In this document: piece after piece, positions 1 through 64,000 of the stretch
Layout: each line of letters opens with the position of its first letter
How positions within the stretch are numbered: the first letter of the stretch is position 1
Assembly (NCBI GenBank): GCA_028688055.1
Contig: JAQTYZ010000002.1
Span: 68,256 to 132,255, forward strand
Length of the DNA: 64,000 bases
Direction of reading: 5' to 3'
From: Patescibacteria group bacterium
GTDB taxonomy: Bacteria > Patescibacteriota > Patescibacteriia > Buchananbacterales > UBA6539
Position numbers and translations under genes: made by a program
Notes under the pieces: generated by a model
What the model was told of the DNA's origin: nothing
Seen by the model: the letters and a program-made list of their open reading frames with translations, nothing else
Database searches by the model: none

Positions 1-317
1 CGATGATGATACCAATAATACTGCCACGAATAATCGCCTTGGCCTTGGTAACTGACTCTTCGTTACCGCGTGCCATCATCCACAGGTAGCCAGCATAAAT
101 AATGTAAGCCATAAAAACCACACCCAGGATGGTGAGTAGACCTTTGATGACTTGGCCAATGGTGGTGGCTAAATTCGGGGTCGCGGTGTCATAAGATTGG
201 CCAGCAACATTGGTTAATTTACTGGTAATATCTAAGGCTAAAGCACTGTTCAGTGCTAAGCCTAGGACGCTGAGAACGATGGTGATAAAAATTAAAGTCT
301 TTAAAGTTTTGGTCATA
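1..317 (-). CDS. TrbC/VirB2-like pilin-family small secreted membrane protein (paralog 1). Its C-terminal end runs off the window edge
   Basis: Reverse-strand ATG at 317-315 gives MTKTLKTLIFITIVLSVLG..., a signal peptide. The conserved core GYLWMMARGNEESVTKAKAII...IIGIII is shared with seven downstream paralogs. No stop codon before the window start. Confidence 0.55.
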
Positions 318-320
318 AAA

Positions 321-734
321 TTATTTGGCGGTCGTGGCGCTTTGTAAGGCCTGAGCGACAAAGTAGCTAATGGCATAGGCCGACAAGACAATGATTAGAC
401 CGATGGTCGCCGCTCTCATCGTGTCTTTAGCCTTCTGAACTTCATCTTCTCTTCCTGAGGCCATCATCCATTTGTAGCCACCGTAAATGATTAAGACTAA
501 AAATAATATTCCAAAAACACTTAAGAAGGTATTAAGTACTTTACCAACAATAAGCTGCGACGCTGTCTCAACGTCCGTTCCGGCACTCGGTAAATCAATG
601 TCGGTAATACCTTGTTGCATTCGGTCGATAATGGTCTCCGCTAAAACTGTTGGGGCCTTAATTAAACCGATTGCTAGCAATAAGCCAGCCGTTGTCAGCC
701 CGGACGCGATTCTTTTTGATATTTTATTAGGCAT
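321..734 (-). CDS. TrbC/VirB2-like pilin-family protein (paralog 2)
   Basis: ORF track. Signal peptide, then motif YGGYKWMMASGREDEVQKAKDTM and a C-terminal transmembrane helix. The gap to each neighbouring paralog is 4-5 bp. Confidence 0.55.
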   Translation of the reverse strand: MPNKISKRIASGLTTAGLLLAIGLIKAPTVLAETIIDRMQQGITDIDLPSAGTDVETASQLIVGKVLNTFLSVFGILFLVLIIYGGYKWMMASGREDEVQKAKDTMRAATIGLIIVLSAYAISYFVAQALQSATTAK

Positions 735-738
735 ATTT

Positions 739-1146
739 TTATTGTTTAATGGCGCCGCTAAATTGAGTTAAGACAAATTCGGTAATAATTCTGGCCATTA
801 GGATAATTATTAAGCCGATGACCACCTCGCGGGTCATTTTTTTAGCCTTTTCAATGTGTTCTTCGTTGCCGCGCGCCATCATCCAGGTGTAGCCGGCATA
901 AATCAGTAGGAGAAAAAAAATGACCCCTAGGAAAGTTAGGAGTGAGCCTAAAATTTTAAATAAGGAGCCGGTAAAGGCATTGGTGCCAACTGTAATATTA
1001 TTGCCGCCGCCGTAGGCTTCATTAATAGTTGTTTGTAAGCCCGATTTGGCTTTTTGTAAAATTGATGCTGAAGCGTTTGTCGCCGAGCCAATAAACATTA
1101 AGACTGCTCCAATGGTAATTTTTTTTGTTGTTAGTGATAATTTCAT
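739..1146 (-). CDS. TrbC/VirB2-like pilin-family protein (paralog 3)
   Basis: Motif YAGYTWMMARGNEEHIEKAKKMT plus two hydrophobic segments. Confidence 0.55.
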   Translation of the reverse strand: MKLSLTTKKITIGAVLMFIGSATNASASILQKAKSGLQTTINEAYGGGNNITVGTNAFTGSLFKILGSLLTFLGVIFFLLLIYAGYTWMMARGNEEHIEKAKKMTREVVIGLIIILMARIITEFVLTQFSGAIKQ

Positions 1147-1150
1147 AAAT

Positions 1151-1564
1151 TTATGGATTTCCCGGTAGCGTTTTACCTAGGTAATTCAAGACAAATTCTG
1201 TTATGATCCGACCGCTAATGACGATAGCTAAACCAATCAAGGAGTTAATTATCATTCGCTTGGCTTTTTCCACTTGTTCTTCTTTGCCTTGGGCGGTCAG
1301 CCAAAGCCAGCCAGCATAAATGATTAAAATCATAAAGTAAGCACCCATGATCGTTACCATCCCTGTAACATAGGCCGAGAAAGCGACGACGAATTCTTTT
1401 TTGGGAGCACCTTCCTGAGTAGTACTGTAACCGGCGGCATCACCGGTTTGTTTAAAGCCATTAATCACCTGACTTGAGGTGTCGGCCGAGCTTAAACCGG
1501 CCAGCCAAAAATTTATGATAATCAAGCTTAAGATTATGGCTGAACTTAATTTTTTATTTTTCAT
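1151..1564 (-). CDS. TrbC/VirB2-like pilin-family protein (paralog 4)
   Basis: Motif YAGWLWLTAQGKEEQVEKAKRMI and a signal peptide. Confidence 0.55.
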   Translation of the reverse strand: MKNKKLSSAIILSLIIINFWLAGLSSADTSSQVINGFKQTGDAAGYSTTQEGAPKKEFVVAFSAYVTGMVTIMGAYFMILIIYAGWLWLTAQGKEEQVEKAKRMIINSLIGLAIVISGRIITEFVLNYLGKTLPGNP

Positions 1565-1570
1565 AAATAT

Positions 1571-2002
1571 TTAGGCGCCGTTAGTTGAAAATTCTAAGGA
1601 GTTGAAAATAACAAAGACTAGGGCATAGGCAATAAAAATTACCATCAGCCCAAAAATACCGTTGAGGATAAAGGTTTTTGCTTTTTGAATTTGTTCTTCT
1701 TTACCGTTAGATTCCATCCAGAATACGCCGCCGATTAGAATAACAGTTAAAAATACGACCGCGACTGAGGCAAATAAGTAGTTAATAATACGCCCAATAA
1801 TGGTCGCTAAATTTTGGGTTGGTTTGTCGGCCGCTGGGCCTTTTGATACGCCGGCTTGTTGCGCGGTGTTATTGACCCCCTCAAGCACATCGGTGGCCGT
1901 GCTGGCCAAAATTACCGGCGCTAACATTAAATTGAAAACCACCGACGCTAAAATTAGTAGTAGATTTATTTTTGACATTTTCATATTAACCGCTGGTTCC
2001 AT
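1571..2002 (-). CDS. TrbC/VirB2-like pilin-family protein (paralog 5). The true start may be the internal ATG near 1984
   Basis: Motif IGGVFWMESNGKEEQIQKAKTFI. The annotated start overlaps the stop of the upstream paralog at 1986. Confidence 0.5.
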   Translation of the reverse strand: MEPAVNMKMSKINLLLILASVVFNLMLAPVILASTATDVLEGVNNTAQQAGVSKGPAADKPTQNLATIIGRIINYLFASVAVVFLTVILIGGVFWMESNGKEEQIQKAKTFILNGIFGLMVIFIAYALVFVIFNSLEFSTNGA

Positions 2003-2390
2003 ATTTTAAAGCTGCTAAGACGACATAGACCAGCGAATACGCCAGGAAGACCACAATTAGACCATTAATACCCTCGCCCACGAATTTTTTGGCTTTGCCA
2101 ACTTTTTCTTCATTACCGCCCGCGATCATCCATAAAAAACCGCCGGTGATGGTAAAGACCAGTGAAATAACTCCGATGATGCCGAAAAAATAGCTGACAA
2201 TTGATCCGATTTTAGCTGGCAGGTTTGATTCGATGTCAATGTGACCGGAATTAGCCGTGGTTTGCAGAGTGTTGTCCAGCGCTTTTAAGCCCGTTACCGT
2301 GGCTGCCATTACTGGTATTTGGAGGATAAAAAATATGGCCGTGATTGTCAGCAACAGCGCTAAGTAATTTTTTTTAAAATAAGTCGTCAT
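1986..2390 (-). CDS. TrbC/VirB2-like pilin-family protein (paralog 6)
   Basis: Motif TGGFLWMIAGGNEEKVGKAKKFV. Confidence 0.55.
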   Translation of the reverse strand: MTTYFKKNYLALLLTITAIFFILQIPVMAATVTGLKALDNTLQTTANSGHIDIESNLPAKIGSIVSYFFGIIGVISLVFTITGGFLWMIAGGNEEKVGKAKKFVGEGINGLIVVFLAYSLVYVVLAALKYGTSG

Positions 2391-2472
2391 TTGATTTTAC
2401 CAATGGGGGAGACCCCCGTTTAAACGGCGAAGGTCTCCCCCTGAAGGAATACTCCGAAATATAAGTGGTTTT

Positions 2473-2832
2473 TTAAGCTGCGCCGGTTGCTGTGATTAAC
2501 TGACTGATGACGAAGCTGGCGATGGCGAAGGAAACAAAGATAATTACCAAACCGATGATGCCGGCGGTAATAATCTTTTTAGCTTCACCAACTTTTTCTT
2601 CAGAACCACCAGAAGTCAACCATCGGAAACCTCCCCACAGAATAATAATGATGGCTAGGATACCCAAGAATCCGAGTAAAACGTTGACAACGTTCATAAT
2701 GCCTTCGCGCAAATCCTTTGTTCCTAGACCGGTGTAAGTTCCGTAGTTAATTCCAGTTTCTAAAGCCAACGCCGGCATAACTGTTAAGGCAAAGATGGTA
2801 ACTAAGGTTGATAAAACGATTAATTTTTTCAT
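2473..2832 (-). CDS. TrbC/VirB2-like pilin-family protein (paralog 7). Candidate major pilin
   Basis: Motif WGGFRWLTSGGSEEKVGEAKKII. Strong ribosome-binding site AAAGGGGGTGAGAAA before the ATG. About 80% identical to the distant copy at 10675-11034, which has the same leader. Confidence 0.6.
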   Translation of the reverse strand: MKKLIVLSTLVTIFALTVMPALALETGINYGTYTGLGTKDLREGIMNVVNVLLGFLGILAIIIILWGGFRWLTSGGSEEKVGEAKKIITAGIIGLVIIFVSFAIASFVISQLITATGAA

Positions 2833-3004
2833 TTTCTCACCCCCTTTCGTTTTTAGCCGCTGACTATTTTTTTAATTTTGGCGGCCCTCATTTTTTAAAT
2901 GACTATCTATATTATACGAGAAAACGGTGAGTGATGTAAAGTGGAGAATTAATCAGTTGTTAATCTTAGAGTTGGTTGGCGACTGGGCTGTCGTCAGGCC
3001 CCCA

Positions 3005-3526
3005 TTAGGGGTTGCTCCCGGTGTTACTTGGGATTTGTCCAAATGGTGTACTACGGAATATGGTAGCTCGGGTGCCGATCGTTCCACCGGTTAAAGCTAA
3101 AATAATAAAGTTTACAACTAGCCAAGATGTTAAGACAATTGTTAACCCAATGGCCGCGGCGGTTATTGCGGCTTTGCCCTGCTGAATTTTTTCCTGACTG
3201 CCGGCTGAAATAATCCACAACACCCCGCCATAAAGAATCATTACCAGCGCCGCTGTTCCGGTCACCGCGACAATTAAGGTGGCAATGTTAATGATTACTT
3301 GCAGCAATTGATCAAGGCCGCAGTCGTTGACATCTTTTCCTTGCTCGCCAGTGCATTTGGTTGGGACAAGTTGTCCATCGGGGATTCCAATGCTAGTTAA
3401 AAAACTGGTCAGTCCGTCGGGCTTTGGTGGTGGTGGCGGCATTAAAGCCATCGCGGGTGCTGCTGTCATTAGCGCTGAAAAAAATATTGTTAAGGCCACC
3501 GTGGTGACGACAAAAATTTTTCTCAT
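3005..3526 (-). CDS. TrbC/VirB2-like pilin-family protein (paralog 8), with a Pro-rich N-terminal extension and a C-terminal tail
   Basis: Motif YGGVLWIISAGSQEKIQQGKAAI. A PPPPPKP stretch follows the signal peptide. The start overlaps the stop of the upstream solute-binding-protein gene. Confidence 0.5.
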   Translation of the reverse strand: MRKIFVVTTVALTIFFSALMTAAPAMALMPPPPPKPDGLTSFLTSIGIPDGQLVPTKCTGEQGKDVNDCGLDQLLQVIINIATLIVAVTGTAALVMILYGGVLWIISAGSQEKIQQGKAAITAAAIGLTIVLTSWLVVNFIILALTGGTIGTRATIFRSTPFGQIPSNTGSNP

Positions 3527-4902
3527 AAGGTTTGTTGAATTTTAAGACTTGCTAAATTAACGGCCTGTTGTACCTCAGTCCCGTCGTTAACACTTTTAAG
3601 CATATCTTTGAAGGCATTTTCCATGGCGTTAGCGTTATTGCCCTGATACCAGCTTTTGGCTGTTAGTAATTGGTCGGCAAAAACTTTTAGGTTATCATTA
3701 CTGCTTTGGTCAGCGACTAGCGTTCGCAAGGCGGTTGGCTTAGCGGTTTTAGCTAAATATTTTTTTGCTTCCTCAGGCTTTGACATAAATTGAATAAAAT
3801 CCCAGGCCTCATTAACGTGCTTACTTTTTTTGGACACACTTTGCACCCAGTAATTGGCGAAGTTCACCGGCGGTCGGCCATTGATTTGCGGCACGCTGGT
3901 TATGCCATAATTAAGTTTTCCCTGTCGTTTGCTTTCGAGGTAGGGGATATGATAATTGTAGCCAAACATCATGGCAACTTGACCGGCGGCGAAAGCGTCC
4001 ACGGAATTTGGAAAATCCTTGCTCCAGGTATAAACTTCTTTGGCGGAGTTGGCAAAATCAGTGTAAAATCTGACTGCTTCCGGACCCGGGACGTAATTTC
4101 GGTCGGTTACCCCTGAAGGGATTGAGCCAAACGTCACTTGTTTGCCTACTGACATCTGCGCTCCGTTTTGCATCATTAATAGTGAGACAATATCGCTGGC
4201 TCGGTCAACATTGTCAGCCGTTCCCATGGCGATGCCAGCCTGAACTAGTTTTCCACCTTTATCTTGGAAGGTTAATTTTTTAACATCAGCTTGCAGGGTG
4301 ACCCAATCATTGGGTGGTAGTGGGATGGCGGAATTATTAAGTAAATCGCGATTATAAAATAGAGCCAAGCTGTCGACACTTAATGGCAAGCCATAAATTT
4401 TGCCATCGCGCACCGCGTCATAATAAACGGCGTCGACATAAGCATTTTTTAGTTGAGCCGGGGTAATGCTGGTGGTATCTCTGACTTCGAAGATTGTTTC
4501 TTGTTTAATACCCAAACTCATTCTGGTCACCTGATAGGCCATGGTGGTTTTGGCTGGCAACGGTTCAATTTTACTTAAATATTTTGTCACCCAGTCGTTG
4601 TGAATTGAAAAAATATCAGGGCCTCGGTCCTCGGCTAACGAATTAAGCAATTGGGTTTCAAATTCTTCGGGACGAAGTTTTTTATAAGTGATGGTAACAT
4701 TTGGATGGACCGCTTTATAATCATTAATAATTTCTTGGAAACTATCCGGGTCGTCATAAACGCCCCACCAAGTTAGTTCAATCGGTTCTAATAATTGTTG
4801 TTGTTGTGGTGTGACAAATTTGCACTGAAAACCGCTGCTAGCTACAACAGCCGCCAATAAAACTAAGATCGGCAACTTGATAAATTTATTTTTATTTTTC
4901 AT
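3523..4902 (-). CDS. Extracellular solute-binding protein (ABC transporter, family 1, sugar-type). No permease or ATPase gene is adjacent
   Basis: Signal/lipobox-like N-terminus (LLAAVVASSGFQC). MalE-like composition and length. Start overlaps the galU stop. Confidence 0.55.
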   Translation of the reverse strand: MKNKNKFIKLPILVLLAAVVASSGFQCKFVTPQQQQLLEPIELTWWGVYDDPDSFQEIINDYKAVHPNVTITYKKLRPEEFETQLLNSLAEDRGPDIFSIHNDWVTKYLSKIEPLPAKTTMAYQVTRMSLGIKQETIFEVRDTTSITPAQLKNAYVDAVYYDAVRDGKIYGLPLSVDSLALFYNRDLLNNSAIPLPPNDWVTLQADVKKLTFQDKGGKLVQAGIAMGTADNVDRASDIVSLLMMQNGAQMSVGKQVTFGSIPSGVTDRNYVPGPEAVRFYTDFANSAKEVYTWSKDFPNSVDAFAAGQVAMMFGYNYHIPYLESKRQGKLNYGITSVPQINGRPPVNFANYWVQSVSKKSKHVNEAWDFIQFMSKPEEAKKYLAKTAKPTALRTLVADQSSNDNLKVFADQLLTAKSWYQGNNANAMENAFKDMLKSVNDGTEVQQAVNLASLKIQQTL

Positions 4903-5762
4903 AGTTTACCTTTTAAAAATTTTTTGAATTCCGTTGCAATTGTTTTATCTTTTAAACCGAATTCCACATTGGCCTTGAGCCAGCCAAGCTTGGATCCGGG
5001 GTCGTGCAGTTCGCCGTCAATCAACTTGGCATAAATTGGACGTTTTTTTAGCAACAGCGCAATGGCATCAACTAACCATAGCTCATTGTCGCGACCGATT
5101 TTCGTTTTTTCTAACGCCTCAAAGATATCCGGCGTAAAAATATAGCCGCCGAAACTGGCCACCCGGCTTTTAACTTTTGGTCCGGGCTTTTCCACGATTG
5201 AATTAACTTGGAAAACATCATTTTCAATTTTAATACCCTCAATGATCCCGTATTTTGAGGTTCCGGCCGTATCGGTCATTTTCGCCGTAATTACCGGATC
5301 GCCATATTTTTCGTAAACTTCAATCAACTGTCGAATGTGTGGTTTTCTAGGGCAAGTCCAAATGTCGTCGCCCCAAACAACAGCAAATGGCTCGTCGCCG
5401 ATAATTTGCTTGGCATTTAATACCGGCGTGCCATTGCCATAAGGGCCTTTTTGTCGGATATAAATAAAGTTTGCCATTTCGGCAACTTCTTTAACCTGCC
5501 TTTGGGCCTCTTTTTTCCCGGCCTTAAGCAGAAATTGTTCCAGGGTTTCGTTGCGATCAAAATGATCTTCAATTGCTCTTTTCGTTGAGCCGGTAACTAA
5601 GATAATGTCAGTAATTCCAGCTTTAACGGCGTCTTCGACAATGTACTGAATAATCGGTTTATCAACGATTGGCAACATTTCTTTTGGTTGGGCCTTGGTT
5701 GCCGGTAGCAATCTTGTGCCGAGACCGGCGACGGGGATAACAACTTTTCTAATTTTTTTCAT
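4899..5762 (-). CDS. galU: UTP--glucose-1-phosphate uridylyltransferase
   Basis: N-terminus KVVIPVAGLGTRLLPATKAQPKEMLPIVDKPIIQYIVEDAVKAGITDIILVTG is a canonical GalU signature. Confidence 0.8.
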   Translation of the reverse strand: MKKIRKVVIPVAGLGTRLLPATKAQPKEMLPIVDKPIIQYIVEDAVKAGITDIILVTGSTKRAIEDHFDRNETLEQFLLKAGKKEAQRQVKEVAEMANFIYIRQKGPYGNGTPVLNAKQIIGDEPFAVVWGDDIWTCPRKPHIRQLIEVYEKYGDPVITAKMTDTAGTSKYGIIEGIKIENDVFQVNSIVEKPGPKVKSRVASFGGYIFTPDIFEALEKTKIGRDNELWLVDAIALLLKKRPIYAKLIDGELHDPGSKLGWLKANVEFGLKDKTIATEFKKFLKGKL

Positions 5763-5856
5763 AGCGATTTGATTGATTATTGATAAAATTATAACAGAAA
5801 AGCGTTGAATTGTAAAAAATAAAATAATGTGTTAATTTTATAGCTGTTTAAAACGC

Positions 5857-5946
5857 GGAGAGGTGGCCGAGTGGTTTAAGGCGACGGTCTCGAACACCGT
5901 TTGGGTTTAACCGCCCTCGCAGGTTCAAATCCTGTCCTCTCCGCCA
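5857..5946 (+). tRNA. tRNA-Ser(CGA)
   Basis: Acceptor stem GGAGAGG/CCTCTCC. Anticodon stem ACGGT/ACCGT with loop CTCGAAC. Long variable arm. 3' GCCA is encoded. Confidence 0.8.
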
Positions 5947-5951
5947 TTGTT

Positions 5952-6455
5952 ATGTCTGTTACTAAAAGAAAACTTATTGTTTTTATCGGTAAGCCTGGGG
6001 TGGGTAAGACTACCCTCATTAAGGCTGTTTTTCCTGATCAGATTTTTATTGATGTTTTGCCGTTTATTGAAAAGTTTCGTTTGCCTGACGCAAGTATTCC
6101 GGAAGAAAAGACCATTATCGCGTATGAAAATATGTATCGCTATCTTGAGAGAGTTGATAGCGATTTTGTCGTTTTAGAGTTGGGTACTAACCACCCCGAA
6201 TTTAATATTAACCAACTAAAAAAATTGCAGACGCTTTATGATCTTAAAATTTTTTTATGCCTAGCCTCAGTCTTGACCTGTTGGGAGCGCGCTCGTGCCA
6301 GGGGTATGCGACATACGACCGAAGCGTTTCAAGCCAGAATGGCACGTGATTTTCCGGCCAGCCACGAAAAATTATTACATGCCGCCGGTTTGAATTATCA
6401 ATTAGTTGATATGGAACAGCCGCTGGCAGTGACCGCGGCTGTTGTTTTGAGTTAA
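5952..6455 (+). CDS. P-loop NTPase (kinase-like, Walker A GKPGVGKTT)
   Basis: The internal ATG at 5952 gives MSVTKRKLIVFIGKPGVGKTTLIK. The ORF-track start at 5901 lies inside the tRNA. Confidence 0.5.
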   Translation: MSVTKRKLIVFIGKPGVGKTTLIKAVFPDQIFIDVLPFIEKFRLPDASIPEEKTIIAYENMYRYLERVDSDFVVLELGTNHPEFNINQLKKLQTLYDLKIFLCLASVLTCWERARARGMRHTTEAFQARMARDFPASHEKLLHAAGLNYQLVDMEQPLAVTAAVVLS

Positions 6456-6480
6456 GTTTGTTTTATTCTCTGAGCGAGTT

Positions 6481-7002
6481 CTAGATTTCGGATAATGATG
6501 CTGACTGGGTATTATTTTCGGCCGCTGACAATGCCGCCAGCTCTTCGTCAAGCTTTTGAGCCAAGAACGGTGATAGCTGTTCTCTTAATTCTAATTTTTC
6601 CGATAACCTTAGGCTTTTGAAACCGGCAATATATTTTTTGCACTTGGCCGACTGACAATGACACTCAAAAATATCCTCCTCATCGTAATCGCTGGTACAA
6701 TAGTTGTAAGTTATTTCTTCGCCACTTGTTATCGGCCGTCGTGCCACTAGCGATAATGATTTAAAATCAATATAAGCGTTGGCATCGCAGGAGTGATTGA
6801 TAAAATTTTCCGGACTATTCGGATCGGCGCTGATTTGATGGGTGTTTTCATCAATGCGTAAGGTTTTGTTGGTTGAGTATGAAACAAATTTTTTTTCAAA
6901 AGCTAGAATTGTTTCACCAGCAGCAATTTTTTTTATCGTAACCAGTCTTTTCCCAGTGGCCGTTTGAGCCACTACGAACAACGGGGAGCTTGCTCTGTCC
7001 AT
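6481..7002 (-). CDS. SET-domain protein (putative protein-lysine methyltransferase)
   Basis: NHSCDANAYIDF...EEITYNY and a post-SET Cys cluster CHCQSAKCKK. Confidence 0.6.
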   Translation of the reverse strand: MDRASSPLFVVAQTATGKRLVTIKKIAAGETILAFEKKFVSYSTNKTLRIDENTHQISADPNSPENFINHSCDANAYIDFKSLSLVARRPITSGEEITYNYCTSDYDEEDIFECHCQSAKCKKYIAGFKSLRLSEKLELREQLSPFLAQKLDEELAALSAAENNTQSASLSEI

Positions 7003-7407
7003 TAGCGCGCAATAAAGTTAATTAATTTGGTAATCATTTTAATAAAAAAATATAACCACCTTTGAGGTAGTGGTTTTAAGGCTAACTAGGCAATCTTTTT
7101 GGCAAAGCCGCCAGGGTGCTATAAGTAACGTGCGTCTCATCGTTTGACTCGGCTTAGGCTGGCGCCCAGGGTTTTGGTAAATCAGATGAGGTTTTTATAT
7201 CTAAAGTTTAACCCCATTTAAAATAAAAAATCAACACCCTTTAGCTTAGTCAGGAAAAACAAACCACCAACAATGATTTTTTAGCTTAATTAAGATAAAT
7301 CAAGGTGCTCCAGCGTTAGGTCGGCGAGTTCCATCGTTTTTTGTTATAATGTTTTTAGGTATAAATTATTAAATTAAGGCAAGTGATCAACTGAAGTCAG
7401 CCCAATT

Positions 7408-8025
7408 ATGTTAAAAATATATTTAACCCGACACGGACAGGATCAAGACAACGCCAGCGGTTTATTAAATGGCCACCGCGATACGCCCTTGACCGCCAGG
7501 GGCGTTGAACAGGCTAATGAGTTAGCGGACAAAATTTTTGCCGCGGGTTTCGTCTTTGACAATATTTATTCGTCACCGCTCCAGCGCGCTAAAACAACGG
7601 CGGAAATTATCGCTCAAAAATTAAATTTTAAGCCGGTGGAAATTTTGCCGGACTTAATCGAGCGGGATTTTGGCATTTTAGCCGGTAAGCCGATTAAGGA
7701 TATTGAGGTTTTATGCTATCCTGAAATTATTAAGTCTGGGCCCGTTGCTTATTTTTTGTCGGCCCAAGGGGCTGATACTTTTCCGGCCTTGATGCTACGC
7801 GCTAAAAAAGTATTAGACGCGCTGACTCAAAAATATCAGCACGGCAATATTTTGTTGGTCAGCCACGGTGATTTTGGCAAAATGTTATACGCGGCGTTTT
7901 ATCAGCTGGACTGGCAACGGGTTTTAGCAATGTTTCACTTTGGTAACTCCGAATTAATTTTATTATCACCAGACTCCGATCCTGAAGACGTCTATATTTT
8001 TAGGACTAAACAATTTAACCCATGA
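7408..8025 (+). CDS. Histidine phosphatase family protein (phosphoglycerate-mutase-like)
   Basis: LTRHGQDQDN...HRDTPLTARG...LLVSHGDF catalytic motifs. A TATAAT box lies at about 7345-7350 upstream. Confidence 0.7.
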   Translation: MLKIYLTRHGQDQDNASGLLNGHRDTPLTARGVEQANELADKIFAAGFVFDNIYSSPLQRAKTTAEIIAQKLNFKPVEILPDLIERDFGILAGKPIKDIEVLCYPEIIKSGPVAYFLSAQGADTFPALMLRAKKVLDALTQKYQHGNILLVSHGDFGKMLYAAFYQLDWQRVLAMFHFGNSELILLSPDSDPEDVYIFRTKQFNP

Positions 8026-8255
8026 TCACCGCTAGTCAAAATTTTAAACTCGGGCGTTACCGTCATTATAAGGGTAAGGATTATCAGGTGGTTGGCATCG
8101 CTAAGCAGAGCGAGACGCTCGAAGATTTGGTAATTTATGAGGCTTTATATAATAACGAGACCAGCAAGCTCTGGGCGCGACCATTGAAGATGTTTACTTC
8201 GGAAGTTATTTTTGAAGGCAAAAAAGTTCCGCGGTTTGAATACTTGGGTGATTAG
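8022..8255 (+). CDS. DUF1653-family small protein
   Basis: GRYRHYKGKDYQVVGIAKQSETLEDLVIYEALY...LWARPLKMF matches the DUF1653 pattern. 4-bp overlap with the upstream gene. Confidence 0.55.
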   Translation: MITASQNFKLGRYRHYKGKDYQVVGIAKQSETLEDLVIYEALYNNETSKLWARPLKMFTSEVIFEGKKVPRFEYLGD

Positions 8256-8267
8256 ATTAAAATTTAA

Positions 8268-8332
8268 AATTAAAAAAAGTTGAGTTTTTGTCATCCCGAG
8301 CTTGTCGAGGGATCGCTCAACTTTTTTTAATT
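8268..8332. terminator. Bidirectional intrinsic terminator. The hairpin loop carries a TGTCATCCCGAGC...GGGATC repeat module
   Basis: AAAAAAGTTGAG ... CTCAACTTTTTTT inverted repeat between two convergent genes. Confidence 0.6.
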
Positions 8333-10548
8333 TAATCAACTCTAATAAGTTGTTTGAAAAATTCGCCGCCGTTTAGATAAATGACTTTATTATTTTTGTC
8401 TAGTAACCTCAATCTAAACTTAAGAATGTAACTTCCTTTTTTGATGCGCCTTGGGTTTAGGGTAAATTTGAATTCGGCATTATCACCTGGCTTAATTGTC
8501 GCTTTATTTAGTGGCACCCCGACCACGTTTGGTCGAACCCAGTCGTTGGCGTCATAAAAAATACTAGTTGAGCCATCGTCATTATAAAGTTCTAACGCTG
8601 TTCGGCGTGATAGCCAACTCGTTGTTTGGCTATTATTTTTTACTTTCATCGTTATTTGAACTGGCTTCCAAGTATTTTTTACAGCCAATGGCAGGTTGTG
8701 ACTTATTATTTCAGCGGAGTCACCGGTTTTAACGATAATAAATTTTCCCATTGTCGCCAGTTTAGTGGTGCTACCGTTATGGTTGGAATATAAATTGAAG
8801 TTTTGTGTTAATAAACCGTTTTGATCAATGGGGGCGGTGAGCTGGAAAGTGAAGCTGCCAGTTTGACCGGCTTGGACTGAGGCTTGATCTAAAGTAATTT
8901 TATTCATTACGCCAAATGATGTTTGGTCATCGTTTTTATTACTAACTTGTACCCAAACCGTAGTTGGCGTCCAAGTTGTTTGACCAGTATTCTTAAATTT
9001 TACTGAGACCATGGCGGCTTGGCCAGTAATTAGCTGAATACTGTCGGGGGTAATTGATTCAAATTCGCCCGCGACGCTTCCGGCTGGTGTGATAGCTGGA
9101 TCTTTAATGGTGCTATCGACGTAGTCGATGATTTCACCGGCGGGATGAAGATTGAGCAAATCAGTCGAGATAGTCAGGGCTGAGGCTTGTTTGTCCGGCC
9201 CAAAGGTTCGATTAAAAATGCCCGGGTCATCGATTCTCATGCGCTGGCCGTCAGAAATTAAATAATATTTTCCGCCGCTCAAAACAAAAGTACCATCGTC
9301 GAACAAGATCGGCGTTGAGGTTGGGTATTGGTTAAGTTGATCTGAGGTGGTCGGTTCCGGTGTGGCAGCAGCAAATTTATTTTTCCAAACGACGGGATCG
9401 ACCAAGTGTTTTAGGCCATCCTGAACTTGCCAAATGGTGCCAGTTTCATCTTTAAATAATTGACCTTGCGGATAAATTGAACTAGCCGAAATCCAGGGCC
9501 CTAAAGTGTAACCGGATAAATCAGCCTCCGGAACGAATGGCAAGTCGACATTGGTGATGGCGATTGAATAGTTTTTTAGTAAAGCTAAGGCGTTATTATC
9601 AATCACCGGACGTTTTGTCAGGCCAACTAATAAATACATTTGACCTGTTGCATCAGATTTGACTAAAGTATTGTCAGCATATTTAATTGTTGGTCCATCC
9701 GGATAGGCATTCAATTGTTGAGTCGAGGCCACGATTGCCTCATTGGCGGTATGATTTTTTAAATAGAATGTTTCCGAAGTAAATTTTCTTTTTTGGTTAT
9801 CGGCAATCAGCCAGTAGTCGTTGCCATTTCTAACAACTTGACCATCCAGAAAATTTTGGCCGGTAAAGTAGCGATTCCAAATCCGCCAAAAAAGTTTATT
9901 GGCACCATAATTGACATTAATGCCAAGCTCCGGCGCCTTACCGACATGGGGCGTATAGATATAGAGGTTGGCTGTCGCCTTGTTAGCCGGTGTCACCGGA
10001 TAACCATCATAAGTCATCGTGGTCTGCCCGACCTTAAAAGAAAATTGTCCGGCGCGATCCCAGTAAATTTGTTGGGTTTCCGCTGTTGCTTGAACTTGAT
10101 TATAAAAACCTTGATATTTGTCTTTGCAGCCGCCATTAAAACAACTGTAGCCAGTGGCCCAGTCGAGCGCTTTTTCGGTAGCCGAACTTTTTTGGACTAA
10201 CCCTTGTTCTTTTTCGAGCGTGGTTAATAAAAATTCGGGATTGATATTCGTGGCTTGGCCAACATTCCAAATTATCTCTGATGCTTTTTGGGCTACGCCG
10301 TTGATGATTTGGCTATAACGCGCTAAGACGCTATTTTCTCTTTCCAGGAAAACTTGAATGGCGGTTTTTGAGAGCGCATCTTTATTGGTTAAGTCAGCAT
10401 CGGTAATAATATTATTTGGATCAAAGGTTCTGGCCTGGGCCATGGTTGGTAAAATAACAAAAAGAGCTAAGGCACTAATTCTTAGCTTGAATGGTAACTT
10501 AGAAATTTTTTTTGTTTTATTTTTTTTGTAACTTCGGCGAAAAAACAT
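8332..10548 (-). CDS. Large secreted hypothetical protein (738 aa)
   Basis: Signal peptide ISALALFVILPTMAQA. No recognisable catalytic motif. Beta-rich repetitive C-terminal half. Confidence 0.5.
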   Translation of the reverse strand: MFFRRSYKKNKTKKISKLPFKLRISALALFVILPTMAQARTFDPNNIITDADLTNKDALSKTAIQVFLERENSVLARYSQIINGVAQKASEIIWNVGQATNINPEFLLTTLEKEQGLVQKSSATEKALDWATGYSCFNGGCKDKYQGFYNQVQATAETQQIYWDRAGQFSFKVGQTTMTYDGYPVTPANKATANLYIYTPHVGKAPELGINVNYGANKLFWRIWNRYFTGQNFLDGQVVRNGNDYWLIADNQKRKFTSETFYLKNHTANEAIVASTQQLNAYPDGPTIKYADNTLVKSDATGQMYLLVGLTKRPVIDNNALALLKNYSIAITNVDLPFVPEADLSGYTLGPWISASSIYPQGQLFKDETGTIWQVQDGLKHLVDPVVWKNKFAAATPEPTTSDQLNQYPTSTPILFDDGTFVLSGGKYYLISDGQRMRIDDPGIFNRTFGPDKQASALTISTDLLNLHPAGEIIDYVDSTIKDPAITPAGSVAGEFESITPDSIQLITGQAAMVSVKFKNTGQTTWTPTTVWVQVSNKNDDQTSFGVMNKITLDQASVQAGQTGSFTFQLTAPIDQNGLLTQNFNLYSNHNGSTTKLATMGKFIIVKTGDSAEIISHNLPLAVKNTWKPVQITMKVKNNSQTTSWLSRRTALELYNDDGSTSIFYDANDWVRPNVVGVPLNKATIKPGDNAEFKFTLNPRRIKKGSYILKFRLRLLDKNNKVIYLNGGEFFKQLIRVD

Positions 10549-10674
10549 AGCGTTGCTAGTGTTGGTATTTTATCATTTTTTTAGTGGTTTGTAAATATTT
10601 GGCAGTTGTCTCGCTTTGTGGTATATTATAAGCAGTTTTATTAAATAAAAATCATCAAGAAAGGGGGTGAGAAT

Positions 10675-11034
10675 ATGAAAAAAGGATTAATTATTGCTTC
10701 AATGGTTTTTCTATTCGCGCTATCCGTTATGCCGGCCTTAGCTTTGGATGTTGGTTTAAATTACGGCACTTACACTGGTTTAGGAACAAAGGACTTGCGT
10801 GAAGGTATAATGGCAATTGTTAACGTCTTGATGGGCTTTTTGGGTATTATCGCCATCATTATCATTTTGTACGGCGGTTTCACTTGGATGACTGCCGGTG
10901 GTAATGAAGAAAAGGTCAGTCAGGCCAAAAAGATTATCACTGCCGGCATCGTCGGTTTGGTAATCATCTTCATTTCATTTGCTATCGCCAGCTTCGTCAT
11001 TACGCAGTTAATTTCCGCCACTGGCGCTGTTTAA
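10675..11034 (+). CDS. TrbC/VirB2-like pilin-family protein (distant ninth paralog, near-identical to 2473-2832)
   Basis: YGGFTWMTAGGNEEKVSQAKKII. Same AAGGGGGTGAGAAT leader. An extended -10 (TGGTATATT) lies near 10619-10627. Confidence 0.6.
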   Translation: MKKGLIIASMVFLFALSVMPALALDVGLNYGTYTGLGTKDLREGIMAIVNVLMGFLGIIAIIIILYGGFTWMTAGGNEEKVSQAKKIITAGIVGLVIIFISFAIASFVITQLISATGAV

Positions 11035-11076
11035 ACAATAAAATTACTTAAGGCTTTTCCGTTTGGTAAATTATTT

Positions 11077-11748
11077 ATGCCATCAATCAACGACTGGGGG
11101 TCGGTTGCGACCTCTTCCCTAAATGAAATTTGGTTTCGCTTTGTCGATTTGGTCCCTAACCTGATTGGCGCCGCGTTAGTTTTGATTGTTGGTATTTTTT
11201 TGGCGCAGGCCGTTGGTCGCGTCATTGCCAAACTGATTCATAAAATTTATGTCGATCGCGCTGCCGAAACTACTGGTCTAACCACTTTTTTGCAGCGCCT
11301 TGGATTTAAACTTGAAATCAGTAGAGCCTTAGGTCTTCTGGTTACCTGGTTTTTGTATATCATTATTTTAGTCGCCACCGCTGAAATTTTGGGTCTTGAT
11401 CAGATTTCTCAATTTTTGGGTTCGGTGGTCCTCTATATCCCAAACGTCCTGATTGCCGTGGTTATTTTGCTCGTTGGCATTATCGTTTCTAATTTTGTTC
11501 ACACGTTAGTTAAAGAAATGTCGATTGCCGCTAATTTAGATTTTGCCGATTCGTTAGCTAATGTTGCCAAATGGGCGTTGTTAATTTTTACCTTTATGGC
11601 CGCCCTAATTCAGCTTCGGGTGGCCACGGAGTTAATTCAGATTTTATTTACCGGTTTGGTGTTAATGGTTTCCTTGGCCGGTGGTATTGCTTTTGGGCTT
11701 GGTGGTAAAGATCAGGCTAAAGAATTTTTAGATAAATTGATTAAGTAG
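11077..11748 (+). CDS. Membrane protein with TM_helix repeats (mechanosensitive-channel-related N-terminal repeat family)
   Basis: Three repeats of the type LVPNLIGAALVLIVGIFLAQAVGRVIAKLI. Confidence 0.5.
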   Translation: MPSINDWGSVATSSLNEIWFRFVDLVPNLIGAALVLIVGIFLAQAVGRVIAKLIHKIYVDRAAETTGLTTFLQRLGFKLEISRALGLLVTWFLYIIILVATAEILGLDQISQFLGSVVLYIPNVLIAVVILLVGIIVSNFVHTLVKEMSIAANLDFADSLANVAKWALLIFTFMAALIQLRVATELIQILFTGLVLMVSLAGGIAFGLGGKDQAKEFLDKLIK

Positions 11749-11765
11749 TAGGTTTTAATAAAAAA

Positions 11766-11793
11766 ATAACCCCCGACGTGCGGGGGTTTTATC
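11766..11793. terminator. Intrinsic terminator
   Basis: CCCCCGACGTGCGGGGG followed by TTTTAT. Confidence 0.65.
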
Positions 11794-11801
11794 ATTGCCA
11801 A

Positions 11802-12470
11802 TTATTTTATTTCAGCTAAGCCGTAAATGGCAAAGGGTTTTTGTCGTTCAAGTGCCCAGATTTGATTGCCATAATCGAAATGCCACCATTCATATTGGTC
11901 AAATCGAAAACCGCCGGTCACCATCGCTTCGCGCAGCAATTTTCGGTTAGCTCTGATTTTTTGGTCAAGTTCAGGATGATTTTCATAATATAAGGCCGCG
12001 TCTTCATCGCTAAAATGATCAAACTCACCACCCATATTAAGTTCCTGGCCATCTTGATCGACCAAGGTCAGATCGACCGCGCCGCCGGTTAAATGGAGTG
12101 GTATTTTTTTAGGGTTATAAGGGTCGGAGACAAAAGTTAAAGTTCGGTCTTTAAGTTGTTCGTCGTTCCAAGTTGGGTTAAGTTTTTTCAGTTTGTCGTG
12201 AAGTGTATCATAGAGAATTTTTTGCGTTTTGTAGTCGCGCCAACCGTCCCAAATTTTAATTTTATGGTCCCCGAGACTTTTTTGAACTTCTAAAAGTTTT
12301 TTGGCTGCTGACTCACGTAAGTACATTGCTGTTCGATCAGCGATATTATTTTTGAAGTACATCGGTTCGAGTACAAAACCATAAGCTTTGAGATTAACCA
12401 GCGGTTCGCCGCACTCTTTAATAATAATATGTTCGTAATCTCTAATCATAGGATAGCTATAATCAGCCAA
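11802..12470 (-). CDS. D-alanyl-D-alanine dipeptidase (VanX/DdpX, peptidase M15D)
   Basis: Length and motifs (...SDPYNP...HLTGGAVDLTLV...EWWHFDYG) typical of the VanX family. Confidence 0.65.
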   Translation of the reverse strand: MADYSYPMIRDYEHIIIKECGEPLVNLKAYGFVLEPMYFKNNIADRTAMYLRESAAKKLLEVQKSLGDHKIKIWDGWRDYKTQKILYDTLHDKLKKLNPTWNDEQLKDRTLTFVSDPYNPKKIPLHLTGGAVDLTLVDQDGQELNMGGEFDHFSDEDAALYYENHPELDQKIRANRKLLREAMVTGGFRFDQYEWWHFDYGNQIWALERQKPFAIYGLAEIK

Positions 12471-13723
12471 AATAAAATTGCTAAGTCATTTTTAAAATAG
12501 GGGACATCAATTAAGCCATGAATTATAATTGTGATCATCGCCGCCATGATTCCTAACGTCAACCACTTGTCTGTTTTTATTTTTACTATCCCTGACTTGA
12601 AAAACTGGACCATTAGTAGCGCCATACCGGTTAGTCCAATCAAGCCGATTTCGACCCAGAAATTTAGAATAATATTGTGCGGGTACAGTAAGGGTTCTAA
12701 TTTTAGCGGGTCACGCCATTGATTTTGGATTTTAGCAAAGCCCAAGATGCCCGCGCCAGCAACAAAGTTAGTCGGGCTGGCGGTTAAATAATTATTGGCC
12801 ATTTGCCAAAGTTCTAAACGGTTTTGGCTTGAGCTGCTTTTGACGACTCCGGACAGCAGCGACGGTTGCAACGAAATTGCTAACAGGCCAATGATAAATA
12901 TTATTAGCACTGCCGCAACAGTTTTTTTCTGGCTGACGCCAAAAAATAACATGAAAATAAGAGCCGCTGTTAATCCCAACCACGTCCCTTCGGACCAGGT
13001 AAAAAATATTGCCACTAAGCTGATTAATATTAGGGAAGCTTTAAGGACGGTTGGCCAGATTTTTTTTATTTCGCTTAGCAACCAACCAAAGTAAATGGCA
13101 ACAATGGGTGCCAAATAAAGTCCCACGGCATTGGGCGATGAGAATATTGAAGTAACCCGTCGGTGCGCCATCGCGGTCCAGGCTGGCTCATAAATACCAA
13201 AGCCAGTAAATTTTTGGTCAATGGCCAATAAGGCGATTGGTAAAGCCGAAATACCCAGTGACCATAAAATAATTTTTTGGTTTTTCTTTCCTGGCCAGAT
13301 ATTATATAGCAGCACAAAAAACATAATTGGCTCGATGAAATAAGCTTTCCATAAACCGGCCGCTTCGATTTTATTAGGTGCAATAATCATCCCAATCGTC
13401 GCGCCGACTAAAATTAAAATAATCGCCGCTCGATAAGGATACTGCCCGCCTCGCTTTATTTTATGTTTTATTAAATTGGCAATCGTGAAGCTTACAAAAA
13501 CCACCCAGATTAGAAGTTCTAAAAAAGTGATTGGCAAAAATGCCAAACGTGAGCGAAATAAATAAGTTGGCAAGCAGATAATAATTAAGCTTACCGCCCA
13601 AGCTGGTTTTTTGCTGGCCAGATAGCCGGCCAGCACGACGATAATAAGCAAGCCGATGTTAATCGGCCACCAGAACTGATTTAAGACGTGCGCAATTTGC
13701 CAATTGAAATCAAACCAAAACAT
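12446..13723 (-). CDS. Polytopic membrane protein, O-antigen ligase/polymerase-like
   Basis: About 10-12 predicted transmembrane segments. Glycoconjugate context (flippase and HD protein adjacent). Confidence 0.4.
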   Translation of the reverse strand: MFWFDFNWQIAHVLNQFWWPINIGLLIIVVLAGYLASKKPAWAVSLIIICLPTYLFRSRLAFLPITFLELLIWVVFVSFTIANLIKHKIKRGGQYPYRAAIILILVGATIGMIIAPNKIEAAGLWKAYFIEPIMFFVLLYNIWPGKKNQKIILWSLGISALPIALLAIDQKFTGFGIYEPAWTAMAHRRVTSIFSSPNAVGLYLAPIVAIYFGWLLSEIKKIWPTVLKASLILISLVAIFFTWSEGTWLGLTAALIFMLFFGVSQKKTVAAVLIIFIIGLLAISLQPSLLSGVVKSSSSQNRLELWQMANNYLTASPTNFVAGAGILGFAKIQNQWRDPLKLEPLLYPHNIILNFWVEIGLIGLTGMALLMVQFFKSGIVKIKTDKWLTLGIMAAMITIIIHGLIDVPYFKNDLAILFWLIIAIL

Positions 13724-13724
13724 A

Positions 13725-14723
13725 TTAATTCAAAATCTTTATATAAAATCCTTTTTTAACTTTGGCCGCCCAGGCGGCAACTCTTTGGTAGTAGACCGGG
13801 TCGACTTTTGACAGCCGGATTAATTTGCCATCCTGCAAAAAGTAGGGGTCAACGACCCGAGTTTTTGAAGTGCCCCAGAAGTCAGCCGCTGTTTTTTTGG
13901 ATACGATTTTAATTTTTAAATTTTTGATTTGTTGCAATTTTTTGGTAATGATTGGATTTTTAGTGTGGCCTAACTTTTTTAGAATGTATTCATCGGTAGT
14001 ATAAAGTTCTTTTTTGGTAATAATTTTTTTTGTCAGCGCTTCACGGAGGACCTGGGCTGAGATGGTATAAATGGCAATTTGGAGCGGTTTGCACCAGTTA
14101 TTTCGGTTATGCTTTTCATAAAGTCGAGCGAATGCTTGGGCGCCGCTCCGGCTTTTAAATACAAACTGCTGCTGATAAACGGTCAGGTCTTTTAAGATTT
14201 TTTTGGGATCAGCGGTATCAAATACTTTAGCCCAAGGATCGGATAACGTGTAATCAATGCGATCAGCACACAGATCCGGTAAATCGCGTTCGGCTAATGG
14301 AAAGGTGCTCGTGCTTAGAATTTTAGTATGGTTAAAGCCATACTTTTTTAAAATTGCGTTGACCCCCTGAAGTTGAAAGGCTTTTCCTAGTCGATCGTCT
14401 TGATAGCTGTGTTTACTGGTGTCCTTATTAAATAAAAAATCGGCAACGTGAGAAAATACCGTGTGTGATATGTCGTGGAGCAACCCATGGAGCTGTTCTT
14501 CAATGCTAGCATTAAACTTTCGCAACAATAACATAACGCCGATTGAGTGGTCATAACGACTAAAGTGATGACTTTTTTTCCAGCTTTGGTGCAACTGCCA
14601 AGTGCCGTGCTGTTCGATTTTTTTTAGTCGTTGGAGCGCTGGCGATTTAATTAAATCAATCAGTACTGGCTCCTTAATTGTAACGTGCCCATAAAGTGGG
14701 CTATTAATTTTTATGGCTTTCAT
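13725..14723 (-). CDS. HD-domain phosphohydrolase
   Basis: HSIGVMLL...LLHDISHTVFSH motif. Confidence 0.6.
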   Translation of the reverse strand: MKAIKINSPLYGHVTIKEPVLIDLIKSPALQRLKKIEQHGTWQLHQSWKKSHHFSRYDHSIGVMLLLRKFNASIEEQLHGLLHDISHTVFSHVADFLFNKDTSKHSYQDDRLGKAFQLQGVNAILKKYGFNHTKILSTSTFPLAERDLPDLCADRIDYTLSDPWAKVFDTADPKKILKDLTVYQQQFVFKSRSGAQAFARLYEKHNRNNWCKPLQIAIYTISAQVLREALTKKIITKKELYTTDEYILKKLGHTKNPIITKKLQQIKNLKIKIVSKKTAADFWGTSKTRVVDPYFLQDGKLIRLSKVDPVYYQRVAAWAAKVKKGFYIKILN

Positions 14724-16138
14724 TTTATTGAAATAATTTCGGCCACTAATTTTTTATTGATGGCCCCAAGTAAAACCAACATTAAGCCATACACTGCCGC
14801 GCCGATAACAATGGAAGCCGCTAGGTTGATTGTTGGAAAATAGGCTAGAGTGCCGCCCATTACCGCTGCCGCGACAATAATTTTGGCCACCAAATTAATT
14901 TTTGGCAAAAAACTTATTTTTTTATATAAAACATAACTGGCGGTCACTAAAATAAAGCCTTCGGTAAAAACCGTCATCCAAGCCGCCCCCCAATATGAGT
15001 AGCGGGGGATAAAGATCAAGTAGCCGATAATTGAAACAACGGCATTAATAAAATAAAATTTAATCATTTGTTTCTGGGCGTTGAGGGCCACGACGGCATA
15101 GCCAAACAGGCTGGCAATAAAAATAGTTGCTGTCGCAATCAAGAGGATTTTAATAATATCACCCGAGATGATAAAATCGGCGCCAGCGATTAAGGCCATT
15201 AATGGCCGACCCAAAAAATAGCCGCCGACGACCATCGGTATTGCTAGCATCATTAAAAAGTCAAACGCTGATTGAATGGTTGTTTTTAGTTTATTAAAAT
15301 CTTTAATGGCCACCGCGGTTGCCAGAATTGGCAGGATTAAACCCAAGAAGATATAGACGGTATTAATGAGGACGTCTAAAACCCGATAGGGAGCGCCGTA
15401 CAAACCAACTTCCGCTTGGGTTCGCGTCAGTGACATGATAATAATATCACCTTTGAAATAAATTAGGTTTAGGGCAATGGTTAAGGCAATTGGCCAAGTT
15501 TGGCTGAGGATTTTTTTCCAGACGGTTTGGTTTATTTCAAATTTTAATTTAATTTTTTTATCAGCAAAATATAATAAAATGGCCAACGTCAGTAAACTGT
15601 CTAAAGTAATGGCGGCAATCACGGCGATTAGGCCTAAGTTGAAATAAATCGCTAACAAAATACCAGCTAAATAAATAATTTTGGCCACCACCTCGGCGAT
15701 GGCCAGCTTGTGCATGATTAAATGTTTTTGGAAATAGCTGGTTAAAGTTGAAACCAGCGAACTAAAAACAAAACCAATGGCGGCAACAATTGTGCCGGCT
15801 TTAATAATCGTTGGGTAAGGAAAAAAAATAATTACCAGCGGCGCAATGCCTAAAAAAATCAACGACGCCACTAGTCGCAGCGATAGGGCATTGCTAAGGA
15901 TTTCACTTTCGTTTTCGTTTGGGTCAGAAATTAATTGGGTGGTGGTCATCTGTAATCCGAGGTCAACTAAAATTCCGAAGACGGCCAGGAAGCCGTAAAT
16001 CGTCGTGTAATAACCAAAACCTTCTTGACCTAAATATCTCGTCATCGCTCCAAAACCGATTAAGGCCATCGCCACGGTAATGGTTTTGCCAAGTAGTTGG
16101 ATGATGGTGTTGTGCGCAATTTTTTTAATTTCCGTCAT
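14720..16138 (-). CDS. Polysaccharide/oligosaccharide flippase (MOP/Wzx-type)
   Basis: 472 aa with about 12-14 transmembrane segments. Wzx-like N-terminus MTEIKKIAHNTIIQLLGKTITVAMALIGFG. Confidence 0.6.
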   Translation of the reverse strand: MTEIKKIAHNTIIQLLGKTITVAMALIGFGAMTRYLGQEGFGYYTTIYGFLAVFGILVDLGLQMTTTQLISDPNENESEILSNALSLRLVASLIFLGIAPLVIIFFPYPTIIKAGTIVAAIGFVFSSLVSTLTSYFQKHLIMHKLAIAEVVAKIIYLAGILLAIYFNLGLIAVIAAITLDSLLTLAILLYFADKKIKLKFEINQTVWKKILSQTWPIALTIALNLIYFKGDIIIMSLTRTQAEVGLYGAPYRVLDVLINTVYIFLGLILPILATAVAIKDFNKLKTTIQSAFDFLMMLAIPMVVGGYFLGRPLMALIAGADFIISGDIIKILLIATATIFIASLFGYAVVALNAQKQMIKFYFINAVVSIIGYLIFIPRYSYWGAAWMTVFTEGFILVTASYVLYKKISFLPKINLVAKIIVAAAVMGGTLAYFPTINLAASIVIGAAVYGLMLVLLGAINKKLVAEIISIK

Positions 16139-16170
16139 ACATCAGGAATGATAACATTTATTAAGCTTGG

Positions 16171-16199
16171 TTGACAAAAAGTTTTTGTTGTGCTATACT
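16171..16199 (+). promoter_or_regulatory. Sigma70-type promoter (TTGACA-17-TATACT). It is one copy of a duplicated 38-nt promoter module
   Basis: TTGACAAAAAGTTTTTGTTGTGCTATACT. An identical copy sits at 19877-19905 and a truncated copy at 63991-64000. Confidence 0.7.
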
Positions 16200-16395
16200 A
16201 TATTTAGTGAGGGCTTAGTTGCGCTCTTCTTTATTATCTCAAATTACCTCCAAGAGGTTTTTAATTTCTTAATAATTAAAAGAATACGTATGACTCTAAG
16301 GTCATTCGATTCTAGTATCACAAAGCGGCGGCTGTGGTTAGTCATTACCGTAAAGTTGGGTATTAATCCCAACTCTTTTTAGTTATTGAAATTGT

Positions 16396-19300
16396 ATGGC
16401 GGACCGGAAAAAAATAAATTGGCGTGGTCCACGCGTTAAGGTGGTCGGTGTTTTATTATTTGGGTCTGTCATGTTGGTTGGTGGCGTGTTGGTTTTTCGA
16501 TTGGTTATAAATCATGGTCGGGTCTTAGGCGAGTATACTGTTGCCACCACGGACAATCCATTAGTTGCTACAATTACTGTTGATGAGTCAGCTTGGTTTA
16601 CCAATGTAACTTCCTGGCGGCCGGATGGCTTTTCGGTCACCAAAGGATATGCTCCTTTCCCCGTTTTTTTTCAGGGTTGGGAGTCGACCCCAAGAGCCGA
16701 GCTTGTTGATTATAACTGGAATTTTGGCGATCCCGGTGCGATTGGTAAAAATTTAAATATTTTAACTGGTTTTAACTCGGCCCACGTCTTTGAACAGCCG
16801 GGCAACTATCGTGTCACCTTAACGGTCAAAAACCGCCAAGGCCAAACGGCTCAAGCCACGATTGACGTTGAAGTTTTAGAACGGCCTAGTACTGGTAAGT
16901 ATTACGTTGATTCGATTAATGGCCGTGATACTTATACTGGTAAGTGCCAAACCTATTCCGTCACTGACAATTGTGGCCCTTGGCAAACGGCGGAAAAGGC
17001 GTTCGCCAACGTTTATGTTCATCCTACTGGTGGCGACTCTTCTTTTTATCAATATGGTGATAGTGTCTTATTTAAACGAGGGGGTACTTATCCGATAATG
17101 ACTGGCACCACCACCGAAATCTGGATCCAGGGTGTACTATTTGGAGCTTATGGTGAGGGGGCTAAACCTATCATCCAATATAACGGTAGCACGGATTCTG
17201 TTAATGGTGCTGCTGGTCGAGTGATTACTGGGAAAGCTGGTTCACACGATGTTTATTTTCAAGATTTAAATTTTGAATTCAAAAATCCTACCGTCAGCGC
17301 TCGCTTAACCGGCTTAATCAGTGTTGCTGATCAAAGCCGCGGCTTTCTTTTCTTGCGCGTTGACGCTGAAGATCCCAGAGCTTCCTTGTTTCGTTTTGGT
17401 GGTCCTAGCTCGGCCGCAATGGCGAATGAAGCAATCGTTACCGGTGTTTATGTAATTGATAGCTCCGTTAAACTAAATTATTATGGTCAAGATTCGGTTA
17501 ATGATCCAAATTTTGGCGGCAGTGATATGTTTTTTGGTTATATGCGCAATATGGCTTGGATCGGCAATACTTTTGACAAGTCTGATGGTCACATCGCCTA
17601 TTTATCACATCTAAATAAAGCCGTCATTATCAATAACGTCTTTAGTCGTCCGGCTTTTAGTAGAAATGCGTTGAGAATTGACGGCAGTTTGGTTAATAAT
17701 AAAGGTACCAATAATGTTTATGTCGCCGATAATTATTTTCTCGGTTGGCGGGATCCGATTGATAGTACTCGCAGTGACGCTGGTGGTGCTATTCACAATG
17801 GTGGCGGTACCAGATATAACTTGGAATTGATTCACCTGGGGCCGAATAGTGGCCTGACTGATCAATCTATTAGTGACGTTGTTTTTGAGCGTAATATCGT
17901 CACTAATTATGAAAGTGTGATGTCCATTGCTGACGCTGATAACATTATAATTCGCAATAATTTATTTATTACGCCAAATCAGCAGGCGGTTTCTCCCGGT
18001 AGTTTAGTAATTGGCAATCGTGACTGGGAAAAAAGACCGAATAATAATATTACGATCGTTGGCAACACTTTTGCTATCCAGTCAAAATCTCCCTCCGGTG
18101 CTTTACCGTCGGCGGCCTTTTATATTAATCCATATAATACTAGCCGCGGCACGACCATTGGTATCACGCAGCACACCAATATAAAAATTCTCAATAACCT
18201 GGTTTATCGCCCCCAAGCTAGTTCGCCGGTTATCGCGGCTTTTAATTATAATCCGCCGGCTACTTTAAAGTCGCAATTACACTTTGATGGCAATCTCTAT
18301 TACGCCCAGACCGCCACCGATGACAAGATGTTTGCTTATTTTAACTGGAGTGGCAATACGGTTGTCTCCACAACCTATTATACTTTTTCTGAATGGCAGA
18401 CTTTAAAAGATGCCAATGGCGTTGGTTATAACTATGACCCAAGTAGCCAAGCGTCTAGTAGTTTAGCCTTTGCCTCGTTGTTATTTAATTCATTACCGGT
18501 ATTTTACTCAAATAATCCAGGTTATCCTTTTACTTTAGACGATAATATCAGCCAAGCCGATTCCTATAAGGAGATGTTTAAATTAATTAATAATGCCACT
18601 AATCCCGCCATTGACAATGGTGTTGATCTTAACAACTATCTGCCCAGTAATTATTTACCTTACGATTTTAGTGGTAACGAGCGGCCGGATGGCTCATTAT
18701 TAAATGGTACAAATTATGATATCGGCGCCTATGAAATATATAAAAATTCCGTTCCGAAACCCGCTCCTTGCGTGGAGCATTGGTCTTGCAGTGCTTGGTT
18801 AACCTGCAGTTCATCGAGTTCTCAGACCAGAACCTGCACTGACGCCAATCATTGCGGTACCACGGTAACTAAGCCGCTGGAAAGTCAAAGTTGCGTCCCT
18901 GCGCCATCCGCTTGTGTGGAGAGTTGGTCTTGTACTAGCTGGTCGGCGTGTGCCGCCAATAATACCCAATCGCGTTTATGCGCCGATGCAAATAATTGCA
19001 GCACCACTAACGACAAACCTAGCATTTCGCAGTCTTGTGGCAATACTTCTACTCCTAATGCCAGTGCTGGGTCCGGTGGCGCACCACCGCCGACGGTAAC
19101 TTTGACACCATCACCAACCACGGAGACCGAAAATAGCACTACGCCAACCGCCCCGTTACTCAGCGGGTCATTAGTCAAAACCGCTAATTCACCCAAGCTT
19201 TATTTAATTGGCGCCGACCGTAAAATAAGATATATCCCAACTTACGGCATCTTTTTAGCCAATCGATTCTTAAGCAAGCATATTGAAGTCTTATCCGATT

Positions 19301-19875
19301 CTGAATTAAGTGCCTATCCAACCGGGGCTGAAGTAAGTTATCCGGTCGGGACGCTATTTAAAGGGGCTAATAGTTCGGCGGTATTTATGGTTGTTGATGG
19401 TAAGCGTCAGGTTTTTTTCAATGCTAAATATTTTTTAGCTAACCATTATTCATGGTCAAATATTATTTCGATACCTCAAGCCGACCTTGACGTAATCAAT
19501 TTGGCCGGCAACGTTAAATATCCCGATGGTACTTTAATCAAAAGTGAAGGTGCTAATATTTATTTGCTTGACGGCGGGGTAGCCAGAAAGATTGCATCCG
19601 AAACAGTTTTTAATGATTTAGGTTTGGACTGGTTAAACTTGATTGTTGTTTCGCCCCTCGAACTTTCTTTCTATATGCAAGGTTACGATATTAATTCCGC
19701 GAGTGAGGTGTCAGTTTTGTTGATCAATAGTTTAGACTCAGATCAAGATCACGTTTACGACTATTTGGAAAGAATATATGGCACCAATGTCAACAGTGCT
19801 GATACTGACCACGATGGGTACAATGATTACCTGGAAATTTTAACTGGCCATAATCCTTTGTCACCCCCAAAATAA
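16396..19875 (+). CDS. Giant secreted/surface protein (1159 aa): PKD domain, right-handed beta-helix (pectate-lyase-like), two Cys-rich repeats, Thr/Pro linker, acidic Ca-binding-like C-terminus
   Basis: N-terminal signal anchor. PKD-like YNWNFGDPG...YRVTLTVKN. Tandem repeats CVEHWSCSAWLTCSSSSSQTRTCTDANHCGTT and CVESWSCTSWSACAANNTQSRLCADANNCSTT. C-terminus DTDHDGYNDYLE. Confidence 0.6.
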   Translation: MADRKKINWRGPRVKVVGVLLFGSVMLVGGVLVFRLVINHGRVLGEYTVATTDNPLVATITVDESAWFTNVTSWRPDGFSVTKGYAPFPVFFQGWESTPRAELVDYNWNFGDPGAIGKNLNILTGFNSAHVFEQPGNYRVTLTVKNRQGQTAQATIDVEVLERPSTGKYYVDSINGRDTYTGKCQTYSVTDNCGPWQTAEKAFANVYVHPTGGDSSFYQYGDSVLFKRGGTYPIMTGTTTEIWIQGVLFGAYGEGAKPIIQYNGSTDSVNGAAGRVITGKAGSHDVYFQDLNFEFKNPTVSARLTGLISVADQSRGFLFLRVDAEDPRASLFRFGGPSSAAMANEAIVTGVYVIDSSVKLNYYGQDSVNDPNFGGSDMFFGYMRNMAWIGNTFDKSDGHIAYLSHLNKAVIINNVFSRPAFSRNALRIDGSLVNNKGTNNVYVADNYFLGWRDPIDSTRSDAGGAIHNGGGTRYNLELIHLGPNSGLTDQSISDVVFERNIVTNYESVMSIADADNIIIRNNLFITPNQQAVSPGSLVIGNRDWEKRPNNNITIVGNTFAIQSKSPSGALPSAAFYINPYNTSRGTTIGITQHTNIKILNNLVYRPQASSPVIAAFNYNPPATLKSQLHFDGNLYYAQTATDDKMFAYFNWSGNTVVSTTYYTFSEWQTLKDANGVGYNYDPSSQASSSLAFASLLFNSLPVFYSNNPGYPFTLDDNISQADSYKEMFKLINNATNPAIDNGVDLNNYLPSNYLPYDFSGNERPDGSLLNGTNYDIGAYEIYKNSVPKPAPCVEHWSCSAWLTCSSSSSQTRTCTDANHCGTTVTKPLESQSCVPAPSACVESWSCTSWSACAANNTQSRLCADANNCSTTNDKPSISQSCGNTSTPNASAGSGGAPPPTVTLTPSPTTETENSTTPTAPLLSGSLVKTANSPKLYLIGADRKIRYIPTYGIFLANRFLSKHIEVLSDSELSAYPTGAEVSYPVGTLFKGANSSAVFMVVDGKRQVFFNAKYFLANHYSWSNIISIPQADLDVINLAGNVKYPDGTLIKSEGANIYLLDGGVARKIASETVFNDLGLDWLNLIVVSPLELSFYMQGYDINSASEVSVLLINSLDSDQDHVYDYLERIYGTNVNSADTDHDGYNDYLEILTGHNPLSPPK

Positions 19876-19876
19876 G

Positions 19877-19905
19877 TTGACAAAAAGTTTTTGTTGTGCT
19901 ATACT
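19877..19905 (+). promoter_or_regulatory. Sigma70-type promoter, duplicate of the module at 16171
   Basis: Identical TTGACAAAAAGTTTTTGTTGTGCTATACT. Confidence 0.7.
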
Positions 19906-19980
19906 GTATTTATAAGAGGTCGCAAGACTCTCTTTTTGTAACCCAAGCGGTTGCCACTCAAAAACCAAAATAAAAATTAT

Positions 19981-20262
19981 ATGTCACGCCCCCAACCAGT
20001 TCACGAAATGTTATCGTTATTCGGCTTTAATGCTCAGGCCAATGCCCTGAGTCAAAAAATAGCCAAATATCGTTTGGCTATAAGTTTGCTCAGTGCTTTT
20101 TTTATTGTTTTGGCGGTTGCTTTCTTAATGAATATTTCGGAAAATGTTATCAAGGCTAAAGCCGTTGTTCCGTCAGCTACCATTGAAGAGCGAGCGGCTT
20201 TTATTCCCGGCCATTTTATTAGTGACAAAATCAGTTTGGGTTATTTGGGTAGCTATCGCTAA
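19981..20262 (+). CDS. Small membrane protein (one transmembrane segment), hypothetical
   Basis: ATG at 19981 gives MSRPQPVHEM.... The ORF-track start at 19951 is TTG. Driven by the duplicated promoter. Confidence 0.4.
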   Translation: MSRPQPVHEMLSLFGFNAQANALSQKIAKYRLAISLLSAFFIVLAVAFLMNISENVIKAKAVVPSATIEERAAFIPGHFISDKISLGYLGSYR

Positions 20263-20370
20263 TCCTTTTTTAATATTTATTGCCAGCCGGCCGCTGGTTT
20301 GACGGCCCCATAATCATTGGCAACAAAATTTTTGTTCTTTTCGTCGACAACTAAAACAAAAACAAAAATA

Positions 20371-20399
20371 TATGGCTTGGCCATATATTTTTTTTATTT
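20371..20399. terminator. Bidirectional intrinsic terminator
   Basis: ATATATGGCTTGGCCATATAT followed by TTTTTTT. Confidence 0.6.
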
Positions 20400-20407
20400 A
20401 AATAAAA

Positions 20408-21022
20408 TTAAATACTGCCTTTTTCGTCGTTAATCGTATCCGCCACCATCAGCTGATGGGCGCGCTTGCTATCCTCAACTAGTTTAGTGATTTTTCGCGC
20501 CACTTCGTTTGGGTTGGGGACTTGCTTAAAAGTAAAGCGCTCTTGCTCGGCCGCCGTTTGAATGTACACCGTACCGTAGTTAATTAAAGTTGGGAAGATG
20601 CCTTTTACCTCCGACGTGATATCTTGGACGCGATATAATTCTTGTTCCGAGATAACGCGATCAAATAAACCAGCTTGTTCAATATTGACAATTCGATGGG
20701 TGGTAATAATCCAAACATCTAAATAATAATCAACGTAGCTGTAAAAAATTAGCACCCAAACAAATAAGTAATAAATACTTAAGGCTAAAAGAATGATTGG
20801 CCAGATAATGGTGCTGGTAAAAAAATCGCCCAAGATATCGCCGTTGACTAAAAAACCATAAAAAACCGGCGGCAGTAAGGCCACCATTAGCCAGAAAATA
20901 ATTTTTAAAAAAATTGTAAAAGGGTGGCGACGCAATAATAAAATAATCGTCTCGTTGTCTTTTTTATGTGGTAGGAAAAATTTTAACATTTTATTTGAAA
21001 GTAAACTGAGGTTGGATATCAA
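20408..21022 (-). CDS. Membrane protein with a bacterial PH domain (bPH_2, YdbS/YdbT-like)
   Basis: Two transmembrane helices followed by DVWIITTHRIVNIEQAGLFDRV...NYGTVYIQTA. Confidence 0.55.
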   Translation of the reverse strand: MISNLSLLSNKMLKFFLPHKKDNETIILLLRRHPFTIFLKIIFWLMVALLPPVFYGFLVNGDILGDFFTSTIIWPIILLALSIYYLFVWVLIFYSYVDYYLDVWIITTHRIVNIEQAGLFDRVISEQELYRVQDITSEVKGIFPTLINYGTVYIQTAAEQERFTFKQVPNPNEVARKITKLVEDSKRAHQLMVADTINDEKGSI

Positions 21023-21233
21023 TGATCTGCTTCCAGTCGACTTGGCTGATGTAGTACCAAGAAATGGCGAGGATAATAATTGATACTAAAATATAAAAGA
21101 TCGCCAAGGCGCTGCTAAAAATTGTCGGGAGGCCAAAGCGAATAATGTGATAAAGATTAAAGAAACTAAAAAGAAGAAAAGCTAAGACAAAAAATAAGTA
21201 GATATAATAAAATAATGCCAATGGGATATACAT
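20991..21233 (-). CDS. Small hydrophobic protein, hypothetical
   Basis: 80-aa ORF with two predicted transmembrane segments. Overlaps the downstream gene. Confidence 0.3.
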   Translation of the reverse strand: MYIPLALFYYIYLFFVLAFLLFSFFNLYHIIRFGLPTIFSSALAIFYILVSIIILAISWYYISQVDWKQIIDIQPQFTFK

Positions 21234-21240
21234 CTTTATA

Positions 21241-22269
21241 TTATAGCAATTTATTGGCCTGATCGGTACTGCTAAGCTTTAGGTGCTCGTAAGCCGCTTC
21301 CGTGGCCATGCGACCTTTTGGTGTTCTTTTTAACATACCAATTTGGAGGAGGAATGGTTCGTAAACATCTTCAATCGTGGCCATTTCTTCGCCAGTCGCC
21401 GCGGCAATGGTATTGAGGCCAACAGGTCCGCCTTTAAATTTGGTAATAATCAACTCCAAAATTTTTCGATCAATTTCATCAAGTCCGAATTCATCGATAT
21501 CCAGCATCGTTAAGGCTTCGTTGGTAATGTCGTCGTTGATTTTGCCATCACCTTTAACTTGGGCAAAATCCCTGACTCGTTTTAAAATGCGGTTCGCGAT
21601 GCGTGGTGTTTTGCGTGATCGTGACGCAATTTTTTCGGTTGCTTCCGGCACAATGTTAACGTCTAAAATTTCAGCGGACCGTTTAACAATTTTGCCAATC
21701 TCATCATTTTCATAAAAGTTTAAGTGATAAATATTGCCGAAACGATCGCGTAATGGTGATGACAACATACTGACTTTGGTGGTGGCGCCGACAATGGTAA
21801 AGCGCGGCAAGTCGAGTCGTAATGTTCGGGCGGACGGACCTTTGCCAATGACAATGTCTAACGCGTATTCTTCCATGGCCGGGTAAAGGATTTCTTCAAT
21901 GACTTTATTTAAGCGATGAATTTCGTCAATAAATAAAATATCGCCAGCTTCGAGATTGGTTAGAATGGCGGCCAAGTCGCCCGATCGCTCAAGCGCGGGG
22001 CCGGAAGTCACTCGAATATTAACGCCCATTTCTTCGGCAATAATGTGGGCCAAAGTTGTTTTACCTAAGCCTGGTGGCCCGTAAAGTAAAACATGCTCAA
22101 TCGGCTCTTGCCGCTGTTTGGCGGCGGCCATAAAAATGGTGAGGTTGTCTTTAATTTTTTGTTGGCCGATAAATTCATCTAATTTTTTGGGCCGCAAAGA
22201 AACATCAAGGGTTTGTTCTTCCTTGGTTTCTTTGGGATCGATAATTCGATTGACTTCGGAGTCGATCAT
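21241..22269 (-). CDS. ruvB: Holliday junction branch-migration helicase RuvB
   Basis: [12 protein letters not shown]...[14 protein letters not shown]...DEIHRL...[15 protein letters not shown]. Confidence 0.9.
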
Positions 22270-22339
22270 AGCAATCTTATCTTAGCGGTTTAAAGTTAAA
22301 AATTCAACTAAAATAAAAAAGAGTGTAACTCTCTTTTAA

Positions 22340-22425
22340 TGGTGCCCAGGGCGGGACTCGAACCCGCAAGGCATTACTGCCAAAGGATTTTAAGTCCTTC
22401 GTGTATACCATTCCACCACCTGGGC
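22340..22425 (-). tRNA. tRNA-Leu(TAA)
   Basis: Reverse complement GCCCAGGTGGTGGAATGGTATACACGAAGGACTTAAAATCCTT...CCTGGGCACCA. Class II variable arm. CCA is encoded. Confidence 0.8.
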
Positions 22426-22471
22426 TCAACTTGTTTGGAAACGTTAATTATAATAAGATAGAATAACGTTT

Positions 22472-22933
22472 ATGTCAACAAAAAAATTTCCAATTTACTT
22501 GGTGGTTCAAAATGTTCGCAGTCTCTATAATGTCGGTTCAATTTTTCGTTGCGCCGATGTCTTTGGCGTTGATAAAATTTTTTTGTGCGGCTATACCGGT
22601 TTTCCGCCGCGGAAAGAAATTTCCAAAACTGCACTGGGGGCTGAGACTTGGATTCCTTGGGAACGGCAGTGGCAAACTCATCTCGTGGTTAAAAAGTTAA
22701 AGACTGCAGGCTTTAAAATTATCGCCCTCGAAACCGGGGAGCATAATGTTAGTTTGCCAAAATTCAAGCCCGCTGGACCAATTGCTTTGGTCGTTGGTAG
22801 TGAAGTCAATGGCATCAGTCGTTCAATTTTAGCGCTGGCTGACAAAAAAGTTGTTATTCCAATGCTGGGCAAAAAAGAATCGTTAAATGTGGCGGTGGCT
22901 ACCGGCATTGCTTTGTACGCGCTGCGTAATTAA
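22472..22933 (+). CDS. SpoU/TrmH-family RNA 2'-O-methyltransferase
   Basis: SPOUT motifs LVVGSEVNGIS...IPMLGKKESLNVAVATGIALYAL. Confidence 0.7.
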   Translation: MSTKKFPIYLVVQNVRSLYNVGSIFRCADVFGVDKIFLCGYTGFPPRKEISKTALGAETWIPWERQWQTHLVVKKLKTAGFKIIALETGEHNVSLPKFKPAGPIALVVGSEVNGISRSILALADKKVVIPMLGKKESLNVAVATGIALYALRN

Positions 22934-22980
22934 GGCTTGCAATTATTTAAAATTTTGCTATAATCTCATTTGTAGTAAAT

Positions 22981-23089
22981 GCGGGTGTGGTTTCCGCCGA
23001 AGGCGGACTAGTCTCTGGCTGGCAGTTGCTGGAGTTTTCTGGTCGCCAACGCGTTCGTCCTGATAGTATTGTGATCACCCGTAATAAGT
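22981..23089 (+). pseudogene. Decayed tRNA-Gly-like duplicate (pseudo-tRNA) upstream of the functional tRNA-Gly
   Basis: Starts GCGGGTGTGGTT, the same first 12 nt as the tRNA-Gly. A GAAG-tetraloop hairpin (TCCGCCGAAGGCGGA) replaces the D-arm. The GGTCGCC and CACCCGT acceptor 3' strand are retained. Shares the flanking motifs CTAGTCTC and CGTCCTGATAGT with the sequence downstream of the real tRNA. Confidence 0.4.
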
Positions 23090-23120
23090 ATTTCAAATTG
23101 ATATACCTTGTGTCCCCTGA

Positions 23121-23192
23121 GCGGGTGTGGTTCAGTGGTAGAACGCTTCCTTGCCAAGGAAGAGGTCGCCGGTTCGATCCCGGTCACCCGCT
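23121..23192 (+). tRNA. tRNA-Gly(GCC). No encoded CCA
   Basis: GCGGGTGTGGTTCAGTGGTAGAACGCTTCCTTGCCAAGGAAG...GGTTCGATCCCGGTCACCCGCT. Flanked by the inverted repeat GTCCCCTGA / TCAGGGGAC, which extends the acceptor helix. Confidence 0.85.
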
Positions 23193-23365
23193 CAGGGGAC
23201 AGAATCTAGTCTCAGCCTAAAATAAGGGTCGTCCTGATAGTGTATCGTAATTACCGCTCCATCAAATCTTCCATTGGGAAGATTTTTTGTTTATAAAAAA
23301 AACTGCACCGTTGCCAAAGCATTGGTGCAGAAGATAGACAAAACGCAAAGATCGGAAATGTCGAC

Positions 23366-24676
23366 TTAGAATTCGAAGTTGACGGTTTTCAGTCGCCGCA
23401 TCGCTTCGACAATGACGGATTCTTCGGTTGGCAATCCGCATTCCGGAACCGGCATTAAAGTTGTAGCCCAGCGCAGGTAAGGCTTTTCGTTAATGGTTTG
23501 AGCCATTACCGAAACTCTGAGAGTGTGGCGGAGCCATTCCGCACATTCCACAGAATTGCTGAAGGTAATACCGTTGACGCTTTTCGGCGCGGGCGTAATT
23601 TGGCACAGCCCAGCCTCCGGCATAGCGGCGCTAAAGCCACTTGCCTCCAGGCCTTCAAATAGGTTCTGGTGAAGTTGTTGGTAGCACTCGCGGGTGGCAT
23701 CGGCCCATTCGGGATGTTTCAGGCAAGCCAAGCCGGCAACAATGGTTGGACCAAAGGCTCCGGAGTGCTTGACATCCGAGACTTCTCGAATCGCCGCGAT
23801 AATGGTTGGATGACCCACCATCCAGCCGAAGCGTAGACCGGTTGCCGACCAGCCCTTACTGACCGACTGTAAGACGATGCAGCAATTTTCCCAACCTTCA
23901 ACTTCAAGTACACTGCAGGTCCGGTCGTTGTAACGAAGGTCAGTATAGGCCTCGTCGACGATTAGGGTGACTCCATAAATCTCCGCCCAAGCAATGATAT
24001 TTTGCCACTGCTCTTTGGAATAGCCGGCGCCAGTTGGATTGTGCGGGAAGTTAATGTAGGCAACCCGTTTACCTAACTTGGCCAAGAGAACTTTACCGAT
24101 GTGTCCAAGGTCTAGATCCCACAATCCGTCGCAGAGCACGAGTGGTTGGTTGCTGACCGTGGCCCCTCGAATATTCTTGGGGTTGGCAATTACACCGTAT
24201 CCGGGCGTGGGAAACACCACCTTGGTTCCTTCTTCGAATAGGAGAGTGGGAAGAATCTCAGCCAGGGCACCTTTGATTGCCTGAGGTGAATACTGTACCC
24301 AGTTCCGATCGAACCTGGTCTGCCCGTTGGCAAACCGTTTGTTCAACCAAGCGGCAATTAACGTGTGAGTGTCACAGAACACTCCCGCTTTTTCGCAGAC
24401 TCGTGCACCAGTGTTGTCGGTGTAGCATGTTGACCATGGAAAATGGCGATAGTATTGCATTCCAGCATTCATCGCCTCCTCTTCCATCTTTTGGCGTGGG
24501 TCAGCCACTGACATCGTGATCAGTGCTGAAGTTGGGTTGCCTGGTTGGTTTCCTCTGGCCAGTTCTTCTTCGGCCGCGATCATGGCGCTGAAAGCATAGC
24601 CGCCACCTCGTTTGTCAAATTCGAAGCCACCGCAGCAATCGCTTATCCGTTGTCTCCATAATCTGTCCGTATCCAT
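23366..24676 (-). CDS. PLP-dependent aminotransferase, class I/II
   Basis: YINFPHNPTGA...SVSKGWSATGLRFGW (Lys-pyridoxal motif region). Visibly higher GC than the surrounding genes. Confidence 0.55.
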   Translation of the reverse strand: MDTDRLWRQRISDCCGGFEFDKRGGGYAFSAMIAAEEELARGNQPGNPTSALITMSVADPRQKMEEEAMNAGMQYYRHFPWSTCYTDNTGARVCEKAGVFCDTHTLIAAWLNKRFANGQTRFDRNWVQYSPQAIKGALAEILPTLLFEEGTKVVFPTPGYGVIANPKNIRGATVSNQPLVLCDGLWDLDLGHIGKVLLAKLGKRVAYINFPHNPTGAGYSKEQWQNIIAWAEIYGVTLIVDEAYTDLRYNDRTCSVLEVEGWENCCIVLQSVSKGWSATGLRFGWMVGHPTIIAAIREVSDVKHSGAFGPTIVAGLACLKHPEWADATRECYQQLHQNLFEGLEASGFSAAMPEAGLCQITPAPKSVNGITFSNSVECAEWLRHTLRVSVMAQTINEKPYLRWATTLMPVPECGLPTEESVIVEAMRRLKTVNFEF

Positions 24677-25020
24677 CTGCTACCTTTCTAGTAAACCACT
24701 GGTTTACTCGTCAAGACCGATTTCATTTTCGATCAACTGTTTCAGTGTCTGCCGTTATCCTTTCTTCCGCAGCTGTTATATTTGCTGGTGCTTGGTTAGA
24801 TTTTAGGGTACGAAAAAGGAGGCGATTGTGCCTCCTCCTTTGAGCTTATTAAAACAAATTATTTTTAAATAGTCAACGTGGTTAATATTCACTCCACTAA
24901 AATTTTTACCTCCAAATAAATCATTGTTAGCCTGAGCGTAAGCAAGTAGTTCAGAAAAGATTTTTAGGTATTAAAAAATAGCACTTTTAGCGAGGTGCAA
25001 ACTCGGAATGACTCGGACGA

Positions 25021-25263
25021 TTATTTGATGCTATCGTCACAAGCCGTGTTTTGGTGGTTTTGTCGTCCTGTCATACCGTTTCGGCGGTAGACGACCCGTG
25101 CCGTTGCCATCCAAATCGCCAAGACAAGCTCATACACCCCTGGCCAATATTTGTTCATGTCCAAGCCGTGGGCATAAACATCCCAGATGTCGGCAACGGA
25201 CACAAGAATCAATAAGATGACCAGGGCGACCATCAAGGTGCGGTACTCGTTTCTCGCCTTCAT
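25021..25263 (-). CDS. Small membrane protein, hypothetical (GC-rich)
   Basis: 80-aa ORF with two hydrophobic helices. Confidence 0.3.
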   Translation of the reverse strand: MKARNEYRTLMVALVILLILVSVADIWDVYAHGLDMNKYWPGVYELVLAIWMATARVVYRRNGMTGRQNHQNTACDDSIK

Positions 25264-25606
25264 TTATATGCTCCTGTTTGAGTACAATCTCACTTATCGA
25301 ATACTACAGCGCAGTCGTTAATGAGATTAATATACTATATCATATTGTTAACATAATGTCAATAGGTACGTAATGGATCAATAGCTTGGCAATACCTTTG
25401 GCAGAATACAAGCATTAGGCAGATAGCTTTTGAACTTGAAAAATCATTATCAACTATCTGTTGTGAACTGCAGCAACTTTTCTAGGCAAAGTATGGTTTA
25501 CTCACCGCGGTTAGCTCATGAACGGGCTTGCATAATAATTAAAAAATACCTCTCAATGCAGCCATAATTGGTACATTGATAATCAATTAACCAAACTGTC
25601 ATTTTA

Positions 25607-25706
25607 TGTCATTGCGAGCGAATGAGGTGAGCGAAGCAATCTTAGGGTTGTCGTAAATTTAAGGGATTGCTTCGTCTCCGCCAGCTGGCGGATCCTCGCA
25701 ATGACA
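25607..25706. repeat. MITE/REP-like palindromic element (about 100 bp) with terminal inverted repeat TGTCATTGCGAG / CTCGCAATGACA
   Basis: Nested inverted repeats (CGAAGCAATC / GATTGCTTCG). Its left half recurs at 31665-31700. Confidence 0.6.
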
Positions 25707-25844
25707 ACCGTAGACAGTGGTATTGAAAACGCCTAACGAAGCGCTGAAGATATTAACAAACTAAAACCGTCAAAAAAGTGTTTCTAAAACATAGACTGTT
25801 AGATATCAAAAAAGAAGCGCCAGGCTCCTTTTTTTGTTTAATTT

Positions 25845-26018
25845 CTACCGCTGTTCTCTGGAAAAATTAATTTCGCCTTCATTGGCCCAACTCGGTGGAA
25901 CAATCGGCTTTTGAAATTCAACATAGACCCAAGTCCAGCAGCCGATGGAGACCACGATTAAAATTATTATTTTAATCCAGTCAGCTTTAGTAATTACATC
26001 TTTTAATTTTATCGTCAT
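25845..26018 (-). CDS. Small membrane protein (57 aa), hypothetical
   Basis: Reverse-strand ATG at 26018 gives MTIKLKDVITKADWIKIIILIVVSIGCWTWV.... Not in the ORF track because it is under 60 aa. Confidence 0.25.
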   Translation of the reverse strand: MTIKLKDVITKADWIKIIILIVVSIGCWTWVYVEFQKPIVPPSWANEGEINFSREQR

Positions 26019-26110
26019 AACCAAATTATAGCATACCGCCCCGCCGGTTGCCCAAAATTAAGCACTCAATTATAATGAATTTAATAAGTAGCTAAACGCT
26101 AGGATAACTA

Positions 26111-27556
26111 ATGGAAAACATTTTGACCCAGAATAAAAATTTAGCCGACGCCCTAAAAGATGAAGCGTCTTATCTGCTGGAACGCCAAAAGCATACGCGC
26201 TACACGATGCTGAGAAAATCCGGTCAGGTGGGACGAGTTTTAATCTCCGGCGCGGCTTTTATTATTACCGTTGACCAAAACGACAAATTAAAAGTTTTGG
26301 CCAATCATTCGGTTTATATTGTTAATGGCGTGATTAAAGAAGTTTTTCCCGCCAAGCAAAAGTTAATACCCGAAAGTAAAATTGATTTATTATACGACGC
26401 GGCCAAGCGCAGCGGCGTGGTGATTACGCCAGGATTTATTAATGCGCATACTCATCCGCCGATGTATTTATTGCGTTCATCAATGACGCTCGACAAAGGC
26501 AACGTCGTTGATCAGGTGGCAAAGATGGCACTGTTGGAAGCTAAAATGGATGAATTGGATTTTTTCTTGGGCGCGGTTGGCGATTTTACCGAAGAGCAAA
26601 AAAATGGTATCACCACCACTTTAAGCCATTATGGCGTTTTTGATCCGATTGAGCGCGCGGCCAAGATGACGAGACAAAATGTGATTAACGCCATTTCGGC
26701 CATCTCAAATTCTCATCCGAAAAATTCGCCGGCGCTGGTTGAAAAAATCTTGCAGCATAAAAAACAATATTTTTCGCAGCCGGCCATCGCGATTCATTAT
26801 ATCCATAAGGCCAGCCCCGAGCAGCTGCAGGAAATTAGACGGCTGACTAAAAAATATAAAGTTTTATTAACGATGCACGCCGCGGAAACCGAAAGCTGGG
26901 TGCAAGATTGTATTGAACGGTACGGCAAGCGCACGATTGAAGTTTTAGTTGATTTAGGTTTGGCTAATTCTAATACCGTGTTATCGCACGCCGTTCATGT
27001 TTCTGACGCCGAAATTAAATTAATTGCCAAGCATAAAATTGGCATTGTTCATTTGCCGACGTCCAATAAAATTCACCGCAGCGGCGAATTCAAATATCCG
27101 TTGTTTGTAAAATACAAGGCGGATAAATTAATTTCTCTTGGTACTGACAGTGTTATTTCTAAAAATACTTTGGATTTGTTGTCCGAAGCCCTACAAACTC
27201 GCATTATGCACCAGCATTCGCATCGAGTCTTATATGAAGATTTATTTAAAATGATGACTTCCCAAGGCGCTAGTGTTTTAAAGCTTGGCAAAGTTGGTCG
27301 CATTGCGCCGGGGTATCGCGCCGACATCGCGTTTTGGAAATTGCGCGACCGCGGCTTTATGCCGTACAACGAAGCCAAGCCGATTAGCTTGGTTGGCAAT
27401 ATGATTACACACGGCGGCCGCAACATCCGTGACTTGATGATTAAGGGTGAATTTGTTATTTCCAACCGCTTACACAATCGGGTTAATGAAAGTAAGTTAA
27501 TGACTGAATTGCAATCGGCCCATATGAGACTGCGAAAACGACTTGGCAATGATTAA
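26111..27556 (+). CDS. Amidohydrolase-family metal-dependent deaminase (chlorohydrolase, MTA/SAH- or guanine-deaminase-like)
   Basis: GFINAHTHPPM...HAAETESW...HAVHVSD...LGTDS metal-binding motif series. Confidence 0.6.
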   Translation: MENILTQNKNLADALKDEASYLLERQKHTRYTMLRKSGQVGRVLISGAAFIITVDQNDKLKVLANHSVYIVNGVIKEVFPAKQKLIPESKIDLLYDAAKRSGVVITPGFINAHTHPPMYLLRSSMTLDKGNVVDQVAKMALLEAKMDELDFFLGAVGDFTEEQKNGITTTLSHYGVFDPIERAAKMTRQNVINAISAISNSHPKNSPALVEKILQHKKQYFSQPAIAIHYIHKASPEQLQEIRRLTKKYKVLLTMHAAETESWVQDCIERYGKRTIEVLVDLGLANSNTVLSHAVHVSDAEIKLIAKHKIGIVHLPTSNKIHRSGEFKYPLFVKYKADKLISLGTDSVISKNTLDLLSEALQTRIMHQHSHRVLYEDLFKMMTSQGASVLKLGKVGRIAPGYRADIAFWKLRDRGFMPYNEAKPISLVGNMITHGGRNIRDLMIKGEFVISNRLHNRVNESKLMTELQSAHMRLRKRLGND

Positions 27557-27571
27557 TCTAGAAATAAAAAA

Positions 27572-27601
27572 GCCCCGCCAACTGGCGGGGCTTTGGTTAG
27601 G
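27572..27601 (+). terminator. Intrinsic terminator
   Basis: AAAAAAGCCCCGCCAACTGGCGGGGCTTTGGTT. Confidence 0.65.
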
Positions 27602-27643
27602 CGGTTTTTTGGTAGCTTATTTATCATCCTAAATTTATTAAAA

Positions 27644-27700
27644 TTGTCATCCTGAACTGGTTTCAGGATCTTGAGATTCCGGACCAAGCCCGGAATGACA
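27644..27700. repeat. Palindromic repeat element: TTGTCAT, hairpin ATCCTGAA..TTCAGGAT, hairpin ATTCCGG..CCGGAAT, ATGACA
   Basis: Terminal inverted repeat TGTCAT/ATGACA enclosing two hairpin modules. Confidence 0.6.
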
Positions 27701-27710
27701 CTTCCTAAGT

Positions 27711-27791
27711 TTGTCATCCTGAACTAGTTTCAGGATCTCTGGAGATGCCAAACCCACCGCCACGGCGGGGCAAGCAAGTTCGGCATGACAC
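27711..27791. repeat. Palindromic repeat element of the same family, with a CCGCCACGGCGG module in reverse orientation
   Basis: TTGTCATCCTGAACTAGTTTCAGGATC...CCACCGCCACGGCGGGGCAAGCAAGTTCGGCATGACAC. Its reverse complement matches 34889-34984. Confidence 0.6.
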
Positions 27792-27847
27792 GGGAAACTT
27801 CGTCGGTCGCCAATTGACGTGTCGGGCAAATCTCATCAGTGTTTGCT

Positions 27848-28930
27848 CTAAACAAAATCACTTCCCTGATAATTTGCCGACTTTTGGATGTTTTGCAGGC
27901 TATGCGGATGACTTTCTTTCAAGCCAGCATTGGTAATTTTCACAAACTCGGCCTGGCGCCACAGCTCGGCGATATTCAAGCTGCCACAATAACCCAAGCC
28001 TTGTTTTAGTCCGCCGACGAGTTGACCGATAACATCAATTACCGCGCCCTTATAGGGGACGGTGCCAACCACGCCTTCGGCGACCACTTCTCGTTTTTGT
28101 TTGTCGCCCTGCAAATAGCGATCTTTTGAGCCTTGTTCCATCGCCGCCATTGAACCCATCCCACGGTAGGTTTTAAATTTTTCTCCTTTGACGGAAATAA
28201 CTTTTCCCGGTGCTTCGTCGGTACCGGCTAATAGACCGCCAATCATCACGGCCGTTGCTCCGGCGGCTAGTGCTTTGACAATGTCACCAGAATATTTAAT
28301 GCCACCGTCAGCGATAATTGGTGTTTTAGTTTTTTGAGCCGCCTTAACGGAATCCATAATGGCGGTTAACTGCGGCACGCCAATACCGGCAATCACGCGG
28401 GTAGTACAAATTGAACCGGGTCCAACGCCAACCTTAACAACATCGGCACCGGCCTTGATTAAGTCAGCTGTTGCTTGGCCAGTGGCGACATTGCCACCGA
28501 TAATAATGATATTTTTTGGTAAAATCTTTTTTAGTTGTCTGATTGTTTCGGCTACTTTATAATAATGACCGTGCGCCACATCAATGACAATTGCATCAAC
28601 TCCCGCCGCCGCTAAAATTTTTGCTCGTTCAATGGCTGTCTCACCAACCGCGACTGACGCACCGCAAAGTAAGTTGAGTTTTTTAACTTTTTTAACTTCC
28701 GCCGCCTGCTGTTCGGGTGTATTGTTTTTATGGATAATGCCAAGACCGCCGGCTTGAGCCAAAGCAATAGCCATCCGGCTTTCAGTAACGGTATCCATCG
28801 CGGCTGACAGAATCGGAATTTGCAAGTTAATATTTTTGCCAAGCGTCACCGCGGTGCTAACTTTACTCGGTGAAGCGGTGGATTTTTTGGGAACTAATAA
28901 AACGTCGTCAAAAGTTAAAGCTTCTTTCAT
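27848..28930 (-). CDS. IMP dehydrogenase/GMP reductase family protein lacking the CBS subdomain. Probably guaB, since guaA is divergent next door
   Basis: [10 protein letters not shown]...[24 protein letters not shown]...GSICTTRV...IADGGI motifs. 360 aa. Confidence 0.65.
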
Positions 28931-28940
28931 ATTTTTTTTA

Positions 28941-29028
28941 GTGTCATCCTGAACTCGTTTGCTCCGCTCTGGTAGCGGTTTCAGGATCTTATTATTTTTA
29001 CTAGCTGCCGAAATAAAATCGGCATGAC
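28941..29028. repeat. Palindromic repeat element in the divergent promoter region between the guaB-like gene and guaA
   Basis: GTGTCATCCTGAAC...TTTCAGGATC ... GCCGAAATAAAATCGGCATGAC. Confidence 0.55.
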
Positions 29029-29083
29029 TTTATTATTTATTATACTTTATCATAGCCCAAAATTACGATATAATCAATTTACT

Positions 29084-30889
29084 ATGAGTAAACTTCAAAT
29101 CGCCATTATCGACTTTGGTTCGCAATACACCCATCTCATTACCAGGCGGATTCGTCAGCTCGGCGTGTTGGCCGAAATTTTTCCGCCGACGGTTAGCGTC
29201 AAAGAATTGTCGGGTATCAAAGGACTAATTTTGTCCGGTGGTCCCAACAGCGTCCATGACCGAACGGCGGTAAAATATAATGCTAAACTGCTCGATTTGC
29301 CCGTCCCGATTTTAGGTTTATGCTATGGGCATCAACTTTTGGCGCAGCATTTTGGCGGTAAGGTTGTGCCGGGCAAGACCAAGGAATATGGTCTGGCTCA
29401 TTTGGAAGTTATTAATAGCTCAAAATTATTTTCTGGGTTGCCCAAGCAAAGCCGCGTTTGGATGAGTCATGGCGATAGCGTTTCGGTGCTGCCGAAAGAT
29501 TTTATCGTCGGTGGCCAGACTTTTGATTGTCCGATCGCGGCCATGGCCAATGATAAAAAGAAAATGTATGGCCTGCAGTTTCACCCCGAAGTCAGCCATA
29601 CGGTGATGGGCCAGCAAATTATCAAGAATTTTGTTTTTGCGATTTGTCATTGTCGAGTTGATTGGTCCTTGGAAAAATATTGGAAACAAATTGTTGCTGA
29701 TCTTAAAAAAACCGTCGGTCGGCGGAAAGTCTTTTTATTAGTTTCCGGCGGTGTTGATTCGTCGGTCTGTTTTGCCTTGCTCGAAAAAGTTTTAGGTAAA
29801 ACTAAGGTTTTTGGTCTCCATATTGATAATGGTTTTATGCGTCAAAATGAATCGGCGCGCGTTAAAAAAGCTTTGGCACAAGCCGGCTTTGGCGGCCTAA
29901 AAGTCGTTGACGCTTCGGCCACTTTTTTGCAGGCGGTCAAAGGTGTGATTGATCCGGAAGAGAAGCGCGCCATCATCGGCCGGACTTTTTTACGCGTTAA
30001 AGACGAGGTGATGGCTGAATTAAAAATGAAGCCAGCTGATTGGATTTTAGGGCAAGGGACCATTTATCCTGATACCATTGAAACCGGTAGCACCAAGCAC
30101 GCTGACAAAATTAAAACTCATCACAATCGGGTTAAAGAAATTTTGACATTAATGAAATTGGGCCAAGTGGTTGAACCGTTAGCAACGCTCTATAAAGATG
30201 AGGTGAGGGAGCTGGGTAAAAAAATTGGGTTGCCAGCGGCGTTGATTAGTCGACACCCATTTCCGGGGCCGGGTTTATCAATTCGCGTACTCTGTTCTGA
30301 CGGGCGGGAAAAAGTTGAGAATTTAGCCGAAGTTAATCGTCGGCTGAAAAAAATTGTCGGTGCCGCTTATCAAAGTACGGTTTTACCAATTAAAAGTGTT
30401 GGGGTGCAAGGGGATAATCGAACCTACCGTCATCCAGCACTATTGTCTGGTCCAATGGACTGGGAAAAATTACACCACTTGTCAGTCCGAATTACCAATG
30501 AAATGCCGGAGGTTAATCGCGTGGTTTATTTATTAAATCAAGAGCAAGTTGACCTTAATAAAATTAAAACGAAAGCTGAATTTTTAACCAAGTCGCGGCT
30601 TGATTTGCTCCGCGTCGTTGACGAAGGAATTAACAAGGTAGTAAAAGCCGAAAAATTAGCCGCTCAGATTTGGCAGTTTCCCATTGTCCTATTGCCGTTA
30701 GGGGTGAGGGGAGGATCGTCGATAATTTTACGACCGATCGAATCAAAAGAAGCGATGACGGTTAATTTTTATCGTCCGACCAAAAAAGTGGTTAATAAAA
30801 TGTTGGCCACGGTGCTAGAAAATGAAGCGATTGATTTGGTAATGTATGACATTACCAACAAACCGCCAGCGACGATTGAATGGGAATAA
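29084..30889 (+). CDS. guaA: GMP synthase (glutamine-hydrolysing)
   Basis: GATase-1 (LGLCYGHQLL, HPEV), ATP-PPase P-loop (SGGVDSSV), and a conserved C-terminal dimerisation domain ending IEWE. Start moved to the ATG at 29084 (MSKLQIAIIDFGSQYT). Confidence 0.85.
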   Translation: MSKLQIAIIDFGSQYTHLITRRIRQLGVLAEIFPPTVSVKELSGIKGLILSGGPNSVHDRTAVKYNAKLLDLPVPILGLCYGHQLLAQHFGGKVVPGKTKEYGLAHLEVINSSKLFSGLPKQSRVWMSHGDSVSVLPKDFIVGGQTFDCPIAAMANDKKKMYGLQFHPEVSHTVMGQQIIKNFVFAICHCRVDWSLEKYWKQIVADLKKTVGRRKVFLLVSGGVDSSVCFALLEKVLGKTKVFGLHIDNGFMRQNESARVKKALAQAGFGGLKVVDASATFLQAVKGVIDPEEKRAIIGRTFLRVKDEVMAELKMKPADWILGQGTIYPDTIETGSTKHADKIKTHHNRVKEILTLMKLGQVVEPLATLYKDEVRELGKKIGLPAALISRHPFPGPGLSIRVLCSDGREKVENLAEVNRRLKKIVGAAYQSTVLPIKSVGVQGDNRTYRHPALLSGPMDWEKLHHLSVRITNEMPEVNRVVYLLNQEQVDLNKIKTKAEFLTKSRLDLLRVVDEGINKVVKAEKLAAQIWQFPIVLLPLGVRGGSSIILRPIESKEAMTVNFYRPTKKVVNKMLATVLENEAIDLVMYDITNKPPATIEWE

Positions 30890-30901
30890 GACGTTGTCAC
30901 A

Positions 30902-31510
30902 TTGAATATGAATCACCTGGTAGCGCTGAAAAAAATAAATAATCGGTATTTCATTTTAAGGCACGGACAGAGTCAGGCCAATGTGGCTGGTATTATTTTG
31001 AGTCATCCGCAAAATGGCCTTAAAGGCTATGGCTTAACCAAGGGAGGTAAACTTCAGGTTGAAAAGTCAATCAGAACTAATAAAGTTTTGGACACTCACA
31101 CCGAAATATACAGCTCAGATTTTATCCGCGCTAAAGAGACTGCACAAATCGTGCGGCGGCATCTTGGCGCCAAAGCAATTACCTATACGGTCCGCTTAAG
31201 GGAACGAAATTTTGGTGGCTGGGAGAAAACCAGTGATAAAAATTATCATCATGTTTGGCTTGAAGATGCCAAAAATTCCCACCACCAGCTTAAGGGTGTC
31301 GAGAGTGTGGCACAAGTCGTCAATCGGGTGACAAAATTAATTTTAAAATTAGAAAATAAATTTAAGAATAAAAAAATTTTACTGGTTGCCCATGGTGATA
31401 CTTTACAAATTTTGCAGACCGCTTTTTTAAACGCCTGCCCGTCGACGCATCGCCAGGTTAAACATCTGGAAGTGGCGGAAATTAGAGAATTAAAATTAAT
31501 TAAAACCTGA
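30902..31510 (+). CDS. Histidine phosphatase family protein (second copy)
   Basis: LRHGQSQANV...LLVAHGDTLQIL. Confidence 0.6.
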   Translation: MNMNHLVALKKINNRYFILRHGQSQANVAGIILSHPQNGLKGYGLTKGGKLQVEKSIRTNKVLDTHTEIYSSDFIRAKETAQIVRRHLGAKAITYTVRLRERNFGGWEKTSDKNYHHVWLEDAKNSHHQLKGVESVAQVVNRVTKLILKLENKFKNKKILLVAHGDTLQILQTAFLNACPSTHRQVKHLEVAEIRELKLIKT

Positions 31511-31700
31511 GATTGCCGCGTCGGTCGCCTATGGCTCCCTCCTCGCAATGACAATAAATGAGCTGCATCCTAGTGTTATAGCACGCGAACAAATTAATCA
31601 TTGCGTCATTGCGAGCAAAGCAAACTGCGTTGTGTCATTCCCGACAAATTACTTTACGTGTCATTGCGAGCGAACGAAGTGAGCGCGGCAATCTCTCGGT
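31511..31700. repeat. Cluster of fragments of the TGTCATTGCGAG / GTCATTCCCGAC repeat family
   Basis: Right half GATTGCCGCG...CCTCGCAATGACAA. Left halves GTCATTGCGAGCAAAGC, GTCATTCCCGAC and GTCATTGCGAGCGAACGAAGTGAGCGCGGCAATC. Confidence 0.55.
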
Positions 31701-31757
31701 ATTTAGTTTGACAAAAAATTTGTAAGGCTTAAGATGAGCCTAGGCAAAAGGAGGGTA

Positions 31758-32294
31758 ATGCCCGTCCTTTTTAACACTGGAGGAAATAGTGAGATGAATG
31801 AAACAGCCGCCGGGAAGTATCTAACTTTCGCTCTGGCCGGTAAAACGTATGGCATCGATATTTTGAAGGTGCATGAGATTATTGGATTGATGCCAATAAC
31901 TCAGGTGCCAACAACTCGCGAATTCGTGCGGGGGGTGATCGTTCTTCGTCATCGCGTAACCTATGTCGTTGACCTCCGGCGCTTCTTCAAATTTGAAGGG
32001 CAGAGAAACACGGAGCGATCCTGTATTATCATCGTACAGGTAAATCACAATGAGCAGAAAGATAAGGTCGGTTTGCTCGTTGATGAGGTCTGTGAGGTGG
32101 TAGCACTTAAGGAAGATCAGATTGAGCCAATGTCAGAAGAGACGGAGATCGAAATTAGCCGTGAATTTGTTTTGGGCACTGCCCGAATCCAAAAAGGTAA
32201 AATCGCCACCGTCGTTATGCTGTTGGATTTTGATGCCATGGGTCTCGTCGCCGCTGTTGTTCCGGTTGGCAAAGACGTGCCACCGTCGGTGTGA
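31758..32294 (+). CDS. CheW-like domain protein (orphan)
   Basis: YLTFALAGKTYGIDILKVHEIIGLMPITQVP...VGLLVDEVCEVV. AGGAGG lies 5 nt before the ATG at 31758. GC-rich codon usage. Confidence 0.6.
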   Translation: MPVLFNTGGNSEMNETAAGKYLTFALAGKTYGIDILKVHEIIGLMPITQVPTTREFVRGVIVLRHRVTYVVDLRRFFKFEGQRNTERSCIIIVQVNHNEQKDKVGLLVDEVCEVVALKEDQIEPMSEETEIEISREFVLGTARIQKGKIATVVMLLDFDAMGLVAAVVPVGKDVPPSV

Positions 32295-32325
32295 CTTTTT
32301 TGAGTCGCACCTTTTTTTATCCAAA

Positions 32326-32356
32326 AACCGCGGGTAGTTACCGCGGCTTTTTATTT
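32326..32356. terminator. Bidirectional intrinsic terminator
   Basis: AAAAACCGCGGGTAGTTACCGCGGCTTTTTATTTTTT. Confidence 0.65.
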
Positions 32357-32613
32357 TTTGGTTGCCGGCATTTTATTGATCGGCCGTTCTAATTTCGGCG
32401 GCGCGAACTTCGTTAATTTTTTGAAACTCAACAAATGGTTTTTCAAACGCCTGTTTAATGTAGTAAAAAGATATCGCGGTGGCCGCGATAACGATGGCGA
32501 GTTGAAACCAACCGGTTTTCATTGTGTGGTTTACAAGCATACACGTAGTATAATAAAAAATTATTTTTTCGGCAACAAAATAAAAGTGGCAGCTATGTCA
32601 TCTAGCGCCACTA

Positions 32614-32973
32614 TTAAACGAGCCATTCATTCGGAACTTGCGCCGCTTTACCACAATGTGGGCATTGATAGGTATCGCCGTTGCCGTCAATAATCGAAAT
32701 AAAACAGTGATGGCAAACCGGTCCGTGGCAGTGCGGACAAAAAGTCTTGACGTTGATGGTCTTTAGACAATTCGCGCAAACCTGACATTCTCGCAGGCAA
32801 AAGTGTTCGCCGCACGACGGGCAAAGGCCAGTTGAGCCATCGCTTTCAAGGTCGACTCTAAAGCAGTGTCCGCAGAGTATTTTCCGGCACTGGTTGCAGC
32901 AAAATCGATTGCCGTTGTCTGACTGACAGTTCGGACAAGGCTGTGTTACCGTCAGGCTTAAATGAACTAACAT
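32614..32973 (-). CDS. Cys-rich multi-zinc-ribbon protein
   Basis: At least eight CxxC pairs (CPNC, CNQC, CPSC, CQVC, CPHC...). GC-rich. The overlapping plus-strand ORF 32358-32693 was rejected. Confidence 0.45.
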   Translation of the reverse strand: MLVHLSLTVTQPCPNCQSDNGNRFCCNQCRKILCGHCFRVDLESDGSTGLCPSCGEHFCLRECQVCANCLKTINVKTFCPHCHGPVCHHCFISIIDGNGDTYQCPHCGKAAQVPNEWLV

Positions 32974-33027
32974 ACCGCCCTCCTTTCAGCTGTCCTAAAA
33001 ATATATTTTTATTTTTGGCTTGTCAAA

Positions 33028-34878
33028 TTAGGCTAGGTGCTTGTATTTTATCGCCAGACCAAACAATACAGCGGCCACGGCCAGGCCGCCGGACAGTAGG
33101 TATTTATTAATGGCGTTATGGGGTGGCGCGACGCTGTCGGTAATTTCTGTCCCTAAGATTTTGCCGCTGCCGGTTGCGGCGGTTGTGGTATTTTCTGGCA
33201 GTCCAACATTGATGGCATTTATTTCTCCCGGTGTGGGAGTATCGGTTAACTGCCAGTCGCCATTTTCATCTTTAATATAGCTGCTGCCTTCTTTTGAACT
33301 ATCATAAGTTGATTCGTCAATTATGTCACCGTTGGGCGAAAAAAGTCTGACACTGTCACTGTCATTATTTAAGGCAATTTTTGTTTGTGGTCTGGTAAAA
33401 ACCAGATAGCTATTCGGCTCAATGATAGTATTATCCAAAATGGTAAATGGTTTACTGCCGTTGACATCGTCATCAAGCTGCCAGCCGCTTAAATCAATTG
33501 GTTTAGGTTCATTATTATAGAGCTCAATAAACTCGTGATCAGTATCACTTCCGACTGGATCAGGTAAATATTCCGCTAACATGATGTCAGGCTTGGCCTT
33601 GGGCGATATGGTAAAATTATTTTTTTCTATTGTTTCCGGCGTGCTGGTGGCCGTGGTCGTCGCCAGTTGTTGGTTTGGGTCAACTATATTGATTGATAAT
33701 GTCGTTGAACTGGTCAGCCCCTGATCAACTGTCGCTGATAGTTTAATTTTAAATTTACCGGCGGACAAAAACAGATGTCTGACCATTTCGCCGTCACGAC
33801 TCTGCCCATCACCGAATTCCCAATTTAATGTTAACGCTCGATGTTGGGGATCAAAAGAGTCAGATCCATCAAACATAATTATTTCGCCGACCTTGGCCAC
33901 GGTTGGCCCATAGGCAATGGCCAGTGGCCAAATTGTCGGTGGCAATTCTAAAATTTTATTTGGTGAAGGTTTGACCCACTGGTAGTCGTCGCCGTTAATT
34001 TGGTAGCTTTCGTCTTCTTGGGCCAAATGGTTGTAGCTTATTTGATTAATAATTTTATTATTTTTGGCGGCGAGAGTAATGGTGTCCTTCTGGTTATTAA
34101 ATGCCAAGTTAGTTTGTTGTCTCAAGTAAACAACGATGCTTTGCGGCGACATTATTAAAGAGGGCAGGATAAAACTTTGTTTAGTCGCGTTGGTTATTGT
34201 CCAGCCGGTTAAATCAATATCGGCGTTGGAAACATTTTTTAGTTCAATAAATTCGTTAGCATTATCAGGACCGGGTGGATTTGGATAAACTTCGGTGATT
34301 AAGATGTCATCGCGCTTGGCCACGGTGATGGCTTGTTCGTTATCATCAGCGGCAGCCGTCGTCGGCACCGCTTTGGTGGTTTGATTGATTACCCCAGAAT
34401 TTTTTGGCGCGCCACCAACCGTTTCGTTAGTTTGCCAATTGCTATTATCAACTCGGACTAAAGTTTGTTTCGTAACATTGTCACCGCCCGGCCAGCCGTC
34501 TGAGGCTTTAAGTTGATCAATAATTTTTCCATTTTGATCCAACAGTTTTAGCCATTCGCCGGAATTACTAAGTGAGCCACTATAAATTTGATCGGCCGTT
34601 ATTTGGGGCACTGTGTCGTCATCAGTTCGTTCCAGTAAAAAATAGCCGTGTGCTGGAATTAGACCACTCAGTTCAATTGACGGTGTGCCATCAGCGGCCT
34701 CTAGTTTCCAGCCGGCTAGGTCGATATCATTTTCCGTGGCGTTGTATAAATCAAGCCATTCGTCGTTGCTGGAATTTTGCGTTCCCATCCAAGCGATTTC
34801 ATTTATTACGACCGTTGGTGCCTCAGCCCAGGCAACGGTTGGTAATAGTAGTAAGGCCAGCATGATTATTTTTTTCAT
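33028..34878 (-). CDS. Surface protein with three lamin-tail-domain (LTD) repeats, a central PKD domain and a C-terminal transmembrane anchor
   Basis: LTD motifs VINEIAWMG...NDEWLDLYNATENDIDLAGWKL, ITEVYPNP...EFIELKN...DLTGW and LAEYLPDP...EFIELYN...DLSGW. PKD-like NWEFGDGQ. Start moved to the ATG at 34878 (MKKIIMLALLLLPTVAWA). The ORF-track N-terminus is repeat-encoded. Confidence 0.65.
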   Translation of the reverse strand: MKKIIMLALLLLPTVAWAEAPTVVINEIAWMGTQNSSNDEWLDLYNATENDIDLAGWKLEAADGTPSIELSGLIPAHGYFLLERTDDDTVPQITADQIYSGSLSNSGEWLKLLDQNGKIIDQLKASDGWPGGDNVTKQTLVRVDNSNWQTNETVGGAPKNSGVINQTTKAVPTTAAADDNEQAITVAKRDDILITEVYPNPPGPDNANEFIELKNVSNADIDLTGWTITNATKQSFILPSLIMSPQSIVVYLRQQTNLAFNNQKDTITLAAKNNKIINQISYNHLAQEDESYQINGDDYQWVKPSPNKILELPPTIWPLAIAYGPTVAKVGEIIMFDGSDSFDPQHRALTLNWEFGDGQSRDGEMVRHLFLSAGKFKIKLSATVDQGLTSSTTLSINIVDPNQQLATTTATSTPETIEKNNFTISPKAKPDIMLAEYLPDPVGSDTDHEFIELYNNEPKPIDLSGWQLDDDVNGSKPFTILDNTIIEPNSYLVFTRPQTKIALNNDSDSVRLFSPNGDIIDESTYDSSKEGSSYIKDENGDWQLTDTPTPGEINAINVGLPENTTTAATGSGKILGTEITDSVAPPHNAINKYLLSGGLAVAAVLFGLAIKYKHLA

Positions 34879-34888
34879 AATTTTATTG

Positions 34889-34984
34889 TTGTCATTCCGG
34901 ACTTGTTTGCCCCGCCGTGGCGGTGGATCCGGAATCTCGTTAACTGCTCCCCAGCCGAGATCCTGAATCAAGTTCAGGATGACA
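34889..34984. repeat. Palindromic repeat element (96 bp). TTGTCATTCCGGAC..CCGCCGTGGCGG..TCCGGAATC..ATCCTGAATCAAGTTCAGGATGACA
   Basis: Near-identical to 36486-36581. Immediately upstream of the LTD gene start. Its read-through makes the spurious N-terminal extension MIQDLGWG...PPPRRGKQVR. Confidence 0.65.
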
Positions 34985-35516
34985 TTATTAAGTTAGTTAA
35001 ATTTTTTATAATAAAAGCGCACTAATCGTGCGCTATATTGATTTTGTCTGTCTTAATTTTTTGTCAGTCTGAACCGGTATTTGTCACCCTGAGCCGGTCG
35101 AAGGGTAAAGAGAAAACCCCGAAAGAATCGGAGTTTTCGCGCTATATTGAGCCTAAGCTCAGTTCCAACATATGATATTTTAGTAAATTTGTCAAAAAAA
35201 AGCCCGGTCGAATTTCTACTGGGGCGTGTTTTGCGTCAAAGACAGTTTATAGACAAGATTACACCGACGCGGATCCAAGGCGAAATTGGCAACAATGGTT
35301 GCCGGTGCGGTTTTGCGCGGACCAAGATCCGGCGGTTGGCTGAAAATACTGTCAACGAGTTGTCTAAGGTTCATAATGTTTGTCTTCCCTTCGTTCAGCT
35401 GTTTAGGGGACTGTCAAAAACAGCTAAAATATAATATGTTAACAAAATTGTGTCAAATTTTTAGGAGGTTATTTTCGCCTTGATTAATGGTATAATTTTT
35501 GATAGATTAATGTTTT

Positions 35517-36554
35517 ATGAAAAATAATTTCTGGCAAAAATTAAAGAAGCCGATTATGGTTTTAGCGCCGATGGCCGATGTCACCGATGCGGCTTTTCGT
35601 CGGATCATTGCTAAGTATGGCAAACCGGATGTAGTTTACACGCAATTTGTTTCTTGCGACGGCTTATGTTCCGCCGGTAAGAAAAAACTTTTGGTTGATT
35701 TAAAATTTACCGCCCAGGAACGGCCGATTGTCGCGCAATTTTTTGGGGCTAAGCCGGCCAATTTTTATCAGTGCGCGAAGCTGGCTGTTGCGCTTGGTTT
35801 TGACGGTATTGATATTAATATGGGTTGTCCGGATAAAGCCGTGTGTAAACAAGGCGCCGGCGCGGCCTTAATTAAAAATCCAAAGTTGGCGCGTGAGATA
35901 ATTCGTGAAACCAAGCGCGGAGCGGGGGAGTTGCCCGTCTCCATTAAAACCAGAAGCGGCGATACTAAAGATTCGCTTGCAACTTGGCTGCCCGAACTTT
36001 TAGCCGAAACACCGGCGGTCGTTATTATTCACGCCCGCACGCGCAAAGAAATGTCCAAAGTTTCAGCCAACTGGGATTTAATCAAACAAGCCGTTGTTAT
36101 TAGAAATAAAATGAAAAGCAAAACTTTGATCATTGGTAACGGTGATGTTGTTGGCTTGGATGATGCCAAAAAGAAAGTTAGCGAAACTGGCTGCGATGGC
36201 ATTATGTTTGGCCGGGCGATTTTCGGCAACCCATGGTTATTTAATAAAAAAATAAAACCCGCCGATATTACTATTGAAAAAAAACTTAAAGTAATGGTTG
36301 AGCATACCAAGCTATTTGAAAAATTACTGATGCATCCCGCCGGAGGCGGGTCCGCCTCCGGCGGAAAGAATTTTGCAATGATGAAAAAGCACTACAAAGC
36401 TTATGTTAATGGTTTCGACGGGGCGAAAGAATTACGGATGGAATTAATGGAATGTGACAACGCTCAAGAGGTTGAAAAAATAGTATTGTCATTCCGGACT
36501 CGCTTGCCCCGCCGTGGCGGTGGATCCGGAATCTCAAGAGGCTCTGTCTCCTAG
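35517..36554 (+). CDS. tRNA-dihydrouridine synthase (Dus). The last roughly 20 codons are encoded by a repeat element
   Basis: VLAPMADVTDAAFRRI...DGIDINMGCPDKAV...ALIKNPKL. C-terminal ...SFRTRLPRRGGGSGISRGSVS comes from the element at 36486-36581. Confidence 0.75.
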   Translation: MKNNFWQKLKKPIMVLAPMADVTDAAFRRIIAKYGKPDVVYTQFVSCDGLCSAGKKKLLVDLKFTAQERPIVAQFFGAKPANFYQCAKLAVALGFDGIDINMGCPDKAVCKQGAGAALIKNPKLAREIIRETKRGAGELPVSIKTRSGDTKDSLATWLPELLAETPAVVIIHARTRKEMSKVSANWDLIKQAVVIRNKMKSKTLIIGNGDVVGLDDAKKKVSETGCDGIMFGRAIFGNPWLFNKKIKPADITIEKKLKVMVEHTKLFEKLLMHPAGGGSASGGKNFAMMKKHYKAYVNGFDGAKELRMELMECDNAQEVEKIVLSFRTRLPRRGGGSGISRGSVS

Positions 36555-36581
36555 TGATCCTGAATCAAGTTCAGGATGACA
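36486..36581. repeat. Palindromic repeat element (96 bp), a copy of 34889-34984, overlapping the 3' end of the Dus gene
   Basis: Sequence match. Terminal inverted repeat TTGTCAT/ATGACA. Confidence 0.65.
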
Positions 36582-36606
36582 TTATTAAATTAGCTAAATC
36601 TTTTTT

Positions 36607-36660
36607 TTGTCATTCCGGGCTTGATCCGGAATCTAGATCCTCACTTTTGCTGGAATGGCA
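36607..36660. repeat. Short palindromic repeat element (GTCATTCCGGGCTTGATCCGGAATC module)
   Basis: TTGTCATTCCGGGCTTGATCCGGAATCTAGA... Confidence 0.5.
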
Positions 36661-36753
36661 AATCAGTTAGGAAAAATTGTCAGTCGATTTCTAAAAATTT
36701 GCAGGTAAGTCGGTTGACAACCAAGATAAAATTAGCAATTATAAGTATGAACT

Positions 36754-36999
36754 GCAGGCGTGGTGGAATCTGCCTGTCGGCAGGCAGGTTGGTATATTTA
36801 TCTCGCACAAATGATGGGCAAGTGGTGGAATTGGTATACACGCTAGCCTTAGGAGCTAGTGCCGCAAGGCTTGAGAGTTCGAGTCTCTCCTTGCCCACCA
36901 TTTGTGCGAGACACGCATATCTTACTTGCCCACCTTTGGCGGGGGAGCATGTTTCCGAGTTCGAGTCTCTCCGCCTGCACCATAATCAACTAAATATAA
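36754..36999 (+). pseudogene. Outer pseudo-tRNA(Leu-like) whose 5' part (36754-36826) and 3' part (36912-36999) flank the functional tRNA-Leu(TAG)
   Basis: Acceptor strands GCAGGCG ... CGCCTGCACCA are perfectly complementary. The 3' part carries a duplicated T-arm (GAGTTCGAGTCTCTC). The 5' part has GTGGAAT, then the hairpin CTGCCTGTCGGCAGGCAG, then GGTATAT. The T-stem and anticodon arm are degenerate. Confidence 0.35.
36827..36911 (+). tRNA. tRNA-Leu(TAG)
   Basis: GGGCAAGTGGTGGAATTGGTATACACGCTAGCCTTAGGAGCTAG + TGCCGCAAGGCT variable arm + GAGAGTTCGAGTCTCTC + CTTGCCCACCA. Flanked by the perfect 11-bp inverted repeat TCTCGCACAAA / TTTGTGCGAGA. Confidence 0.8.
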
Positions 37000-37004
37000 A
37001 TAGT

Positions 37005-37577
37005 ATGGATAATATCACCTTAGTCGGTTCACGATTACCGGAAATGATATTAGACGTTTATCAGCAGGATGAAATTAAGAAAATGGAGTTGTCAGACTAT
37101 CGCAAACAATGGCTAGTCTTATTTTTTTATCCGGCCGATTTTACTTTTGTTTGTCCGACTGAGTTAAGAGAGTTGGCCGAAAATTATGCTAAGTTTAAGG
37201 AGATCAATACTGAAATTATGAGCGTTAGTACCGATACGGTTTTTACGCACAAGGCTTGGCATGACCACTCTGAGGCGATAAAAAAAATTGAATTTCCCAT
37301 GGGTTCAGATCCGACCGGCAAACTTTCTAAAGCGCTTGGTGTTTATCTTGAGAACGAAGGTCTGGCGTTGCGCGGAACTTTTATTGTGAATCCGGAGGGG
37401 GAGATTAAGGCGATGGAAATCAACGACAACAGTATTGGCCGTTCCGTTGATGAACTCTTGCGCAAGTTGCAGGCGGCGCAGTTTGTCGCCGAGCATGGCG
37501 ATCAGGTTTGTCCTGCCAGCTGGCATCCCGGCGATGCCACCCTAAAACCGGGTTTGGATTTGGTTGGAAAAATTTAG
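37005..37577 (+). CDS. Peroxiredoxin (typical 2-Cys Prx, AhpC/TSA family)
   Basis: FFYPADFTFVCPTEL (peroxidatic Cys) and VCPASW (resolving Cys). Start moved to the ATG at 37005 (MDNITLVG). The upstream in-frame ORF spans tRNA DNA. Confidence 0.8.
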   Translation: MDNITLVGSRLPEMILDVYQQDEIKKMELSDYRKQWLVLFFYPADFTFVCPTELRELAENYAKFKEINTEIMSVSTDTVFTHKAWHDHSEAIKKIEFPMGSDPTGKLSKALGVYLENEGLALRGTFIVNPEGEIKAMEINDNSIGRSVDELLRKLQAAQFVAEHGDQVCPASWHPGDATLKPGLDLVGKI

Positions 37578-37655
37578 GTCCGGTGTCGTCTCGAGTTAAC
37601 CTAGACCCTGAAATAAATTCAGCACCAGATTCAGGATGACAGCAAATGATAATTG

Positions 37656-37709
37656 TGTCATTCCGGCCTACGAGCCGGAATCTAGATTCCCGCTTTCGCG
37701 GGAATGACA
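37656..37709. repeat. Palindromic repeat element: GTCATTCCGG..CCGGAATCTAGATTCCCGC..GCGGGAATGACA. A half element lies at 37600-37641
   Basis: Two hairpin modules between TGTCAT and ATGACA. Confidence 0.55.
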
Positions 37710-37723
37710 AAATAAATAAACAT

Positions 37724-38017
37724 ATGTCCAACCAAAAATTATCACCTCAACAACAAGAAGAAAAAAAGGATTTGAAAATTGAGATTTTGGAAAAAGTTAT
37801 TGATTTGTCCACTGCCGGTTTTGGTTTGGTGGCGGCCTTGGCTTGGAATGATGCTATCAAGGCGATGTTTGCCAAATTCTTCCCGCAACCCGAGAATAAT
37901 CTGTTAGCGATGGTTATTTATGCACTGTTTATCACCAGTTTAGTCGTTTTGATCACCGTTCAGCTGGGTCGAGCTGTAAATTTAGCCAAAAAAAGTCTCA
38001 TCAAAAAGCAAAAATAG
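37724..38017 (+). CDS. Small membrane protein, hypothetical (about 97 aa, N-terminal Glu/Lys-rich region then two transmembrane segments)
   Basis: ATG at 37724 gives MSNQKLSPQQQEEKK.... The ORF-track N-terminus from 37646 is repeat-derived. Confidence 0.45.
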   Translation: MSNQKLSPQQQEEKKDLKIEILEKVIDLSTAGFGLVAALAWNDAIKAMFAKFFPQPENNLLAMVIYALFITSLVVLITVQLGRAVNLAKKSLIKKQK

Positions 38018-38042
38018 GCTCAACTTGGTCACTTGACAACAG

Positions 38043-38071
38043 TTTTAACTTGAGCTATAATGATACAGTTA
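38043..38071 (+). promoter_or_regulatory. Consensus sigma70 promoter (TTGACA-17-TATAAT), probably the rRNA promoter P1
   Basis: TTGACAACAGTTTTAACTTGAGCTATAAT about 440 nt upstream of the 23S 5' end. Confidence 0.7.
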
Positions 38072-38077
38072 ACTAGA

Positions 38078-38212
38078 GATACATCTAGCAATAACGCCAA
38101 ATATAAAAGAAGATATGATATTAAGTGTTCTAATTCATAAATTCCCAAGCGCATAACTGCCTCAATATTTTGGTTGAAATGCTAGCCGCTTGGGACCAAG
38201 CGGCTTTTTTAG
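38078..38212 (+). ncRNA. Candidate roughly 135-nt small RNA or leader ending at an intrinsic terminator, between the rRNA promoter and the 23S
   Basis: Perfect promoter followed by the hairpin AGCCGCTTGGGACCAAGCGGCT + TTTTTT at 38186-38212. Confidence 0.3.
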
Positions 38213-38511
38213 TCCCTTCCAATCTAAACCACGCTAAATTTATTCCAGTATCTATTTCATCTGTTGCTTGAAAGCAATAAGTAAGCACATTTGATGCTTA
38301 ACGGCACTTGAGTGGACACTGAACATGGATTCTGAAATAAGTTTAGAAAATCAGTTTACCGTTGAAGTGGTGGATCATTAACAATTCAACAACGCGCATT
38401 TAAATATCTCCAGTATTTAAATGCAAATGTATCAAGCATCTTAAATTAGAAAGTACACCTAGAAGAATAGAAATGACTGACAAGTTATAAATCTTGTCTC
38501 TCAATTCTTGT

Positions 38512-41586
<3,075 letters not shown>

Positions 41587-41697
41587 AACTGGGGAAAATA
41601 GCTAATGGCATTTGGCAAATCGCTAATAGCCAATTAGTAATACTCTGAATTAAAATCATTAGAACCTGGATGCCTGGCATTTGGTCGGGCATCTCGT

Positions 41698-41802
41698 TTT
41701 GGTGGTTTTAGCGGTAGGGTCACACCTGTTCCCATCCCGAACACAGCAGTTAAGCCTACCAGCGCCGATGATACTCTTTAGGGGAAAGTAGGTCGCCGCC
41801 AA
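41698..41802 (+). rRNA. rrf: 5S ribosomal RNA
   Basis: TTGGTGG...GTCACACCTGTTCCCATCCCGAACACAGCAGTTAAGC...AGCGCCGATG...AGTAGGTCGCCGCCAA. Confidence 0.8.
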
Positions 41803-41812
41803 TTTATCATCA

Positions 41813-41842
41813 AGTCCCGCCTGATCGCGGGACTTTTTGTTT
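41813..41842 (+). terminator. Intrinsic terminator of the rRNA unit
   Basis: AGTCCCGCCTGATCGCGGGACTTTTTGTTT. Confidence 0.7.
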
Positions 41843-41867
41843 ATCATTTTTTTGTTATACTGTTGGT

Positions 41868-42602
41868 ATGAATATTATTGTTGCCAAAAATTACGATGAT
41901 TTATCCGCCCATGCCGCGGCCATCGTTGCTGACCAAATTATTAAAAAACCAAACTCGGTTTTAGGGTTGGCTACTGGCGCGACGCAGCTTGGGTTATATC
42001 AAAAGCTCGTTGAACTTTATCACCAGGGGAGTCTTAGCTTTAGTCAGGTAACAACTTTTAATTTGGATGAGTATTTTGGGCTAGCTAATGATGATTCACA
42101 AAGTTATCATTATTTTATGTTTGAAAATTTTTTTAAACACCTTGATATAAAAAAAGAAAATATTTTTATTCCGGCTGGTTCAATTTCAATGACCGAAGTT
42201 GGACCGTATGGTCAAAAATATGAAGCGGCCATTAAGATTAAGGGTGATCTTGATTTACAAATTTTAGGTATTGGTGAAAATGGTCACATCGGTTTTAATG
42301 AACCGGGTTCTGATTTTAATTCAGTGACTCGTTTGGTTAGTTTGAGTGATAACACTATTAAGGCTAATGCTCGCTTTTTCTCTGCCCCCGAAGCAGTTCC
42401 CCGACAAGCCATCACGATGGGTTTGGCAACTATTATGTCAGCCAGAAAAATTATATTGTTAGCTTCGGGTAAAAGTAAAGCCGCGGCCGTCGCCCAGGCT
42501 TTAAGCGGGGAGGTCAGTGAGGCAGTCCCGGCTTCCGTTTTGCAGCGACACCAAAATCTTACTATTATTTTAGACACCGAGGCAGCGGTAATGGTTAAAT
42601 AA
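41868..42602 (+). CDS. nagB: Glucosamine-6-phosphate deaminase
   Basis: LGLATGAT...FNLDEY...ILGIGENGHIGFNEPGS. Confidence 0.75.
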   Translation: MNIIVAKNYDDLSAHAAAIVADQIIKKPNSVLGLATGATQLGLYQKLVELYHQGSLSFSQVTTFNLDEYFGLANDDSQSYHYFMFENFFKHLDIKKENIFIPAGSISMTEVGPYGQKYEAAIKIKGDLDLQILGIGENGHIGFNEPGSDFNSVTRLVSLSDNTIKANARFFSAPEAVPRQAITMGLATIMSARKIILLASGKSKAAAVAQALSGEVSEAVPASVLQRHQNLTIILDTEAAVMVK

Positions 42603-42753
42603 TTTAAAGGTTAAAATTAAGCCGCCAGTGAGCGGTTTTTAGATTTGACTAATTTTAGCTAATAAACTAAGATATTTTATTAATTTAATGAAGTGTGAAA
42701 GATATTGACTTATTAATATGTATGATATAGTATGATAATATGACAACTTTAGT

Positions 42754-42879
42754 TGTCATCCCGAGCTTATTTGCATACCTAATAGTATGCAAATTAGTAG
42801 GCAGACTCGTCAATTAGATAATAATTTAAGAGATTCTGAAACCGCCGCCAGAGCGGGGTAAATAAATTCAGAATGACAA
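42754..42879. repeat. Largest copy (126 bp) of the TTGTCAT...ATGACAA palindromic element family
   Basis: TTGTCATCCCGAGC + hairpin ATTTGCATACC..GGTATGCAAAT + hairpin ATTCTGAA..TTCAGAAT + ATGACAA. Preceded by a facing half-site ATGACAAC. Confidence 0.6.
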
Positions 42880-42885
42880 TTACCA

Positions 42886-43719
42886 ATGGATCGATCACGA
42901 CTGACAATTACTTTAGCTAAAGAAGTCCTCAAGCAACTTGATGGCTTAATTGATGGTGCGCGAATTAGAAATCGTTCGCACGCGATTGAGTATGTCTTGT
43001 TAAAACATTTTGCGCCTAAAATCCGCAAAGCTTTGATTTTGGCCGGCGGTCAGGGATTGAAGATGAGGCCATTTACGTATGAAATGCCTAAGGCGATGAT
43101 TCCGTTAAATGGTCGTCCGGTTTTAGAGCACATCATTGAAAATTTCCGTCGCTATGAGGTGAGAGAATTGGTTATCTCAATTGGCCATCAAGGCAATAAG
43201 ATTAAACAGTATTTTGGTGATGGTTCAAAATTTGGTGTTAAGATTACTTACCTGGAGCAAGGTTTGGCTGAAACGGGAACGGCGGCGCCGATTTTACAGG
43301 CCAAAAAAATAGTCGGTGATAATCCATTTTTTGTGTATTATGCTGATGTGTTAGCCGCCGTGGATCTGGATGATATGGTTGATTTTCATACCTCAAATAA
43401 TGGTTTAGTCACTATGGCTTTAACTTCCGTTAATCGGTCGTCAAATTGGGGTGTCGTTCGCTTGCAGGGCAATCGCGTTTATTCATTTTTGGAAAAACCG
43501 GATCAGCGAAAGAATTTATCAAATATTATTAACGCTGGTTTTTATATTTTTAACCCTAAGATTTTTGATTATCTTAAGCCTGAGACTAAGCGGCTGGAAA
43601 AAGATATTTTTCCAAAATTAGTGGAGCAGCGCAAAATGTTTGGTTATATGTTTGCCGGTCAGTGGTTTGACGTTGGCAATCCGGAGATATATGAGCAGGC
43701 GATTAAGGAATGGAAGTAA
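42886..43719 (+). CDS. Fusion protein: N-terminal ribbon-helix-helix (CopG-like) domain plus a sugar-phosphate nucleotidyltransferase (RmlA/GlmU-N-like)
   Basis: N-terminus MDRSRLTITLAKEVLKQLDGLIDGARIRNRSHAIEYVL is RHH-like. Then KALILAGGQGLKMRPFTYEMPKAMIPLNGRPVLEH, the NTP-transferase G-loop. Confidence 0.55.
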   Translation: MDRSRLTITLAKEVLKQLDGLIDGARIRNRSHAIEYVLLKHFAPKIRKALILAGGQGLKMRPFTYEMPKAMIPLNGRPVLEHIIENFRRYEVRELVISIGHQGNKIKQYFGDGSKFGVKITYLEQGLAETGTAAPILQAKKIVGDNPFFVYYADVLAAVDLDDMVDFHTSNNGLVTMALTSVNRSSNWGVVRLQGNRVYSFLEKPDQRKNLSNIINAGFYIFNPKIFDYLKPETKRLEKDIFPKLVEQRKMFGYMFAGQWFDVGNPEIYEQAIKEWK

Positions 43720-43826
43720 AATTTATTTTTGAAAGTTGAGGTAAATCGTTAAATTTTTCTTAACGATTTACCTCGTCCTTTGAATGTTGAATCATCCACA
43801 ACCCATAACCCATGGAGGGATTCATA

Positions 43827-44792
43827 ATGAGTGGTTTAGAGCGCTTGAAGCTAACGGGCCGTGTTGAATTGTTGCCATCAGGTTTTTACTCTTCGGTCGT
43901 TCTCGTTGTTGAGAACGGTCACAAAAAGGTGGTGAAGCTTATTAGGAAGCCTGAGTTGAACGAGCAAGCCATTGCTCAGCAGCTTGGTGACGACATCGTC
44001 GCGTACGGCGCAGAATTGTTGCGACGGGGAGTACGTTCACCGCAAGTGAAAGTTCGGTTATTGGGCGACGTCGGCGAAGGCTGGGATGTTGTGGTCGAAG
44101 CCCCATTTCAGGGCACCGATGTGGCACATTTGTTGCTCGAGGCTGATGAGTCGGATTCGGTGCGGCTGACGCGAGGCATGCTGGGCATGATTTCAGCTTT
44201 ATTTGATTATCCGTTGGAAAGTGGCTTTGAGCTACAAATAGGCATTGATCCTAAGCCGGATAACTTCACTGTTTCCGAAACTGGAGAGATGCATTATATT
44301 GACTTGATGCCACCGCGGTATCGACGCGATGGCGTGCCAATTGTTGAATTCCCAGAGCCAACAACGGATATTGGGAAAAAGGTGGCATATTATCGTTACT
44401 ACGATATGCGCGGCATACTGACCGTTCTTAGATCCCAGCTTTGTCGCAATCGTTTTGACCTGAGGCCGTTGTTTCGTCGCCTCATCGCGGAATTTGCCGC
44501 GCAGTACCCTGGTCTTGGCCGTCATATGGGACTCTCCGTCGGGGAAGTCTTTGTGGATGCAAACCTAAGCGGTCGACTTGCTATTATCGAGGCGTTAGCC
44601 GGTGATGATATGTATGCCATGCGTGACATTGTAACGCAATTGGCGTTTGAGAACCCGCTTTATCGGCACCCGTGTATCGACAAGGTATTCCACCTGTCAC
44701 ACTTCTATCAAGAGGCTCCGTCCCCGGAGAATGTTTGTCGGGTTAAGAAAATCCTGCGAGCAATGACTCGTAATGAGTCGGTGGAAGTTTAG
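43827..44792 (+). CDS. Protein-kinase-like / aminoglycoside-phosphotransferase-like fold protein (atypical kinase), GC-rich
   Basis: Catalytic-loop-like IGIDPKPDNF and HYIDLMPP (Mg-binding-like). GGAGGG lies 7 nt before the ATG at 43827. Confidence 0.4.
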   Translation: MSGLERLKLTGRVELLPSGFYSSVVLVVENGHKKVVKLIRKPELNEQAIAQQLGDDIVAYGAELLRRGVRSPQVKVRLLGDVGEGWDVVVEAPFQGTDVAHLLLEADESDSVRLTRGMLGMISALFDYPLESGFELQIGIDPKPDNFTVSETGEMHYIDLMPPRYRRDGVPIVEFPEPTTDIGKKVAYYRYYDMRGILTVLRSQLCRNRFDLRPLFRRLIAEFAAQYPGLGRHMGLSVGEVFVDANLSGRLAIIEALAGDDMYAMRDIVTQLAFENPLYRHPCIDKVFHLSHFYQEAPSPENVCRVKKILRAMTRNESVEV

Positions 44793-44804
44793 TCGGCGAA
44801 CTTG

Positions 44805-45692
44805 TTAAGGGCGCCGATTTTTTTTTATTGTTTTAATAAATGTTTTAAAATTATGTTCGTTTAAACCGCCATCACCCATAGCGATTTCTGGATGATGATG
44901 TTCACCGTGCCAGTCAGAACCACCCGTTATCAACCAATGATGTTTTACTGCTAACTCCTTACAACGATTGCGCATTTCCAGATTATTTTTTGGGGAATAG
45001 ACTTCAATGGCATCAATTTTACTTTTACTAAGCTCACTTATAAGTAATTTAAATTTTTTTTCGCCAATTGTCTGACCGAAACGTTTTACTAATTTTTCTA
45101 AAGTTTCTCCAGGGTGGGCTAGGCTAGCGTAACCATTGGCTTGGTGGATTAATTTAACCGCGGCGCTCGGTAACATTGCCCAATCGCCGTAGGGCACTTG
45201 TGCTACGCCGCCACTATTAAAATACGCGAGGGCTTGTTTTGGCGTTATTTTAAGGCGTTTAGCAATCGTTTTGGCCAAGTCGTATTTAGTCATTGGCAGC
45301 AAAGAATTTTTAGATTTTTTGATAGCACTTATTTTTAGATTTATAATTTTTGTCGCCGCCAATTTTTCAAGCATCATTTTTGCCCGTTGGTTATAGCCGT
45401 TCACCGTTTCAGTTAAGCCCAATTTTAAAATATGTTCATCAAGATTGAGGCTATACCCTAAAATGTGAACCTCAGTGTCAAAAATTTTTGTGCTAATCTC
45501 GACACCTTGAACGTTTAGTATATTAGCCGCCCGAGCGAGACGTTCTTTAAGTTTTAGGCCATACCAAGTATTATGGTCGGTAATTGATATCGCCCGTAAG
45601 CCATTTTTTTTTGCCAATTTTATAACATCCTTAACGGCGTAATCACCATCGGAAAAGTCAGAGTGGGTTTGCATGTCATATTGATATCTCAT
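44805..45692 (-). CDS. PHP-domain metal-dependent phosphoesterase
   Basis: MQTHSDFSDGDYAVKDVIKLAKKNGLRAISITDHNTWYG... and C-terminal ...GGSDWHGEHHHPEI. Confidence 0.6.
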   Translation of the reverse strand: MRYQYDMQTHSDFSDGDYAVKDVIKLAKKNGLRAISITDHNTWYGLKLKERLARAANILNVQGVEISTKIFDTEVHILGYSLNLDEHILKLGLTETVNGYNQRAKMMLEKLAATKIINLKISAIKKSKNSLLPMTKYDLAKTIAKRLKITPKQALAYFNSGGVAQVPYGDWAMLPSAAVKLIHQANGYASLAHPGETLEKLVKRFGQTIGEKKFKLLISELSKSKIDAIEVYSPKNNLEMRNRCKELAVKHHWLITGGSDWHGEHHHPEIAMGDGGLNEHNFKTFIKTIKKNRRP

Positions 45693-45719
45693 AAGATTAT
45701 TATAATACTTTTTAACTAT

Positions 45720-46496
45720 CTAATCAGTAATCTCAACTATTAATGGAAAGTGATCCGAAGAATGGTTGGTTAATTTATTTTTTATAATTTTAGCGTCCTT
45801 AATTTGTTTGGCCAGTTCGGGCGTAACAAAAGCGTAATCTAGGCGAAGTTTTGTCGCGTGGTCGACATCCGTGCAAATATCGGTTGGAACGGAGTAGTAA
45901 ACAGTTGCCCCATGATGAAATTTTTTTGTAATATCAATCAAGCCGCTTTTTAGGATTTTTTTGATTACTTTTTTTTCAATTGATTGGCTGCCAAATTTTG
46001 TAATATTTTTTTCTTGAAACTTTTTTAGCAATTTTTTGTCATTATAATTATCCTGGGGTGACAGCGAATTGAAGTCACCCAAAATAATTGCCCTTTTCTG
46101 GTGACCTATTTGGTTGATGATTTTTTCAGCTTCGTCGATTCGGATTGTTTCTTTTTTAGGACTGAGATGGACGCCAAAAATTTCAAGCTTATTTTCAAAA
46201 TTTGCTTCGATCACTGAGTGATGAAAACCTTTATTGGTTGAGCTGATTTTTTTAGGTTTGGTTTTTGATAGCAAGGCCAAATTATGTTTTGTGTTTGATT
46301 TAGCTAAAAATTTATATTTGAACGAAGTTTTTTTGGCGAAATCAGCTAAATCTTGTTGCTGCCAACTCCAAGCTTCCAAAATAATGGCAACGTCCGGATT
46401 AATTTCTTTTATCACGCGAGTAATTTTTGGCCACCGACCGCGAGGATTATTTTTAGTTCGGCCGCCATGGTCAATGTTGTATAGCAGTATGCGCAT
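45720..46496 (-). CDS. Endonuclease/exonuclease/phosphatase (EEP) family protein
   Basis: N-terminal MRILLYNIDHGG..., internal ...ILGDFNS... and C-terminal ...SDHFPLIVEI motifs. Confidence 0.55.
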   Translation of the reverse strand: MRILLYNIDHGGRTKNNPRGRWPKITRVIKEINPDVAIILEAWSWQQQDLADFAKKTSFKYKFLAKSNTKHNLALLSKTKPKKISSTNKGFHHSVIEANFENKLEIFGVHLSPKKETIRIDEAEKIINQIGHQKRAIILGDFNSLSPQDNYNDKKLLKKFQEKNITKFGSQSIEKKVIKKILKSGLIDITKKFHHGATVYYSVPTDICTDVDHATKLRLDYAFVTPELAKQIKDAKIIKNKLTNHSSDHFPLIVEITD

Positions 46497-46696
46497 TGAA
46501 GGTAAAAATGATTGTTTTTAGTAGTAGCTTAGTAATTGAATTGTATTTCAATATGAACCATTTGTCAAAGTTTTATATATATTTTTTGACACCTTAAATG
46601 ATGTAAATTGGCTAATTTTAGCCAATTTAATAATTTATACATATATAGTGCAGGAAAAAAATTGACAAACATCGTCTATAGTATATAATATCTTTA

Positions 46697-47443
46697 TTGA
46701 ACAGTATGATTGAAACTATTCTCCAAAAATTTGGTTTAAGTGATAAAGAGATTAAGATTTATATGACTTCAATCAAAATCGGGCCAGCTTCGGTTCGTCG
46801 GCTAGCGGGCGCTGCCGGGGTTAATCGAGGCACGGCTTACGATATCTTGAAATCTTTAGTGGAGTCCGGTTTAATCAGTTATTATCACAAAGAAAAGAAT
46901 CAATATTTTATCGCCGAAGATCCGTCAAAACTTAAGGACGTTTTGGAATACAAACAGCAACAGCTGGAAAAAATGAAAGGGGAAGTTGACGATATCATTC
47001 CTCAGTTGCGCTCAATTTATGATAATGCTAACGCCAAGCCGGTGGTCAAGTTTTATGAAGGGCTGACTGGTATTAAAACAATTTTGGCTGATGTGATTGA
47101 TTCGGTTTCACGCCAGGATAAAAAAGTTTATTATGCTTTTTCTTCCGCCGACATTAAAAATTATTTATACGCGGCTTACCCATCGTATTCCGATGACCGC
47201 ATTGAGGCGGGAGTCAATGTCAAAGTCATTTCACTCGGACCCGGTGGCGAGATGCGCGGATTAGATGAGCGCAAGTGGTTGATTAAAGATAACAGTGCGC
47301 CAACTTATACCTTAATTTATTCAGGCAAAGTGGCGATGATTTCAGTCGACAAGGATGATAAGCCGATCGGCGTTTTAATTGAAGATAAAAATATTTATGA
47401 TACGCAAAAAATAACTTTTGAACTCATTTGGGAAAAACTTTAA
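46697..47443 (+). CDS. TrmB-family (sugar-responsive) HTH transcriptional regulator
   Basis: GLSDKEIKIYMTSIKIGPASVRRLAGAAGVNRGTAYDILKSLVESGLI wHTH domain plus a C-terminal sensor-like domain. Confidence 0.55.
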   Translation: MNSMIETILQKFGLSDKEIKIYMTSIKIGPASVRRLAGAAGVNRGTAYDILKSLVESGLISYYHKEKNQYFIAEDPSKLKDVLEYKQQQLEKMKGEVDDIIPQLRSIYDNANAKPVVKFYEGLTGIKTILADVIDSVSRQDKKVYYAFSSADIKNYLYAAYPSYSDDRIEAGVNVKVISLGPGGEMRGLDERKWLIKDNSAPTYTLIYSGKVAMISVDKDDKPIGVLIEDKNIYDTQKITFELIWEKL

Positions 47444-47444
47444 T

Positions 47445-48194
47445 ATGGATAAAATTCAAATAATAATTTTAGCCGCCGGACACGGCCGACGAATGAATAA
47501 TGAAAGCTTGCCCAAGGCGCTGACACCTTTAAAGGGTAAGCCGTTAATCATTTGGTTAGCAGAAGCGATTAAAAAATCCGGCGTTTGTGAACGACCAGTC
47601 ATTGTCGTTGGACAAAAATCGGAAATGGTTAAAGCAACTTTAGGCCAAGACTATACGTATGTGACGCAATCAGAACAACTAGGAACCGGTCACGCCGTAA
47701 TGGTGGCGCGCGGCGAACTCGAAGGCAAAGCGGAAAACATTATGGTGCTTTATGGCGATCATCCGTTGGTTAGCAGTGAAACAATCAAAAAATTAACCCA
47801 AGCCCACCTTGACTCTGGTAACGTTCTAACGATGGCAACGGTAAAAATCGAAGACTTTAATGACTGGCGGAAAAGTTTTAGTGATTTTGGCCGCATCACC
47901 CGCGCTAGCGACGGTACCATCTCGGCTATTATTGAGGCCAAAGATGCTAGTGTTGAGCAAAAAAATATTTTAGAAGTTAACCCAAGCTATTTTGTTTTCC
48001 GGGCCGATTGGCTGTGGCAGAATTTGGCAAAGCTTAAAAGTGATAATGTTCAGCATGAATATTACCTGACTGATTTGCCAAAAATTGCAGTGAGTGAAAA
48101 TGAAAAAATTACTTCAGTGGAAATCGATCCGCGCGAGGCGTTGGGTGTAAATACCGTTGAGCAGTTAGATTTAGTTGATAACAATTTAAAATAG
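47445..48194 (+). CDS. GlmU-N-terminal-like sugar-1-phosphate uridylyl/nucleotidyltransferase, no acetyltransferase domain (native-composition copy)
   Basis: IIILAAGHGRRM...QLGTGHAV...LYGDHPL. Start at the ATG at 47445 (MDKIQII). Confidence 0.6.
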   Translation: MDKIQIIILAAGHGRRMNNESLPKALTPLKGKPLIIWLAEAIKKSGVCERPVIVVGQKSEMVKATLGQDYTYVTQSEQLGTGHAVMVARGELEGKAENIMVLYGDHPLVSSETIKKLTQAHLDSGNVLTMATVKIEDFNDWRKSFSDFGRITRASDGTISAIIEAKDASVEQKNILEVNPSYFVFRADWLWQNLAKLKSDNVQHEYYLTDLPKIAVSENEKITSVEIDPREALGVNTVEQLDLVDNNLK

Positions 48195-48310
48195 GATGAT
48201 TATATTTACTTAGAGTTTTTAGGTCTCGAATGGCTGATGATAGAGGAATGAGTCAATTGATTTATTCCCGTGTCATTATTTGAAGATCAGACTTATTGGG
48301 AGGAATGGTG

Positions 48311-49060
48311 ATGGCGATTGAACCTTTAAGGGTAGTTATTTTGGCTGGTGGGCTTGGCAAAAGAATGGGCCTATCGTTGCCAAAGGCTTTGGTACCGCTG
48401 AATAATCGGCCGATGATCAGTTATCTGCTTGATGCCGTTAAGGCCTCGGGTGTTTGTGGCCGACCACTCGTGGTTTCCGGTCAGAAGGCGGAACTTCTTG
48501 AGAGCGCCTATGGCGATCAGTGTGACTTTGTAAGACAGCATGAACAGTTAGGAACTGGCCATGCTGTAGGTTGCACTGAAGCGATGTTGCGAAATGTCGC
48601 AGAGAGCATCATGGTTTTATACTGCGATATGCCAACCTTGAAACCCGAAACGATTGCTCGTTTATTCAACGCACATCAATCAGCTTGTGCCGACCTGACT
48701 ATGGCAACGGTAATGGCCCCTGATTACTTGGACTGGCGTTCGGCCTTGTTTAATTACGGCAGGGTCATTCGTGATAAACACGGAGATGTCTGTCGTATCG
48801 TCGAAATCAAAGACGCCGACATGGAACAGCAAGCGTTGCAAGAGGTTAATCCAAGCTACTTTGTCTTTCGAGCTGAGTGGCTATGGAATAATATTGGTCA
48901 GGTGCAAAACGACAATGCACAAGGGGAGTACTACCTAACCGACTTACTTGGCCTGGCGTTTAGTCAGGGTCGCAAAATTGTTTCGGTTCCAATTGAACCA
49001 GTAGAAGCGGTCGGGGCAAATAGCATTGATGAGTTTAGGCAACTTGCCAAACTTCTTTAA
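48311..49060 (+). CDS. GlmU-N-terminal-like nucleotidyltransferase, a GC-rich paralog of 47445-48194
   Basis: VVILAGGLGKRM...QLGTGHAV...LYCDMP. About 45% identical to its neighbour but with clearly higher GC. GGGAGG lies before the ATG at 48311. Confidence 0.6.
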   Translation: MAIEPLRVVILAGGLGKRMGLSLPKALVPLNNRPMISYLLDAVKASGVCGRPLVVSGQKAELLESAYGDQCDFVRQHEQLGTGHAVGCTEAMLRNVAESIMVLYCDMPTLKPETIARLFNAHQSACADLTMATVMAPDYLDWRSALFNYGRVIRDKHGDVCRIVEIKDADMEQQALQEVNPSYFVFRAEWLWNNIGQVQNDNAQGEYYLTDLLGLAFSQGRKIVSVPIEPVEAVGANSIDEFRQLAKLL

Positions 49061-49097
49061 CAGGGGCGACTCTGTCGTCCCTGCTTTATTTTTTTAG

Positions 49098-49718
49098 ATG
49101 ATCATACTAGATTTAGACAATACCATATTTAATACGCCATTACTTAAAGAGGATATTTATTATTCATTTAAGGTTTTTGGCATTTCTGATGAATTATTTT
49201 TTACTACGTTAAAAGCAGCTTATGATGTTGATCAAGAGAACAAAAATTGTTATAGCCCAAAAAGACACGCAAAATTATTATTTGATACTAAGGAAAAGGC
49301 AGAACGAGCTGTTGCCAAACTATTTCAAGTCATGGAAGAACGTGGGCATACCTATTTGTATTCTGATGTCAAAGAAACTTTAGTAGAAAATAAAAAAAAT
49401 GGGGTTAAACTAATTTTATTAACTCAAGGCGATGAGTTTTTTCAAAAGAAAAAGATTGAAGTTAGTGGCATTAGCGATTTATTTGATGACATCATTATTG
49501 TTCAGGACGGGAAAAGTGCGATGGCTGAATTATTACCCCTCGAAGATATTAGGTTGGCTGTTAATGATCGACACGATGAGCTAGAGAAAATGCATAAACT
49601 GTTTCCGCGTGCCCGATGCGTTGAGATTCAACGTTCGGGGACGCGGGCAACGGTTTCGAAACCGTGGCCTGTGGTCAGCACGATTGCTGACGCAATATTG
49701 TACTTCAACAAACAGTAG
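49098..49718 (+). CDS. HAD-superfamily hydrolase (phosphatase/phosphomutase-like)
   Basis: Motif I MIILDLDNTIF. Rossmannoid length. Confidence 0.5.
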   Translation: MIILDLDNTIFNTPLLKEDIYYSFKVFGISDELFFTTLKAAYDVDQENKNCYSPKRHAKLLFDTKEKAERAVAKLFQVMEERGHTYLYSDVKETLVENKKNGVKLILLTQGDEFFQKKKIEVSGISDLFDDIIIVQDGKSAMAELLPLEDIRLAVNDRHDELEKMHKLFPRARCVEIQRSGTRATVSKPWPVVSTIADAILYFNKQ

Positions 49719-49746
49719 CAAGGCAAACTTGCTGGGAGGGAAATAG

Positions 49747-50673
49747 ATGCGTGATGTAGTGGTTGGGTTCTCCTTAAACCCTGAGATCTACTGGACAGGA
49801 ATTCCAGTTCAGTCCGGGATGTTGGCCGGCCAGAAGGTGTCAGCCCAAGCCAGCTGGAGTGTTTCTGGCACGTCGTTTGATGTCGCTTGGGCGTTGCTCC
49901 AAAGTGGCTGCACGCCGTTGCTGCTTGGTGCAGTTGGCGCTGATGACCCGCTTAACCGGGTTATCGAACAACGACTCGGTGAGATCAATATGCCTCACCA
50001 GTTACTCGGCGTGCGCGAGCATACCTGTCTGGCGTCCATTGAACCAGAACATGAACGGCACTTGTCGTTCAAGTCACCGGTCGTCACGGTTGATACCGCG
50101 GCCATCAAGTTGGTCATCGAACAGGAGCAACCGAAATTTCGGGTGGTGACTGGTTTGATGCCTGATGAAAACGAGATTGTGCTAGCCCAGACTTTGCTGG
50201 CGCCCAATGGTGGTATTCGCATCCTCAATCCGCGGCAGGCGTTGACTGGCAATCGGCCGGTATTCAAGGAGATTGTTCAATCGGCCGACTGGCTCTTCAT
50301 GAATCGGTTTGAAGCTGCCGAATTCCTCGAGGTTGGATCGGGTGATCTGCAGTTGTCAATGCTTGAACAGTTCCTTGAGTTGGGACCAAGTCTCGTGGTC
50401 GTCACGATGGATGGCGACGGATCGTTCGCTCTCAGTCGTGAAGGCTTGACAGTGTCAATGCCCTCGCATATTCATGGGCCTAAGGTTGATGAGAAGGGAG
50501 CAGGTGACTGTCTACTCGGTTTCTTCATTGCAGCCACCCTGAAAGGGTGCTCCCCTGAAGATGCGCTTCGCATGGCGACTGTTGCCGCCGGAATTAAGGT
50601 GACCCGTATGGGTACCACCAACATTCCGTCCATGGCCGAAGTCATGGAAGTTGTGAGTCATTATGAGGTGTAA
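49747..50673 (+). CDS. PfkB-family carbohydrate kinase (ribokinase-like), GC-rich
   Basis: C-terminal DEKGAGDCLLGFFIAA (PfkB signature 2). Confidence 0.6.
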   Translation: MRDVVVGFSLNPEIYWTGIPVQSGMLAGQKVSAQASWSVSGTSFDVAWALLQSGCTPLLLGAVGADDPLNRVIEQRLGEINMPHQLLGVREHTCLASIEPEHERHLSFKSPVVTVDTAAIKLVIEQEQPKFRVVTGLMPDENEIVLAQTLLAPNGGIRILNPRQALTGNRPVFKEIVQSADWLFMNRFEAAEFLEVGSGDLQLSMLEQFLELGPSLVVVTMDGDGSFALSREGLTVSMPSHIHGPKVDEKGAGDCLLGFFIAATLKGCSPEDALRMATVAAGIKVTRMGTTNIPSMAEVMEVVSHYEV

Positions 50674-50734
50674 GGCTACGGTCTTGCCCTCTTTTTTTGT
50701 CCGAAATTGAGTAAAGTGTTAAAATACTTTAACT

Positions 50735-52018
50735 ATGCGAGTAATTGCCGATTTACACATCCATTCAAAATTTTCCCGCGCTTGTTCCAAGGACTTAGAT
50801 TTGGAACATAATGATCTTTGGGCGCGAAAAAAGGGGATTGATATTGTCGGGACCGGTGATTTTACCCATCCGGGCTGGATCAAGGAGCTGCAGGAAAAGT
50901 TAATTGAAGAAAAACCGGGGCTATATAAATTGAAAGGCAACCACCTTCGCCAAGGCTCCGGCGGTCAGGCTGCCGGTAAAGTGCTTTTTATGTTAACGAC
51001 TGAATTAAGTTGTATTTATTCTCAGGGCGGCAAGGTTCGACGAATTCATTTGTGCGTTTTTGTTCCGGATTTTGTCACCGTCGAAAAAATTAATACGGCC
51101 TTGGAAAATAAAGGTGTAAATTTAAAATCAGATGGCCGGCCGATTATGGGTTTGCACGCTGATGAACTGACCAAAATAATTATTGATGCTAATCCTGAAT
51201 CTTTGGTTATTCCAGCACACGCTTGGACACCCTGGTTTTCTGTTTTTGGTTCTAACTCAGGCTTTGATACTTTGGAAGAGTGTTTTGGCGCTATGACGCC
51301 ATATATTTATGCCATTGAAACCGGGTTATCATCTGATCCGCCAATGAATTGGCGACTCTCAGCCCTGGATCAGATCACTCTCATTTCAAATTCTGATGCC
51401 CATTCATCGCCCAACTTAGGACGGGAAGCGAATGTTTTTGAAATTGCCGAAAGCAAATTAAGTTATCGTGAAATACGGCGCATTATAAAAAGTAAAGATC
51501 AGAAAAGTTTTTTGTCTACCATTGAATTTTTTCCCGAAGAGGGCAAATATCATTTTGATGGTCATCGCGCCTGTAACGTCAGGCTGTCGCCCGCCGAAAG
51601 TAAAAAACATAAAAATATCTGCCCGGTCTGTAAAAAACCGCTCACGATTGGGGTGATGAATCGGGTTGAGATTTTAGCTGATCGAGCGGAAGGCTATCAA
51701 AATAATTTTATTCCGTTCAAGAGTATTGTTCCGTTGCCGGAAATTATGGCTGAAGTTTTTGAAGTGGGGAAGGGAAGTAAAAAGGTAATGGCTGAATATG
51801 AAAATATGCTAAAAAAAGGGGGTAATGAGTTTAAAATTTTGCTTGATTTACCCATTTCTGAACTGGAAAAGTTTGCCCTGCCGCCAGTCGTTATGGCGAT
51901 CAAAAATATTCGTGGTGGGCTGGTTAAAGCTGTTGCTGGCTATGATGGTGTTTATGGTGTCATTAGTGCCCTTGGCAGCGATCGACGCTGCCAAAGTCAT
52001 CAGCCGACGTTACTATAA
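50735..52018 (+). CDS. Endonuclease Q-like PHP-domain nuclease (TIGR00375-like) with a Zn-ribbon
   Basis: MRVIADLHIHSKFSRACSKD...GIDIVGTGDFTHPGW, a later ...CPVCKK... motif (CxxC half of the Zn ribbon), about 427 aa. Confidence 0.45.
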   Translation: MRVIADLHIHSKFSRACSKDLDLEHNDLWARKKGIDIVGTGDFTHPGWIKELQEKLIEEKPGLYKLKGNHLRQGSGGQAAGKVLFMLTTELSCIYSQGGKVRRIHLCVFVPDFVTVEKINTALENKGVNLKSDGRPIMGLHADELTKIIIDANPESLVIPAHAWTPWFSVFGSNSGFDTLEECFGAMTPYIYAIETGLSSDPPMNWRLSALDQITLISNSDAHSSPNLGREANVFEIAESKLSYREIRRIIKSKDQKSFLSTIEFFPEEGKYHFDGHRACNVRLSPAESKKHKNICPVCKKPLTIGVMNRVEILADRAEGYQNNFIPFKSIVPLPEIMAEVFEVGKGSKKVMAEYENMLKKGGNEFKILLDLPISELEKFALPPVVMAIKNIRGGLVKAVAGYDGVYGVISALGSDRRCQSHQPTLL

Positions 52019-52039
52019 AAAAATTTTATTAAAATAAAA

Positions 52040-52066
52040 ACCCCTGTGTTGCAGGGATTTTTATTT
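52040..52066. terminator. Bidirectional intrinsic terminator
   Basis: AAAAACCCCTGTGTTGCAGGGATTTTTATTT. Confidence 0.65.
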
Positions 52067-52080
52067 ATGAAATCTATAGA

Positions 52081-52161
52081 CTATCTCTTTTTTTTCTTAG
52101 CTGCCTTTTTCTTAGGAGCTTTTTTTGCTACTTTCTTTTTTGCTACTTTCTTTTTTGCCAT
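52081..52161 (-). CDS. Very small Lys/Ala-rich basic peptide (26 aa, MAKKKVAKKKVAKKAPKKKAAKKKKR)
   Basis: Reverse-strand ORF with a GGGGGTGAT ribosome-binding site 7 nt upstream. It ends at the terminator. On the opposite strand it overlaps the implausible poly-Phe ORF 52046-52372. Confidence 0.3.
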   Translation of the reverse strand: MAKKKVAKKKVAKKAPKKKAAKKKKR

Positions 52162-52390
52162 TTGGTATCACCCCCTTCCAATTGTATTGTTTACAAAATT
52201 TTTTTTGTTATTTTATAAACTTTTTATTTTCTATAACAATTTATTTAATTATAAAACTTTTTTTGACAAACAACAATATTTATTTTATAAAACTGTGGAT
52301 AACTTTAAAAAATATTTTATGAAGACGACTTTGATTTTTATTTTTTTCAGCAAGGATTTATGCCCTAATTAGACTTGAAGCTATTATCCG

Positions 52391-52744
52391 TTAATCCGAG
52401 TTGGCTAGCTGGTCTTCCAGCACCTTAATTTCTTCCTCTAATTTTTTTATTGTTGTTTCATAATTCTCTACATTACCGCCATAGCCAATGGCCGATCTCT
52501 CATGCTGAGCCATACCCAAATCAGATTTTGCTTTGGACAGTTCATTCCTTTTTTTATCAAGTATTTGTTGAAGATTAAATTGAAGATTTGTCGTAACATC
52601 CACTGTTGGTTTATCAACATTTTGTTCTTGCGTATTGGCTGGATTTTGATTATTGTCCGCCAGGGGACCATTAATGTTTTTATTTTGGTCACTCAATCGT
52701 TCGGCTGTTTTGCCAAAGGCAAAACAGGCCACAACTACGACCAA
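52391..52744 (-). CDS. Coiled-coil protein, probably N-terminally membrane-anchored, hypothetical
   Basis: The first start is TTG. The upstream in-frame hydrophobic codons have no start codon. C-terminal heptad pattern ...KKLEEEIKVLEDQL. Confidence 0.35.
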   Translation of the reverse strand: MVVVVACFAFGKTAERLSDQNKNINGPLADNNQNPANTQEQNVDKPTVDVTTNLQFNLQQILDKKRNELSKAKSDLGMAQHERSAIGYGGNVENYETTIKKLEEEIKVLEDQLANSD

Positions 52745-52874
52745 GATGAAGATGACAATTCCAAAAATAATGTTTAGAGTCTTTTGGTTAATATTGTTTT
52801 AAAATTAATTAATATCTTAGTAATGAATTTAAAATTTTTTTACCATGAATTCTAATCTAGACTAAAGTGTCAAT

Positions 52875-52930
52875 TTTCTTTAACGCCAACTTCGTTTTGA
52901 AGTTACTCAAAATCAGAATGTAAGACTCTA
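52875..52930. repeat. 52-bp direct repeat B, copy 1 (contains the hairpin AACTTCGTTTTGAAGTT)
   Basis: Repeated at 53934-53992 with one mismatch. Confidence 0.6.
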
Positions 52931-52961
52931 AAAGGTTGGTCGAGTAATCTCAGTTTTTTAA

Positions 52962-53306
52962 TTAATGCGGAAACAAAAATTCGCCAACAATCATAAAAAT
53001 CCAAAATAACCCAACTAAAATGGCCGGGACAAATCCGATCCATAATACCCAGGACCGCTCGCCAAGTCTGTACGCACGAATCGCTGTTATCAGTGCGGCG
53101 ACAGAAATAATTAGTGCTAATAATCCGGTGATAAAACCCATCGTCGCTCCGGTAGTCTCATTGCTAATATTATCTATGATCGGACGAATAATCGCAGCAA
53201 AAATACCTAGGGCTGGAAAAATTAAAAGTGTACTCACCCCTAGCCACATCGCCTGCCAGGCAGTTTTGGTTTTTGGTGTTTCATTAAATTTGCTGACTAT
53301 GTTCAT
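52962..53306 (-). CDS. Small membrane protein (four transmembrane segments), hypothetical
   Basis: Hydrophobicity pattern. Confidence 0.4.
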   Translation of the reverse strand: MNIVSKFNETPKTKTAWQAMWLGVSTLLIFPALGIFAAIIRPIIDNISNETTGATMGFITGLLALIISVAALITAIRAYRLGERSWVLWIGFVPAILVGLFWIFMIVGEFLFPH

Positions 53307-53405
53307 ATTTCTGGTGTAAATATAAGTAGTCTATTGTGGCTTTGGTGTACCTCATTCGTCCTAGTTCGAATTAGATAGTTGGGTAATTTTCAAATTACGC
53401 CCACC

Positions 53406-53828
53406 CTAGGCGTCAATAAAGTTTGTTTTCTTAAGAAAATTTTCTATTTGTTTAATGTGCGGCGGGAAAAGCTCTGGCGGTAGTTCATTGAGCTTAAACC
53501 ATTTCCATTCTTCACATCGGTCAGGTTCTTTTAGGGTAAGTTCACCGTCTGTATTTTGAGCAGTAAACCCTATCTGTAGGTAATGCTGATTGCCGCTTCG
53601 ATCATTAACGACATTCGCAAATTCAAAATTATTTGCCTGTAGTCCGGTCTCTTCCATTAGTTCTCGTGCGGCAGCGTCTTCCATCGCCTCGCCCGTCTCA
53701 AGATGACCACCTGGCAAACCCCACGTACCAGCCCCATAAACACCCTTTCTTTTTCCTAAAAGAAGCTGGTTGTTTTTTACAACAAAAACGTTGATACCGA
53801 TATGAAATGTTTGATATGTATCTTCCAT
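53406..53828 (-). CDS. NUDIX hydrolase
   Basis: Nudix box GLPGGHLETGEAMEDAAARELMEETGL. Confidence 0.75.
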   Translation of the reverse strand: MEDTYQTFHIGINVFVVKNNQLLLGKRKGVYGAGTWGLPGGHLETGEAMEDAAARELMEETGLQANNFEFANVVNDRSGNQHYLQIGFTAQNTDGELTLKEPDRCEEWKWFKLNELPPELFPPHIKQIENFLKKTNFIDA

Positions 53829-53860
53829 AGATATAGATATGTGTAAATATAAATAGTTTA

Positions 53861-53900
53861 AAATGGATTGGACCCGAGCGGGTTTGAGCTCTCACTCCCT
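53861..53900 (-). repeat. Degenerate copy of the tRNA-Ala 3' end plus a conserved leader (att-like remnant)
   Basis: GGACCCGAGCGG shared with the tRNA-Ala at 57286-57362. The flanking AAATAGTTTAAAATGGATTGG resembles the leader at 57251-57285. Confidence 0.5.
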
Positions 53901-53933
53901 GGTAGACAGATGCTTTTGGTGGAACAAGTCTCC

Positions 53934-53992
53934 ATTTTTTTTAACGCCAACTTCGTTTTGAAGTTACTCAAAATCAGAATATAAGACTCTAG
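53934..53992. repeat. 52-bp direct repeat B, copy 2
   Basis: See 52875-52930. Confidence 0.6.
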
Positions 53993-54019
53993 CTAATTGT
54001 CTCTAATAAATCGAAACGT

Positions 54020-56173
54020 CTATTGATAAGTTATCTGCACTCTAGCATGGCTACCAGTTCGCTCTAATAGTTTTATCTTAATATCTGTCCCAGGCCAAAC
54101 CAGGTGGGTTTCTCCGTCTACCGGAATTGTATGTCGATAAGAAGAAACGAAAAGATTATTCGGATCGCTACCAAGATTATTATTGTAGCTATAAAACCAT
54201 TGCTCACCAGCTACTTGGTTTGCCACTCTACCAGTCAATTCGCCGGCACTCAAACGTATGCCATTACCAATGTAGTCGTCGCCACCATTAAACCAAGAAG
54301 GAGCCTCAACAACAGTTTTTTTATTTGGGGCTATTAAATAAACAAAATCAGTGAATGTTTTATCAAAATCTAAAATATAGTTGCTCCCATTCCATCTGTT
54401 ATTGTTTGGTGAAGTAACTAAAACTTGCAATATCAATGGTTTATTAATGTCAGAAGTAAAATCGTCATTATCACTATACAAGTCATAAACCCCTGAACTG
54501 GTAACCATAGTAATTTGACCACTCTTTAACCATCCTAAGGAAGCTCTTTCTAGTGGATCATACCAATTACTGCCTAAATACGGACCCATAGACTGATAAA
54601 ATGGCCCCAGAAACCTTCCTCGCAAAATATCAGGCGCGCAATTTACAAAAATATGTTCATATTTTACTTCAGATGATCCAATAGAATCCGGACAATAAGC
54701 ATTCAACTCTGCATATGCATTAGATAATCCAATGCCATGACCCAGTTCATGCATTATTAGTCCAGTCGTGGTTTGCAGATTATGAATAGTGGCTCCCGGA
54801 CCACAATATAAGCATGCCGGTGAAGGTGATACGCCCTGAGCTCCTGTAAGCCATATTGTCGGATTTGATAAAGAATCAAGGGTTGACTTATAGTAACTAA
54901 AAATTGTCCAGTCAAAATATTGGCGGTAATTAGATCCATCCGCCCCAAGAGATTGTAAGATATTTTTCTGGAGATCGGAAGATTCTATCGACGTTGAGTT
55001 TAGAGGATAATACACTTCTTTAATAAGATAGCTCATTTTTAATTGGCCATTGGACATATTAGAAAATAACTGCGCTAATTTGTCCAAAACCAGGGGACTG
55101 AAATCTCCATAAGGATCCGCGGTGGGCTGATATGCCTGGCTATTTCTTATCTTCAAAAACCAACCAGTTTTATTGCCAATCCATGGCCTGATGTGAAACC
55201 GTGATAACAGGACTGGCTTAATTTGAGGAGTAGCCGTTCCCGTAATATGCCAACTCATGCGATATTGCTCCTGGCCACCACTTTTAACGGCCACAAATTC
55301 ATCACCCAAATTTTCATCATATAAATTATTACTTAAAAAAGGCGCATTACTATATTTGCTTATCGTTGGGCAAATAAATCCTGCCGGGAGATTTGAGCAT
55401 TGCACATTTCCCAACACCCACTGTAAATCTTTAGCGCTATCAAATGAAACGTGAGACGTGACCGTAAATGATGGGTCTGTTGCTGAAGTACCGACCAAGG
55501 TGAGATCAGCCTGATGAGGTCCGTATGGATTTGATAATGCTAATATATTAGAAGGCGTTTCAGACATATAAACATCTACAGTCTCATCAAAAGCATTTGA
55601 CAAATTTGAATTTGAGCACGCCCCATCATTACAGCCATTAGGACAGTTATATTTCCAGCTATTAATCATTTTTTTGGCAGTGGCGCCAGTCGGCATCCAA
55701 TATTTAGTAAATGAAGAACTAAAGTTGGCAGAGTCAAGAATAAAACTCTCTTGTAAGCGGCAATTGGTATCCTGCGCGGTACAAGAGGAAACAGCAGTTG
55801 GTTGGCAGGAACCGCCGGTACAGACATCTTTCATGCATTTATCAGCTATAGCTACTTTGCCAGTACCTTTAACGCATTGCGCGGTACTTTTGGTGTAAAC
55901 ATCAAAATATTTAGTTTTACTGATATCGCCGTTATAAGTTTTAAAAGATGCGGGGTTAACAACGGCGTTCGGATCAAGGCTATTGGCCGTCTCAGCTGTT
56001 TCCGAACAAGTCCAATAGTCATTAGCCGCCATTATTCCGACAACACCAGTTGCCATACTGACGCCAAAAGTTGCCAATACTACAAAGCCACAAATTAGGC
56101 TAATACCAAAAAACACTGTTTTGTGAACAGCAATTTTTTTAGTAGTTATTGTTTGCCAAGGAATTCTGGCCAT
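54020..56173 (-). CDS. Large signal-anchored secreted protein with an HExxH zinc-metalloprotease motif
   Basis: N-terminal transmembrane segment. Cys-rich N-terminal region. LIMHELGHGIGL zincin motif. Confidence 0.5.
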   Translation of the reverse strand: MARIPWQTITTKKIAVHKTVFFGISLICGFVVLATFGVSMATGVVGIMAANDYWTCSETAETANSLDPNAVVNPASFKTYNGDISKTKYFDVYTKSTAQCVKGTGKVAIADKCMKDVCTGGSCQPTAVSSCTAQDTNCRLQESFILDSANFSSSFTKYWMPTGATAKKMINSWKYNCPNGCNDGACSNSNLSNAFDETVDVYMSETPSNILALSNPYGPHQADLTLVGTSATDPSFTVTSHVSFDSAKDLQWVLGNVQCSNLPAGFICPTISKYSNAPFLSNNLYDENLGDEFVAVKSGGQEQYRMSWHITGTATPQIKPVLLSRFHIRPWIGNKTGWFLKIRNSQAYQPTADPYGDFSPLVLDKLAQLFSNMSNGQLKMSYLIKEVYYPLNSTSIESSDLQKNILQSLGADGSNYRQYFDWTIFSYYKSTLDSLSNPTIWLTGAQGVSPSPACLYCGPGATIHNLQTTTGLIMHELGHGIGLSNAYAELNAYCPDSIGSSEVKYEHIFVNCAPDILRGRFLGPFYQSMGPYLGSNWYDPLERASLGWLKSGQITMVTSSGVYDLYSDNDDFTSDINKPLILQVLVTSPNNNRWNGSNYILDFDKTFTDFVYLIAPNKKTVVEAPSWFNGGDDYIGNGIRLSAGELTGRVANQVAGEQWFYSYNNNLGSDPNNLFVSSYRHTIPVDGETHLVWPGTDIKIKLLERTGSHARVQITYQ

Positions 56174-56212
56174 AAATTTTCACTGAATAGTTATAGGCTA
56201 AAATTTATTTAA

Positions 56213-56258
56213 TGGACATCGTCCGAGCCAGCTGGAACCAAGTTATTGAGGCTTTGCT
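56213..56258. repeat. 46-bp repeat A (tRNA-Ala-3'-end-derived), copy 1. It overlaps the stop codon of the VOC gene and forms the leader of the metalloprotease gene
   Basis: TGGACATCGTCCGAGCCAGCTGGAACCAAGTTATTGAGGCTTTGC. Compare 56645-56690. Confidence 0.6.
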
Positions 56259-56608
56259 TGTTTTTCAACAAACTGAACCTTGTTTCCGTCTGGGTCTAAA
56301 ATACTAAAATTTTTGCCCCAATCCTGAATAACCAATTCCTTGTGGATTGAAACATTTTTTTGCTTCAAATTTTCGTACAGATTTTCAATCCCACTCTCTA
56401 AAGAAACAAAAACAGTTTGAGCTCCTGGTATTTCCCGTTCTTCATTTTTTAGTTTGATCCCAAGACGAGCATTATTTGGAAAAATAAAAGCGACGTATTT
56501 GTCGCCCTGCTGGTATTCAACGGTAAAATCAAGAATGTCCTTATAAAACGAAACAACCTTCTCAATGTCGTTGCTATAAAATACTGCGCTGTCTAATTTC
56601 ATATTCAT
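56243..56608 (-). CDS. VOC/glyoxalase-family protein
   Basis: About 120 aa with a beta-alpha-beta-beta-beta module pattern. The C-terminal ...KQAKPQ is encoded within repeat A. Confidence 0.5.
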   Translation of the reverse strand: MNMKLDSAVFYSNDIEKVVSFYKDILDFTVEYQQGDKYVAFIFPNNARLGIKLKNEEREIPGAQTVFVSLESGIENLYENLKQKNVSIHKELVIQDWGKNFSILDPDGNKVQFVEKQAKPQ

Positions 56609-56644
56609 ATTAACGTAGATATGCGTAGTTTAAAATAAATTTGG

Positions 56645-56690
56645 TGGACATCGTCCGAGCCAGTTGGGGCCAGATTATTGAGTCTCTGCT
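56645..56690. repeat. 46-bp repeat A, copy 2
   Basis: TGGACATCGTCCGAGCCAGTTGGGGCCAGATTATTGAGTCTCTGC. Confidence 0.6.
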
Positions 56691-57250
56691 AAAATTTTCA
56701 GAACCACATCACGCAACTTTTCAAACTTCACGTAGCCAGCTTTCTTATTGAAATGCCCTGCATTCGGTACAAAGGAAAGCTCAACGCCAAGATTCTTTGC
56801 AAGTTCTTTGCCGTTTTCTAATCCAACATAGGGGTCATCATCAGACTGAAAAACTACAAAGTGTTTAGCTTTTCCCTTAATCTTGTCCCAATCAAAGGTA
56901 AAACCACTAAAACTACTGTCTCTGTCATAGTTTGCAATAGGGCGAACCCCAATCGGAGTTCCTATGAAGAACGCTGCTTTAACTGGATGTTTTAACTTTT
57001 CTAATACACGCAAAGTGAAAATGCCACCCAAACTATGCCCGATTAGGAAGGTATCTTCGTTGATATACTGCTCATAATTTTTAAGAACATCAAACCATTC
57101 GGATATTTTTGCAGGAACTATTAGTGGCGAAGGGAACTGTGGTACACGCACCTCATATCCTCTTTGTTCCAATTCCTGTTTCATCCACGGAAACCAATTT
57201 TCTCCAGGGTAACCTTCTGTGCCGTGAAATATGAAGGCGTTGTTTTTCAT
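56675..57250 (-). CDS. Alpha/beta hydrolase (RBBP9/YdeN-like serine hydrolase)
   Basis: GHSLGG nucleophile elbow. 191 aa. Confidence 0.6.
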   Translation of the reverse strand: MKNNAFIFHGTEGYPGENWFPWMKQELEQRGYEVRVPQFPSPLIVPAKISEWFDVLKNYEQYINEDTFLIGHSLGGIFTLRVLEKLKHPVKAAFFIGTPIGVRPIANYDRDSSFSGFTFDWDKIKGKAKHFVVFQSDDDPYVGLENGKELAKNLGVELSFVPNAGHFNKKAGYVKFEKLRDVVLKILAETQ

Positions 57251-57285
57251 AGATATTTGTAGATACGAATAGTCTAAAGTGGATT

Positions 57286-57362
57286 TGGTGGACCCGAGCG
57301 GATTCGAACCGCTGACCTCCTGCTTGCAAAGCAGGCATTCTAACCAGCTGAACTACGGGCCC
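57286..57362 (-). tRNA. tRNA-Ala(TGC)
   Basis: Reverse complement GGGCCCGTAGTTCAGCTGGTTAGAATGCCTGCTTTGCAAGCAGG...GGTTCGAATCCGCTCGGGTCCACCA. G3:U70 Ala identity pair. Confidence 0.85.
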
Positions 57363-57440
57363 CCTGTTTAGCCACTGGCAAATAGTTGATCGCAAGTAGT
57401 TATTAATTATTTGCTCTCAGCTATTTACTAACAGCTAATT

Positions 57441-57698
57441 TTATTTTGCCAAACCGCCAAAAAAAGCGTTAAAAAATGCCAGTAACACGACGTTAATTAA
57501 ATTAGTCACTATCATAAAACCAATAATGCTAATCAGGACGCCAATTAATTTATAGGCTAAGCGGCTGCCACCTTCGGTACCGAGATATTTTTCCGCTGAC
57601 GGTATGCCACCAAAATTTTGATAAATCCACTCGGCTTTGATGGTGATAATCGCGCCAGCAACGGCAACAATCAACCCTAAAATTATTTTTCCCAACAT
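57441..57698 (-). CDS. Small membrane protein, hypothetical
   Basis: 85 aa with two or three transmembrane segments, between tRNA genes. Confidence 0.35.
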   Translation of the reverse strand: MLGKIILGLIVAVAGAIITIKAEWIYQNFGGIPSAEKYLGTEGGSRLAYKLIGVLISIIGFMIVTNLINVVLLAFFNAFFGGLAK

Positions 57699-57712
57699 AT
57701 AAAAAACTCCAA

Positions 57713-57786
57713 TGGACGATGTAGGATTCGGACCTACGGCCTTCTCGGTGTAAACGAGACGCTCTAACCAGCTGAGCTAATCGTCC
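57713..57786 (-). tRNA. tRNA-Val(TAC). No encoded CCA
   Basis: Reverse complement GGACGATTAGCTCAGCTGGTTAGAGCGTCTCGTTTACACCGAGA...GGTCCGAATCCTACATCGTCCA. Confidence 0.85.
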
Positions 57787-57797
57787 TTAGATCCAAA

Positions 57798-57881
57798 TGC
57801 GGACGAGAGGACTTGAACCTCCACGGCCTTGCGGCCACAGCCACCTCAAGGCTGCGCGTATACCAGTTCCGCCACGTCCGC
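57798..57881 (-). tRNA. tRNA-Leu(GAG). No encoded CCA
   Basis: Reverse complement GCGGACGTGGCGGAACTGGTATACGCGCAGCCTTGAGGTGGCTG + long variable arm + GGAGGTTCAAGTCCTCTCGTCCGCA. Confidence 0.8.
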
Positions 57882-57893
57882 CCAATTTTGGCT

Positions 57894-58277
57894 TTAATTT
57901 ATTTTAGTTTCCTTCAATCTTTTTTTAGAGGTTCGGAGGTAGTAAAGTTTTGCTTGTCGAGTTTTGGCCTGTTTGATTGGCTCGATTTTCATGACATTCG
58001 GTGAATGAAGGGGAAATATTTTTTCCACGCCAATACCGTCCGAAACTTTTCTGACCGTAATGGTGGCGCCTGGTTGCAGGCCATGCTTATGGGCAATAAT
58101 AATGCCTTCATAAACCTGAATTCTTTTCTTTTCACCCTTGGGACCTTGTTCACTGATTAACTGGTGAACTTTTACCGTCATCCCAGTTTTTAATTCAGGC
58201 AACGCCGCCCGTTCCATTTTACTTTTTTCCGGCTTAGTCTCCTTGTCTGAAGCCTTCTGTTTTTTATCTGCAGCCAT
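57894..58277 (-). CDS. rplS: 50S ribosomal protein L19
   Basis: [62 protein letters not shown]. Confidence 0.85.
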
Positions 58278-58338
58278 ATTTTTGCTTAAAGTTTAAAAAA
58301 TTAATACCTAACAACTATAATCTAAAACGATCCAAAAG

Positions 58339-58917
58339 TCAACCCTCTAAATTAAGCTCTTTTTCGATCAGCGACTTTACTTTTTCAATCGTTTCTTTAA
58401 TTTTGCCCTCATCGTTGATAACCACGTGGTCATACCTCTTGGCCAGTGACAGTTCCTTTTTAGCATTAGCGAGCCGTAACGCTAAAATCGCTTCAGGCAT
58501 TTTTTCTCTTTTTTTAATATGTTTAACCAAATCGATAAATGATTTTGTTTTGAGAAAAATCAAAATCGTTTCCCTGGGCATTTTTTCTTTTATTTGTAAG
58601 GCGCCTTGAACGTCGATGTTCATTAGTAGGCTTCCTTTTTGTAGCTCTTGTGAAACCACCGCCGAGTCCGTGCCGTAGAAATTATTGTGAACAATGGCCC
58701 ATTCTAAAAATTCGCCGTTGTCGATTTTATTGCGAAATTCTTGTTCGGAGACGTGAATAATTGTCTTGTCTTCTTTCTTGCCCAGCCGCATTGTGCGCGT
58801 AGTGTAAGTCACGGTGGTTTTTAAAAAAGGCAATTTTTTTAGAATGCCTTTAGCAACCGTGGTTTTGCCAACGCCGGACGGGCCGGAAATAATGAAAATT
58901 TTATGATCTTTTTTCAT
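58339..58917 (-). CDS. gmk: Guanylate kinase
   Basis: ISGPSGVGKTT...TTR..R..E..G..Y.F...EF...NFYGT pattern. Confidence 0.75.
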   Translation of the reverse strand: MKKDHKIFIISGPSGVGKTTVAKGILKKLPFLKTTVTYTTRTMRLGKKEDKTIIHVSEQEFRNKIDNGEFLEWAIVHNNFYGTDSAVVSQELQKGSLLMNIDVQGALQIKEKMPRETILIFLKTKSFIDLVKHIKKREKMPEAILALRLANAKKELSLAKRYDHVVINDEGKIKETIEKVKSLIEKELNLEG

Positions 58918-59863
58918 TTAAAAAATCGTTTAAAATTTTTGGCAGGGGAGCGGTAAACTCTTGCCAATTATTAGTTAAGTCGTTAAAGCCAATTTTTTGC
59001 GAGTGCAGAAAAATGCGGCCCGGATCAACCACTTTAATCCGCCGCCGTAAAAAATTAAAAATTTCTCTTTTGGGTTTATAAATTTGGTCACCTAAAATTG
59101 GGTGGCCAATTGCCGAAAGATGAGCTCGAATTTGATGAGTCCGGCCGGTTAAAATAGTGACCTCCAGCAAGCTGTAATCTTTTAAGTATTCTAATACTTT
59201 ATATTTGGTTTTGGCAACCTTATCTTTGGCGTCCAATTTAAGTTGATGGCGCCAGGGGTGGGCGACAAATTGTCCATCCTTATTACGACCAATTGGCAAA
59301 TCGATTTCGCCTTGGGTTTGTGGTAGCCGGCCATAGACTAAAGCCAGGTATTCTTTTTTAACTTGCCGATCCTTAAATTGTTTTTTTAAATGATCGTAGG
59401 CCGCTTGATTTTTGGCAATCGCCATTACCCCTGAGACATCTCGATCCAGCCGATGAATGATGCCATCCCGATTTTTTTCTTCACCAACGCCGGCAATCTC
59501 CGGATATTTTTTTAACAGCCAACTGACCAAGGTATTTTTTTCAGCTTGGTTAGTGGCGTGAACCAGTAAGCCGGCCGGTTTTTCAACAATTAAAAAATCT
59601 ATTTCGTCGGCAATTATTTTTGGCTCTAACATTACCGTCGGGCGCGCTTTTACTATGGGCGGTTCGATTTTTGTCACTTCGACAAAGGATATCTCGTCGT
59701 CAATTCTTAAGAAACGATGAACGTTAACGGTTTTACCGTTAACTAAAACCCCGCCATTTTTAATCAACTTTTGGATTTGCGAGCGGGTTTGGTTTTTTAA
59801 TTTTTCCGTCAGGAATTTATCTAAACGATCGCCATTATTAGCCTCCGCGATTTTGTAGTTCAT
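58901..59863 (-). CDS. RluA-family 23S rRNA pseudouridine synthase (RluD-like) with an N-terminal S4 domain
   Basis: HRLDRDVSGVMAIAKNQ catalytic-Asp motif. S4-like N-terminus RLDKFL. Confidence 0.7.
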   Translation of the reverse strand: MNYKIAEANNGDRLDKFLTEKLKNQTRSQIQKLIKNGGVLVNGKTVNVHRFLRIDDEISFVEVTKIEPPIVKARPTVMLEPKIIADEIDFLIVEKPAGLLVHATNQAEKNTLVSWLLKKYPEIAGVGEEKNRDGIIHRLDRDVSGVMAIAKNQAAYDHLKKQFKDRQVKKEYLALVYGRLPQTQGEIDLPIGRNKDGQFVAHPWRHQLKLDAKDKVAKTKYKVLEYLKDYSLLEVTILTGRTHQIRAHLSAIGHPILGDQIYKPKREIFNFLRRRIKVVDPGRIFLHSQKIGFNDLTNNWQEFTAPLPKILNDFLNEKRS

Positions 59864-61350
59864 AGATTTTTTTTCAGGTAGTTTAAGGCCTCGGTCTTGT
59901 TCTTAAGTTTGCCATTTAATTGGGCTTCGCGGGCCAGCTTGAGTAGCCAGCCGATTTTTGGCCCGGATTTCAAGCCTAATTTTTTTATTAGGTCATTGCC
60001 GTCGACTAATGGTTCTTGGATAACCCTTTTGCCGGCAACAACTTTGCTCAAACTGTTAATTTGTTTTTTTAGCTTTCGATATTGAGTATAATCGGGTTTG
60101 CCGTTTAACCTAAGGGCCGAGGAAACATCGGCAAACATAACCATTAGTAATTCTTTGCCCGGAAAAAGGGTATTGTAGAAATATTTTTCAACGGTTGTAT
60201 TTTTCAGATCATTTCTTTTTAGACTGGACAAGATCATGTGCTTGGCAATGACCTGTTCGGTTCGGTCGATATCCACTCCGGCTGACGCGATTTTTAATTT
60301 TTCAGCCGTTCGGCGAAACAATTTGGCGGATGCAATATCATGACCGTGAAAATGTATCCGATCGGTCTTAATCATTGTTTGTGGTTTGGCGGCGTCGTGG
60401 AATAAAGCGCCCCAAAACACTGTGGGATTAGGCCTTTCATTTCCAAATTCTTTTTTAAAACGCTGATTGTTAAGATTATTTAAAACCAGCATATTATGCG
60501 TCCAGACGTCACCCTCACTGTGCCACTCTTGGGGCTGGGGGCATTTTTTCATTTTTAGTAATTCCGGTATGAGGATTTTTAACGCGCCACAATCGTCCAA
60601 TAATTCAACGGCTTTGACTGGCGCGGCGACTAGCGCTTTAGTTAATTCTTTGGCAATGACTTCATACGGGACAATTTGTTCCCCGTTGATTTTTTTTGTT
60701 AGGCCGTTGATTTTTTGTTTGATCACTGACCAAGTTTTTGGTTCAATGGCAAAATCGAGTTGGCAGGCAAAACGAATGGCGCGCAACATCCGTGAGTAAT
60801 CTTCTTGAAATCGGAGTTCCGGTTTCCCCACCGCGCGAATTTTTTTGGCTTTTAAATCCGCTAAGCCGTCGAACGGATCGATTAATTTATTTTGTTTAAT
60901 ATTCCAAGCCAGTGCATTAACGGTAAAATCGCGGCGACTTAAATCGTCTTCAATTTTAATTTTTTTATCACTGGTGATTTTAAAATCACGATAGCGTCCT
61001 GACCAATTCAATGAATGCTCGGTGCGCGGGAGCGCAATATCAAGATCGTTTCCCTGCCAACCCTTGGGCTTGAATTTCAGCACGCCGAATTTTTTTCCGA
61101 CCAAGCTAACCCGTCCGATTTTTTTTAATTTTTCTTCCAGCTTTTTGATGCTGACGTTTCTGACCACCAGATCAAAGTCGGCCGTCGGTCGCCCGATGAT
61201 AATGTCACGCACCGCCCCGCCCACTAAAAAAATTTCAGCCTCGCCGAGATTCCGGCTTAGCTGTTTAACAAAGGGCTGATTGCCCCAGGCGACTAAGGTT
61301 TGATGCCATTTTTCCATACTTTCATAGTACCATATTAAATTGACAGTCAA
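59860..61350 (-). CDS. cca: CCA-adding tRNA nucleotidyltransferase / poly(A)-polymerase family, with an HD domain
   Basis: LVGGAVRDIIIGRPTADFDLVV polymerase-beta motif, followed by an HD-like region. Confidence 0.65.
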   Translation of the reverse strand: MTVNLIWYYESMEKWHQTLVAWGNQPFVKQLSRNLGEAEIFLVGGAVRDIIIGRPTADFDLVVRNVSIKKLEEKLKKIGRVSLVGKKFGVLKFKPKGWQGNDLDIALPRTEHSLNWSGRYRDFKITSDKKIKIEDDLSRRDFTVNALAWNIKQNKLIDPFDGLADLKAKKIRAVGKPELRFQEDYSRMLRAIRFACQLDFAIEPKTWSVIKQKINGLTKKINGEQIVPYEVIAKELTKALVAAPVKAVELLDDCGALKILIPELLKMKKCPQPQEWHSEGDVWTHNMLVLNNLNNQRFKKEFGNERPNPTVFWGALFHDAAKPQTMIKTDRIHFHGHDIASAKLFRRTAEKLKIASAGVDIDRTEQVIAKHMILSSLKRNDLKNTTVEKYFYNTLFPGKELLMVMFADVSSALRLNGKPDYTQYRKLKKQINSLSKVVAGKRVIQEPLVDGNDLIKKLGLKSGPKIGWLLKLAREAQLNGKLKNKTEALNYLKKNL

Positions 61351-61580
61351 AAGATAAAAGGTTAACCTGTGGGCAGGAAAAAATGGAGGGCTCCGTCATG
61401 AGTAGAAGTGCCGGTTGTAACCGCCGCGGTGAAAAAGGCGACAAGCGTCGTCCCTACCGTGTTGGTGGCAAGGGTAAGTCCGGAAAGGGTGGCCACAAAA
61501 GGAAAACGGCCGCTCAGGGTAAGGGCGGCCAGGTCGGGAAAAACCATGGCAAGCCAAGCTAACTTAGGAGGACGCTGACG

Positions 61581-62255
61581 ATGAATCGTCCGAAAAATCG
61601 CAAGCCAAGAATTTTGGTTTTGGCCAGCGGTGGTGGTTCTGGCTTTGAAAAGTTGGTGACCGAATCGCGTCTTCGCAACGGTGACTTGGACGCTGACATT
61701 GTCGGCGTCGCCTGCAATGTTCCCAAAGCCGGTGTATGCCAGCGCGCTGATCGTTTGCAAGTGTCGTTGGCCTTGCTGCCGTCGATTCCGTCAACGTCGG
61801 ATTACGAGGCGTTGGTTGAAGAATTCAAGCCGGATTTAGTGGCCTGCTCCGGTTACCTGCGTCTAATTTCAGGCATTGCGCCTGAGATGATGATCAACAT
61901 TCATCCGGCACTACTGCCTAGATTCGGCGGTCAAGGGATGCATGGCCATTACGCTCACGCGGCCGTTATCAACGCTGCCGCGGCTGATCCGAGCATTAAA
62001 CACTCGGGCGTGTCAATGCATTTTGTTGATGAGGCGTACGACCATGGTCAATTGTTCTGCCGGTTCTTGGTTGGAATTTTGGAGGGCGATGATGCCGACA
62101 GTCTCGGACTGCGCGTCAATCAGCGCGAGCATCTGATTCAGCCATTTCTGACCAATTTGGTGGCCCACGGTCACATTCGGCTGTCACCAACCGGACGAGT
62201 TATCGTGCCTAGCTGGTACAAGCTCACGCCGTTTTGTCCGATCGAATTGGTCTAA
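61581..62255 (+). CDS. Formyltransferase (PurN / GAR transformylase-like), GC-rich
   Basis: ILVLASGGGSGFE...INIHPALLPRFGG.. with the His-Asp catalytic region. Confidence 0.55.
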   Translation: MNRPKNRKPRILVLASGGGSGFEKLVTESRLRNGDLDADIVGVACNVPKAGVCQRADRLQVSLALLPSIPSTSDYEALVEEFKPDLVACSGYLRLISGIAPEMMINIHPALLPRFGGQGMHGHYAHAAVINAAAADPSIKHSGVSMHFVDEAYDHGQLFCRFLVGILEGDDADSLGLRVNQREHLIQPFLTNLVAHGHIRLSPTGRVIVPSWYKLTPFCPIELV

Positions 62256-62578
62256 CCATGCAACGCGATCAGATGTTGCCACCACCAAATGTTACAGTCG
62301 GTGAAGTGTACTGGTATGACCGTCGGCTTACGGCTAGGACCACTCAGCGCGTCTTGGTTCATCTTGAGTTAATTGATGGCTATGGCGGTTACGGAGAAAT
62401 GATTTGCCCGGACGGCGAAACCATTTCCGGCGGAGTTTATCTGCCGAGTTTACTGCTCAACGTACCGGTCGAAGTCCAGGACTTAAAACGCTTTACCGTT
62501 CTCGCGGTTAAGCGTTTGTCTCAGCACCTTCAAGAGAAGTTTGCATTACGCGGTCAGAAGCTTGCGAAAGCGATTTGA
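62234..62578 (+). CDS. Hypothetical protein (GC-rich)
   Basis: 114-aa ORF with 22-bp overlap with the upstream gene. No recognisable motif. Confidence 0.3.
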   Translation: MSDRIGLTMQRDQMLPPPNVTVGEVYWYDRRLTARTTQRVLVHLELIDGYGGYGEMICPDGETISGGVYLPSLLLNVPVEVQDLKRFTVLAVKRLSQHLQEKFALRGQKLAKAI

Positions 62579-62706
62579 ATGACTTTTCCAAAGCTGGAAA
62601 ATGTCATTCAAGCTAAAGGCGATGACCGCCTTTTTTTATTTAAAAAAACAAGCGCGGCGGAGATCCAACGCGCTTGGCGATTTTAGGAACAATTCTTGAG
62701 AATGAA

Positions 62707-63834
62707 TTAAAGAGCGGTGCCGACTGCTTCGGAAACGTGATGGAATCCGTCGCGCCGCAGTAAGAACGCGAGCCGCTTGAGCGCGCGCTTCACAAAATCC
62801 GGCCCTTCAAACGGCCAGGCGGTCAAGGCTTGAACCAGATCAGCACCGAGCGTGATTCGCTCGTACAGATCATCGCCCGAGGCAACGCCACCAACGCCAA
62901 TCAGCGGAATTTCGCCTTTCAGTTCTCGGCGTAGAAATACCAAGACTTCTTTGGCGCGCTCTTTCAACGGTTGGCCGCTAACGCCGCCGCGATCAGCTGG
63001 GATATCCCAACCGTCGCAGCCCTCACGGTTGGTGGTGGTGTTAGTAGCGATAATGAACGCTACTTTATGCTTGCGGCAGACGCTGACAATGTCAGCAATG
63101 GTTTCATCGGTTTCATTCGGCGACAGTTTGATGCCAAGTGGCCTTGGGGTAAACATATTTTTCGCCGCCGTCATGACATTAGCCTGCATGCAGGCTGACA
63201 ATAAGTTGTTGAAAGCATCTAGCTGTTGGAGCTGACGTAGGCCGACGGTGTTGGGCGATGAAACATTGATGGCGAGATAATCAGCCTCCTCCGCTAGCGT
63301 TTCAATGCTGTAGACGTAGTCTTGAGCTGCTTGAGTAATCGGCGTTTTAGCGCTCTTGCCCAAGCTGACGCCGACTACAGATCCTGAGCGGACCGGCGGG
63401 TTGGTGGCCATCGTCAGTGCCGCCTGGCCCGCGCCGGGATTATTGAAACCCATGGCGTTATAGATGGCACGATGCTTAAGTGACCGTAACATTCGTGGTC
63501 GGGGATTACCGGGTTGGTCAAGCATCGTGATGGTGCCGACTTCGGTAAAGCCCCAGCCGCAGAGCGGGACTCCACCCCAATAAACTTGGCAGTACTTGTC
63601 ATAGCCGGCGGCCAAGCCAAACGGATTGGTGAACTTTAATCCAAATACGGTGGTTTCGAAAATTGGATCCGCATGGACAAGGAATCGCTCGGCTAAAGCT
63701 GAAGCGATTCGACTGGATTGTAGTCTCTCCAGTTGTTTTAGCCCCCACAAGTGGGCGATTTCGGCATCATTGACGCTGGCGGCAAAAATCCGCGGTCGCA
63801 CTAAGCCCTTATAGATTCTTTCGATTATTGTCAT
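62707..63834 (-). CDS. pyrD: Dihydroorotate dehydrogenase (class 2 / quinone-type)
   Basis: NVSSPNTVGLRQLQ...LIGVGGVASGDDLYERITLGADLVQ. Start moved to the ATG at 63834 (MTIIERIYKGL). Confidence 0.7.
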   Translation of the reverse strand: MTIIERIYKGLVRPRIFAASVNDAEIAHLWGLKQLERLQSSRIASALAERFLVHADPIFETTVFGLKFTNPFGLAAGYDKYCQVYWGGVPLCGWGFTEVGTITMLDQPGNPRPRMLRSLKHRAIYNAMGFNNPGAGQAALTMATNPPVRSGSVVGVSLGKSAKTPITQAAQDYVYSIETLAEEADYLAINVSSPNTVGLRQLQQLDAFNNLLSACMQANVMTAAKNMFTPRPLGIKLSPNETDETIADIVSVCRKHKVAFIIATNTTTNREGCDGWDIPADRGGVSGQPLKERAKEVLVFLRRELKGEIPLIGVGGVASGDDLYERITLGADLVQALTAWPFEGPDFVKRALKRLAFLLRRDGFHHVSEAVGTAL

Positions 63835-63990
63835 TTTGTTCGTTCCTCCGTTGTCAAATAACCGAGTCAATATTATCAAACTTAATTTGATGTGTAAATA
63901 AAGAAAAAAATAATAAATTGTTTTGCCCTTCAAGGAAGTGAAGGATTTTTTTTATTTTCGGAAAGAAGATTCTTGTTAGCTTAAAATCGG

Positions 63991-64000
63991 TTGACAAAAA
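63991..64000 (+). promoter_or_regulatory. Start (TTGACAAAAA) of a third copy of the duplicated promoter module, cut by the window end
   Basis: Matches the first 10 nt of the module at 16171 and 19877. Confidence 0.3.

Follow-up and report, generated by a model that had tools for sequence, protein, structure and literature searches.

A chromosomal VirB2-like pilin array in a Buchananbacteria-related Patescibacterium

The locus is a chromosomal VirB2-like pilin array of a Patescibacterium related to Buchananbacteria (GTDB class ABY1). Within the window, by which we mean the whole 64-kb stretch of DNA analysed, positions 1-3526 carry eight co-oriented pilin-like genes and a ninth copy lies at a distance (p1 to p9; strands in Table 1), as a preliminary description of this DNA had stated and as the ORFs and translations bear out; the nine products range from 119 to 173 aa. 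The same description took eight as the size of the array, a count that is an artefact because the window edge cuts the array. On the source contig (locus L001) the array continues past the window start with the remainder of p1 and three further copies, one of these beyond an interposed 156-aa gene, so that the cluster holds 11 copies (eight inside the window) and the set amounts to 12 with p9, the 12 genes spanning approximately 17 kb. The described packing, with gaps of 3-6 bp or overlaps, holds for five of the seven junctions (1-6 nt) but not for p8-p7 (172 bp) or p7-p6 (82 bp). For p5, the start is likely to be the ATG at 1984, 1 nt past the p6 stop, rather than the ORF end at 2002. Identity between copies inside the array is 26-43%.

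Table 1. Pilin-like genes, neighbouring genes and sequence signals in the window
Feature	Position	Strand	Evidence and remarks
p1, pilin-like, cut by window start	1..316	-	translation; PF18895 E 2.8e-7; complete gene 132 aa, L001 4187-4585
p2, minor pilin-like paralog, 137 aa	321..734	-	PF18895 E 2e-10; NF045849 40.1 bits; ortholog r6 54% identical
p3, minor pilin-like paralog, 135 aa	739..1146	-	PF18895 E 5e-7; ortholog r5 50% identical
p4, minor pilin-like paralog, 137 aa	1151..1564	-	PF18895 26.0 bits (gathering threshold 26.6); ortholog r4 47% identical
p5, minor pilin-like paralog	1571..1984 (ORF to 2002)	-	PF18895 22.2 bits, below threshold; aligns with family motif
p6, minor pilin-like paralog, 134 aa	1986..2390	-	PF18895 E 1.4e-8
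Hairpin between p7 and p6, 14 bp, G+C-rich	2405..2441	-	RNA fold -32 kcal/mol, z -3.7; without T-run
p7, candidate major pilin, 119 aa (mature about 96 aa)	2473..2832	-	PF18895 E 9e-12; PF04956 28.3 bits (threshold 27.9)
Shine-Dalgarno site GAAAGGGGGTGAG of p7	2836..2848	-	duplex energy -18.1 kcal/mol, rank 1 of 60 window ORFs
Promoter-like site TTTACA-18-TATAAT, 5' of p7	2911..2940	-	11 of 12 positions, joint best in 12 kb; consensus match only
p8, first gene of the array, 173 aa	3005..3526	-	PF18895 E 7e-10
SBP, orphan sugar-type extracellular solute-binding protein, 459 aa	3523..4902	-	PF01547 E 6e-29
galU, UTP-glucose-1-phosphate uridylyltransferase	4899..5762	-	TIGR01099 E 5e-93; opens galU-SBP-p8 unit
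Promoter-like site TTTACA-17-TATAAT, extended -10 TG, 5' of galU	5788..5816	-	11 of 12 positions; consensus match only
738-aa exported protein, divergent from p9	8332..10548	-	weak EccB-like (25.7 bits) and Ig-like matches; candidate system member
Promoter-like site 5' of p9	10599..10627	+	10 of 12 positions, with TG
Shine-Dalgarno site GAAAGGGGGTGAG of p9	10659..10671	+	duplex energy -18.0 kcal/mol, rank 2 of 60; identical to p7 leader
p9, second major-type pilin copy, 119 aa	10675..11034	+	PF18895 E 6e-9; NF045849 44.3 bits
223-aa membrane protein, MscS-type N-terminal helix domain	11077..11748	+	PF05552 E 2e-18; same place in L005 and L007
Terminator-like hairpin past the 223-aa protein gene	11768..11788		

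All nine window copies match PF18895 (T4SS_pilin), with E values from 9e-12 to 1.5e-4 and seven of them above the gathering threshold; on these scores the joint match cannot be ascribed to chance. All nine also match the NCBIfam model NF045849 ('pilin-like conjugal transfer protein'), three over its cutoff, and p7 in addition marginally exceeds the threshold of PF04956 (TrbC). The pilin-like identity within the TrbC/VirB2 superfamily, proposed from the letters of the sequence, thus stands. Alignment of the p7 family with Agrobacterium-type VirB2 by hhalign (E 4e-4, probability 35%, helices in register, 25% identity over 59 columns) suggests a weak kinship with the classical protein, and sequence-profile searches found no solved pilin.

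The core motif was confirmed by alignment as GG(F/Y)xW(M/L)xAxGxEExVxKAK...IGL, with G, W, G, K and G as invariant residues. A precursor consists of a signal peptide, a short variable extracellular N-segment and a hairpin of two long helices with a Gly-rich turn followed by EE..K.AK, and some copies add a short variable C-tail. This signal-peptide and hairpin architecture, also part of the preliminary description, was recovered in the hydrophobicity profiles and in AlphaFold2 models: a Kyte-Doolittle scan gave an N-terminal hydrophobic segment and two more in each complete copy but p3, where the segment of the signal peptide does not reach the threshold of 1.6, while the models (pLDDT 78, and 84 for p7) contain a signal-peptide helix and a hairpin of two 39-residue helices. 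All 12 copies have a plausible signal-peptidase-I site with Ala at -1. By topology the Gly-rich turn would lie on the cytoplasmic side, with both termini outside. Fold searches returned generic alpha-hairpins only (ATP synthase subunit c, CpxA), with no conjugative pilin in the top 50. In p8, the longest product, the ectodomain is rich in Pro and contains two Cys, and the C-terminal tail has 24 aa.

Two copies carry unusual expression signals. The genes p7 and p9, first put at about 80% identity, have a protein identity of 76% and a DNA identity of 79% (dN/dS 0.16/1.27, about 0.13), and the strong Shine-Dalgarno leader GAAAGGGGGTGAG that they were said to share is indeed present in both; the median duplex energy of the 60 window ORFs is -0.65, and the other paralogs lie between -4.3 and +1 kcal/mol. 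Orthologs of p7 in related species are 75-88% identical and the p9 ortholog r11, in the same context, is 75% identical, compared with 37-55% for orthologs of the minor paralogs. The proposal that p7 and p9 are the major subunit is therefore supported by the two highest Shine-Dalgarno ranks, the best promoter-like site and this difference in conservation, a combination consistent with a single major subunit alongside about ten minor ones; what we say of promoters, terminators and abundance comes from sequence signals alone. The hairpin in the p7-p6 spacer may act as a terminator or attenuator, although it was not among the calls of a terminator scan.

Directly upstream of the array lie galU and the SBP gene, which overlap by 4 bp, and the SBP stop and p8 start overlap as ATGA; from this junction we read the SBP gene as translationally coupled to p8. 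The nearest solved relatives of the SBP are sugar/maltose-binding proteins, and no ABC permease adjoins its gene in this genome's window. Among 62 species-level related loci, the SBP gene occupies the upstream position in 48 and galU in 44, while downstream of the array a DUF2079 gene is found in 20 and a gene for a 554-aa polytopic protein in 16. The first pilin after the SBP gene has at least two Cys in 47 of the 48 related loci. Always first, with Cys in its ectodomain and co-translated with the orphan SBP and GalU, p8 is the best candidate for a tip or adaptor protein. Near p9, the gene for the 738-aa exported protein keeps its place in L005 and L007, has homologs in four loci and remains the neighbour of p9 in closer relatives; the gene for the 223-aa MscS-type protein, directly 3' of p9, is probably co-transcribed with it.

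We consider it fairly probable that the PF18895 array supplies a T4SS pilus-like filament or conduit. Sec would insert the hairpins into the membrane, where they would form a pool, and a VirB4/VirB6-type monoderm T4SS, presumably encoded elsewhere in the genome, would polymerize them into a pilus-like filament or a wall-spanning conduit for host-cell contact. The bulk subunit would be p7 and its old duplicate p9; the ten divergent, positionally conserved paralogs would be low-abundance minor subunits with priming, tip or adaptor roles, with p8 as the preferred candidate for the tip/adaptor subunit. The literature reports no pilus or filament of the PF18895 family in any Patescibacterium, and because a pilus has never been observed this mechanism is one that we infer. 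A scan of the window agreed with the described absence of VirB4- and VirB6-like genes: no T4SS ATPase was detected anywhere in the 64 kb, in a further 8 kb past the window or closer than 10 kb to any of the related arrays, and no VirB6-like gene among the window ORFs, not every small one of which was covered. That the assembly machinery lies elsewhere is borne out as far as this absence goes; relatives with the same array, from Buchananbacteria and Magasanikbacteria (L013, L018, L022 and L033), are scored VirB4-positive elsewhere in their genomes. At the distant locus L099 a T4SS-type ATPase has for neighbours an SBP gene, one pilin of p8 type and three other pilins. This locus, the VirB4-positive relatives and the PF18895 genes known from other Patescibacteria (below) speak for a link to a T4SS; against the proposed mechanism stand the missing filament, the lack of a T4SS ATPase near any related array, the presence of pilin genes at only one of 50 loci with such an ATPase, the generic fold matches, the profile searches without a solved pilin and the weak link to classical VirB2.

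The preliminary description saw in the array an expansion in a reduced genome and a source of paralog-driven variation. The array is not peculiar to this genome: 9-12 array copies are the norm across the 62 related species, and this class of feature has already been published. Paralog-driven variation would make the paralogs interchangeable alternative major subunits for antigenic or host-range variation, comparable with trwL of Bartonella Trw, an idea that has been raised in the literature for Patescibacteria. It can draw on the exposed N and C segments being the fastest-evolving parts of the minor paralogs (6-45% ortholog identity, against 54-65% in the core), on the differing number of p7-type copies (three in tandem in L011, two in L013) and on the lineage-specific duplication behind p5 and p6, which are both co-orthologous to r3 (43% and 48% identical). 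We nevertheless regard variation as unlikely. The order p8-p7-p6/5-p4-p3-p2-p1-pA-pB-pC is collinear, with one-to-one positional orthologs, in about 12 species, which argues against variation of a shuffling type, and the DNA offers no repeats to drive recombination or gene conversion beyond a single 59-nt motif-coding stretch at 63-75% identity. With dS at approximately 1.3 between p7 and p9, the copies are by this measure ancient, and the strong translation signals found only on these two indicate that the copies are not equivalent. Old copies, DNA without repeats beyond that stretch and ordered positional orthologs are the pattern of different subunits kept as a constant set rather than of a variation cassette.

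Little credence can likewise be given to a T4SS-independent envelope module, in which membrane-resident hairpins (e.g. a hetero-oligomeric ring or scaffold) would act with the co-transcribed orphan SBP, GalU and the DUF2079/GT-C-like membrane proteins encoded downstream in sugar capture or uptake or in envelope glycan assembly. The recurrent neighbours on both sides, the ATGA overlaps joining galU to SBP and SBP to p8 in this genome, the SBP gene without a permease beside it, the lack of a T4SS ATPase near any array and a best natural fold match to the ring hairpin of ATP synthase subunit c (probability 0.96, TM 0.71) all speak for such a module. However, that match is insignificant (E 0.75), helices of 39 residues far exceed what a bilayer needs, and the conserved proximity to housekeeping envelope genes may reflect history and not function; homology favours conjugation-type pilin-like proteins, PF18895 genes of Saccharibacteria lie inside a T4SS cluster, both being essential, and the SBP-pilin module of L099 adjoins a T4SS-type ATPase. 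The nearest curated family being the Mycoplasma ICE pilin-like conjugal transfer protein, the array might be the remnant of an integrated conjugative element with amplified pilin genes, but this is very improbable: the same envelope genes, among them galU, the SBP gene and DUF2079, accompany the array on the chromosome throughout a whole class, the region contains no gene for a relaxase, a coupling protein or an integrase and is not anomalous in composition, and tblastn of p7 against 72,556 plasmids gave zero matches. Small secreted hydrophobic proteins encoded in tandem also loosely recall minor-pilin operons, yet an identity as type IV (PilA-type) pilins or pseudopilins is refuted by signal type and hairpin, as the class III prepilin signal (G|F/MxxxE) is absent, the proteins instead have signal-peptidase-I sites of the AxA type and a two-helix hairpin in their C-terminal part, and type IV pilin families gave no matches.

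Similar genes are known from several systems. The 'VirB2 arrays' of Patescibacteria (Quinonero-Coronel et al. 2025, Microb Genom, PMC12102498) comprise 2-11 pilin genes each, in tandem or broken by a single non-pilin gene, with a mean copy identity of 25% and a maximum of 54%, and are most abundant in Microgenomatia and Saccharimonadia. Our array shares their Pfam models (PF18895, PF04956), tandem layout and low copy identity, but belongs to ABY1, where 9-12 copies are the norm, and its 11 clustered copies (12 with p9) equal or exceed the highest number reported there, 11; two relatives, L011 and L062, have 12 copies in one cluster. It further differs in its distance from any T4SS ATPase, its conserved galU-SBP and DUF2079 neighbours and its strict ortholog order, none of which is in that paper. 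In Southlakia epibionticum ML1 (Wang et al. 2023, Cell, PMC10633639), SEML1_0014-0019 are six PF18895 genes, essential by Tn-seq, inside a T4SS cluster next to PrgI-, VirB4- and VirB6-like genes; they too are tandem, divergent and of similar size (312-558 bp), and structure searches with them also returned only generic hairpins, whereas the 11-12 genes described here are unlinked from PrgI/VirB4/VirB6-like genes and known from sequence alone.

Classical VirB2/TrbC/TraA pilins (Agrobacterium Ti, RP4, F) have the same signal peptide, hydrophobic two-helix hairpin and short polar loop, but here the loop is 7 residues longer with a conserved acidic-basic EE..K.AK motif, the mature protein has 96 aa rather than about 70-78, the envelope is monoderm and no virB1, virB3 or virB4 adjoins. 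The tandem trwL (VirB2)/trwJ (VirB5) genes of Bartonella Trw resemble the array in being variable VirB2-type genes of a host-dependent organism whose coupling protein is absent or unidentified; those copies are lineage-specific amplifications within a T4SS operon, thought to be variant surface subunits, while ours are ancient, collinear across species, unequal in expression signals and outside a T4SS operon. Mycoplasma ICE proteins (Mbov_0395/MMCAP2_0565, NF045849) are the best curated NCBIfam match, which spans the hairpin in full (8-79 of the 80 profile positions), and likewise come from a wall-less or monoderm setting, but are encoded by a single gene in a mobile element, in contrast to 12 chromosomal genes without mobile-element genes. 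With the minor-pilin or pseudopilin operons of T4P/T2SS there is an analogy only, that of a conserved, highly expressed major subunit with fixed, ordered, divergent minor ones; there is no homology, and the two differ in the type of signal, in fold and in the machine that assembles them.

The array is thus a real, ordinary example of the pilin arrays already described in ultrasmall Patescibacteria, which have been proposed to form a filament for contact with a host. What is new here is the norm of 9-12 copies, the strict order of orthologs, the lack of a T4SS ATPase within 10 kb of related arrays, the galU-SBP neighbours and the conservation and translation signals of p7 and p9.

Seven complete minus-strand ORFs for pilin-like proteins lie within the first 3.5 kb of the window, an eighth gene (p1) runs off its start and a ninth copy (p9) stands apart on the plus strand (see table). 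The preliminary description had counted an array of eight genes and one distant copy; these genes are real, but the array continues past the window edge. Logan contig L001, which bears p7, runs further and holds a complete p1, two more tandem copies (pA and pB), an interposed gene and one last copy (pC), bringing the total to 11 in the cluster and 12 with p9; the genes beyond the last pilin copy encode a DUF2079 protein and a pair of ~550-aa polytopic membrane proteins. The interposed gene (L001 5674-6144) lies on the opposite strand between pB and pC and encodes a lipoprotein-like protein of 156 aa, for which no family match was found; its homologs (36% identity) occur near the array in the related loci L012, L014 and L018. 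The tight packing first reported applies to five junctions (1-6 nt) but not to p8-p7 (172 bp) or p7-p6 (82 bp). Similarly, the identity of p7 and p9, put at about 80%, was measured as 76% for protein and 79% for DNA. With this pair excepted, pairwise identity among the nine window paralogs is 26-43%, and in their alignment G, W, G, K and G are invariant within the motif GG(F/Y)xW(M/L)xAxGxEExVxKAK...IGL.

Table. Positions of the pilin-like copies and of the two genes upstream of p8, with the orthologs of each copy (r1-r11) in a relative represented by a 922-kb contig
Gene	Window position	Strand	Status	Ortholog	Identity
p1	starts 316, runs off window start	-	complete on L001, 132 aa	r7	55%
p2	321-734	-	complete ORF	r6	54%
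p3	739-1146	-	complete ORF	r5	50%
p4	1151-1564	-	complete ORF	r4	47%
p5	1571-2002	-	complete ORF	r3	43%
p6	1986-2390	-	complete ORF	r3	48%
p7	2473-2832	-	complete ORF	r2	86%
p8	3005-3526	-	complete ORF	r1	37%
p9	10675-11034	+	ninth copy	r11	75%
pA			on L001	r8	46%
pB			on L001	r9	43%
pC			on L001	r10	50%
SBP	3523-4902	-	solute-binding protein
galU	4899-5762	-

Membership of the array in the T4SS_pilin family PF18895 is firm. All nine copies matched this profile (E 9e-12 to 1.5e-4), seven of them above the gathering threshold of 26.6 bits (30.1-45.4 bits), with p4 (26.0 bits) and p5 (22.2 bits) falling just under it and aligning to the same profile region. The TrbC/VirB2 profile PF04956 (threshold 27.9 bits) was passed only by p7 (28.3 bits, E 2e-6, profile positions 10-97 of 98); p1 and p5 scored 11-12 bits, below threshold, and the remaining window copies gave no match to it. 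Three of the nine (p2, 40.1 bits; p7, 41.6; p9, 44.3) exceeded the curated cutoff of 40 bits of NF045849, the Mbov_0395 family of pilin-like conjugal transfer proteins from a Mycoplasma ICE, and the other six matched under it at 19-38 bits. The HMM searches support the proposal that these are pilin-like proteins of the TrbC/VirB2 superfamily. The homology to classical VirB2 is weak, though plausible: aligned by hhalign with seven Agrobacterium-type VirB2/TrbC proteins, which tblastn recovered from plasmid records, the p7 family gave E 4e-4 with a probability of only 35%, the helices being in register and the Patescibacterial loop seven residues longer, and the nine paralogs gave E 0.012 against the same set. 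A search of all PDB sequences with the paralog profile returned only chance transmembrane-helix matches (Na,K-ATPase, E > 0.5), and tblastn of p7 against a plasmid collection gave no match. In representative protein clusters at 50% identity the same nine-copy profile matched 75,216 clusters, 25,894 of them at E <= 1e-10. Its best matches are single polypeptides bearing 2-17 tandem pilin-hairpin modules; within the set P0241-P0390, P0244 (1775 aa) has 17 modules without stop codons, and fused 'poly-pilin' proteins thus exist.

The predicted topology has the conjugative-pilin architecture of a signal peptide followed by two hydrophobic helices with a short polar loop, as had been proposed. Kyte-Doolittle scanning detected an N-terminal hydrophobic segment and two more in each complete copy except p3, whose signal-peptide segment lies under the threshold. 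The N-termini are classical n-h-c signal peptides with AxA-type sites, and all 12 copies have Ala at -1, at the signal peptide end. AlphaFold (AF2) models of p7 predict a signal-peptide helix, a disordered N-segment of 13 residues and a hairpin of two 39-residue helices, placed at residues 38-72 and 78-116 in the full-length protein (pLDDT 78) and at 11-49 and 55-93 in the mature form (pLDDT 84). Comparison of the predicted p7 fold with the PDB by Foldseek was uninformative, returning only insignificant generic hairpins (ATP synthase subunit c, CpxA) and no conjugative pilin. Type IV pilus pilins and pseudopilins were considered and rejected on signal type, the sites being AxA-type instead of the class III prepilin leader G↓(F/M)xxxE; the G-F-x-x-x-E motif is absent from the N-termini, and the nine copies had no matches to type IV pilus families.

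p7 is identical to NCBI protein PHW95_01955 from a MAG named 'Patescibacteria group bacterium', and close homologs are in Candidatus Buchananbacteria and Falkowbacteria MAGs; homologs and their neighbours came from Buchananbacteria (GTDB class ABY1) and other Patescibacteria MAGs. A scan with p7 of one genome per species produced 62 loci, all from ABY1-type lineages of Patescibacteria, and at every locus whose contig was long enough a paralog-built HMM counted 9-12 pilin ORFs, 12 being the maximum. The relative with the 922-kb contig has the syntenic order galU, SBP, a 180-aa pilin, a 119-aa pilin, eight more pilins, DUF2079, two 554-aa membrane proteins and then glycosyltransferases, and the p9 region is likewise kept. 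All-against-all comparison with this relative gave one-to-one collinear orthology, except that p6 and p5 both correspond to r3; flanking proteins of the same genome pair, used for calibration, are 47-80% identical. The same gene order occurs in ~12 species. Conservation within orthogroups is 54-65% for the hairpin core and 6-45% for the N and C segments predicted to be exposed, with p7 standing out at 86% and 82%, respectively.

These comparisons bear on the suggestion, made in the preliminary description, of a surface-appendage or adhesion system with variation driven by the paralogs. The only DNA-level repeat in 1-3600 is a 59-nt stretch encoding the motif (63-75% identity), and dN/dS for p7 against p9 is 0.16/1.27. 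Because of the collinear orthology, this single motif-coding repeat and the high dS, the paralogs are old, individually kept and free of sequence exchange, which argues against a shuffling mechanism; we therefore consider a variation system improbable. Recent duplication or gene conversion was rejected for lack of DNA repeats and because dS is saturated (~1.3 in the closest pair). Nor does the pattern fit a variable pilin amplification of the Bartonella Trw type, for which a recent, lineage-specific tandem expansion into interchangeable variants would be expected. As separate observations, the number of p7-type copies varies between species (three in tandem at L011 3577-4800, two at L013 9492-10330) while the minor paralogs stay single-copy, and loci L026-L056, from more distant ABY1 lineages of Magasanik-, Komeili- and Kerfeldbacteria type, contain several array members with large Cys-rich ectodomains (8-46 Cys) on the PF18895 hairpin. 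One of these is 454 aa long and another, of 507 aa (L027 8375-9895), has its pilin domain at residues 162-213; in such proteins the hairpin may serve to anchor adhesin-like domains.

Expression signals predicted from the DNA fit one abundant major subunit (p7/p9) and ~10 low-abundance minor subunits, in line with the division into major and minor pilins first put forward. With a canonical anti-Shine-Dalgarno sequence assumed, p7 (-18.1 kcal/mol) and p9 (-18.0 kcal/mol) have the strongest two predicted duplexes of 60 window ORFs (median -0.65), and the remaining paralogs lie between -4.3 and +1 kcal/mol. galU and p7 are preceded by the joint-best promoter-like sites in 12 kb, and a site of this kind also precedes p9; a hairpin of -32 kcal/mol follows p7, and ATGA overlaps join galU to SBP and SBP to p8.

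The searches agree with the expectation that assembly machinery would lie outside the window. Pfam scans of its large or unassigned ORFs found no VirB4, VirB6 or VirD4, no genes of a T4SS cluster (virB3, virB4, virB6) were found in the window or on L001, and two Patescibacteria T4SS-type ATPases used as tblastn queries had no match at any array locus or in the window. The genomes of L013, L018, L022 and L033, which have the same array, are scored VirB4-positive in Table S1 of PMC12102498, and this supports a location of the machinery elsewhere. Among the metagenomic loci listed for the T4SS-type ATPase family (at least 8 kb each), pilin genes occur in one of 50 (L099). Given this rarity and the blank tblastn at array loci, the arrays are physically apart from the ATPase in this lineage. 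Solitary p7-like pilins at two related loci, L057 and L060, have a T4SS-type ATPase (TrwB_AAD_bind, T4SS-DNA_transf, DUF87) within 2.5-6 kb; this adjacency is weak evidence and may be chance, because the family is almost never next to pilins. An ICE remnant was rejected, since the synteny is chromosomal and kept across the class. The main rivals to a T4SS-dependent pilus are the variation system considered above and a membrane or envelope module that works independently of a T4SS, together with the binding protein and glycan enzymes; the latter is likewise improbable.

galU and the gene for an orphan sugar-type solute-binding protein (SBP, PF01547) are directly upstream of the array in 44-48 of the 62 species-level loci, and DUF2079 is downstream in 20. 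The nearest solved relatives of SBP are maltose and sugar binders, and no ABC permease or ATPase gene is adjacent to it (window 3523-5762; related loci L003-L068). In 47 of 48 loci, two or more Cys occur in the first pilin after SBP. Among the matches listed, SBP homologs were close relatives only, at least 52% identical and all within ABY1; L099, a distant locus, has an SBP homolog (25% identity, E 3e-33) with a Cys-bearing p8-type pilin directly after it and, further downstream among other genes, three more pilins beside the T4SS-type ATPase. Our literature search turned up no report that connects a binding protein to these arrays, and the module of SBP and Cys-bearing pilin appears to be undescribed.

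Envelope-glycan genes surround the pilins (window 12446-16138; L001 6822-12014) and comprise Wzy_C, an HD protein, a Polysacc_synt flippase, DUF2079 and the two ~550-aa GT-C-like polytopic proteins. Wzy_C is O-antigen-ligase-like, in a family that includes pilin O-oligosaccharyltransferases, and pilin glycosylation is a possibility. p9 belongs to a conserved trio (window 8332-11748; L005 7601-11577) with a divergent 738-aa exported protein, which has weak EccB-like and Ig-like matches, and, downstream, a membrane protein of 223 aa whose N-terminal helix domain is of the MscS type; in the 922-kb relative a third p7-like copy (141 aa) follows this region. Elsewhere in the window, three large predicted surface proteins are candidate adhesins (16396-19875, 1159 aa, PKD domain; 33028-34971, 647 aa, three lamin-tail domains and PKD; 54020-56173, 717 aa, no Pfam match). 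Reduced as the genome is, it has a CheW-like gene (31734-32294; PF01584, E 3e-32), with no further chemotaxis genes apparent in its vicinity. At 3072 nt against a model of 2925 positions, the 23S rRNA gene (38512-41804) seems to carry at least one insertion; a 5S gene follows it, and the window has no 16S gene upstream of it, 16S being typically unlinked in Patescibacteria.

Patescibacteria, which live attached to other microbes, account for a large part of the bacterial diversity not yet cultured. In Southlakia epibionticum, the only genetically tractable member, the T4SS-like system and its pilin series are essential for this way of life. Wang et al. (2023, PMC10633639) found that predicted pilins encoded in series within its T4SS cluster are essential, the supplement listing six PF18895 genes (SEML1_0014-0019), all essential, beside PrgI-, VirB4- and VirB6-like genes. 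Quinonero-Coronel et al. (2025, PMC12102498), applying PF04956 and PF18895 to 3,035 Patescibacteria genomes, reported 441 VirB2 arrays. These have 2-11 pilin genes, either in tandem or with one gene intervening, and their mean identity is 25%; a 2025 review states that a pilus has yet to be demonstrated in Patescibacteria. PMC12102498 defines a VirB2 array as two or more PF18895/PF04956 genes of a Patescibacteria genome that stand in tandem or have one non-pilin gene between them, and the eleven copies with their single interposed gene form such an array. In the best-supported model, these VirB2-superfamily hairpins would be exported by Sec and processed by signal peptidase into a membrane pool, from which a monoderm-type T4SS encoded elsewhere would polymerize them into a pilus-like filament or conduit. 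p7/p9 would be the major subunit and the ordered paralogs minor subunits, with p8 the candidate tip or adaptor. The analysis shows the family, topology, conservation pattern and synteny of these genes, from which polymerization, dependence on a T4SS, stoichiometry and any role of SBP are inferred.

A more specific proposal, which we regard as speculative and unlikely, is that the ABY1 array is a fixed multi-subunit apparatus of one abundant major and ~10 ordered minor subunits, functionally coupled to SBP and to UDP-glucose and GT-C-type glycan enzymes. The Cys-bearing p8-type pilin would present SBP or serve as its docking site, and the structure would be a pilus or conduit for capture or import of host-derived sugar, or a glycosylated filament, rather than a variation locus or simple T4SS accessory. 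The array is a member of a published class and adds no new kind of feature. It offers a clean, very conserved example that leads to testable predictions: one major and ~10 minor subunits, a candidate tip subunit, a conserved partner sugar-binding protein and a location physically apart from the ATPase genes. Should SBP and the pilins prove to be functionally linked, the role of the apparatus would more likely be nutrient capture than transfer of DNA or effectors.

Follow-up and report, generated by a model that had tools for sequence, protein, structure and literature searches.

Outward-facing pairs of TGTC-tagged hairpins in a Patescibacteria contig are probable cognates of Ssn-type GIY-YIG nucleases

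The CGTC superfamily of short tagged palindromes (CGTC-1 to -4, including dRS3 of Neisseria and RPE-4 and RPE-6 of Rickettsia) comprises repeats in many of which the tag is altered to TGTC, which are ordinarily organised as tags-outward 'HH heterodimers', and which in the 2013 survey were never found flanking RAYT genes in any species (Di Nocera et al. 2013, PMC3733652). Repeats of the NTS/SRM type (NTS, CGTCATTCCCGCGMAVGCGGGAATCYRG, whose core is dRS3) are the single-stranded DNA recognition sites of Ssn, a stand-alone GIY-YIG nuclease of roughly 95 residues that has been characterised in Neisseria and Wolbachia and whose gene can itself lie between its repeats, as in the described NTS-ssnA-NTS architecture (Chenal et al. 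2025, Nat Commun 16:2388, PMC11893778). Ssn binds its hairpin solely as single-stranded DNA. Binding depends on the 3′ C and cleavage on the three bases 5′ of the stem, and the cut falls a few nucleotides 5′ of the tag; in Neisseria this activity breaks up incoming transforming DNA and reduces recombination at flanked genes (PMC11893778). The N. meningitidis enzyme, SsnA, is specific for sequence as well as structure, and the 2025 survey counted no ssn in 19% of SRM-rich genomes (PMC11893778).

Here we show that the dispersed repeats of a 64-kb stretch ('the window') of a 201-kb Patescibacteria contig are a genuine CPR example of these CGTC/TGTC-tagged REPs (NTS/SRM), and not new in kind. The repeating entity is a single hairpin unit of 27-49 nt, in which an unpaired TGTC tag leads into a hairpin, whose two stem arms respectively begin and end with AT around a loop, and an invariant C follows; tag, AT stem start and C 3′ of the stem are present in every robust unit. 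Class I units have a 7-8-bp stem and either a loop of 4-7 nt or a longer one that contains a nested GC hairpin and measures 26 nt, in one case 32 nt. Class II units have a 5-bp stem and an 11-27-nt loop. At least six distinct stem sequences occur in the window, each with perfect complementarity retained, and the tail consensus is CTC/CTA/CTT.

A relaxed scan yields about 23 units, about 16 of them robust (Table 1), with degenerate or fragmentary ones at 35061-35110, 36633-36660, 28999-29026, 42754-42800 and in the middle of 31511-31700. They sit in nine intergenic regions, one at 8.3 kb and the rest at 25.6-42.9 kb, so that the 12 copies for which a preliminary description had counted at least ten intergenic sites reduce to nine. 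Within 25-43 kb, 8 of 14 intergenic regions contain units; in the rest of the window the figure is 1 of 30 (Fisher p = 1.3e-4). On the two strands together, ten perfect 8-bp inverted repeats (loop 3-34 nt) have TGTC directly at their 5′ side, compared with 0 or 1 per shuffle (mean 0.13) in 30 dinucleotide-preserving shuffles, and TGTC ranks second among the 256 tetranucleotide tags, below only AAAA, whose top rank is the reverse side of ordinary terminators. All 12 of the stretches originally listed hold the described features, and the claim of a genuine dispersed REP-like palindromic family is upheld. Units of the same type are also present in GTDB genomes and metagenomes among the matches listed.

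Table 1. Hairpin units of the window, with strand, distinguishing features and genomic context.
Coordinates	Arrangement	Units	Context and remarks
8289..8316	single class II unit	(+) TGTC ATCCC gagcttgtcga GGGAT C	in loop of terminator-like stem AGTTGAG...CTCAAC-TTTTT, between convergent genes
25607..25706	tags-outward pair, both class II	25607-25643 (+) and 25663-25706 (-), both stems ATTGC...GCAAT; the latter with nested CCGCCAGCTGGCGG hairpin	spacer 19 nt between listed unit coordinates, about 25 nt between stems; entire pair forms a single long hairpin (-27.3 kcal/mol, z -7)
27645..27700	tags-outward pair, class I	27645-27672 (+), stem ATCCTGAA; 27673-27700 (-), stem ATTCCGG	between convergent gene ends, 3′ of an ordinary terminator
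27712..27790	tags-outward pair	short 27712-27739 (+), stem ATCCTGAA; long-loop 27742-27790 (-), ATGCC...GGCAT, nested CCGCC-GTG-GCGG hairpin	
28942..29026	tags-outward pair	long-loop 28942-28990 (+), stem ATCCTGAA; degenerate 28999-29026 (-), AGTC tag	between divergent IMPDH-like gene and guaA
31509..31695	cluster, tags inward	class II 31509-31553 (-) and 31659-31695 (+); two decayed fragments between them at 31619-31658	downstream of His_Phos gene, upstream of cheW
34890..34984	tags-outward pair	long-loop 34890-34938 (+), stem ATTCCGGA, nested CCGCCGTGGCGG hairpin; short 34957-34984 (-), stem ATCCTGAA	upstream of LTD/PKD gene
35063..35109	fragment, then degenerate class II unit	(+) fragment TGTCAGTCTGAAC...; 35082-35109, TGTC ACCCT gagccggtcga AGGGT	
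36487..36581	second copy of pair 34890-34984	36487-36535 (+); 36554-36581 (-)	36487-36535 inside annotated dus reading frame; with spacer encodes last 22 residues of dus and stop codon
36608..36660	tags-outward pair	36608-36635 (+), stem ATTCCGG; degenerate 36633-36660 (-), TGCC tag	between dus and tRNA-Leu
37600..37641	single unit	(-) TGTC ATCCTGAA ... TTCAGGGT CTA; 17-nt loop, one T-G stem wobble	downstream of AhpC-like gene
37656..37709	tags-outward pair, tails overlapping	37656-37684 (+), stem ATTCCGGC; 37683-37709 (-), reads TGTCATTCCCGCGAAAGCGGGAATCTAG	
42754..42878	tags-outward pair	degenerate/interrupted 42754 to about 42800 (+), TGTC ATCCCGAG...; long-loop 42830-42878 (-), stem ATTCTGAA, nested hairpin	upstream of NTP_transferase gene

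Folded as single-stranded DNA, the units present an unpaired tag, an 8-bp stem and an unpaired tail. The z-scores lie between -3 and -7 for the short 8-bp-stem units, the long-loop unit 42830-42878 and the paired elements. Folds of the other long-loop unit (34890-34938), of the two single units of ATTGC type and of the stretch 8278-8326 are no more stable than those of shuffled sequences (z +0.4 to -1.9). In all nine adjacent unit pairs of the window the tags face outward, which random orientation would produce with a chance of about 4e-6. The supposed TGTCAT...ATGACA elements are two inverted hairpin units with tags outward and not transposons with terminal inverted repeats: the shared ends combine the tags of two distinct units that face away from each other with the opening two bases of each stem, and the two stems of a pair usually differ. 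Pair 34890-34984 and its copy at 36487-36581 have kept the same units and 23 nt of right flank, but their spacers have diverged, which argues for ongoing constraint or conversion acting on the units.

The window units have in common with the CGTC superfamily the tag, TGTC variant included (PMC3733652), stems that are 8 bp long and start with AT, loops of 4-5 nt and a 3-nt tail, as well as occasional intragenic units, the absence of a transposase, and HH heterodimers with spacers within the 20-100 bp reported for most dimers (PMC3733652). The modular, shuffled organisation that had appeared unusual is the ordinary layout described in 2013. They differ in their tail (CTC/CTA/CTT rather than CCA), in their many long structured loops and in the coexistence of several stem classes within 17 kb, and their host phylum is not among the five listed for the superfamily (PMC3733652). 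With the NTS/SRM repeats they share the unpaired (C/T)GTC tag, the AT-starting hairpin, the invariant C 3′ of the stem and a short tail, and both kinds are extragenic and clustered non-randomly. Unit 37683-37709 (-) departs from the published NTS consensus of Neisseria by a single mismatch, a T in place of C at position 1, and it alone of the roughly 23 units matches the published SRM search pattern; most window stems (ATCCTGAA, ATTCCGGA and others) or loops (the 26-nt ones with nested hairpins, and class II with its 5-bp stem and 11-27-nt loop) lie outside that pattern. The host here is a Patescibacteria MAG, from a group without mention in the main text of PMC11893778.

Pfam scans of about 60 window ORFs revealed no Y1_Tnp/RAYT, IS110, DDE or GIY-YIG protein, in agreement with the initial observation that no transposase lies nearby; no prophage or phage-integrase/IS110 recombinase was seen in the window, and a 120-sequence Ssn profile (hmmsearch --max, E<=10) found no Ssn-like ORF in the 64 kb; a 10-kb extension (L252) has none either, 74 kb being covered in all. 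Other genomes supply the candidate partner. In a clustering of ORFs from 120 GTDB loci picked out by the unit pattern, small GIY-YIG proteins were the sole recurrent family directly between units (three loci), and those of the larger recurrent families that were checked with Pfam proved to be ordinary, for instance ABC-transporter ATPases and histidine kinases; across the recurrent ORF clusters examined, from about 1.5 Mb of unit-bearing loci, every bracketed gene encodes a GIY-YIG nuclease and none an HUH protein. Named Ssn homologs come from Paceibacterota, Taylorbacteria, Roizmanbacteria and Absconditicoccaceae, the Paceibacterota protein being 51% identical to that of a Neisseria MAG, and units of the same type stand on either side of ssn, always with tags outward, in Paceibacterota, Taylorbacteria, Roizmanbacteria and two CPR contigs of code 25 (one of them labelled Absconditicoccaceae); such bracketing was seen in four of four protein-seeded contexts. 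Stems and types of the window are among those flanking ssn in these and other loci: ATTCCCGC (loci L254, L256-259), ATCCTGAA (L222, L242, L186), ATTCTGAA (L186) and ATTCCGGC (L053), along with class II units with a 5-bp stem and GAGC...CGA loop (L260, L261). Furthermore, the L254 cassette combines a long-loop unit bearing a nested hairpin with a short unit, a pairing that resembles window pairs 27712-27790, 34890-34984 and 36487-36581.

A reading that we consider unlikely, if worth serious attention, is that the hairpins are orphans or relics of the same family in a genome that lost or never had a cognate Ssn, and that they either survive without selection or have been recruited, in RNA or DNA form, to transcript 3′-end stabilisation, termination or supercoiling, roles proposed for classical REPs. 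It would accommodate the lack of ssn in 74 kb, the several degenerate or fragmentary units, the location of many units just past stop codons or between convergent genes and of one inside a terminator stem, and the 19% of SRM-rich genomes without ssn (PMC11893778). However, ten 8-bp stems are perfect, the tag and 3′ C, the positions that matter for Ssn, are kept in all robust units, the duplicated pair retains its units across a diverged spacer, and the hairpins have no T-run at their 3′ side and a symmetric orientation that is not tied to the direction of transcription.

The original proposal, that a RAYT (an HUH tyrosine transposase of IS200-like type) with its gene elsewhere mobilises the repeats as REP/REPIN elements, has in its favour a real general resemblance: GTAG-tagged REPs with their RAYT (TnpA-REP) likewise are tagged extragenic hairpins forming inverted doublets, here too no transposase is local, and RAYT and Ssn systems alike have a REPtron-like layout, with the nuclease gene between its own repeats and recognition presumed to take place on single-stranded DNA. 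Yet the tag is TGTC and not GTAG, no RAYT flanked by CGTC/TGTC units emerged from the 2013 survey (PMC3733652), the window holds no Y1_Tnp, and the bracketed genes are of the Ssn type, GIY-YIG rather than HUH/Y1 and thus of another fold and chemistry, which together make it very improbable. Just as doubtful as an explanation on its own, though compatible with the Ssn reading, is a role as attachment or target sites for an IS110-family (bridge RNA) recombinase or a phage integrase: dRS3 is a documented target of a filamentous-prophage recombinase (PMC11893778) and NTS-type units are common in IMG/VR contigs, but the window contains no such recombinase or prophage, its commonest stem ATCCTGAA is absent from IMG/VR, and a target role would leave the origin of the units unexplained. 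Least credible is the MITE reading of the preliminary description, here taken in the classical sense of DDE-type insertion sequences that have undergone internal deletion, keep terminal inverted repeats and move by cut-and-paste; the pairs resemble MITEs in being small (56-126 bp), non-coding, intergenic and multi-copy with inverted-looking ends, and both may be non-autonomous derivatives of a gene-carrying cassette, whereas the 'inverted repeat' is no more than the 6-nt tag plus AT, the stems at the two ends usually differ, lone units exist (8289, 37600), and neither target-site duplications at the boundaries nor a DDE transposase is visible in the window. On the side of the Ssn reading itself, we counted against it the lack of ssn in 74 kb, the single SRM-pattern match, the stem diversity and the existence of ssn-less SRM-rich genomes.

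In light of these comparisons, we propose, with a probability of roughly 0.7, that the window units are Ssn-cognate hairpins and the paired units ssn-less versions of a unit-ssn-unit cassette; the earlier suggestion of some other nicking system encoded elsewhere is the best current reading, and an enzyme of the Ssn type would fit it. Once single-stranded, a unit would fold into a hairpin whose unpaired 5′ GTC tag and 3′ C would set direction, and we infer that a cognate ssn elsewhere on the 201-kb contig or in the genome would provide for its cleavage, with an outcome that may be like that in Neisseria. Given the sequence specificity of SsnA, at least six stem classes in one small genome would imply more than one nuclease, a single nuclease of relaxed specificity, or lineages that are decayed orphans. 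As the tags of a pair face outward, each pair would offer one cleavable site per strand, and since the pairs share the unit(+)-ssn-unit(-) architecture of other CPR genomes minus the gene, they would most simply be non-autonomous derivatives of the ssn cassette, or empty landing sites for it.

All twelve stretches at which the preliminary description had placed the repeats contain the sequences reported for them, and the observation is both correct and well located; the entity that repeats is a single hairpin unit, not a 50-126-bp 'element'. The unit follows the plan TGTC + AT + six variable bases + loop + six complementary bases + AT + C + two bases. The TGTC tag is found in all robust units, as is the C right after the palindrome (...AT then C), which is absent only in the degenerate unit at 35082, and the consensus of the 3-nt 3' tail is CTC, CTA or CTT; when the units are folded as single-stranded DNA, both tag and tail are left unpaired. 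Two structural classes can be distinguished: class I units have a stem of 7-8 bp and a loop that is short (4-7 nt) or long (26 nt, in one unit 32 nt), the long form enclosing a nested GC hairpin of CCGCC-GTG-GCGG type, and class II units have a 5-bp stem (ATTGC/GCAAT, ATCCC/GGGAT or ACCCT/AGGGT) and a loop of 11-27 nt with GAG at its start and CGA or CGAA at its end. By stem, the units fall into classes that include ATCCTGAA, the commonest in the window, ATTCCGGA, ATTCCCGC, ATTCTGAA, the class II ATTGC...GCAAT type and the long-loop forms.

The association of tag and stem exceeds chance: TGTC stands directly before a perfect 8-bp inverted repeat 10 times, compared with 0.13 in dinucleotide shuffles, and among the 256 possible tags TGTC ranks second, the only commoner one being AAAA, the back side of ordinary terminators. 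At least six distinct stem sequences are present, every one perfectly complementary. On folding, the paired elements, the short units with 8-bp stems and one of the long-loop units reach z-scores between -3 and -7; the other long-loop unit, single units of the ATTGC type and the stretch at 8278-8326 fold no better than shuffles (z +0.4 to -1.9). All adjacent pairs (9/9) are oriented with their tags pointing outward, and most join different stems or loop lengths; an early search pattern, TGTCAT-N(10-40)-ATGACA, matched nothing in the window because the pairs exceed that length. Units occupy nine intergenic regions and are clustered, with 8 of the 14 regions within 25-43 kb carrying them vs 1 of 30 elsewhere (p = 1.3e-4).

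Coordinates of the features discussed, in the window and in the compared database contigs (L-numbers)
Contig	Positions	Feature
Window	27712-27790	Pair of one long-loop and one short unit
Window	34890-34984	Pair of one long-loop and one short unit; 96-bp pair, copy compared over 34870-35030
Window	36487-36581	Pair of one long-loop and one short unit; 96-bp pair, copy compared over 36467-36627
Window	36487-36554	Repeat unit and spacer encoding the end of dus
Window	37683-37709(-); SRM-pattern match at 37682-37709(-)	NTS-like unit
Window	35147-35434	95-residue ORF between repeat pairs
Window	38512-41804	23S rRNA match
Window	16170-16206, 19876-19912, 22568-22604	37-nt promoter-like repeat
Window	52865-53991, 53314-53350, 56194-56690, 57257-57293	Second intergenic direct-repeat set
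Window	36-3526	T4SS_pilin array
Window	10675-11034	T4SS_pilin, inverted copy
L252 (leftward extension)	977-6744	Further T4SS_pilin paralogs
L186	348-640 (-)	ssn
L254 (Paceibacterota)	10001-19937	ssn neighbourhood
L256 (Taylorbacteria)	8765-9045	Second ssn
L257 (Taylorbacteria)	8502-8786	Second ssn
L256-L259 (Taylorbacteria)	~8000-12300	ssn neighbourhood
L260 (Roizmanbacteria)	5636-10309	ssn neighbourhood
L261 (Absconditicoccaceae)	4249-6288	ssn neighbourhood

Two published descriptions bear directly on this architecture. The CGTC-tagged REP superfamily of Di Nocera et al. (2013; PMC3733652), whose members include Neisseria dRS3 and Rickettsia RPE-4 and RPE-6, is defined by a CGTC tag (or TGTC/CCTC) located at one end and outside the pairing, 'changed to TGTC' in many repeats, by a stem of 8-9 bp with A-T at positions 1-2, a loop of 4-5 nt and a 3-nt tail of consensus CCA; tags-outward (HH) dimers predominate, are often heterodimers and have no transposase partner. 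The window units share the unpaired tag, the AT-start stem, the 3-nt tail, the HH heterodimers and the lack of a transposase, and the short class I units conform to the stem and loop dimensions, whereas about half of all units deviate from them through long structured loops or 5-bp stems, and the tail differs (CTC/CTA/CTT against CCA). The modular organization, which the preliminary description took to be unusual, is the usual state in this superfamily (PMC3733652). More recently, Chenal et al. (2025; PMC11893778) defined the 28-nt NTS CGTCATTCCCGCGMAVGCGGGAATCYRG, the wider 'Ssn-related motifs' (SRM) and the Ssn family (cd10448) of site-specific single-stranded DNA nucleases. Ssn binds the hairpin as single-stranded DNA only, being inactive on double-stranded DNA, RNA and the reverse strand, and cuts a few bases upstream; a C 3' of the stem is critical for binding and three bases 5' of the stem for cleavage, and in N. 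meningitidis the enzyme lowers transformation by NTS-bearing DNA (PMC11893778). The window units again resemble these sites in their unpaired HGTC-type tag and in the C 3' of the palindrome, and one of them (Table) is the NTS with a single mismatch. Taken together, these likenesses make it very likely that the window units belong to the CGTC/SRM family; both that family and the enzyme that partners it were described earlier, in 2013 and 2025, and the window adds a further member. It is also important to note that the published SRM search pattern, HGTCWYN(0-2)YYVSBRHN(0-5)WNVSBRGN(0-2)RNCYNB, derived from 29 genomes of four phyla (PMC11893778), catches only this NTS-like unit among the ~23 in the window (1 match vs 0.16 expected) and misses stems seen flanking ssn, the gene for Ssn, elsewhere; surveys that rely on it would consequently under-count the family in CPR-type genomes. 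NCBIfam holds no model for the Ssn family.

The same partner gene emerged from searches in other genomes. With a generic unit pattern run against one genome per GTDB species, the matches listed included Rickettsiales, Sphingomonas, Neisseria, Bacteroidota, Ignavibacteria, Dehalococcoidia, Actinomycetota, Nitrospirota and Omnitrophota, as well as at least eight Patescibacteria MAGs, and the corresponding loci (0.86 Mb) contain 291 tagged hairpins. Among the ORF clusters checked in these loci, the sole recurrent family directly between units is a stand-alone GIY-YIG protein of ~95-100 residues (3 loci), its gene having units on both sides in one Ignavibacteria, one Bacteroidota and one Neisseria contig; the larger recurrent families checked by Pfam proved to be ordinary ones, among them ABC-transporter ATPases and histidine kinases. 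This association of GIY-YIG gene and hairpin is already published (PMC11893778). YhbQ-like GIY-YIG proteins in two further loci (L149 and L152) were rejected as Ssn, with a weak Ssn-profile score and no flanking units. A metagenome scan for the ATCCTGAA stem gave, among the matches listed, two contigs (L222 and L242) with ssn bracketed by ATCCTGAA units and a third ssn-bearing contig (L186), the flanking stems in all three being ATCCTGAA or ATTCTGAA. In L186, which has 28% GC, ssn has in-frame TGA at two conserved glycines and ORFs lengthen contig-wide under genetic code 25, which points to a Gracilibacteria/Absconditabacteria-type CPR organism. In IMG/VR the ATCCTGAA pattern returned zero matches and the generic one no more than chance would give, and the idea of a phage-borne ATCCTGAA stem class was dropped on account of these results; NTS-type ATTCCCGC units (GTCATTCCCGC-N4-GCGGGAATC) are common there (L262-L381 among the matches listed), with up to 13 copies in some contigs, and a single Ssn homolog (L382) was found in viral contigs.

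A search with the L186 Ssn retrieved named homologs in Absconditicoccaceae, Roizmanbacteria, Paceibacterota and Taylorbacteria, the Paceibacterota protein being 51% identical over its full length to Ssn of a Neisseria MAG, and tags-outward units bracket ssn in all four CPR contexts fetched from the protein. In the Paceibacterota contig both units flanking the gene have ATTCCCGC stems, one being short and the other having a long loop with a nested hairpin, and mixed long and short pairs likewise occur at three sites in the window (Table). The Roizmanbacteria and Absconditicoccaceae genes are flanked by class II units like the window's ATTGC type, and the Taylorbacteria contigs (L256-L259), with ATTCCCGC stems, feature two ssn cassettes together with many ssn-less pairs. 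Their second ssn is intact in L257 and split or pseudogenized in L256, L258 and L259; in these near-identical contigs, which come from separate samples, unit positions are otherwise the same. With counterparts for ATCCTGAA, ATTCTGAA, ATTCCCGC, ATTCCGGC and class II, most unit types of the window therefore have an ssn-flanking equivalent somewhere, often within CPR. As to gene neighborhoods, a ComEC-type competence gene precedes ssn by 208 nt in Absconditicoccaceae, dprA and topA are found no more than 6 kb from it in Paceibacterota as well as Roizmanbacteria, and in Taylorbacteria it sits inside a PrgI/TraC/TraG T4SS-like cluster; these locations may be due to chance or may hint at a connection with DNA uptake.

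Within the window itself, the two copies of the 96-bp pair are ~96-100% identical within their units and across the 23 nt that follow ATGACA on the right, whereas the ~20-nt spacers between the units are unrelated; this is therefore no simple recent segmental duplication, and the pattern suggests that constraint or gene conversion acts on the units themselves. In one copy, the C-terminal 22 residues (LSFRTRLPRRGGGSGISRGSVS) of an annotated tRNA-dihydrouridine synthase (dus), along with its stop codon, are encoded by the repeat unit and spacer; since this tail is repeat-encoded and Dus homologs end ~20 residues sooner, with ~94% of the query covered and the tail absent, the repeat has remodeled the 3' end of the gene. 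The protein is 100% identical to NCBI MDD2807301.1 of a Patescibacteria group bacterium, encoded on a 201-kb contig; its nearest homologs are ~70% identical, and one long relative contig (L253) lacks synteny with the window. The 95-residue ORF between repeat pairs was considered as a decayed ssn and set aside, as it has neither a Pfam nor an Ssn-profile match. The window is a chromosomal segment of a Patescibacteria (CPR) MAG, and its gene content is otherwise that of ordinary housekeeping genes, seven tRNA genes and 23S and 5S rRNA genes with no adjacent 16S: the 5S gene follows the 23S gene, and a DUF5654 gene and repeat units are found upstream in place of 16S. The 23S match spans 3072 nt vs a 2925-position model and the gene thus probably carries insertions. 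Other repeats are also present, namely a 37-nt promoter-like sequence (GTTGACA-N17-TATACT...) in three copies, two of them 97% identical, and an unrelated set of intergenic direct repeats (29-66 nt, 69-94% identical) that surrounds short unannotated ORFs and a tRNA-Ala/Val/Leu cluster. T4SS_pilin (PF18895) paralogs of ~135 residues form a long tandem array with at least eight members in the window and more in the 10 kb to its left.

Several other explanations for the units have to be weighed. The preliminary description considered the repeats MITE/REP-like and looked to a RAYT-like or other nicking system elsewhere in the genome. Their REP-like nature holds, a Pfam search of ~60 window ORFs confirmed that no transposase of any kind is present locally, and a nicking enzyme encoded elsewhere is plausible; it is the RAYT assignment that does not withstand comparison. 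RAYT-driven REPINs would carry GTAG (GTRG), not the TGTC tag found in all units, there is no RAYT (Y1_Tnp) in the window, the unit-bracketed genes in other loci are GIY-YIG nucleases, and the 2013 survey reported no RAYT flanked by CGTC/TGTC units (PMC3733652), all of which renders this origin highly improbable. Classical MITEs are practically negligible as an explanation: what had been read as terminal inverted repeats are the ends of separate hairpin units with different stems, and no direct repeats, i.e., no target-site duplication, are found at the boundaries.

The neighborhood of the units yielded no partner gene, as no Ssn-like ORF was detected in the 64-kb window with the Ssn profile at E<=10 and filters off, and the adjoining 10 kb to the left (L252) contains neither units nor ssn. 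At gathering thresholds, Rfam returned only rRNA and tRNA genes in the window, and the repeats are covered by no RNA family. That the hairpins are orphans or relics, perhaps with a co-opted role in RNA, is in our estimation a minor possibility. That the units are target sites of a recombinase or of phage is very unlikely, and such a role is compatible with recognition by Ssn.

In light of these results and the published biochemistry, we propose that the units are Ssn-cognate single-stranded DNA hairpins, a reading to which we assign a probability of about 0.7; that a cognate Ssn in the window's genome acts on them is somewhat more likely than not. The units would serve as direction-specific recognition hairpins for a nuclease working on single-stranded DNA, and a tags-outward pair would provide one cleavable site per strand. 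As the pairs reproduce the unit-ssn-unit cassette layout minus the gene, they are most simply seen as non-autonomous derivatives or empty sites of that cassette. Likely candidates for the biological outcome are selfish spread or, by analogy to Neisseria, a limit on how far incoming DNA recombines. A broader model is unlikely as a whole: here the Ssn/hairpin system would be tied to the DNA-uptake machinery of streamlined, DNA-scavenging Patescibacteria, the doublets would be non-autonomous copies of a mobile unit-ssn-unit cassette, and unit diversity in the 17-kb cluster would reflect island marking or a copy mechanism. If it is true, the co-occurrence of two structural classes with at least six stem classes near guaB/guaA and the 23S rRNA gene would call for one of two explanations: a chromosomal island is marked, by a single tolerant nuclease or by several nuclease specificities, so that it does not recombine with incoming DNA, or a so far undescribed GIY-YIG-driven mechanism copies small hairpins.

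Our analysis opens no new kind of system and places a Patescibacteria genome in the Ssn/SRM system, characterized only in 2025 and mainly in Pseudomonadati. What it adds is the occurrence of Ssn and its hairpins across several CPR lineages, the two unit classes and long nested-loop forms that lie outside the published SRM pattern, and the location of CPR ssn genes next to comEC, near dprA-topA or within a T4SS-like cluster. As exemplified by the dus C terminus, units can lengthen or change reading frames, which is relevant to MAG annotation. With different stems, long nested loops and a 5-bp-stem class, most CPR-type units escape the current pattern, and CPR genomes are thus a source of more of the Ssn-hairpin specificity pairs that the 2025 authors seek for single-stranded DNA tools (PMC11893778).

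Follow-up and report, generated by a model that had tools for sequence, protein, structure and literature searches.

A hexosamine and nucleotide-sugar locus of a Patescibacteria genome in a possible salvage configuration

How might a cell lacking glmS supply itself with UDP-GlcNAc? The question is raised by a 64,000-nt stretch (the window) of a Buchananbacteria-like Patescibacteria genome (1.10 Mb, 97.7% complete, GC 41%, 0.411). Its source is a tiny uncultured landfill bacterium. The genome needs UDP-GlcNAc, because it carries a full-length murA-like gene (300 bits) and conserved GlmU-type uridylyltransferases. The original prediction proposed that a cluster at 41868-50673 builds a UDP-amino-sugar by salvage under TrmB, and that some of its genes were acquired horizontally.

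Gene complement of the cluster and genome

Profile searches indicated that all ten cluster genes are real and mostly as first described (Table 1). The PHP and EEP genes had been called convergent, but both lie on the minus strand and are read in the same direction. It is the kinase-fold gene that PHP converges with, across a 12-nt gap, and EEP is divergent from trmB.

Table 1. Features of the locus, in window coordinates
Feature	Coordinates	Strand	Evidence or remark
nagB, glucosamine-6-phosphate deaminase	41868..42602	+	TIGR00502 296 bits, cut-off 237
Palindrome TTGACTAATTTTAGCTAA, candidate operator	42645..42662		second copy of the trmB-upstream palindrome
RHH-NT, frame gene, sugar-1-phosphate nucleotidylyltransferase	42886..43719	+	PF00483 (NTP_transferase) 159 bits
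Perfect 15-bp hairpin, 7-nt loop	43738..43774		between RHH-NT and kinase-fold gene
KIN, protein-kinase-like (APH/WaaP-type) putative small-molecule kinase	43827..44792	+	DUF6206 29.9 bits, just under cut-off
PHP-family phosphoesterase, TrpH / nucleoside-bisphosphate-phosphatase-like	44805..45692	-	PF02811
EEP-family (ExoIII-like) phosphoesterase or nuclease	45720..46496	-	PF03372 49.8 bits
Promoter-like site for EEP	46568-46540	-	
Perfect palindrome TTGGCTAATTTTAGCCAA, candidate TrmB operator	46609..46626		about 86 nt upstream of trmB
Sigma-70-type promoter, consensus TTGACA-16-TATAAT	46662..46689	+	12/12; in front of trmB
trmB, frame gene, TrmB-type winged-helix regulator, 248 aa	46697..47443	+	PF01978 47.2 bits
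glmUN1, frame gene, stand-alone GlmU-type GlcNAc-1-P uridylyltransferase	47445..48194 (longest ORF from 47418)	+	GlmU models 190-203 bits
glmUN2, fast-evolving second copy	48311..49060	+	GlmU-N-only match
Strong intrinsic-terminator-like hairpin	49061..49083	+	10 bp, 7 GC, T-run; directly 3' of glmUN2, 14 nt before HAD start
HAD, C1-capped phosphatase-type protein	49098..49718	+	PF00702, PF13419; TIGR02253 42.5 bits
PfkB/ribokinase-fold putative sugar kinase	49747..50673	+	PF00294 84.6 bits
EndoQ-like PHP-type protein, frame gene	50735..52018	+	orthologues carry PF27218 MJ0043_C

The predicted absence of glmS, glmM and full-length glmU is true for the cluster. A complete canonical UDP-GlcNAc pathway was not found elsewhere in the genome either: the search returned no glmS, and GlmU profiles matched N-terminal parts only, with no acetyltransferase-bearing GlmU. 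Neither alt-GlmU (TIGR03991) nor Hexapep had a genome-wide match, leaving no hexapeptide-repeat protein or hexapeptide acetyltransferase; nagA and a ROK kinase were likewise not found in the assembly. The single PMM/PGM-type mutase, on contig C6, scored 393 bits with PMM/PGM, 353 with archaeal GlmM and 197-199 with bacterial GlmM models. Relatives that have glmS likewise carry one orthologue of it, their sole GlmM candidate.

Both GlmU-N-only proteins cover GlmU positions 2-237, keep the uridylyltransferase motifs and share 49% identity. RHH-NT has an RHH-like N-terminal extension of ~47 aa (residues 1-50 in isolation: 19.3 bits for RHH_1, below the 20.5-bit cut-off, E 0.0011). Its nearest solved structures are UDP-glucose pyrophosphorylase (8x7s, 2e-40) and GDP-mannose pyrophosphorylases; MurU reached only 5e-20.

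The locus in related genomes

Comparison of relatives revealed a fixed gene frame with three variable slots: 23S/5S, (nagB), RHH-NT, slot, trmB, slot, glmUN1, slot, EndoQ-like gene, the last forming the right border of the variable slot. RHH-NT is kept in all related loci (50-81% identity) and glmUN1 has orthologues in 19/19 same-family genomes. nagB is accessory (4/41 relatives' genomes), always at this place just after 5S rRNA.

The slot between trmB and glmUN1 holds glmS in 11 of 15 comparable loci, usually followed by alt-GlmU (in G010, 838 and 336 bits, respectively). Among same-family genomes, glmS exceeded the cut-off in 12/19 and alt-GlmU in 11/19. In this genome the slot is empty and trmB abuts glmUN1, stop and ATG lying 1 nt apart on a 201-kb contig in a stretch confirmed by a second assembler. 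GlmS and the GlcN-1-P acetyltransferase are absent from the very position at which most relatives encode them.

HAD and PfkB behind glmUN form a recurrent, TrmB-linked arrangement. The order trmB-glmUN-HAD-PfkB occurs in five lineages (L053/G004, L054, L055, L056 and L057), with glmUN/HAD/PfkB gaps of 0-25 nt in four and about 60 nt in G004. The G004 genome (96% complete) independently shows the same state: nagB, a KIN-like gene, EEP, trmB, glmUN1, HAD and PfkB, with no glmS. The locus contained glmS in 0/5 HAD-PfkB lineages versus 11/15 loci lacking HAD-PfkB (Fisher p=0.008; counts not corrected for shared ancestry). Strong PfkB orthologues occur in two more genomes, G184 (100% complete) and G072 (93%), which are also without glmS; three genomes whose PfkB-like matches are only weak carry it. 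In distant families trmB-PfkB(-HAD) adjacency persists without glmUN.

This association has its limits. G016 carries a PfkB orthologue alongside glmS and alt-GlmU, which counts against salvage. Moreover, searches of 41 genomes failed to find glmS in about half of them, including many without HAD-PfkB (G006, G007, G011, G019 and most other families); since these must cope otherwise, its absence from 4/4 PfkB-bearing genomes is only suggestive. The adjacency to glmUN may also stem from a hotspot for insertions and not from a common pathway, because the HAD-PfkB slot is variable and relatives' loci gather unrelated genes as well (GAPDH, apgM, tdh/kbl).

A possible salvage route

We consider it an even call whether this conserved hexosamine and nucleotide-sugar locus is in a salvage rather than a de novo configuration. 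The glmS and acetyltransferase genes, with which most relatives make the cell-wall sugar UDP-GlcNAc de novo, have been lost, and the locus encodes in their stead a sugar kinase, a phosphatase and a deaminase; therefore, the cell probably scavenges ready-made N-acetylglucosamine. The best reading is a TrmB-controlled salvage or entry route for an N-acetylhexosamine, with putative enzyme steps. N-acetylglucosamine or a related N-acetylhexosamine would be taken up from a host or the surroundings and phosphorylated by PfkB. GlcNAc-1-P could then arise via the contig C6 mutase, or through PfkB followed by the NANP-like HAD, a kinase-then-phosphatase sequence of the kind found in the ADP-heptose pathway. 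GlmUN1 and/or GlmUN2 would make UDP-GlcNAc for MurA, and NagB would link GlcN-6-P and fructose-6-P in either direction.

TrmB, whose own promoter is preceded by a conserved palindrome, would control the unit. Around 9 related loci have palindromes of the form AGCTAAATTTAGCT, related to TTGGCTAATTTTAGCCAA, at 48-103 nt upstream of trmB. The C-terminal ~175 aa of TrmB matched no Pfam family.

By sequence, HAD falls nearest the NANP/HDHD4 (CTE7) subgroup. It has DLDNT as motif I, its orthologues share many invariant cap residues, and the orthologue profile matched the solved structure of HDHD4 (N-acylneuraminate-9-phosphatase) at 1.2e-7, against only 0.048 for beta-phosphoglucomutase-like proteins. 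PfkB belongs to a small, Patescibacteria-specific clade, with just 20 homologues at E<1e-10. The genome encodes three PfkB paralogues, of which this one diverges most; alignment showed intact catalytic GAGD and NxxE motifs. Its AF2 model (pLDDT 93) matched ribokinases (Z 31), HldA (29) and LacC/Pfk-2 (28), with nucleoside kinases equally close (Z 27-31 overall). Its sequence is closest to nucleoside kinase and ribokinases, which counts against a hexosamine kinase. Also counting against salvage, neither a transporter nor a hydrolase releasing GlcNAc was identified, it is not obvious what NagB would do in pure GlcNAc salvage when NagA is missing, and the strong terminator-like hairpin splits glmUN2 from HAD.

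GC-rich genes and the kinase-fold module

Three genes had been singled out as GC-rich and stepwise horizontal acquisitions. The kinase-fold gene (0.505), glmUN2 (0.481) and PfkB (0.539) do exceed their neighbours (0.355-0.42), but 6%, 9% and 3%, respectively, of the genome's 925 ORFs equal or surpass them in GC, and these ORFs are spread across all large contigs. The binomial P of finding three such genes in a set of ten is 0.054. Amino-acid composition accounts for about half of the excess overall and for most of it in glmUN2; synonymous residuals were z = 0.5 (glmUN2), 1.7 (kinase-fold gene) and 2.3 (PfkB).

Phylogeny and codon usage did not support import of glmUN2 as a xenolog beside the native gene. 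GlmUN1 groups with P0038 (80% identity). GlmUN2 sits on a branch of length 1.02, with a best database identity of 54-55% and no orthologue found in relatives, and keeps 65/73 family-conserved columns. Constraining it as the sister of GlmUN1 was not rejected (AU p=0.57; 4.6 log-likelihood units better), and GlmU-N proteins in Patescibacteria usually stand alone (6242 hits at E<1e-20). The data are as well explained by a fast-diverged local duplicate as by import.

Horizontal import of the GC-rich genes was not supported: GC offsets from neighbouring genes are seen at every orthologous locus, irrespective of background GC (PfkB +0.06 to +0.13, kinase-fold +0.04 to +0.09, HAD -0.05 to -0.13), and no donor is visible because orthologues are only 39-57% identical. 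The three are long-standing accessory genes, intrinsically GC-richer, and not recent imports. Nor do they mark a chimeric join, because the second assembler's contigs from the source run (41800-47490 and 47471-51558) bridge the region at even depth (~10).

The predicted salvage route is supported in outline, with GlmS and the GlcN-1-P acetyltransferase absent and HAD-PfkB recurrent and TrmB-linked; its kinase-fold, PHP and EEP part does not. These genes and the EndoQ-like gene have no tested link to amino sugars, and the EndoQ-like and EEP genes are probably nucleases unrelated to sugar metabolism. Together with the adjacent phosphoesterase genes PHP and EEP, KIN makes up an accessory module of its own and occupies the variable slot after RHH-NT. 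KIN represents a rare DUF6206-related family (502 representatives among 1.84 billion proteins, with matches also in the ESM Atlas) in which K42, D146, N151 and D164 are invariant or nearly so. Its AF2 model (pLDDT 96) best matched amicoumacin kinase (Z 12.9), APH(3')-Ia, Bud32, WaaP and LicA. The PHP protein scored 117 bits for NF041577 and 103 bits for RNase RNM, and EEP 57 bits for xth (cut-off 99), all below cut-offs. The convergent KIN-PHP pair recurs in G017, G035 and one Logan contig, and in G004, G016 and L140/141 an EEP gene converges with a KIN-type gene.

Gene content of the cluster and the UDP-GlcNAc pathway

The assembly (1.10 Mb in 22 contigs, 97.7% complete, 4.15% contamination, GC 41.1%) derives from a run whose sample was a landfill metagenome. 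By the names given to proteins of its relatives, the group is Candidatus Buchananbacteria (Patescibacteria). Pfam and NCBIfam profile matches bore out the ten genes of the cluster, which lies directly downstream of 23S and 5S rRNA genes. The nagB product passed the curated cut-off of TIGR00502 (296 bits against 236.9, residues 1-243). RHH-NT is a sugar-1-phosphate nucleotidyltransferase with an N-terminal extension of ~47 aa, whose match to RHH_1 was borderline (residues 1-50, 19.3 bits, cut-off 20.5, E 0.0011). The trmB product carries a TrmB winged helix-turn-helix (residues 9-71, PF01978, 47.2 bits, cut-off 25.6); residues 72-248 had no Pfam match, and the NCBIfam TrmB and TrmBL1 models covered just the N-terminal ~95-135 residues, at 21-27 bits. 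PHP and EEP phosphoesterase genes had been described as convergent; this holds for PHP and the kinase-like gene KIN, but PHP and EEP lie on the same strand. GlmUN1 and GlmUN2 (~250 aa each) matched positions 2-237 only of the GlmU model, the uridylyltransferase half (175-203 bits). Both lack the C-terminal left-handed beta-helix acetyltransferase domain, scoring 175-190 bits against a TIGR01173 cut-off of 367. GlmUN2 keeps 65 of the 73 columns in which at least 85% of 120 family members agree, and a strong terminator directly follows its gene. The gap separating RHH-NT from KIN contains a perfect inverted repeat of 15 bp around a 7-nt loop, with no clear T-run after it.

Features of the locus and related elements (window coordinates unless a contig prefix is given)
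Feature	Position	Strand	Remark
23S rRNA	38512-41583		bacterial
5S rRNA	41698-41804		
nagB	41868-42602		
Palindrome	42645-42662		core GCTAATTTTAGC
Further palindromes	42741-42800		ATGACAACTTTAGTTGTCAT and TTTGCATAC...GTATGCAAA
RHH-NT	42886-43719		frame gene
Inverted repeat	43738-43774		
KIN	43827-44792		slot 1
PHP	44805-45692	-	slot 1
EEP	45720-46496	-	slot 1
Palindrome	46609-46626		core GCTAATTTTAGC
trmB	46697-47443		frame gene
glmUN1	47445-48194		frame gene
glmUN2	48311-49060		
Terminator	49061-49083		
HAD	49098-49718		slot 3
PfkB	49747-50673		slot 3
EndoQ-like PHP gene	50735-52018		frame gene
Palindromes elsewhere in genome	C13:249053, C14:2931, C16:44006, C13:265119		core GCTAATTTTAGC
ORF, 463 aa	C13:249299-250690		GC-rich
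Kinase-guanylate kinase fusion	L142:2016-3734		metagenome contig
Kinase-PP2C/SpoIIE fusion	L140:6001-7773		metagenome contig
Second GlmU-N-like gene	L028:4463-5254		relative G017
Second GlmU-N-like gene	L029:9243-10037		relative G008

Canonical bacterial UDP-GlcNAc synthesis proceeds through GlmS, GlmM and the bifunctional GlmU. No ORF in the genome matched GlmS (TIGR01135) over the cut-off, the best being a SIS-domain ORF at 17 bits, while all 14 control genomes matched. Alt-GlmU (TIGR03991) had zero matches in the assembly against 13 of 14 controls, and hexapeptide-repeat (Hexapep) proteins, which the controls contained, were absent from the whole assembly. Neither nagA nor a ROK kinase was found genome-wide, though control genomes gave matches to them; a PTS was likewise not found. 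A full-length murA-like gene is present, as is a single phosphohexomutase gene (contig C6) with all four PGM_PMM domains. The mutase matched PMM/PGM best (393 bits, cut-off 618), followed by archaeal GlmM (TIGR03990, 353 bits, cut-off 439) and bacterial GlmM (TIGR01455, 197-199 bits, cut-off 447.6); these scores place it in the phosphohexomutase superfamily, below the GlmM model cut-offs. The lack of canonical glmS, glmM and glmU noted for the cluster therefore extends to the genome for glmS and full-length glmU, and the sole mutase falls under both GlmM cut-offs. From the murA-like gene and the uridylyltransferases we infer that the cell needs UDP-GlcNAc and retains the last enzyme of its synthesis, with neither the first enzyme nor any recognisable GlcN-1-P acetyltransferase.

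The genome also encodes two GNATs, one of them SpeG/PseH-like, and two PfkB paralogues besides that of the cluster. With queries taken from related loci, tblastn of the genome gave no homologue of PfkA-type phosphofructokinase, cofactor-independent phosphoglycerate mutase or guanylate kinase; GAPDH (contig C16), PGI (C2:54649-55638) and IMPase (contig C9) were found.

Two states of one orthologous locus

Gene order in the orthologous region was compared across 20 relatives. A common frame emerged: rRNA, (nagB), RHH-NT, slot 1, trmB, slot 2, glmUN1, slot 3, the EndoQ-like PHP gene, then tRNAs and ribosomal genes. Slot 2 of relative G010 holds GlmS (611 aa, 838 bits) and alt-GlmU (~405 aa, 336 bits), and glmS lies within 11 of 15 comparable loci; here slot 2 is empty, with 1 nt between the trmB stop and the glmUN1 ATG. 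Slot 3, vacant in many relatives, contains HAD and PfkB here and in relative G004. This relative (96% complete) resembles our genome in having nagB, a KIN-like gene, EEP, trmB, glmUN1, HAD and PfkB without glmS; its sole hexapeptide protein is a stand-alone one of 230 aa encoded outside the locus. Slot 1 varies by genome, with KIN and PHP, KIN-like and EEP, GAPDH, apgM or other genes. The slots gather unrelated metabolic genes. Two relatives (loci L032 and L034 of G014 and G003) carry insertions next to glmS in slot 2, namely the genes for threonine dehydrogenase, glycine C-acetyltransferase (kbl) and an IMPase-family protein.

The PfkB clade is small: of 5.8 billion proteins searched, 20 matched at E<1e-10, with a top identity of 57%. 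On contigs with clade members the order trmB, glmUN, HAD, PfkB, EndoQ-like gene recurs, with intervals from glmUN to HAD and from HAD to PfkB of 0-25 nt in four loci (L054 to L057) and ~60 nt in that of G004 (L053). None of the five lineages with the pair has glmS in the locus, versus 11 of the 15 loci without it (Fisher p=0.008, uncorrected for phylogeny). Strong PfkB orthologues occurred only in G004, G184 and G072 in a 401-genome sample of the class; for the order, the searchable set comprised 31 species genomes. G184 and G072 are also missing glmS, which is present in three genomes with weak PfkB-like matches. In distant families the kinase adjoins trmB and/or HAD with glmUN absent; because it keeps this company, trmB-PfkB-HAD is the robust unit. 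Orthologues of trmB head one of two gene sets, either glmS, alt-GlmU and glmUN or glmUN, HAD and PfkB, and this is our main argument for taking HAD-PfkB to act on amino sugars.

PfkB matched PF00294 at 84.6 bits and its motifs are intact: G251-A-G-D254 (GAGD) and N186 and E189 (NxxE) are invariant in the 20 clade members. The predicted model (pLDDT 93) has a ribokinase fold, with Z 31.4 to human ribokinase over 291 residues at rmsd 2.8. PfkB fell below every named-subfamily cut-off (ribokinase, 53.5 vs 299.7; hexose kinase, 48 vs 216; rfaE_dom_I, 34.8 vs 345), and its sequence profile preferred a nucleoside kinase and ribokinases. We rejected the fold search as a guide to substrate, as all ribokinase-superfamily subfamilies match the model at Z 25-31, with 27-31 for nucleoside kinases, ribokinases, Pfk-2/LacC (27.6-27.9) and HldA (29.0).

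HAD is C1-capped, with motif I (DLDNT) at residues 5-9 and 34.8 bits to PF00702 (cut-off 26.4); its second Asp and the motif IV Asp vary among six orthologues. A profile of those six sequences lay near HDHD4/N-acylneuraminate-9-phosphatase (NANP; 1e-7 to 2e-6) and far from a putative beta-phosphoglucomutase (0.048), which, as far as sequence alone can tell the two apart, favours a phosphatase over a mutase. HAD might also be the cell's pyrophosphatase; the genome's Ppa-like ORF is short and a weak match (29 bits).

Within the phylum, neither stand-alone GlmU-N proteins nor split GlmU operons are unusual. The split form in Patescibacteria consists of glmS, alt-GlmU (TIGR03991) and a stand-alone GlmU-N, and the present locus is orthologous to the relatives' split-GlmU operon. 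As in canonical and split synthesis, a GlmU-type uridylyltransferase with all family-conserved motifs would act last and a phosphohexomutase-superfamily mutase is present; unlike them, GlmS and the acetyltransferase half are gone from both locus and assembly, the uridylyltransferase is duplicated, and a kinase and HAD follow. What is new is this alternative state of the same locus, together with an uncharacterised trmB-(glmUN)-HAD-PfkB unit.

The original prediction of UDP-amino-sugar salvage is supported by genome content and synteny (glmS and acetyltransferase gone, HAD-PfkB recurrent), though this support does not reach the enzyme level. Known hexosamine salvage routes are NagK, AGM1 and UAP1 in eukaryotes, NahK with GlmU (and a pyrophosphatase in one-pot syntheses) and AnmK-MupP-AmgK-MurU in Pseudomonas. 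By analogy the locus would share their logic, namely phosphorylation by a sugar kinase, an optional step by a mutase or by a HAD phosphatase such as MupP, and a sugar-1-phosphate uridylyltransferase, with GlmS bypassed. The kinase here has the PfkB/ribokinase fold, whereas NagK is ROK/ASKHA and NahK and AmgK are APH proteins; KIN, though APH-like, matches no APH (PF01636) or AmgK model, and RHH-NT reached 121 bits against the MurU cut-off of 250. The locus also resembles the E. coli nag regulon (nagE-nagBACD), in which nagB lies with a transcription factor and the HAD-superfamily phosphatase NagD in an amino-sugar locus. It differs from that regulon in the missing nagA and PTS, a TrmB-type rather than ROK-type (NagC) regulator and a HAD of another subfamily.

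The ADP/GDP-heptose pathway, with its PfkB-type kinase (HldE or HldA), HAD phosphatase (GmhB) and nucleotidyltransferase (HldC/HddC), has the same three protein superfamilies that lie side by side here, and HldA is among the fold matches. It would be a precedent for making a sugar-1-phosphate via a bisphosphate without a mutase. Here, unlike that pathway, the GmhA isomerase is absent, the HAD is C1-capped and NANP-like rather than GmhB, the nucleotidyltransferase is GlmU-type and rfaE_dom_I is poorly matched. GlcNAc-1-P could be formed by PfkB as a 6-kinase with transfer by the mutase on contig C6, or by PfkB followed by the HAD phosphatase via a bisphosphate. A fuller version, to which we give a low probability, is that glmUN-HAD-PfkB is an undescribed mutase-independent UDP-GlcNAc route in host-dependent, GlmS-less Patescibacteria: PfkB would phosphorylate the anomeric position of hexosamine 6-phosphate (or free GlcNAc), HAD would remove the 6-phosphate (or hydrolyse PPi) and GlmU-N would uridylylate the product, forming an amino-sugar counterpart of HldE/GmhB.

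A life at the expense of other microbes is assumed for Patescibacteria, whose supply of cell-wall precursors is largely inferred from missing genes. Literature searches on UDP-GlcNAc salvage in the Candidate Phyla Radiation and on Buchananbacteria metabolism both returned no report. One orthologous locus in two states in related genomes, glmS with alt-GlmU or kinase with HAD, offers a concrete, testable salvage-enzyme candidate. Confirmation would define a new family of PfkB-type hexosamine kinases with a TrmB-type regulator and show which metabolite Patescibacteria draw from their hosts.

Alternatively, nagB, PfkB and HAD may feed amino sugars or other hexoses to glycolysis under TrmB, an explanation we regard as unlikely. 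NagB would convert GlcN-6-P to fructose-6-phosphate, a Pfk-2-like PfkB would make fructose-1,6-bisphosphate and HAD would be the opposing phosphatase; the genes would sit beside glmUN merely because it is an insertion slot, with UDP-GlcNAc precursors coming from another source. Consistent with this, tblastn with two Patescibacteria PFK queries found no PfkA-type phosphofructokinase, and related slots carry glycolytic genes (GAPDH and apgM; PFK in L054 and L142; PGI in L049). Archaeal TrmB-family regulators govern glycolysis and gluconeogenesis, PfkB, HAD and trmB occur together in distant families lacking glmUN, and the PfkB model matches Pfk-2/LacC. However, most relatives have equal glycolytic needs without the pair, and the two further PfkB paralogues of the genome are of a more canonical type. 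Nor would this explanation account for the lack of glmS in all five pair loci, and no route to GlcNAc-1-P would be left, yet the uridylyltransferase and MurA are kept.

A further explanation, which strikes us as quite improbable, is de novo synthesis driven by NagB, whose reaction is reversible. In an ammonium-rich landfill, NagB running from fructose-6-phosphate and NH3 to GlcN-6-P would replace GlmS, a non-hexapeptide acetyltransferase (e.g., the SpeG/PseH-like GNAT on contig C17) would acetylate GlcN-6-P or GlcN-1-P, and the mutase and GlmUN would finish as in eukaryotes, with PfkB and HAD unneeded. The sample was indeed from a landfill, and glmS is absent from three of the four nagB-bearing genomes (the present genome, labelled G000, along with G004 and G006). 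Because G006 keeps alt-GlmU and has no glmS, NagB is its only visible GlcN-6-P source. The GNAT shows PseH/aminoglycoside-acetyltransferase similarity (PF00583, 44 bits; PseH, 50 bits), but it matched no GNA1-type model and is sited elsewhere in the genome. Hexapeptide acetyltransferases are wholly absent, G010 has nagB and glmS together, and the recurrent HAD-PfkB pair is left unexplained, all of which weigh against NagB as the replacement.

Base composition and the origin of glmUN2

Three genes had been singled out as GC-richer than their neighbors, and they are: KIN (0.505), GlmUN2 (0.481) and PfkB (0.539), against 0.411 for the genome. ORFs this GC-rich make up 3-9% of the genome. Amino-acid composition predicts GC of 0.461, 0.469 and 0.481, respectively, against a genome mean of 0.413, and the synonymous residuals are z=1.7 for KIN, 0.5 for GlmUN2 and 2.3 for PfkB. 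In every orthologous locus, on backgrounds of 0.32-0.58, PfkB was offset from local GC by +0.06-0.13, KIN by +0.04-0.09 and HAD by -0.05 to -0.13. The GC pattern is real but, on this comparison, intrinsic to the genes. As the offsets recur in orthologues, high GC of a gene in a low-GC genome does not by itself mark a recent import.

That these genes were acquired horizontally and stepwise, with glmUN2 a xenolog beside the native copy, is very doubtful. Besides the GC values, the synonymous residuals of KIN and PfkB (within the genome's top 4-6%), the patchy distribution of KIN, PfkB and nagB and the free tree, which placed GlmUN2 weakly (SH-aLRT 92) with Pacebacteria-labelled sequences, would fit such a history. 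However, the same offsets in every orthologous locus, ~9% of the genome's ORFs being equally GC-rich, and the lack of a near-identical donor (best identities 48-57%) argue against it. Between loci, PfkB (39-54%) and HAD (33-48%) are less identical than the frame genes, not more, and no recent transfer is apparent. The GlmUN2 branch is long (1.02), but forcing it sister to GlmUN1 gave a slightly better likelihood and was not rejected (AU p=0.57), and its codon usage is ordinary. Neither stepwise acquisition nor the xenolog was supported; local duplication explains glmUN2 at least as well. A repeat search of 41600-52400 showed the GC-rich genes to have no cassette-like repeats at their boundaries, and second-assembler contigs of the source run span these genes at even depth.

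It is extremely unlikely that glmS and the acetyltransferase lie in the unassembled ~2% and that nothing was replaced: the contig number, completeness and contamination of the assembly would allow it, but on a 201-kb contig the place expected from synteny is undisturbed and vacant, a second assembler agrees, and G004, G184 and G072 (96%, 100% and 93% complete), which have a PfkB orthologue, also lack glmS.

Taking ORFs of at least 120 aa, about 9-10% reach a GC of 0.47 or more; they occur one by one or in short runs on every large contig, and in both families checked the orthologues of other genomes were offset alike. In two relatives, G017 and G008, glmUN1 is followed by a second, highly divergent GlmU-N-like gene (34-35% identity, branch length 3.2), which is not an orthologue of the glmUN2 described here.

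The KIN module and putative operators

KIN belongs to a rare family (502 representatives among 1.84 billion proteins) with a protein-kinase-like catalytic set of K42, D146-P-K-P-D-N151 and D164. All of 95 sequences share N151 and D164, and at least 90% of them have K42 and D146. The profile matched Snf1 and Nek2 kinases at E~7e-4, and the predicted model (pLDDT 96) resembles the small-molecule kinases amicoumacin kinase, APH, WaaP and LicA at Z 10-13, with 11-13 for the APH and WaaP kinases. Foldseek against the PDB returned only p38/MAP kinases (TM ~0.35) and no substrate assignment. DUF6206 was the only family model matched, weakly (29.9 bits), and a literature search for that name found no paper. 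KIN is repeatedly convergent with a phosphoesterase, whose family differs between loci (PHP, IMPase or EEP, which are unrelated to one another). On metagenome contigs, DUF6206-like kinases occur as fusions, in one case with guanylate kinase, adjoining an RHH-NT-like transferase, and in another with a PP2C/SpoIIE phosphatase, where an EEP gene is convergent. As these family facts give no pointer to amino sugars, we treat KIN-PHP(-EEP) as a probable separate accessory module.

One idea is that KIN is a replacement NAD kinase and the PHP, IMPase or EEP proteins are NADP/pAp-type phosphatases. None of 41 genomes, this one and 40 relatives, had a match to PF20143, the C-terminal domain of NAD kinase, versus 12 of 14 controls; the absence is alike in genomes with and without KIN and so does not discriminate. 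In these 41 class-level genomes, either NADP synthesis is missing or an unrecognised kinase performs it.

A perfect palindrome lies 86 nt upstream of trmB and is followed by a consensus promoter; related palindromes occupy the equivalent place in ~9 related loci. Members of this palindrome family also occur upstream of RHH-NT and at four sites elsewhere in the genome, one of them ~250 nt upstream of the GC-rich 463-aa ORF. The copies may mark a small TrmB-type regulon. In the stretch from a promoter-like site to the start of RHH-NT there are two more palindromes, which the RHH extension could use as operators.

In a groundwater metagenome of another study (run X2), low-depth fragments were 95-99.7% identical to nagB, EEP, trmB, glmUN1 and the EndoQ-like gene. 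KIN, glmUN2, HAD and PfkB were uncovered at this low depth, with no spanning contig, which is not a sign of their absence from the strain. Identity was 99.5-99.7% for EEP (matched in the stretch 45744-46583) and 95-96% for nagB and glmUN1, and a close relative therefore lives in groundwater.
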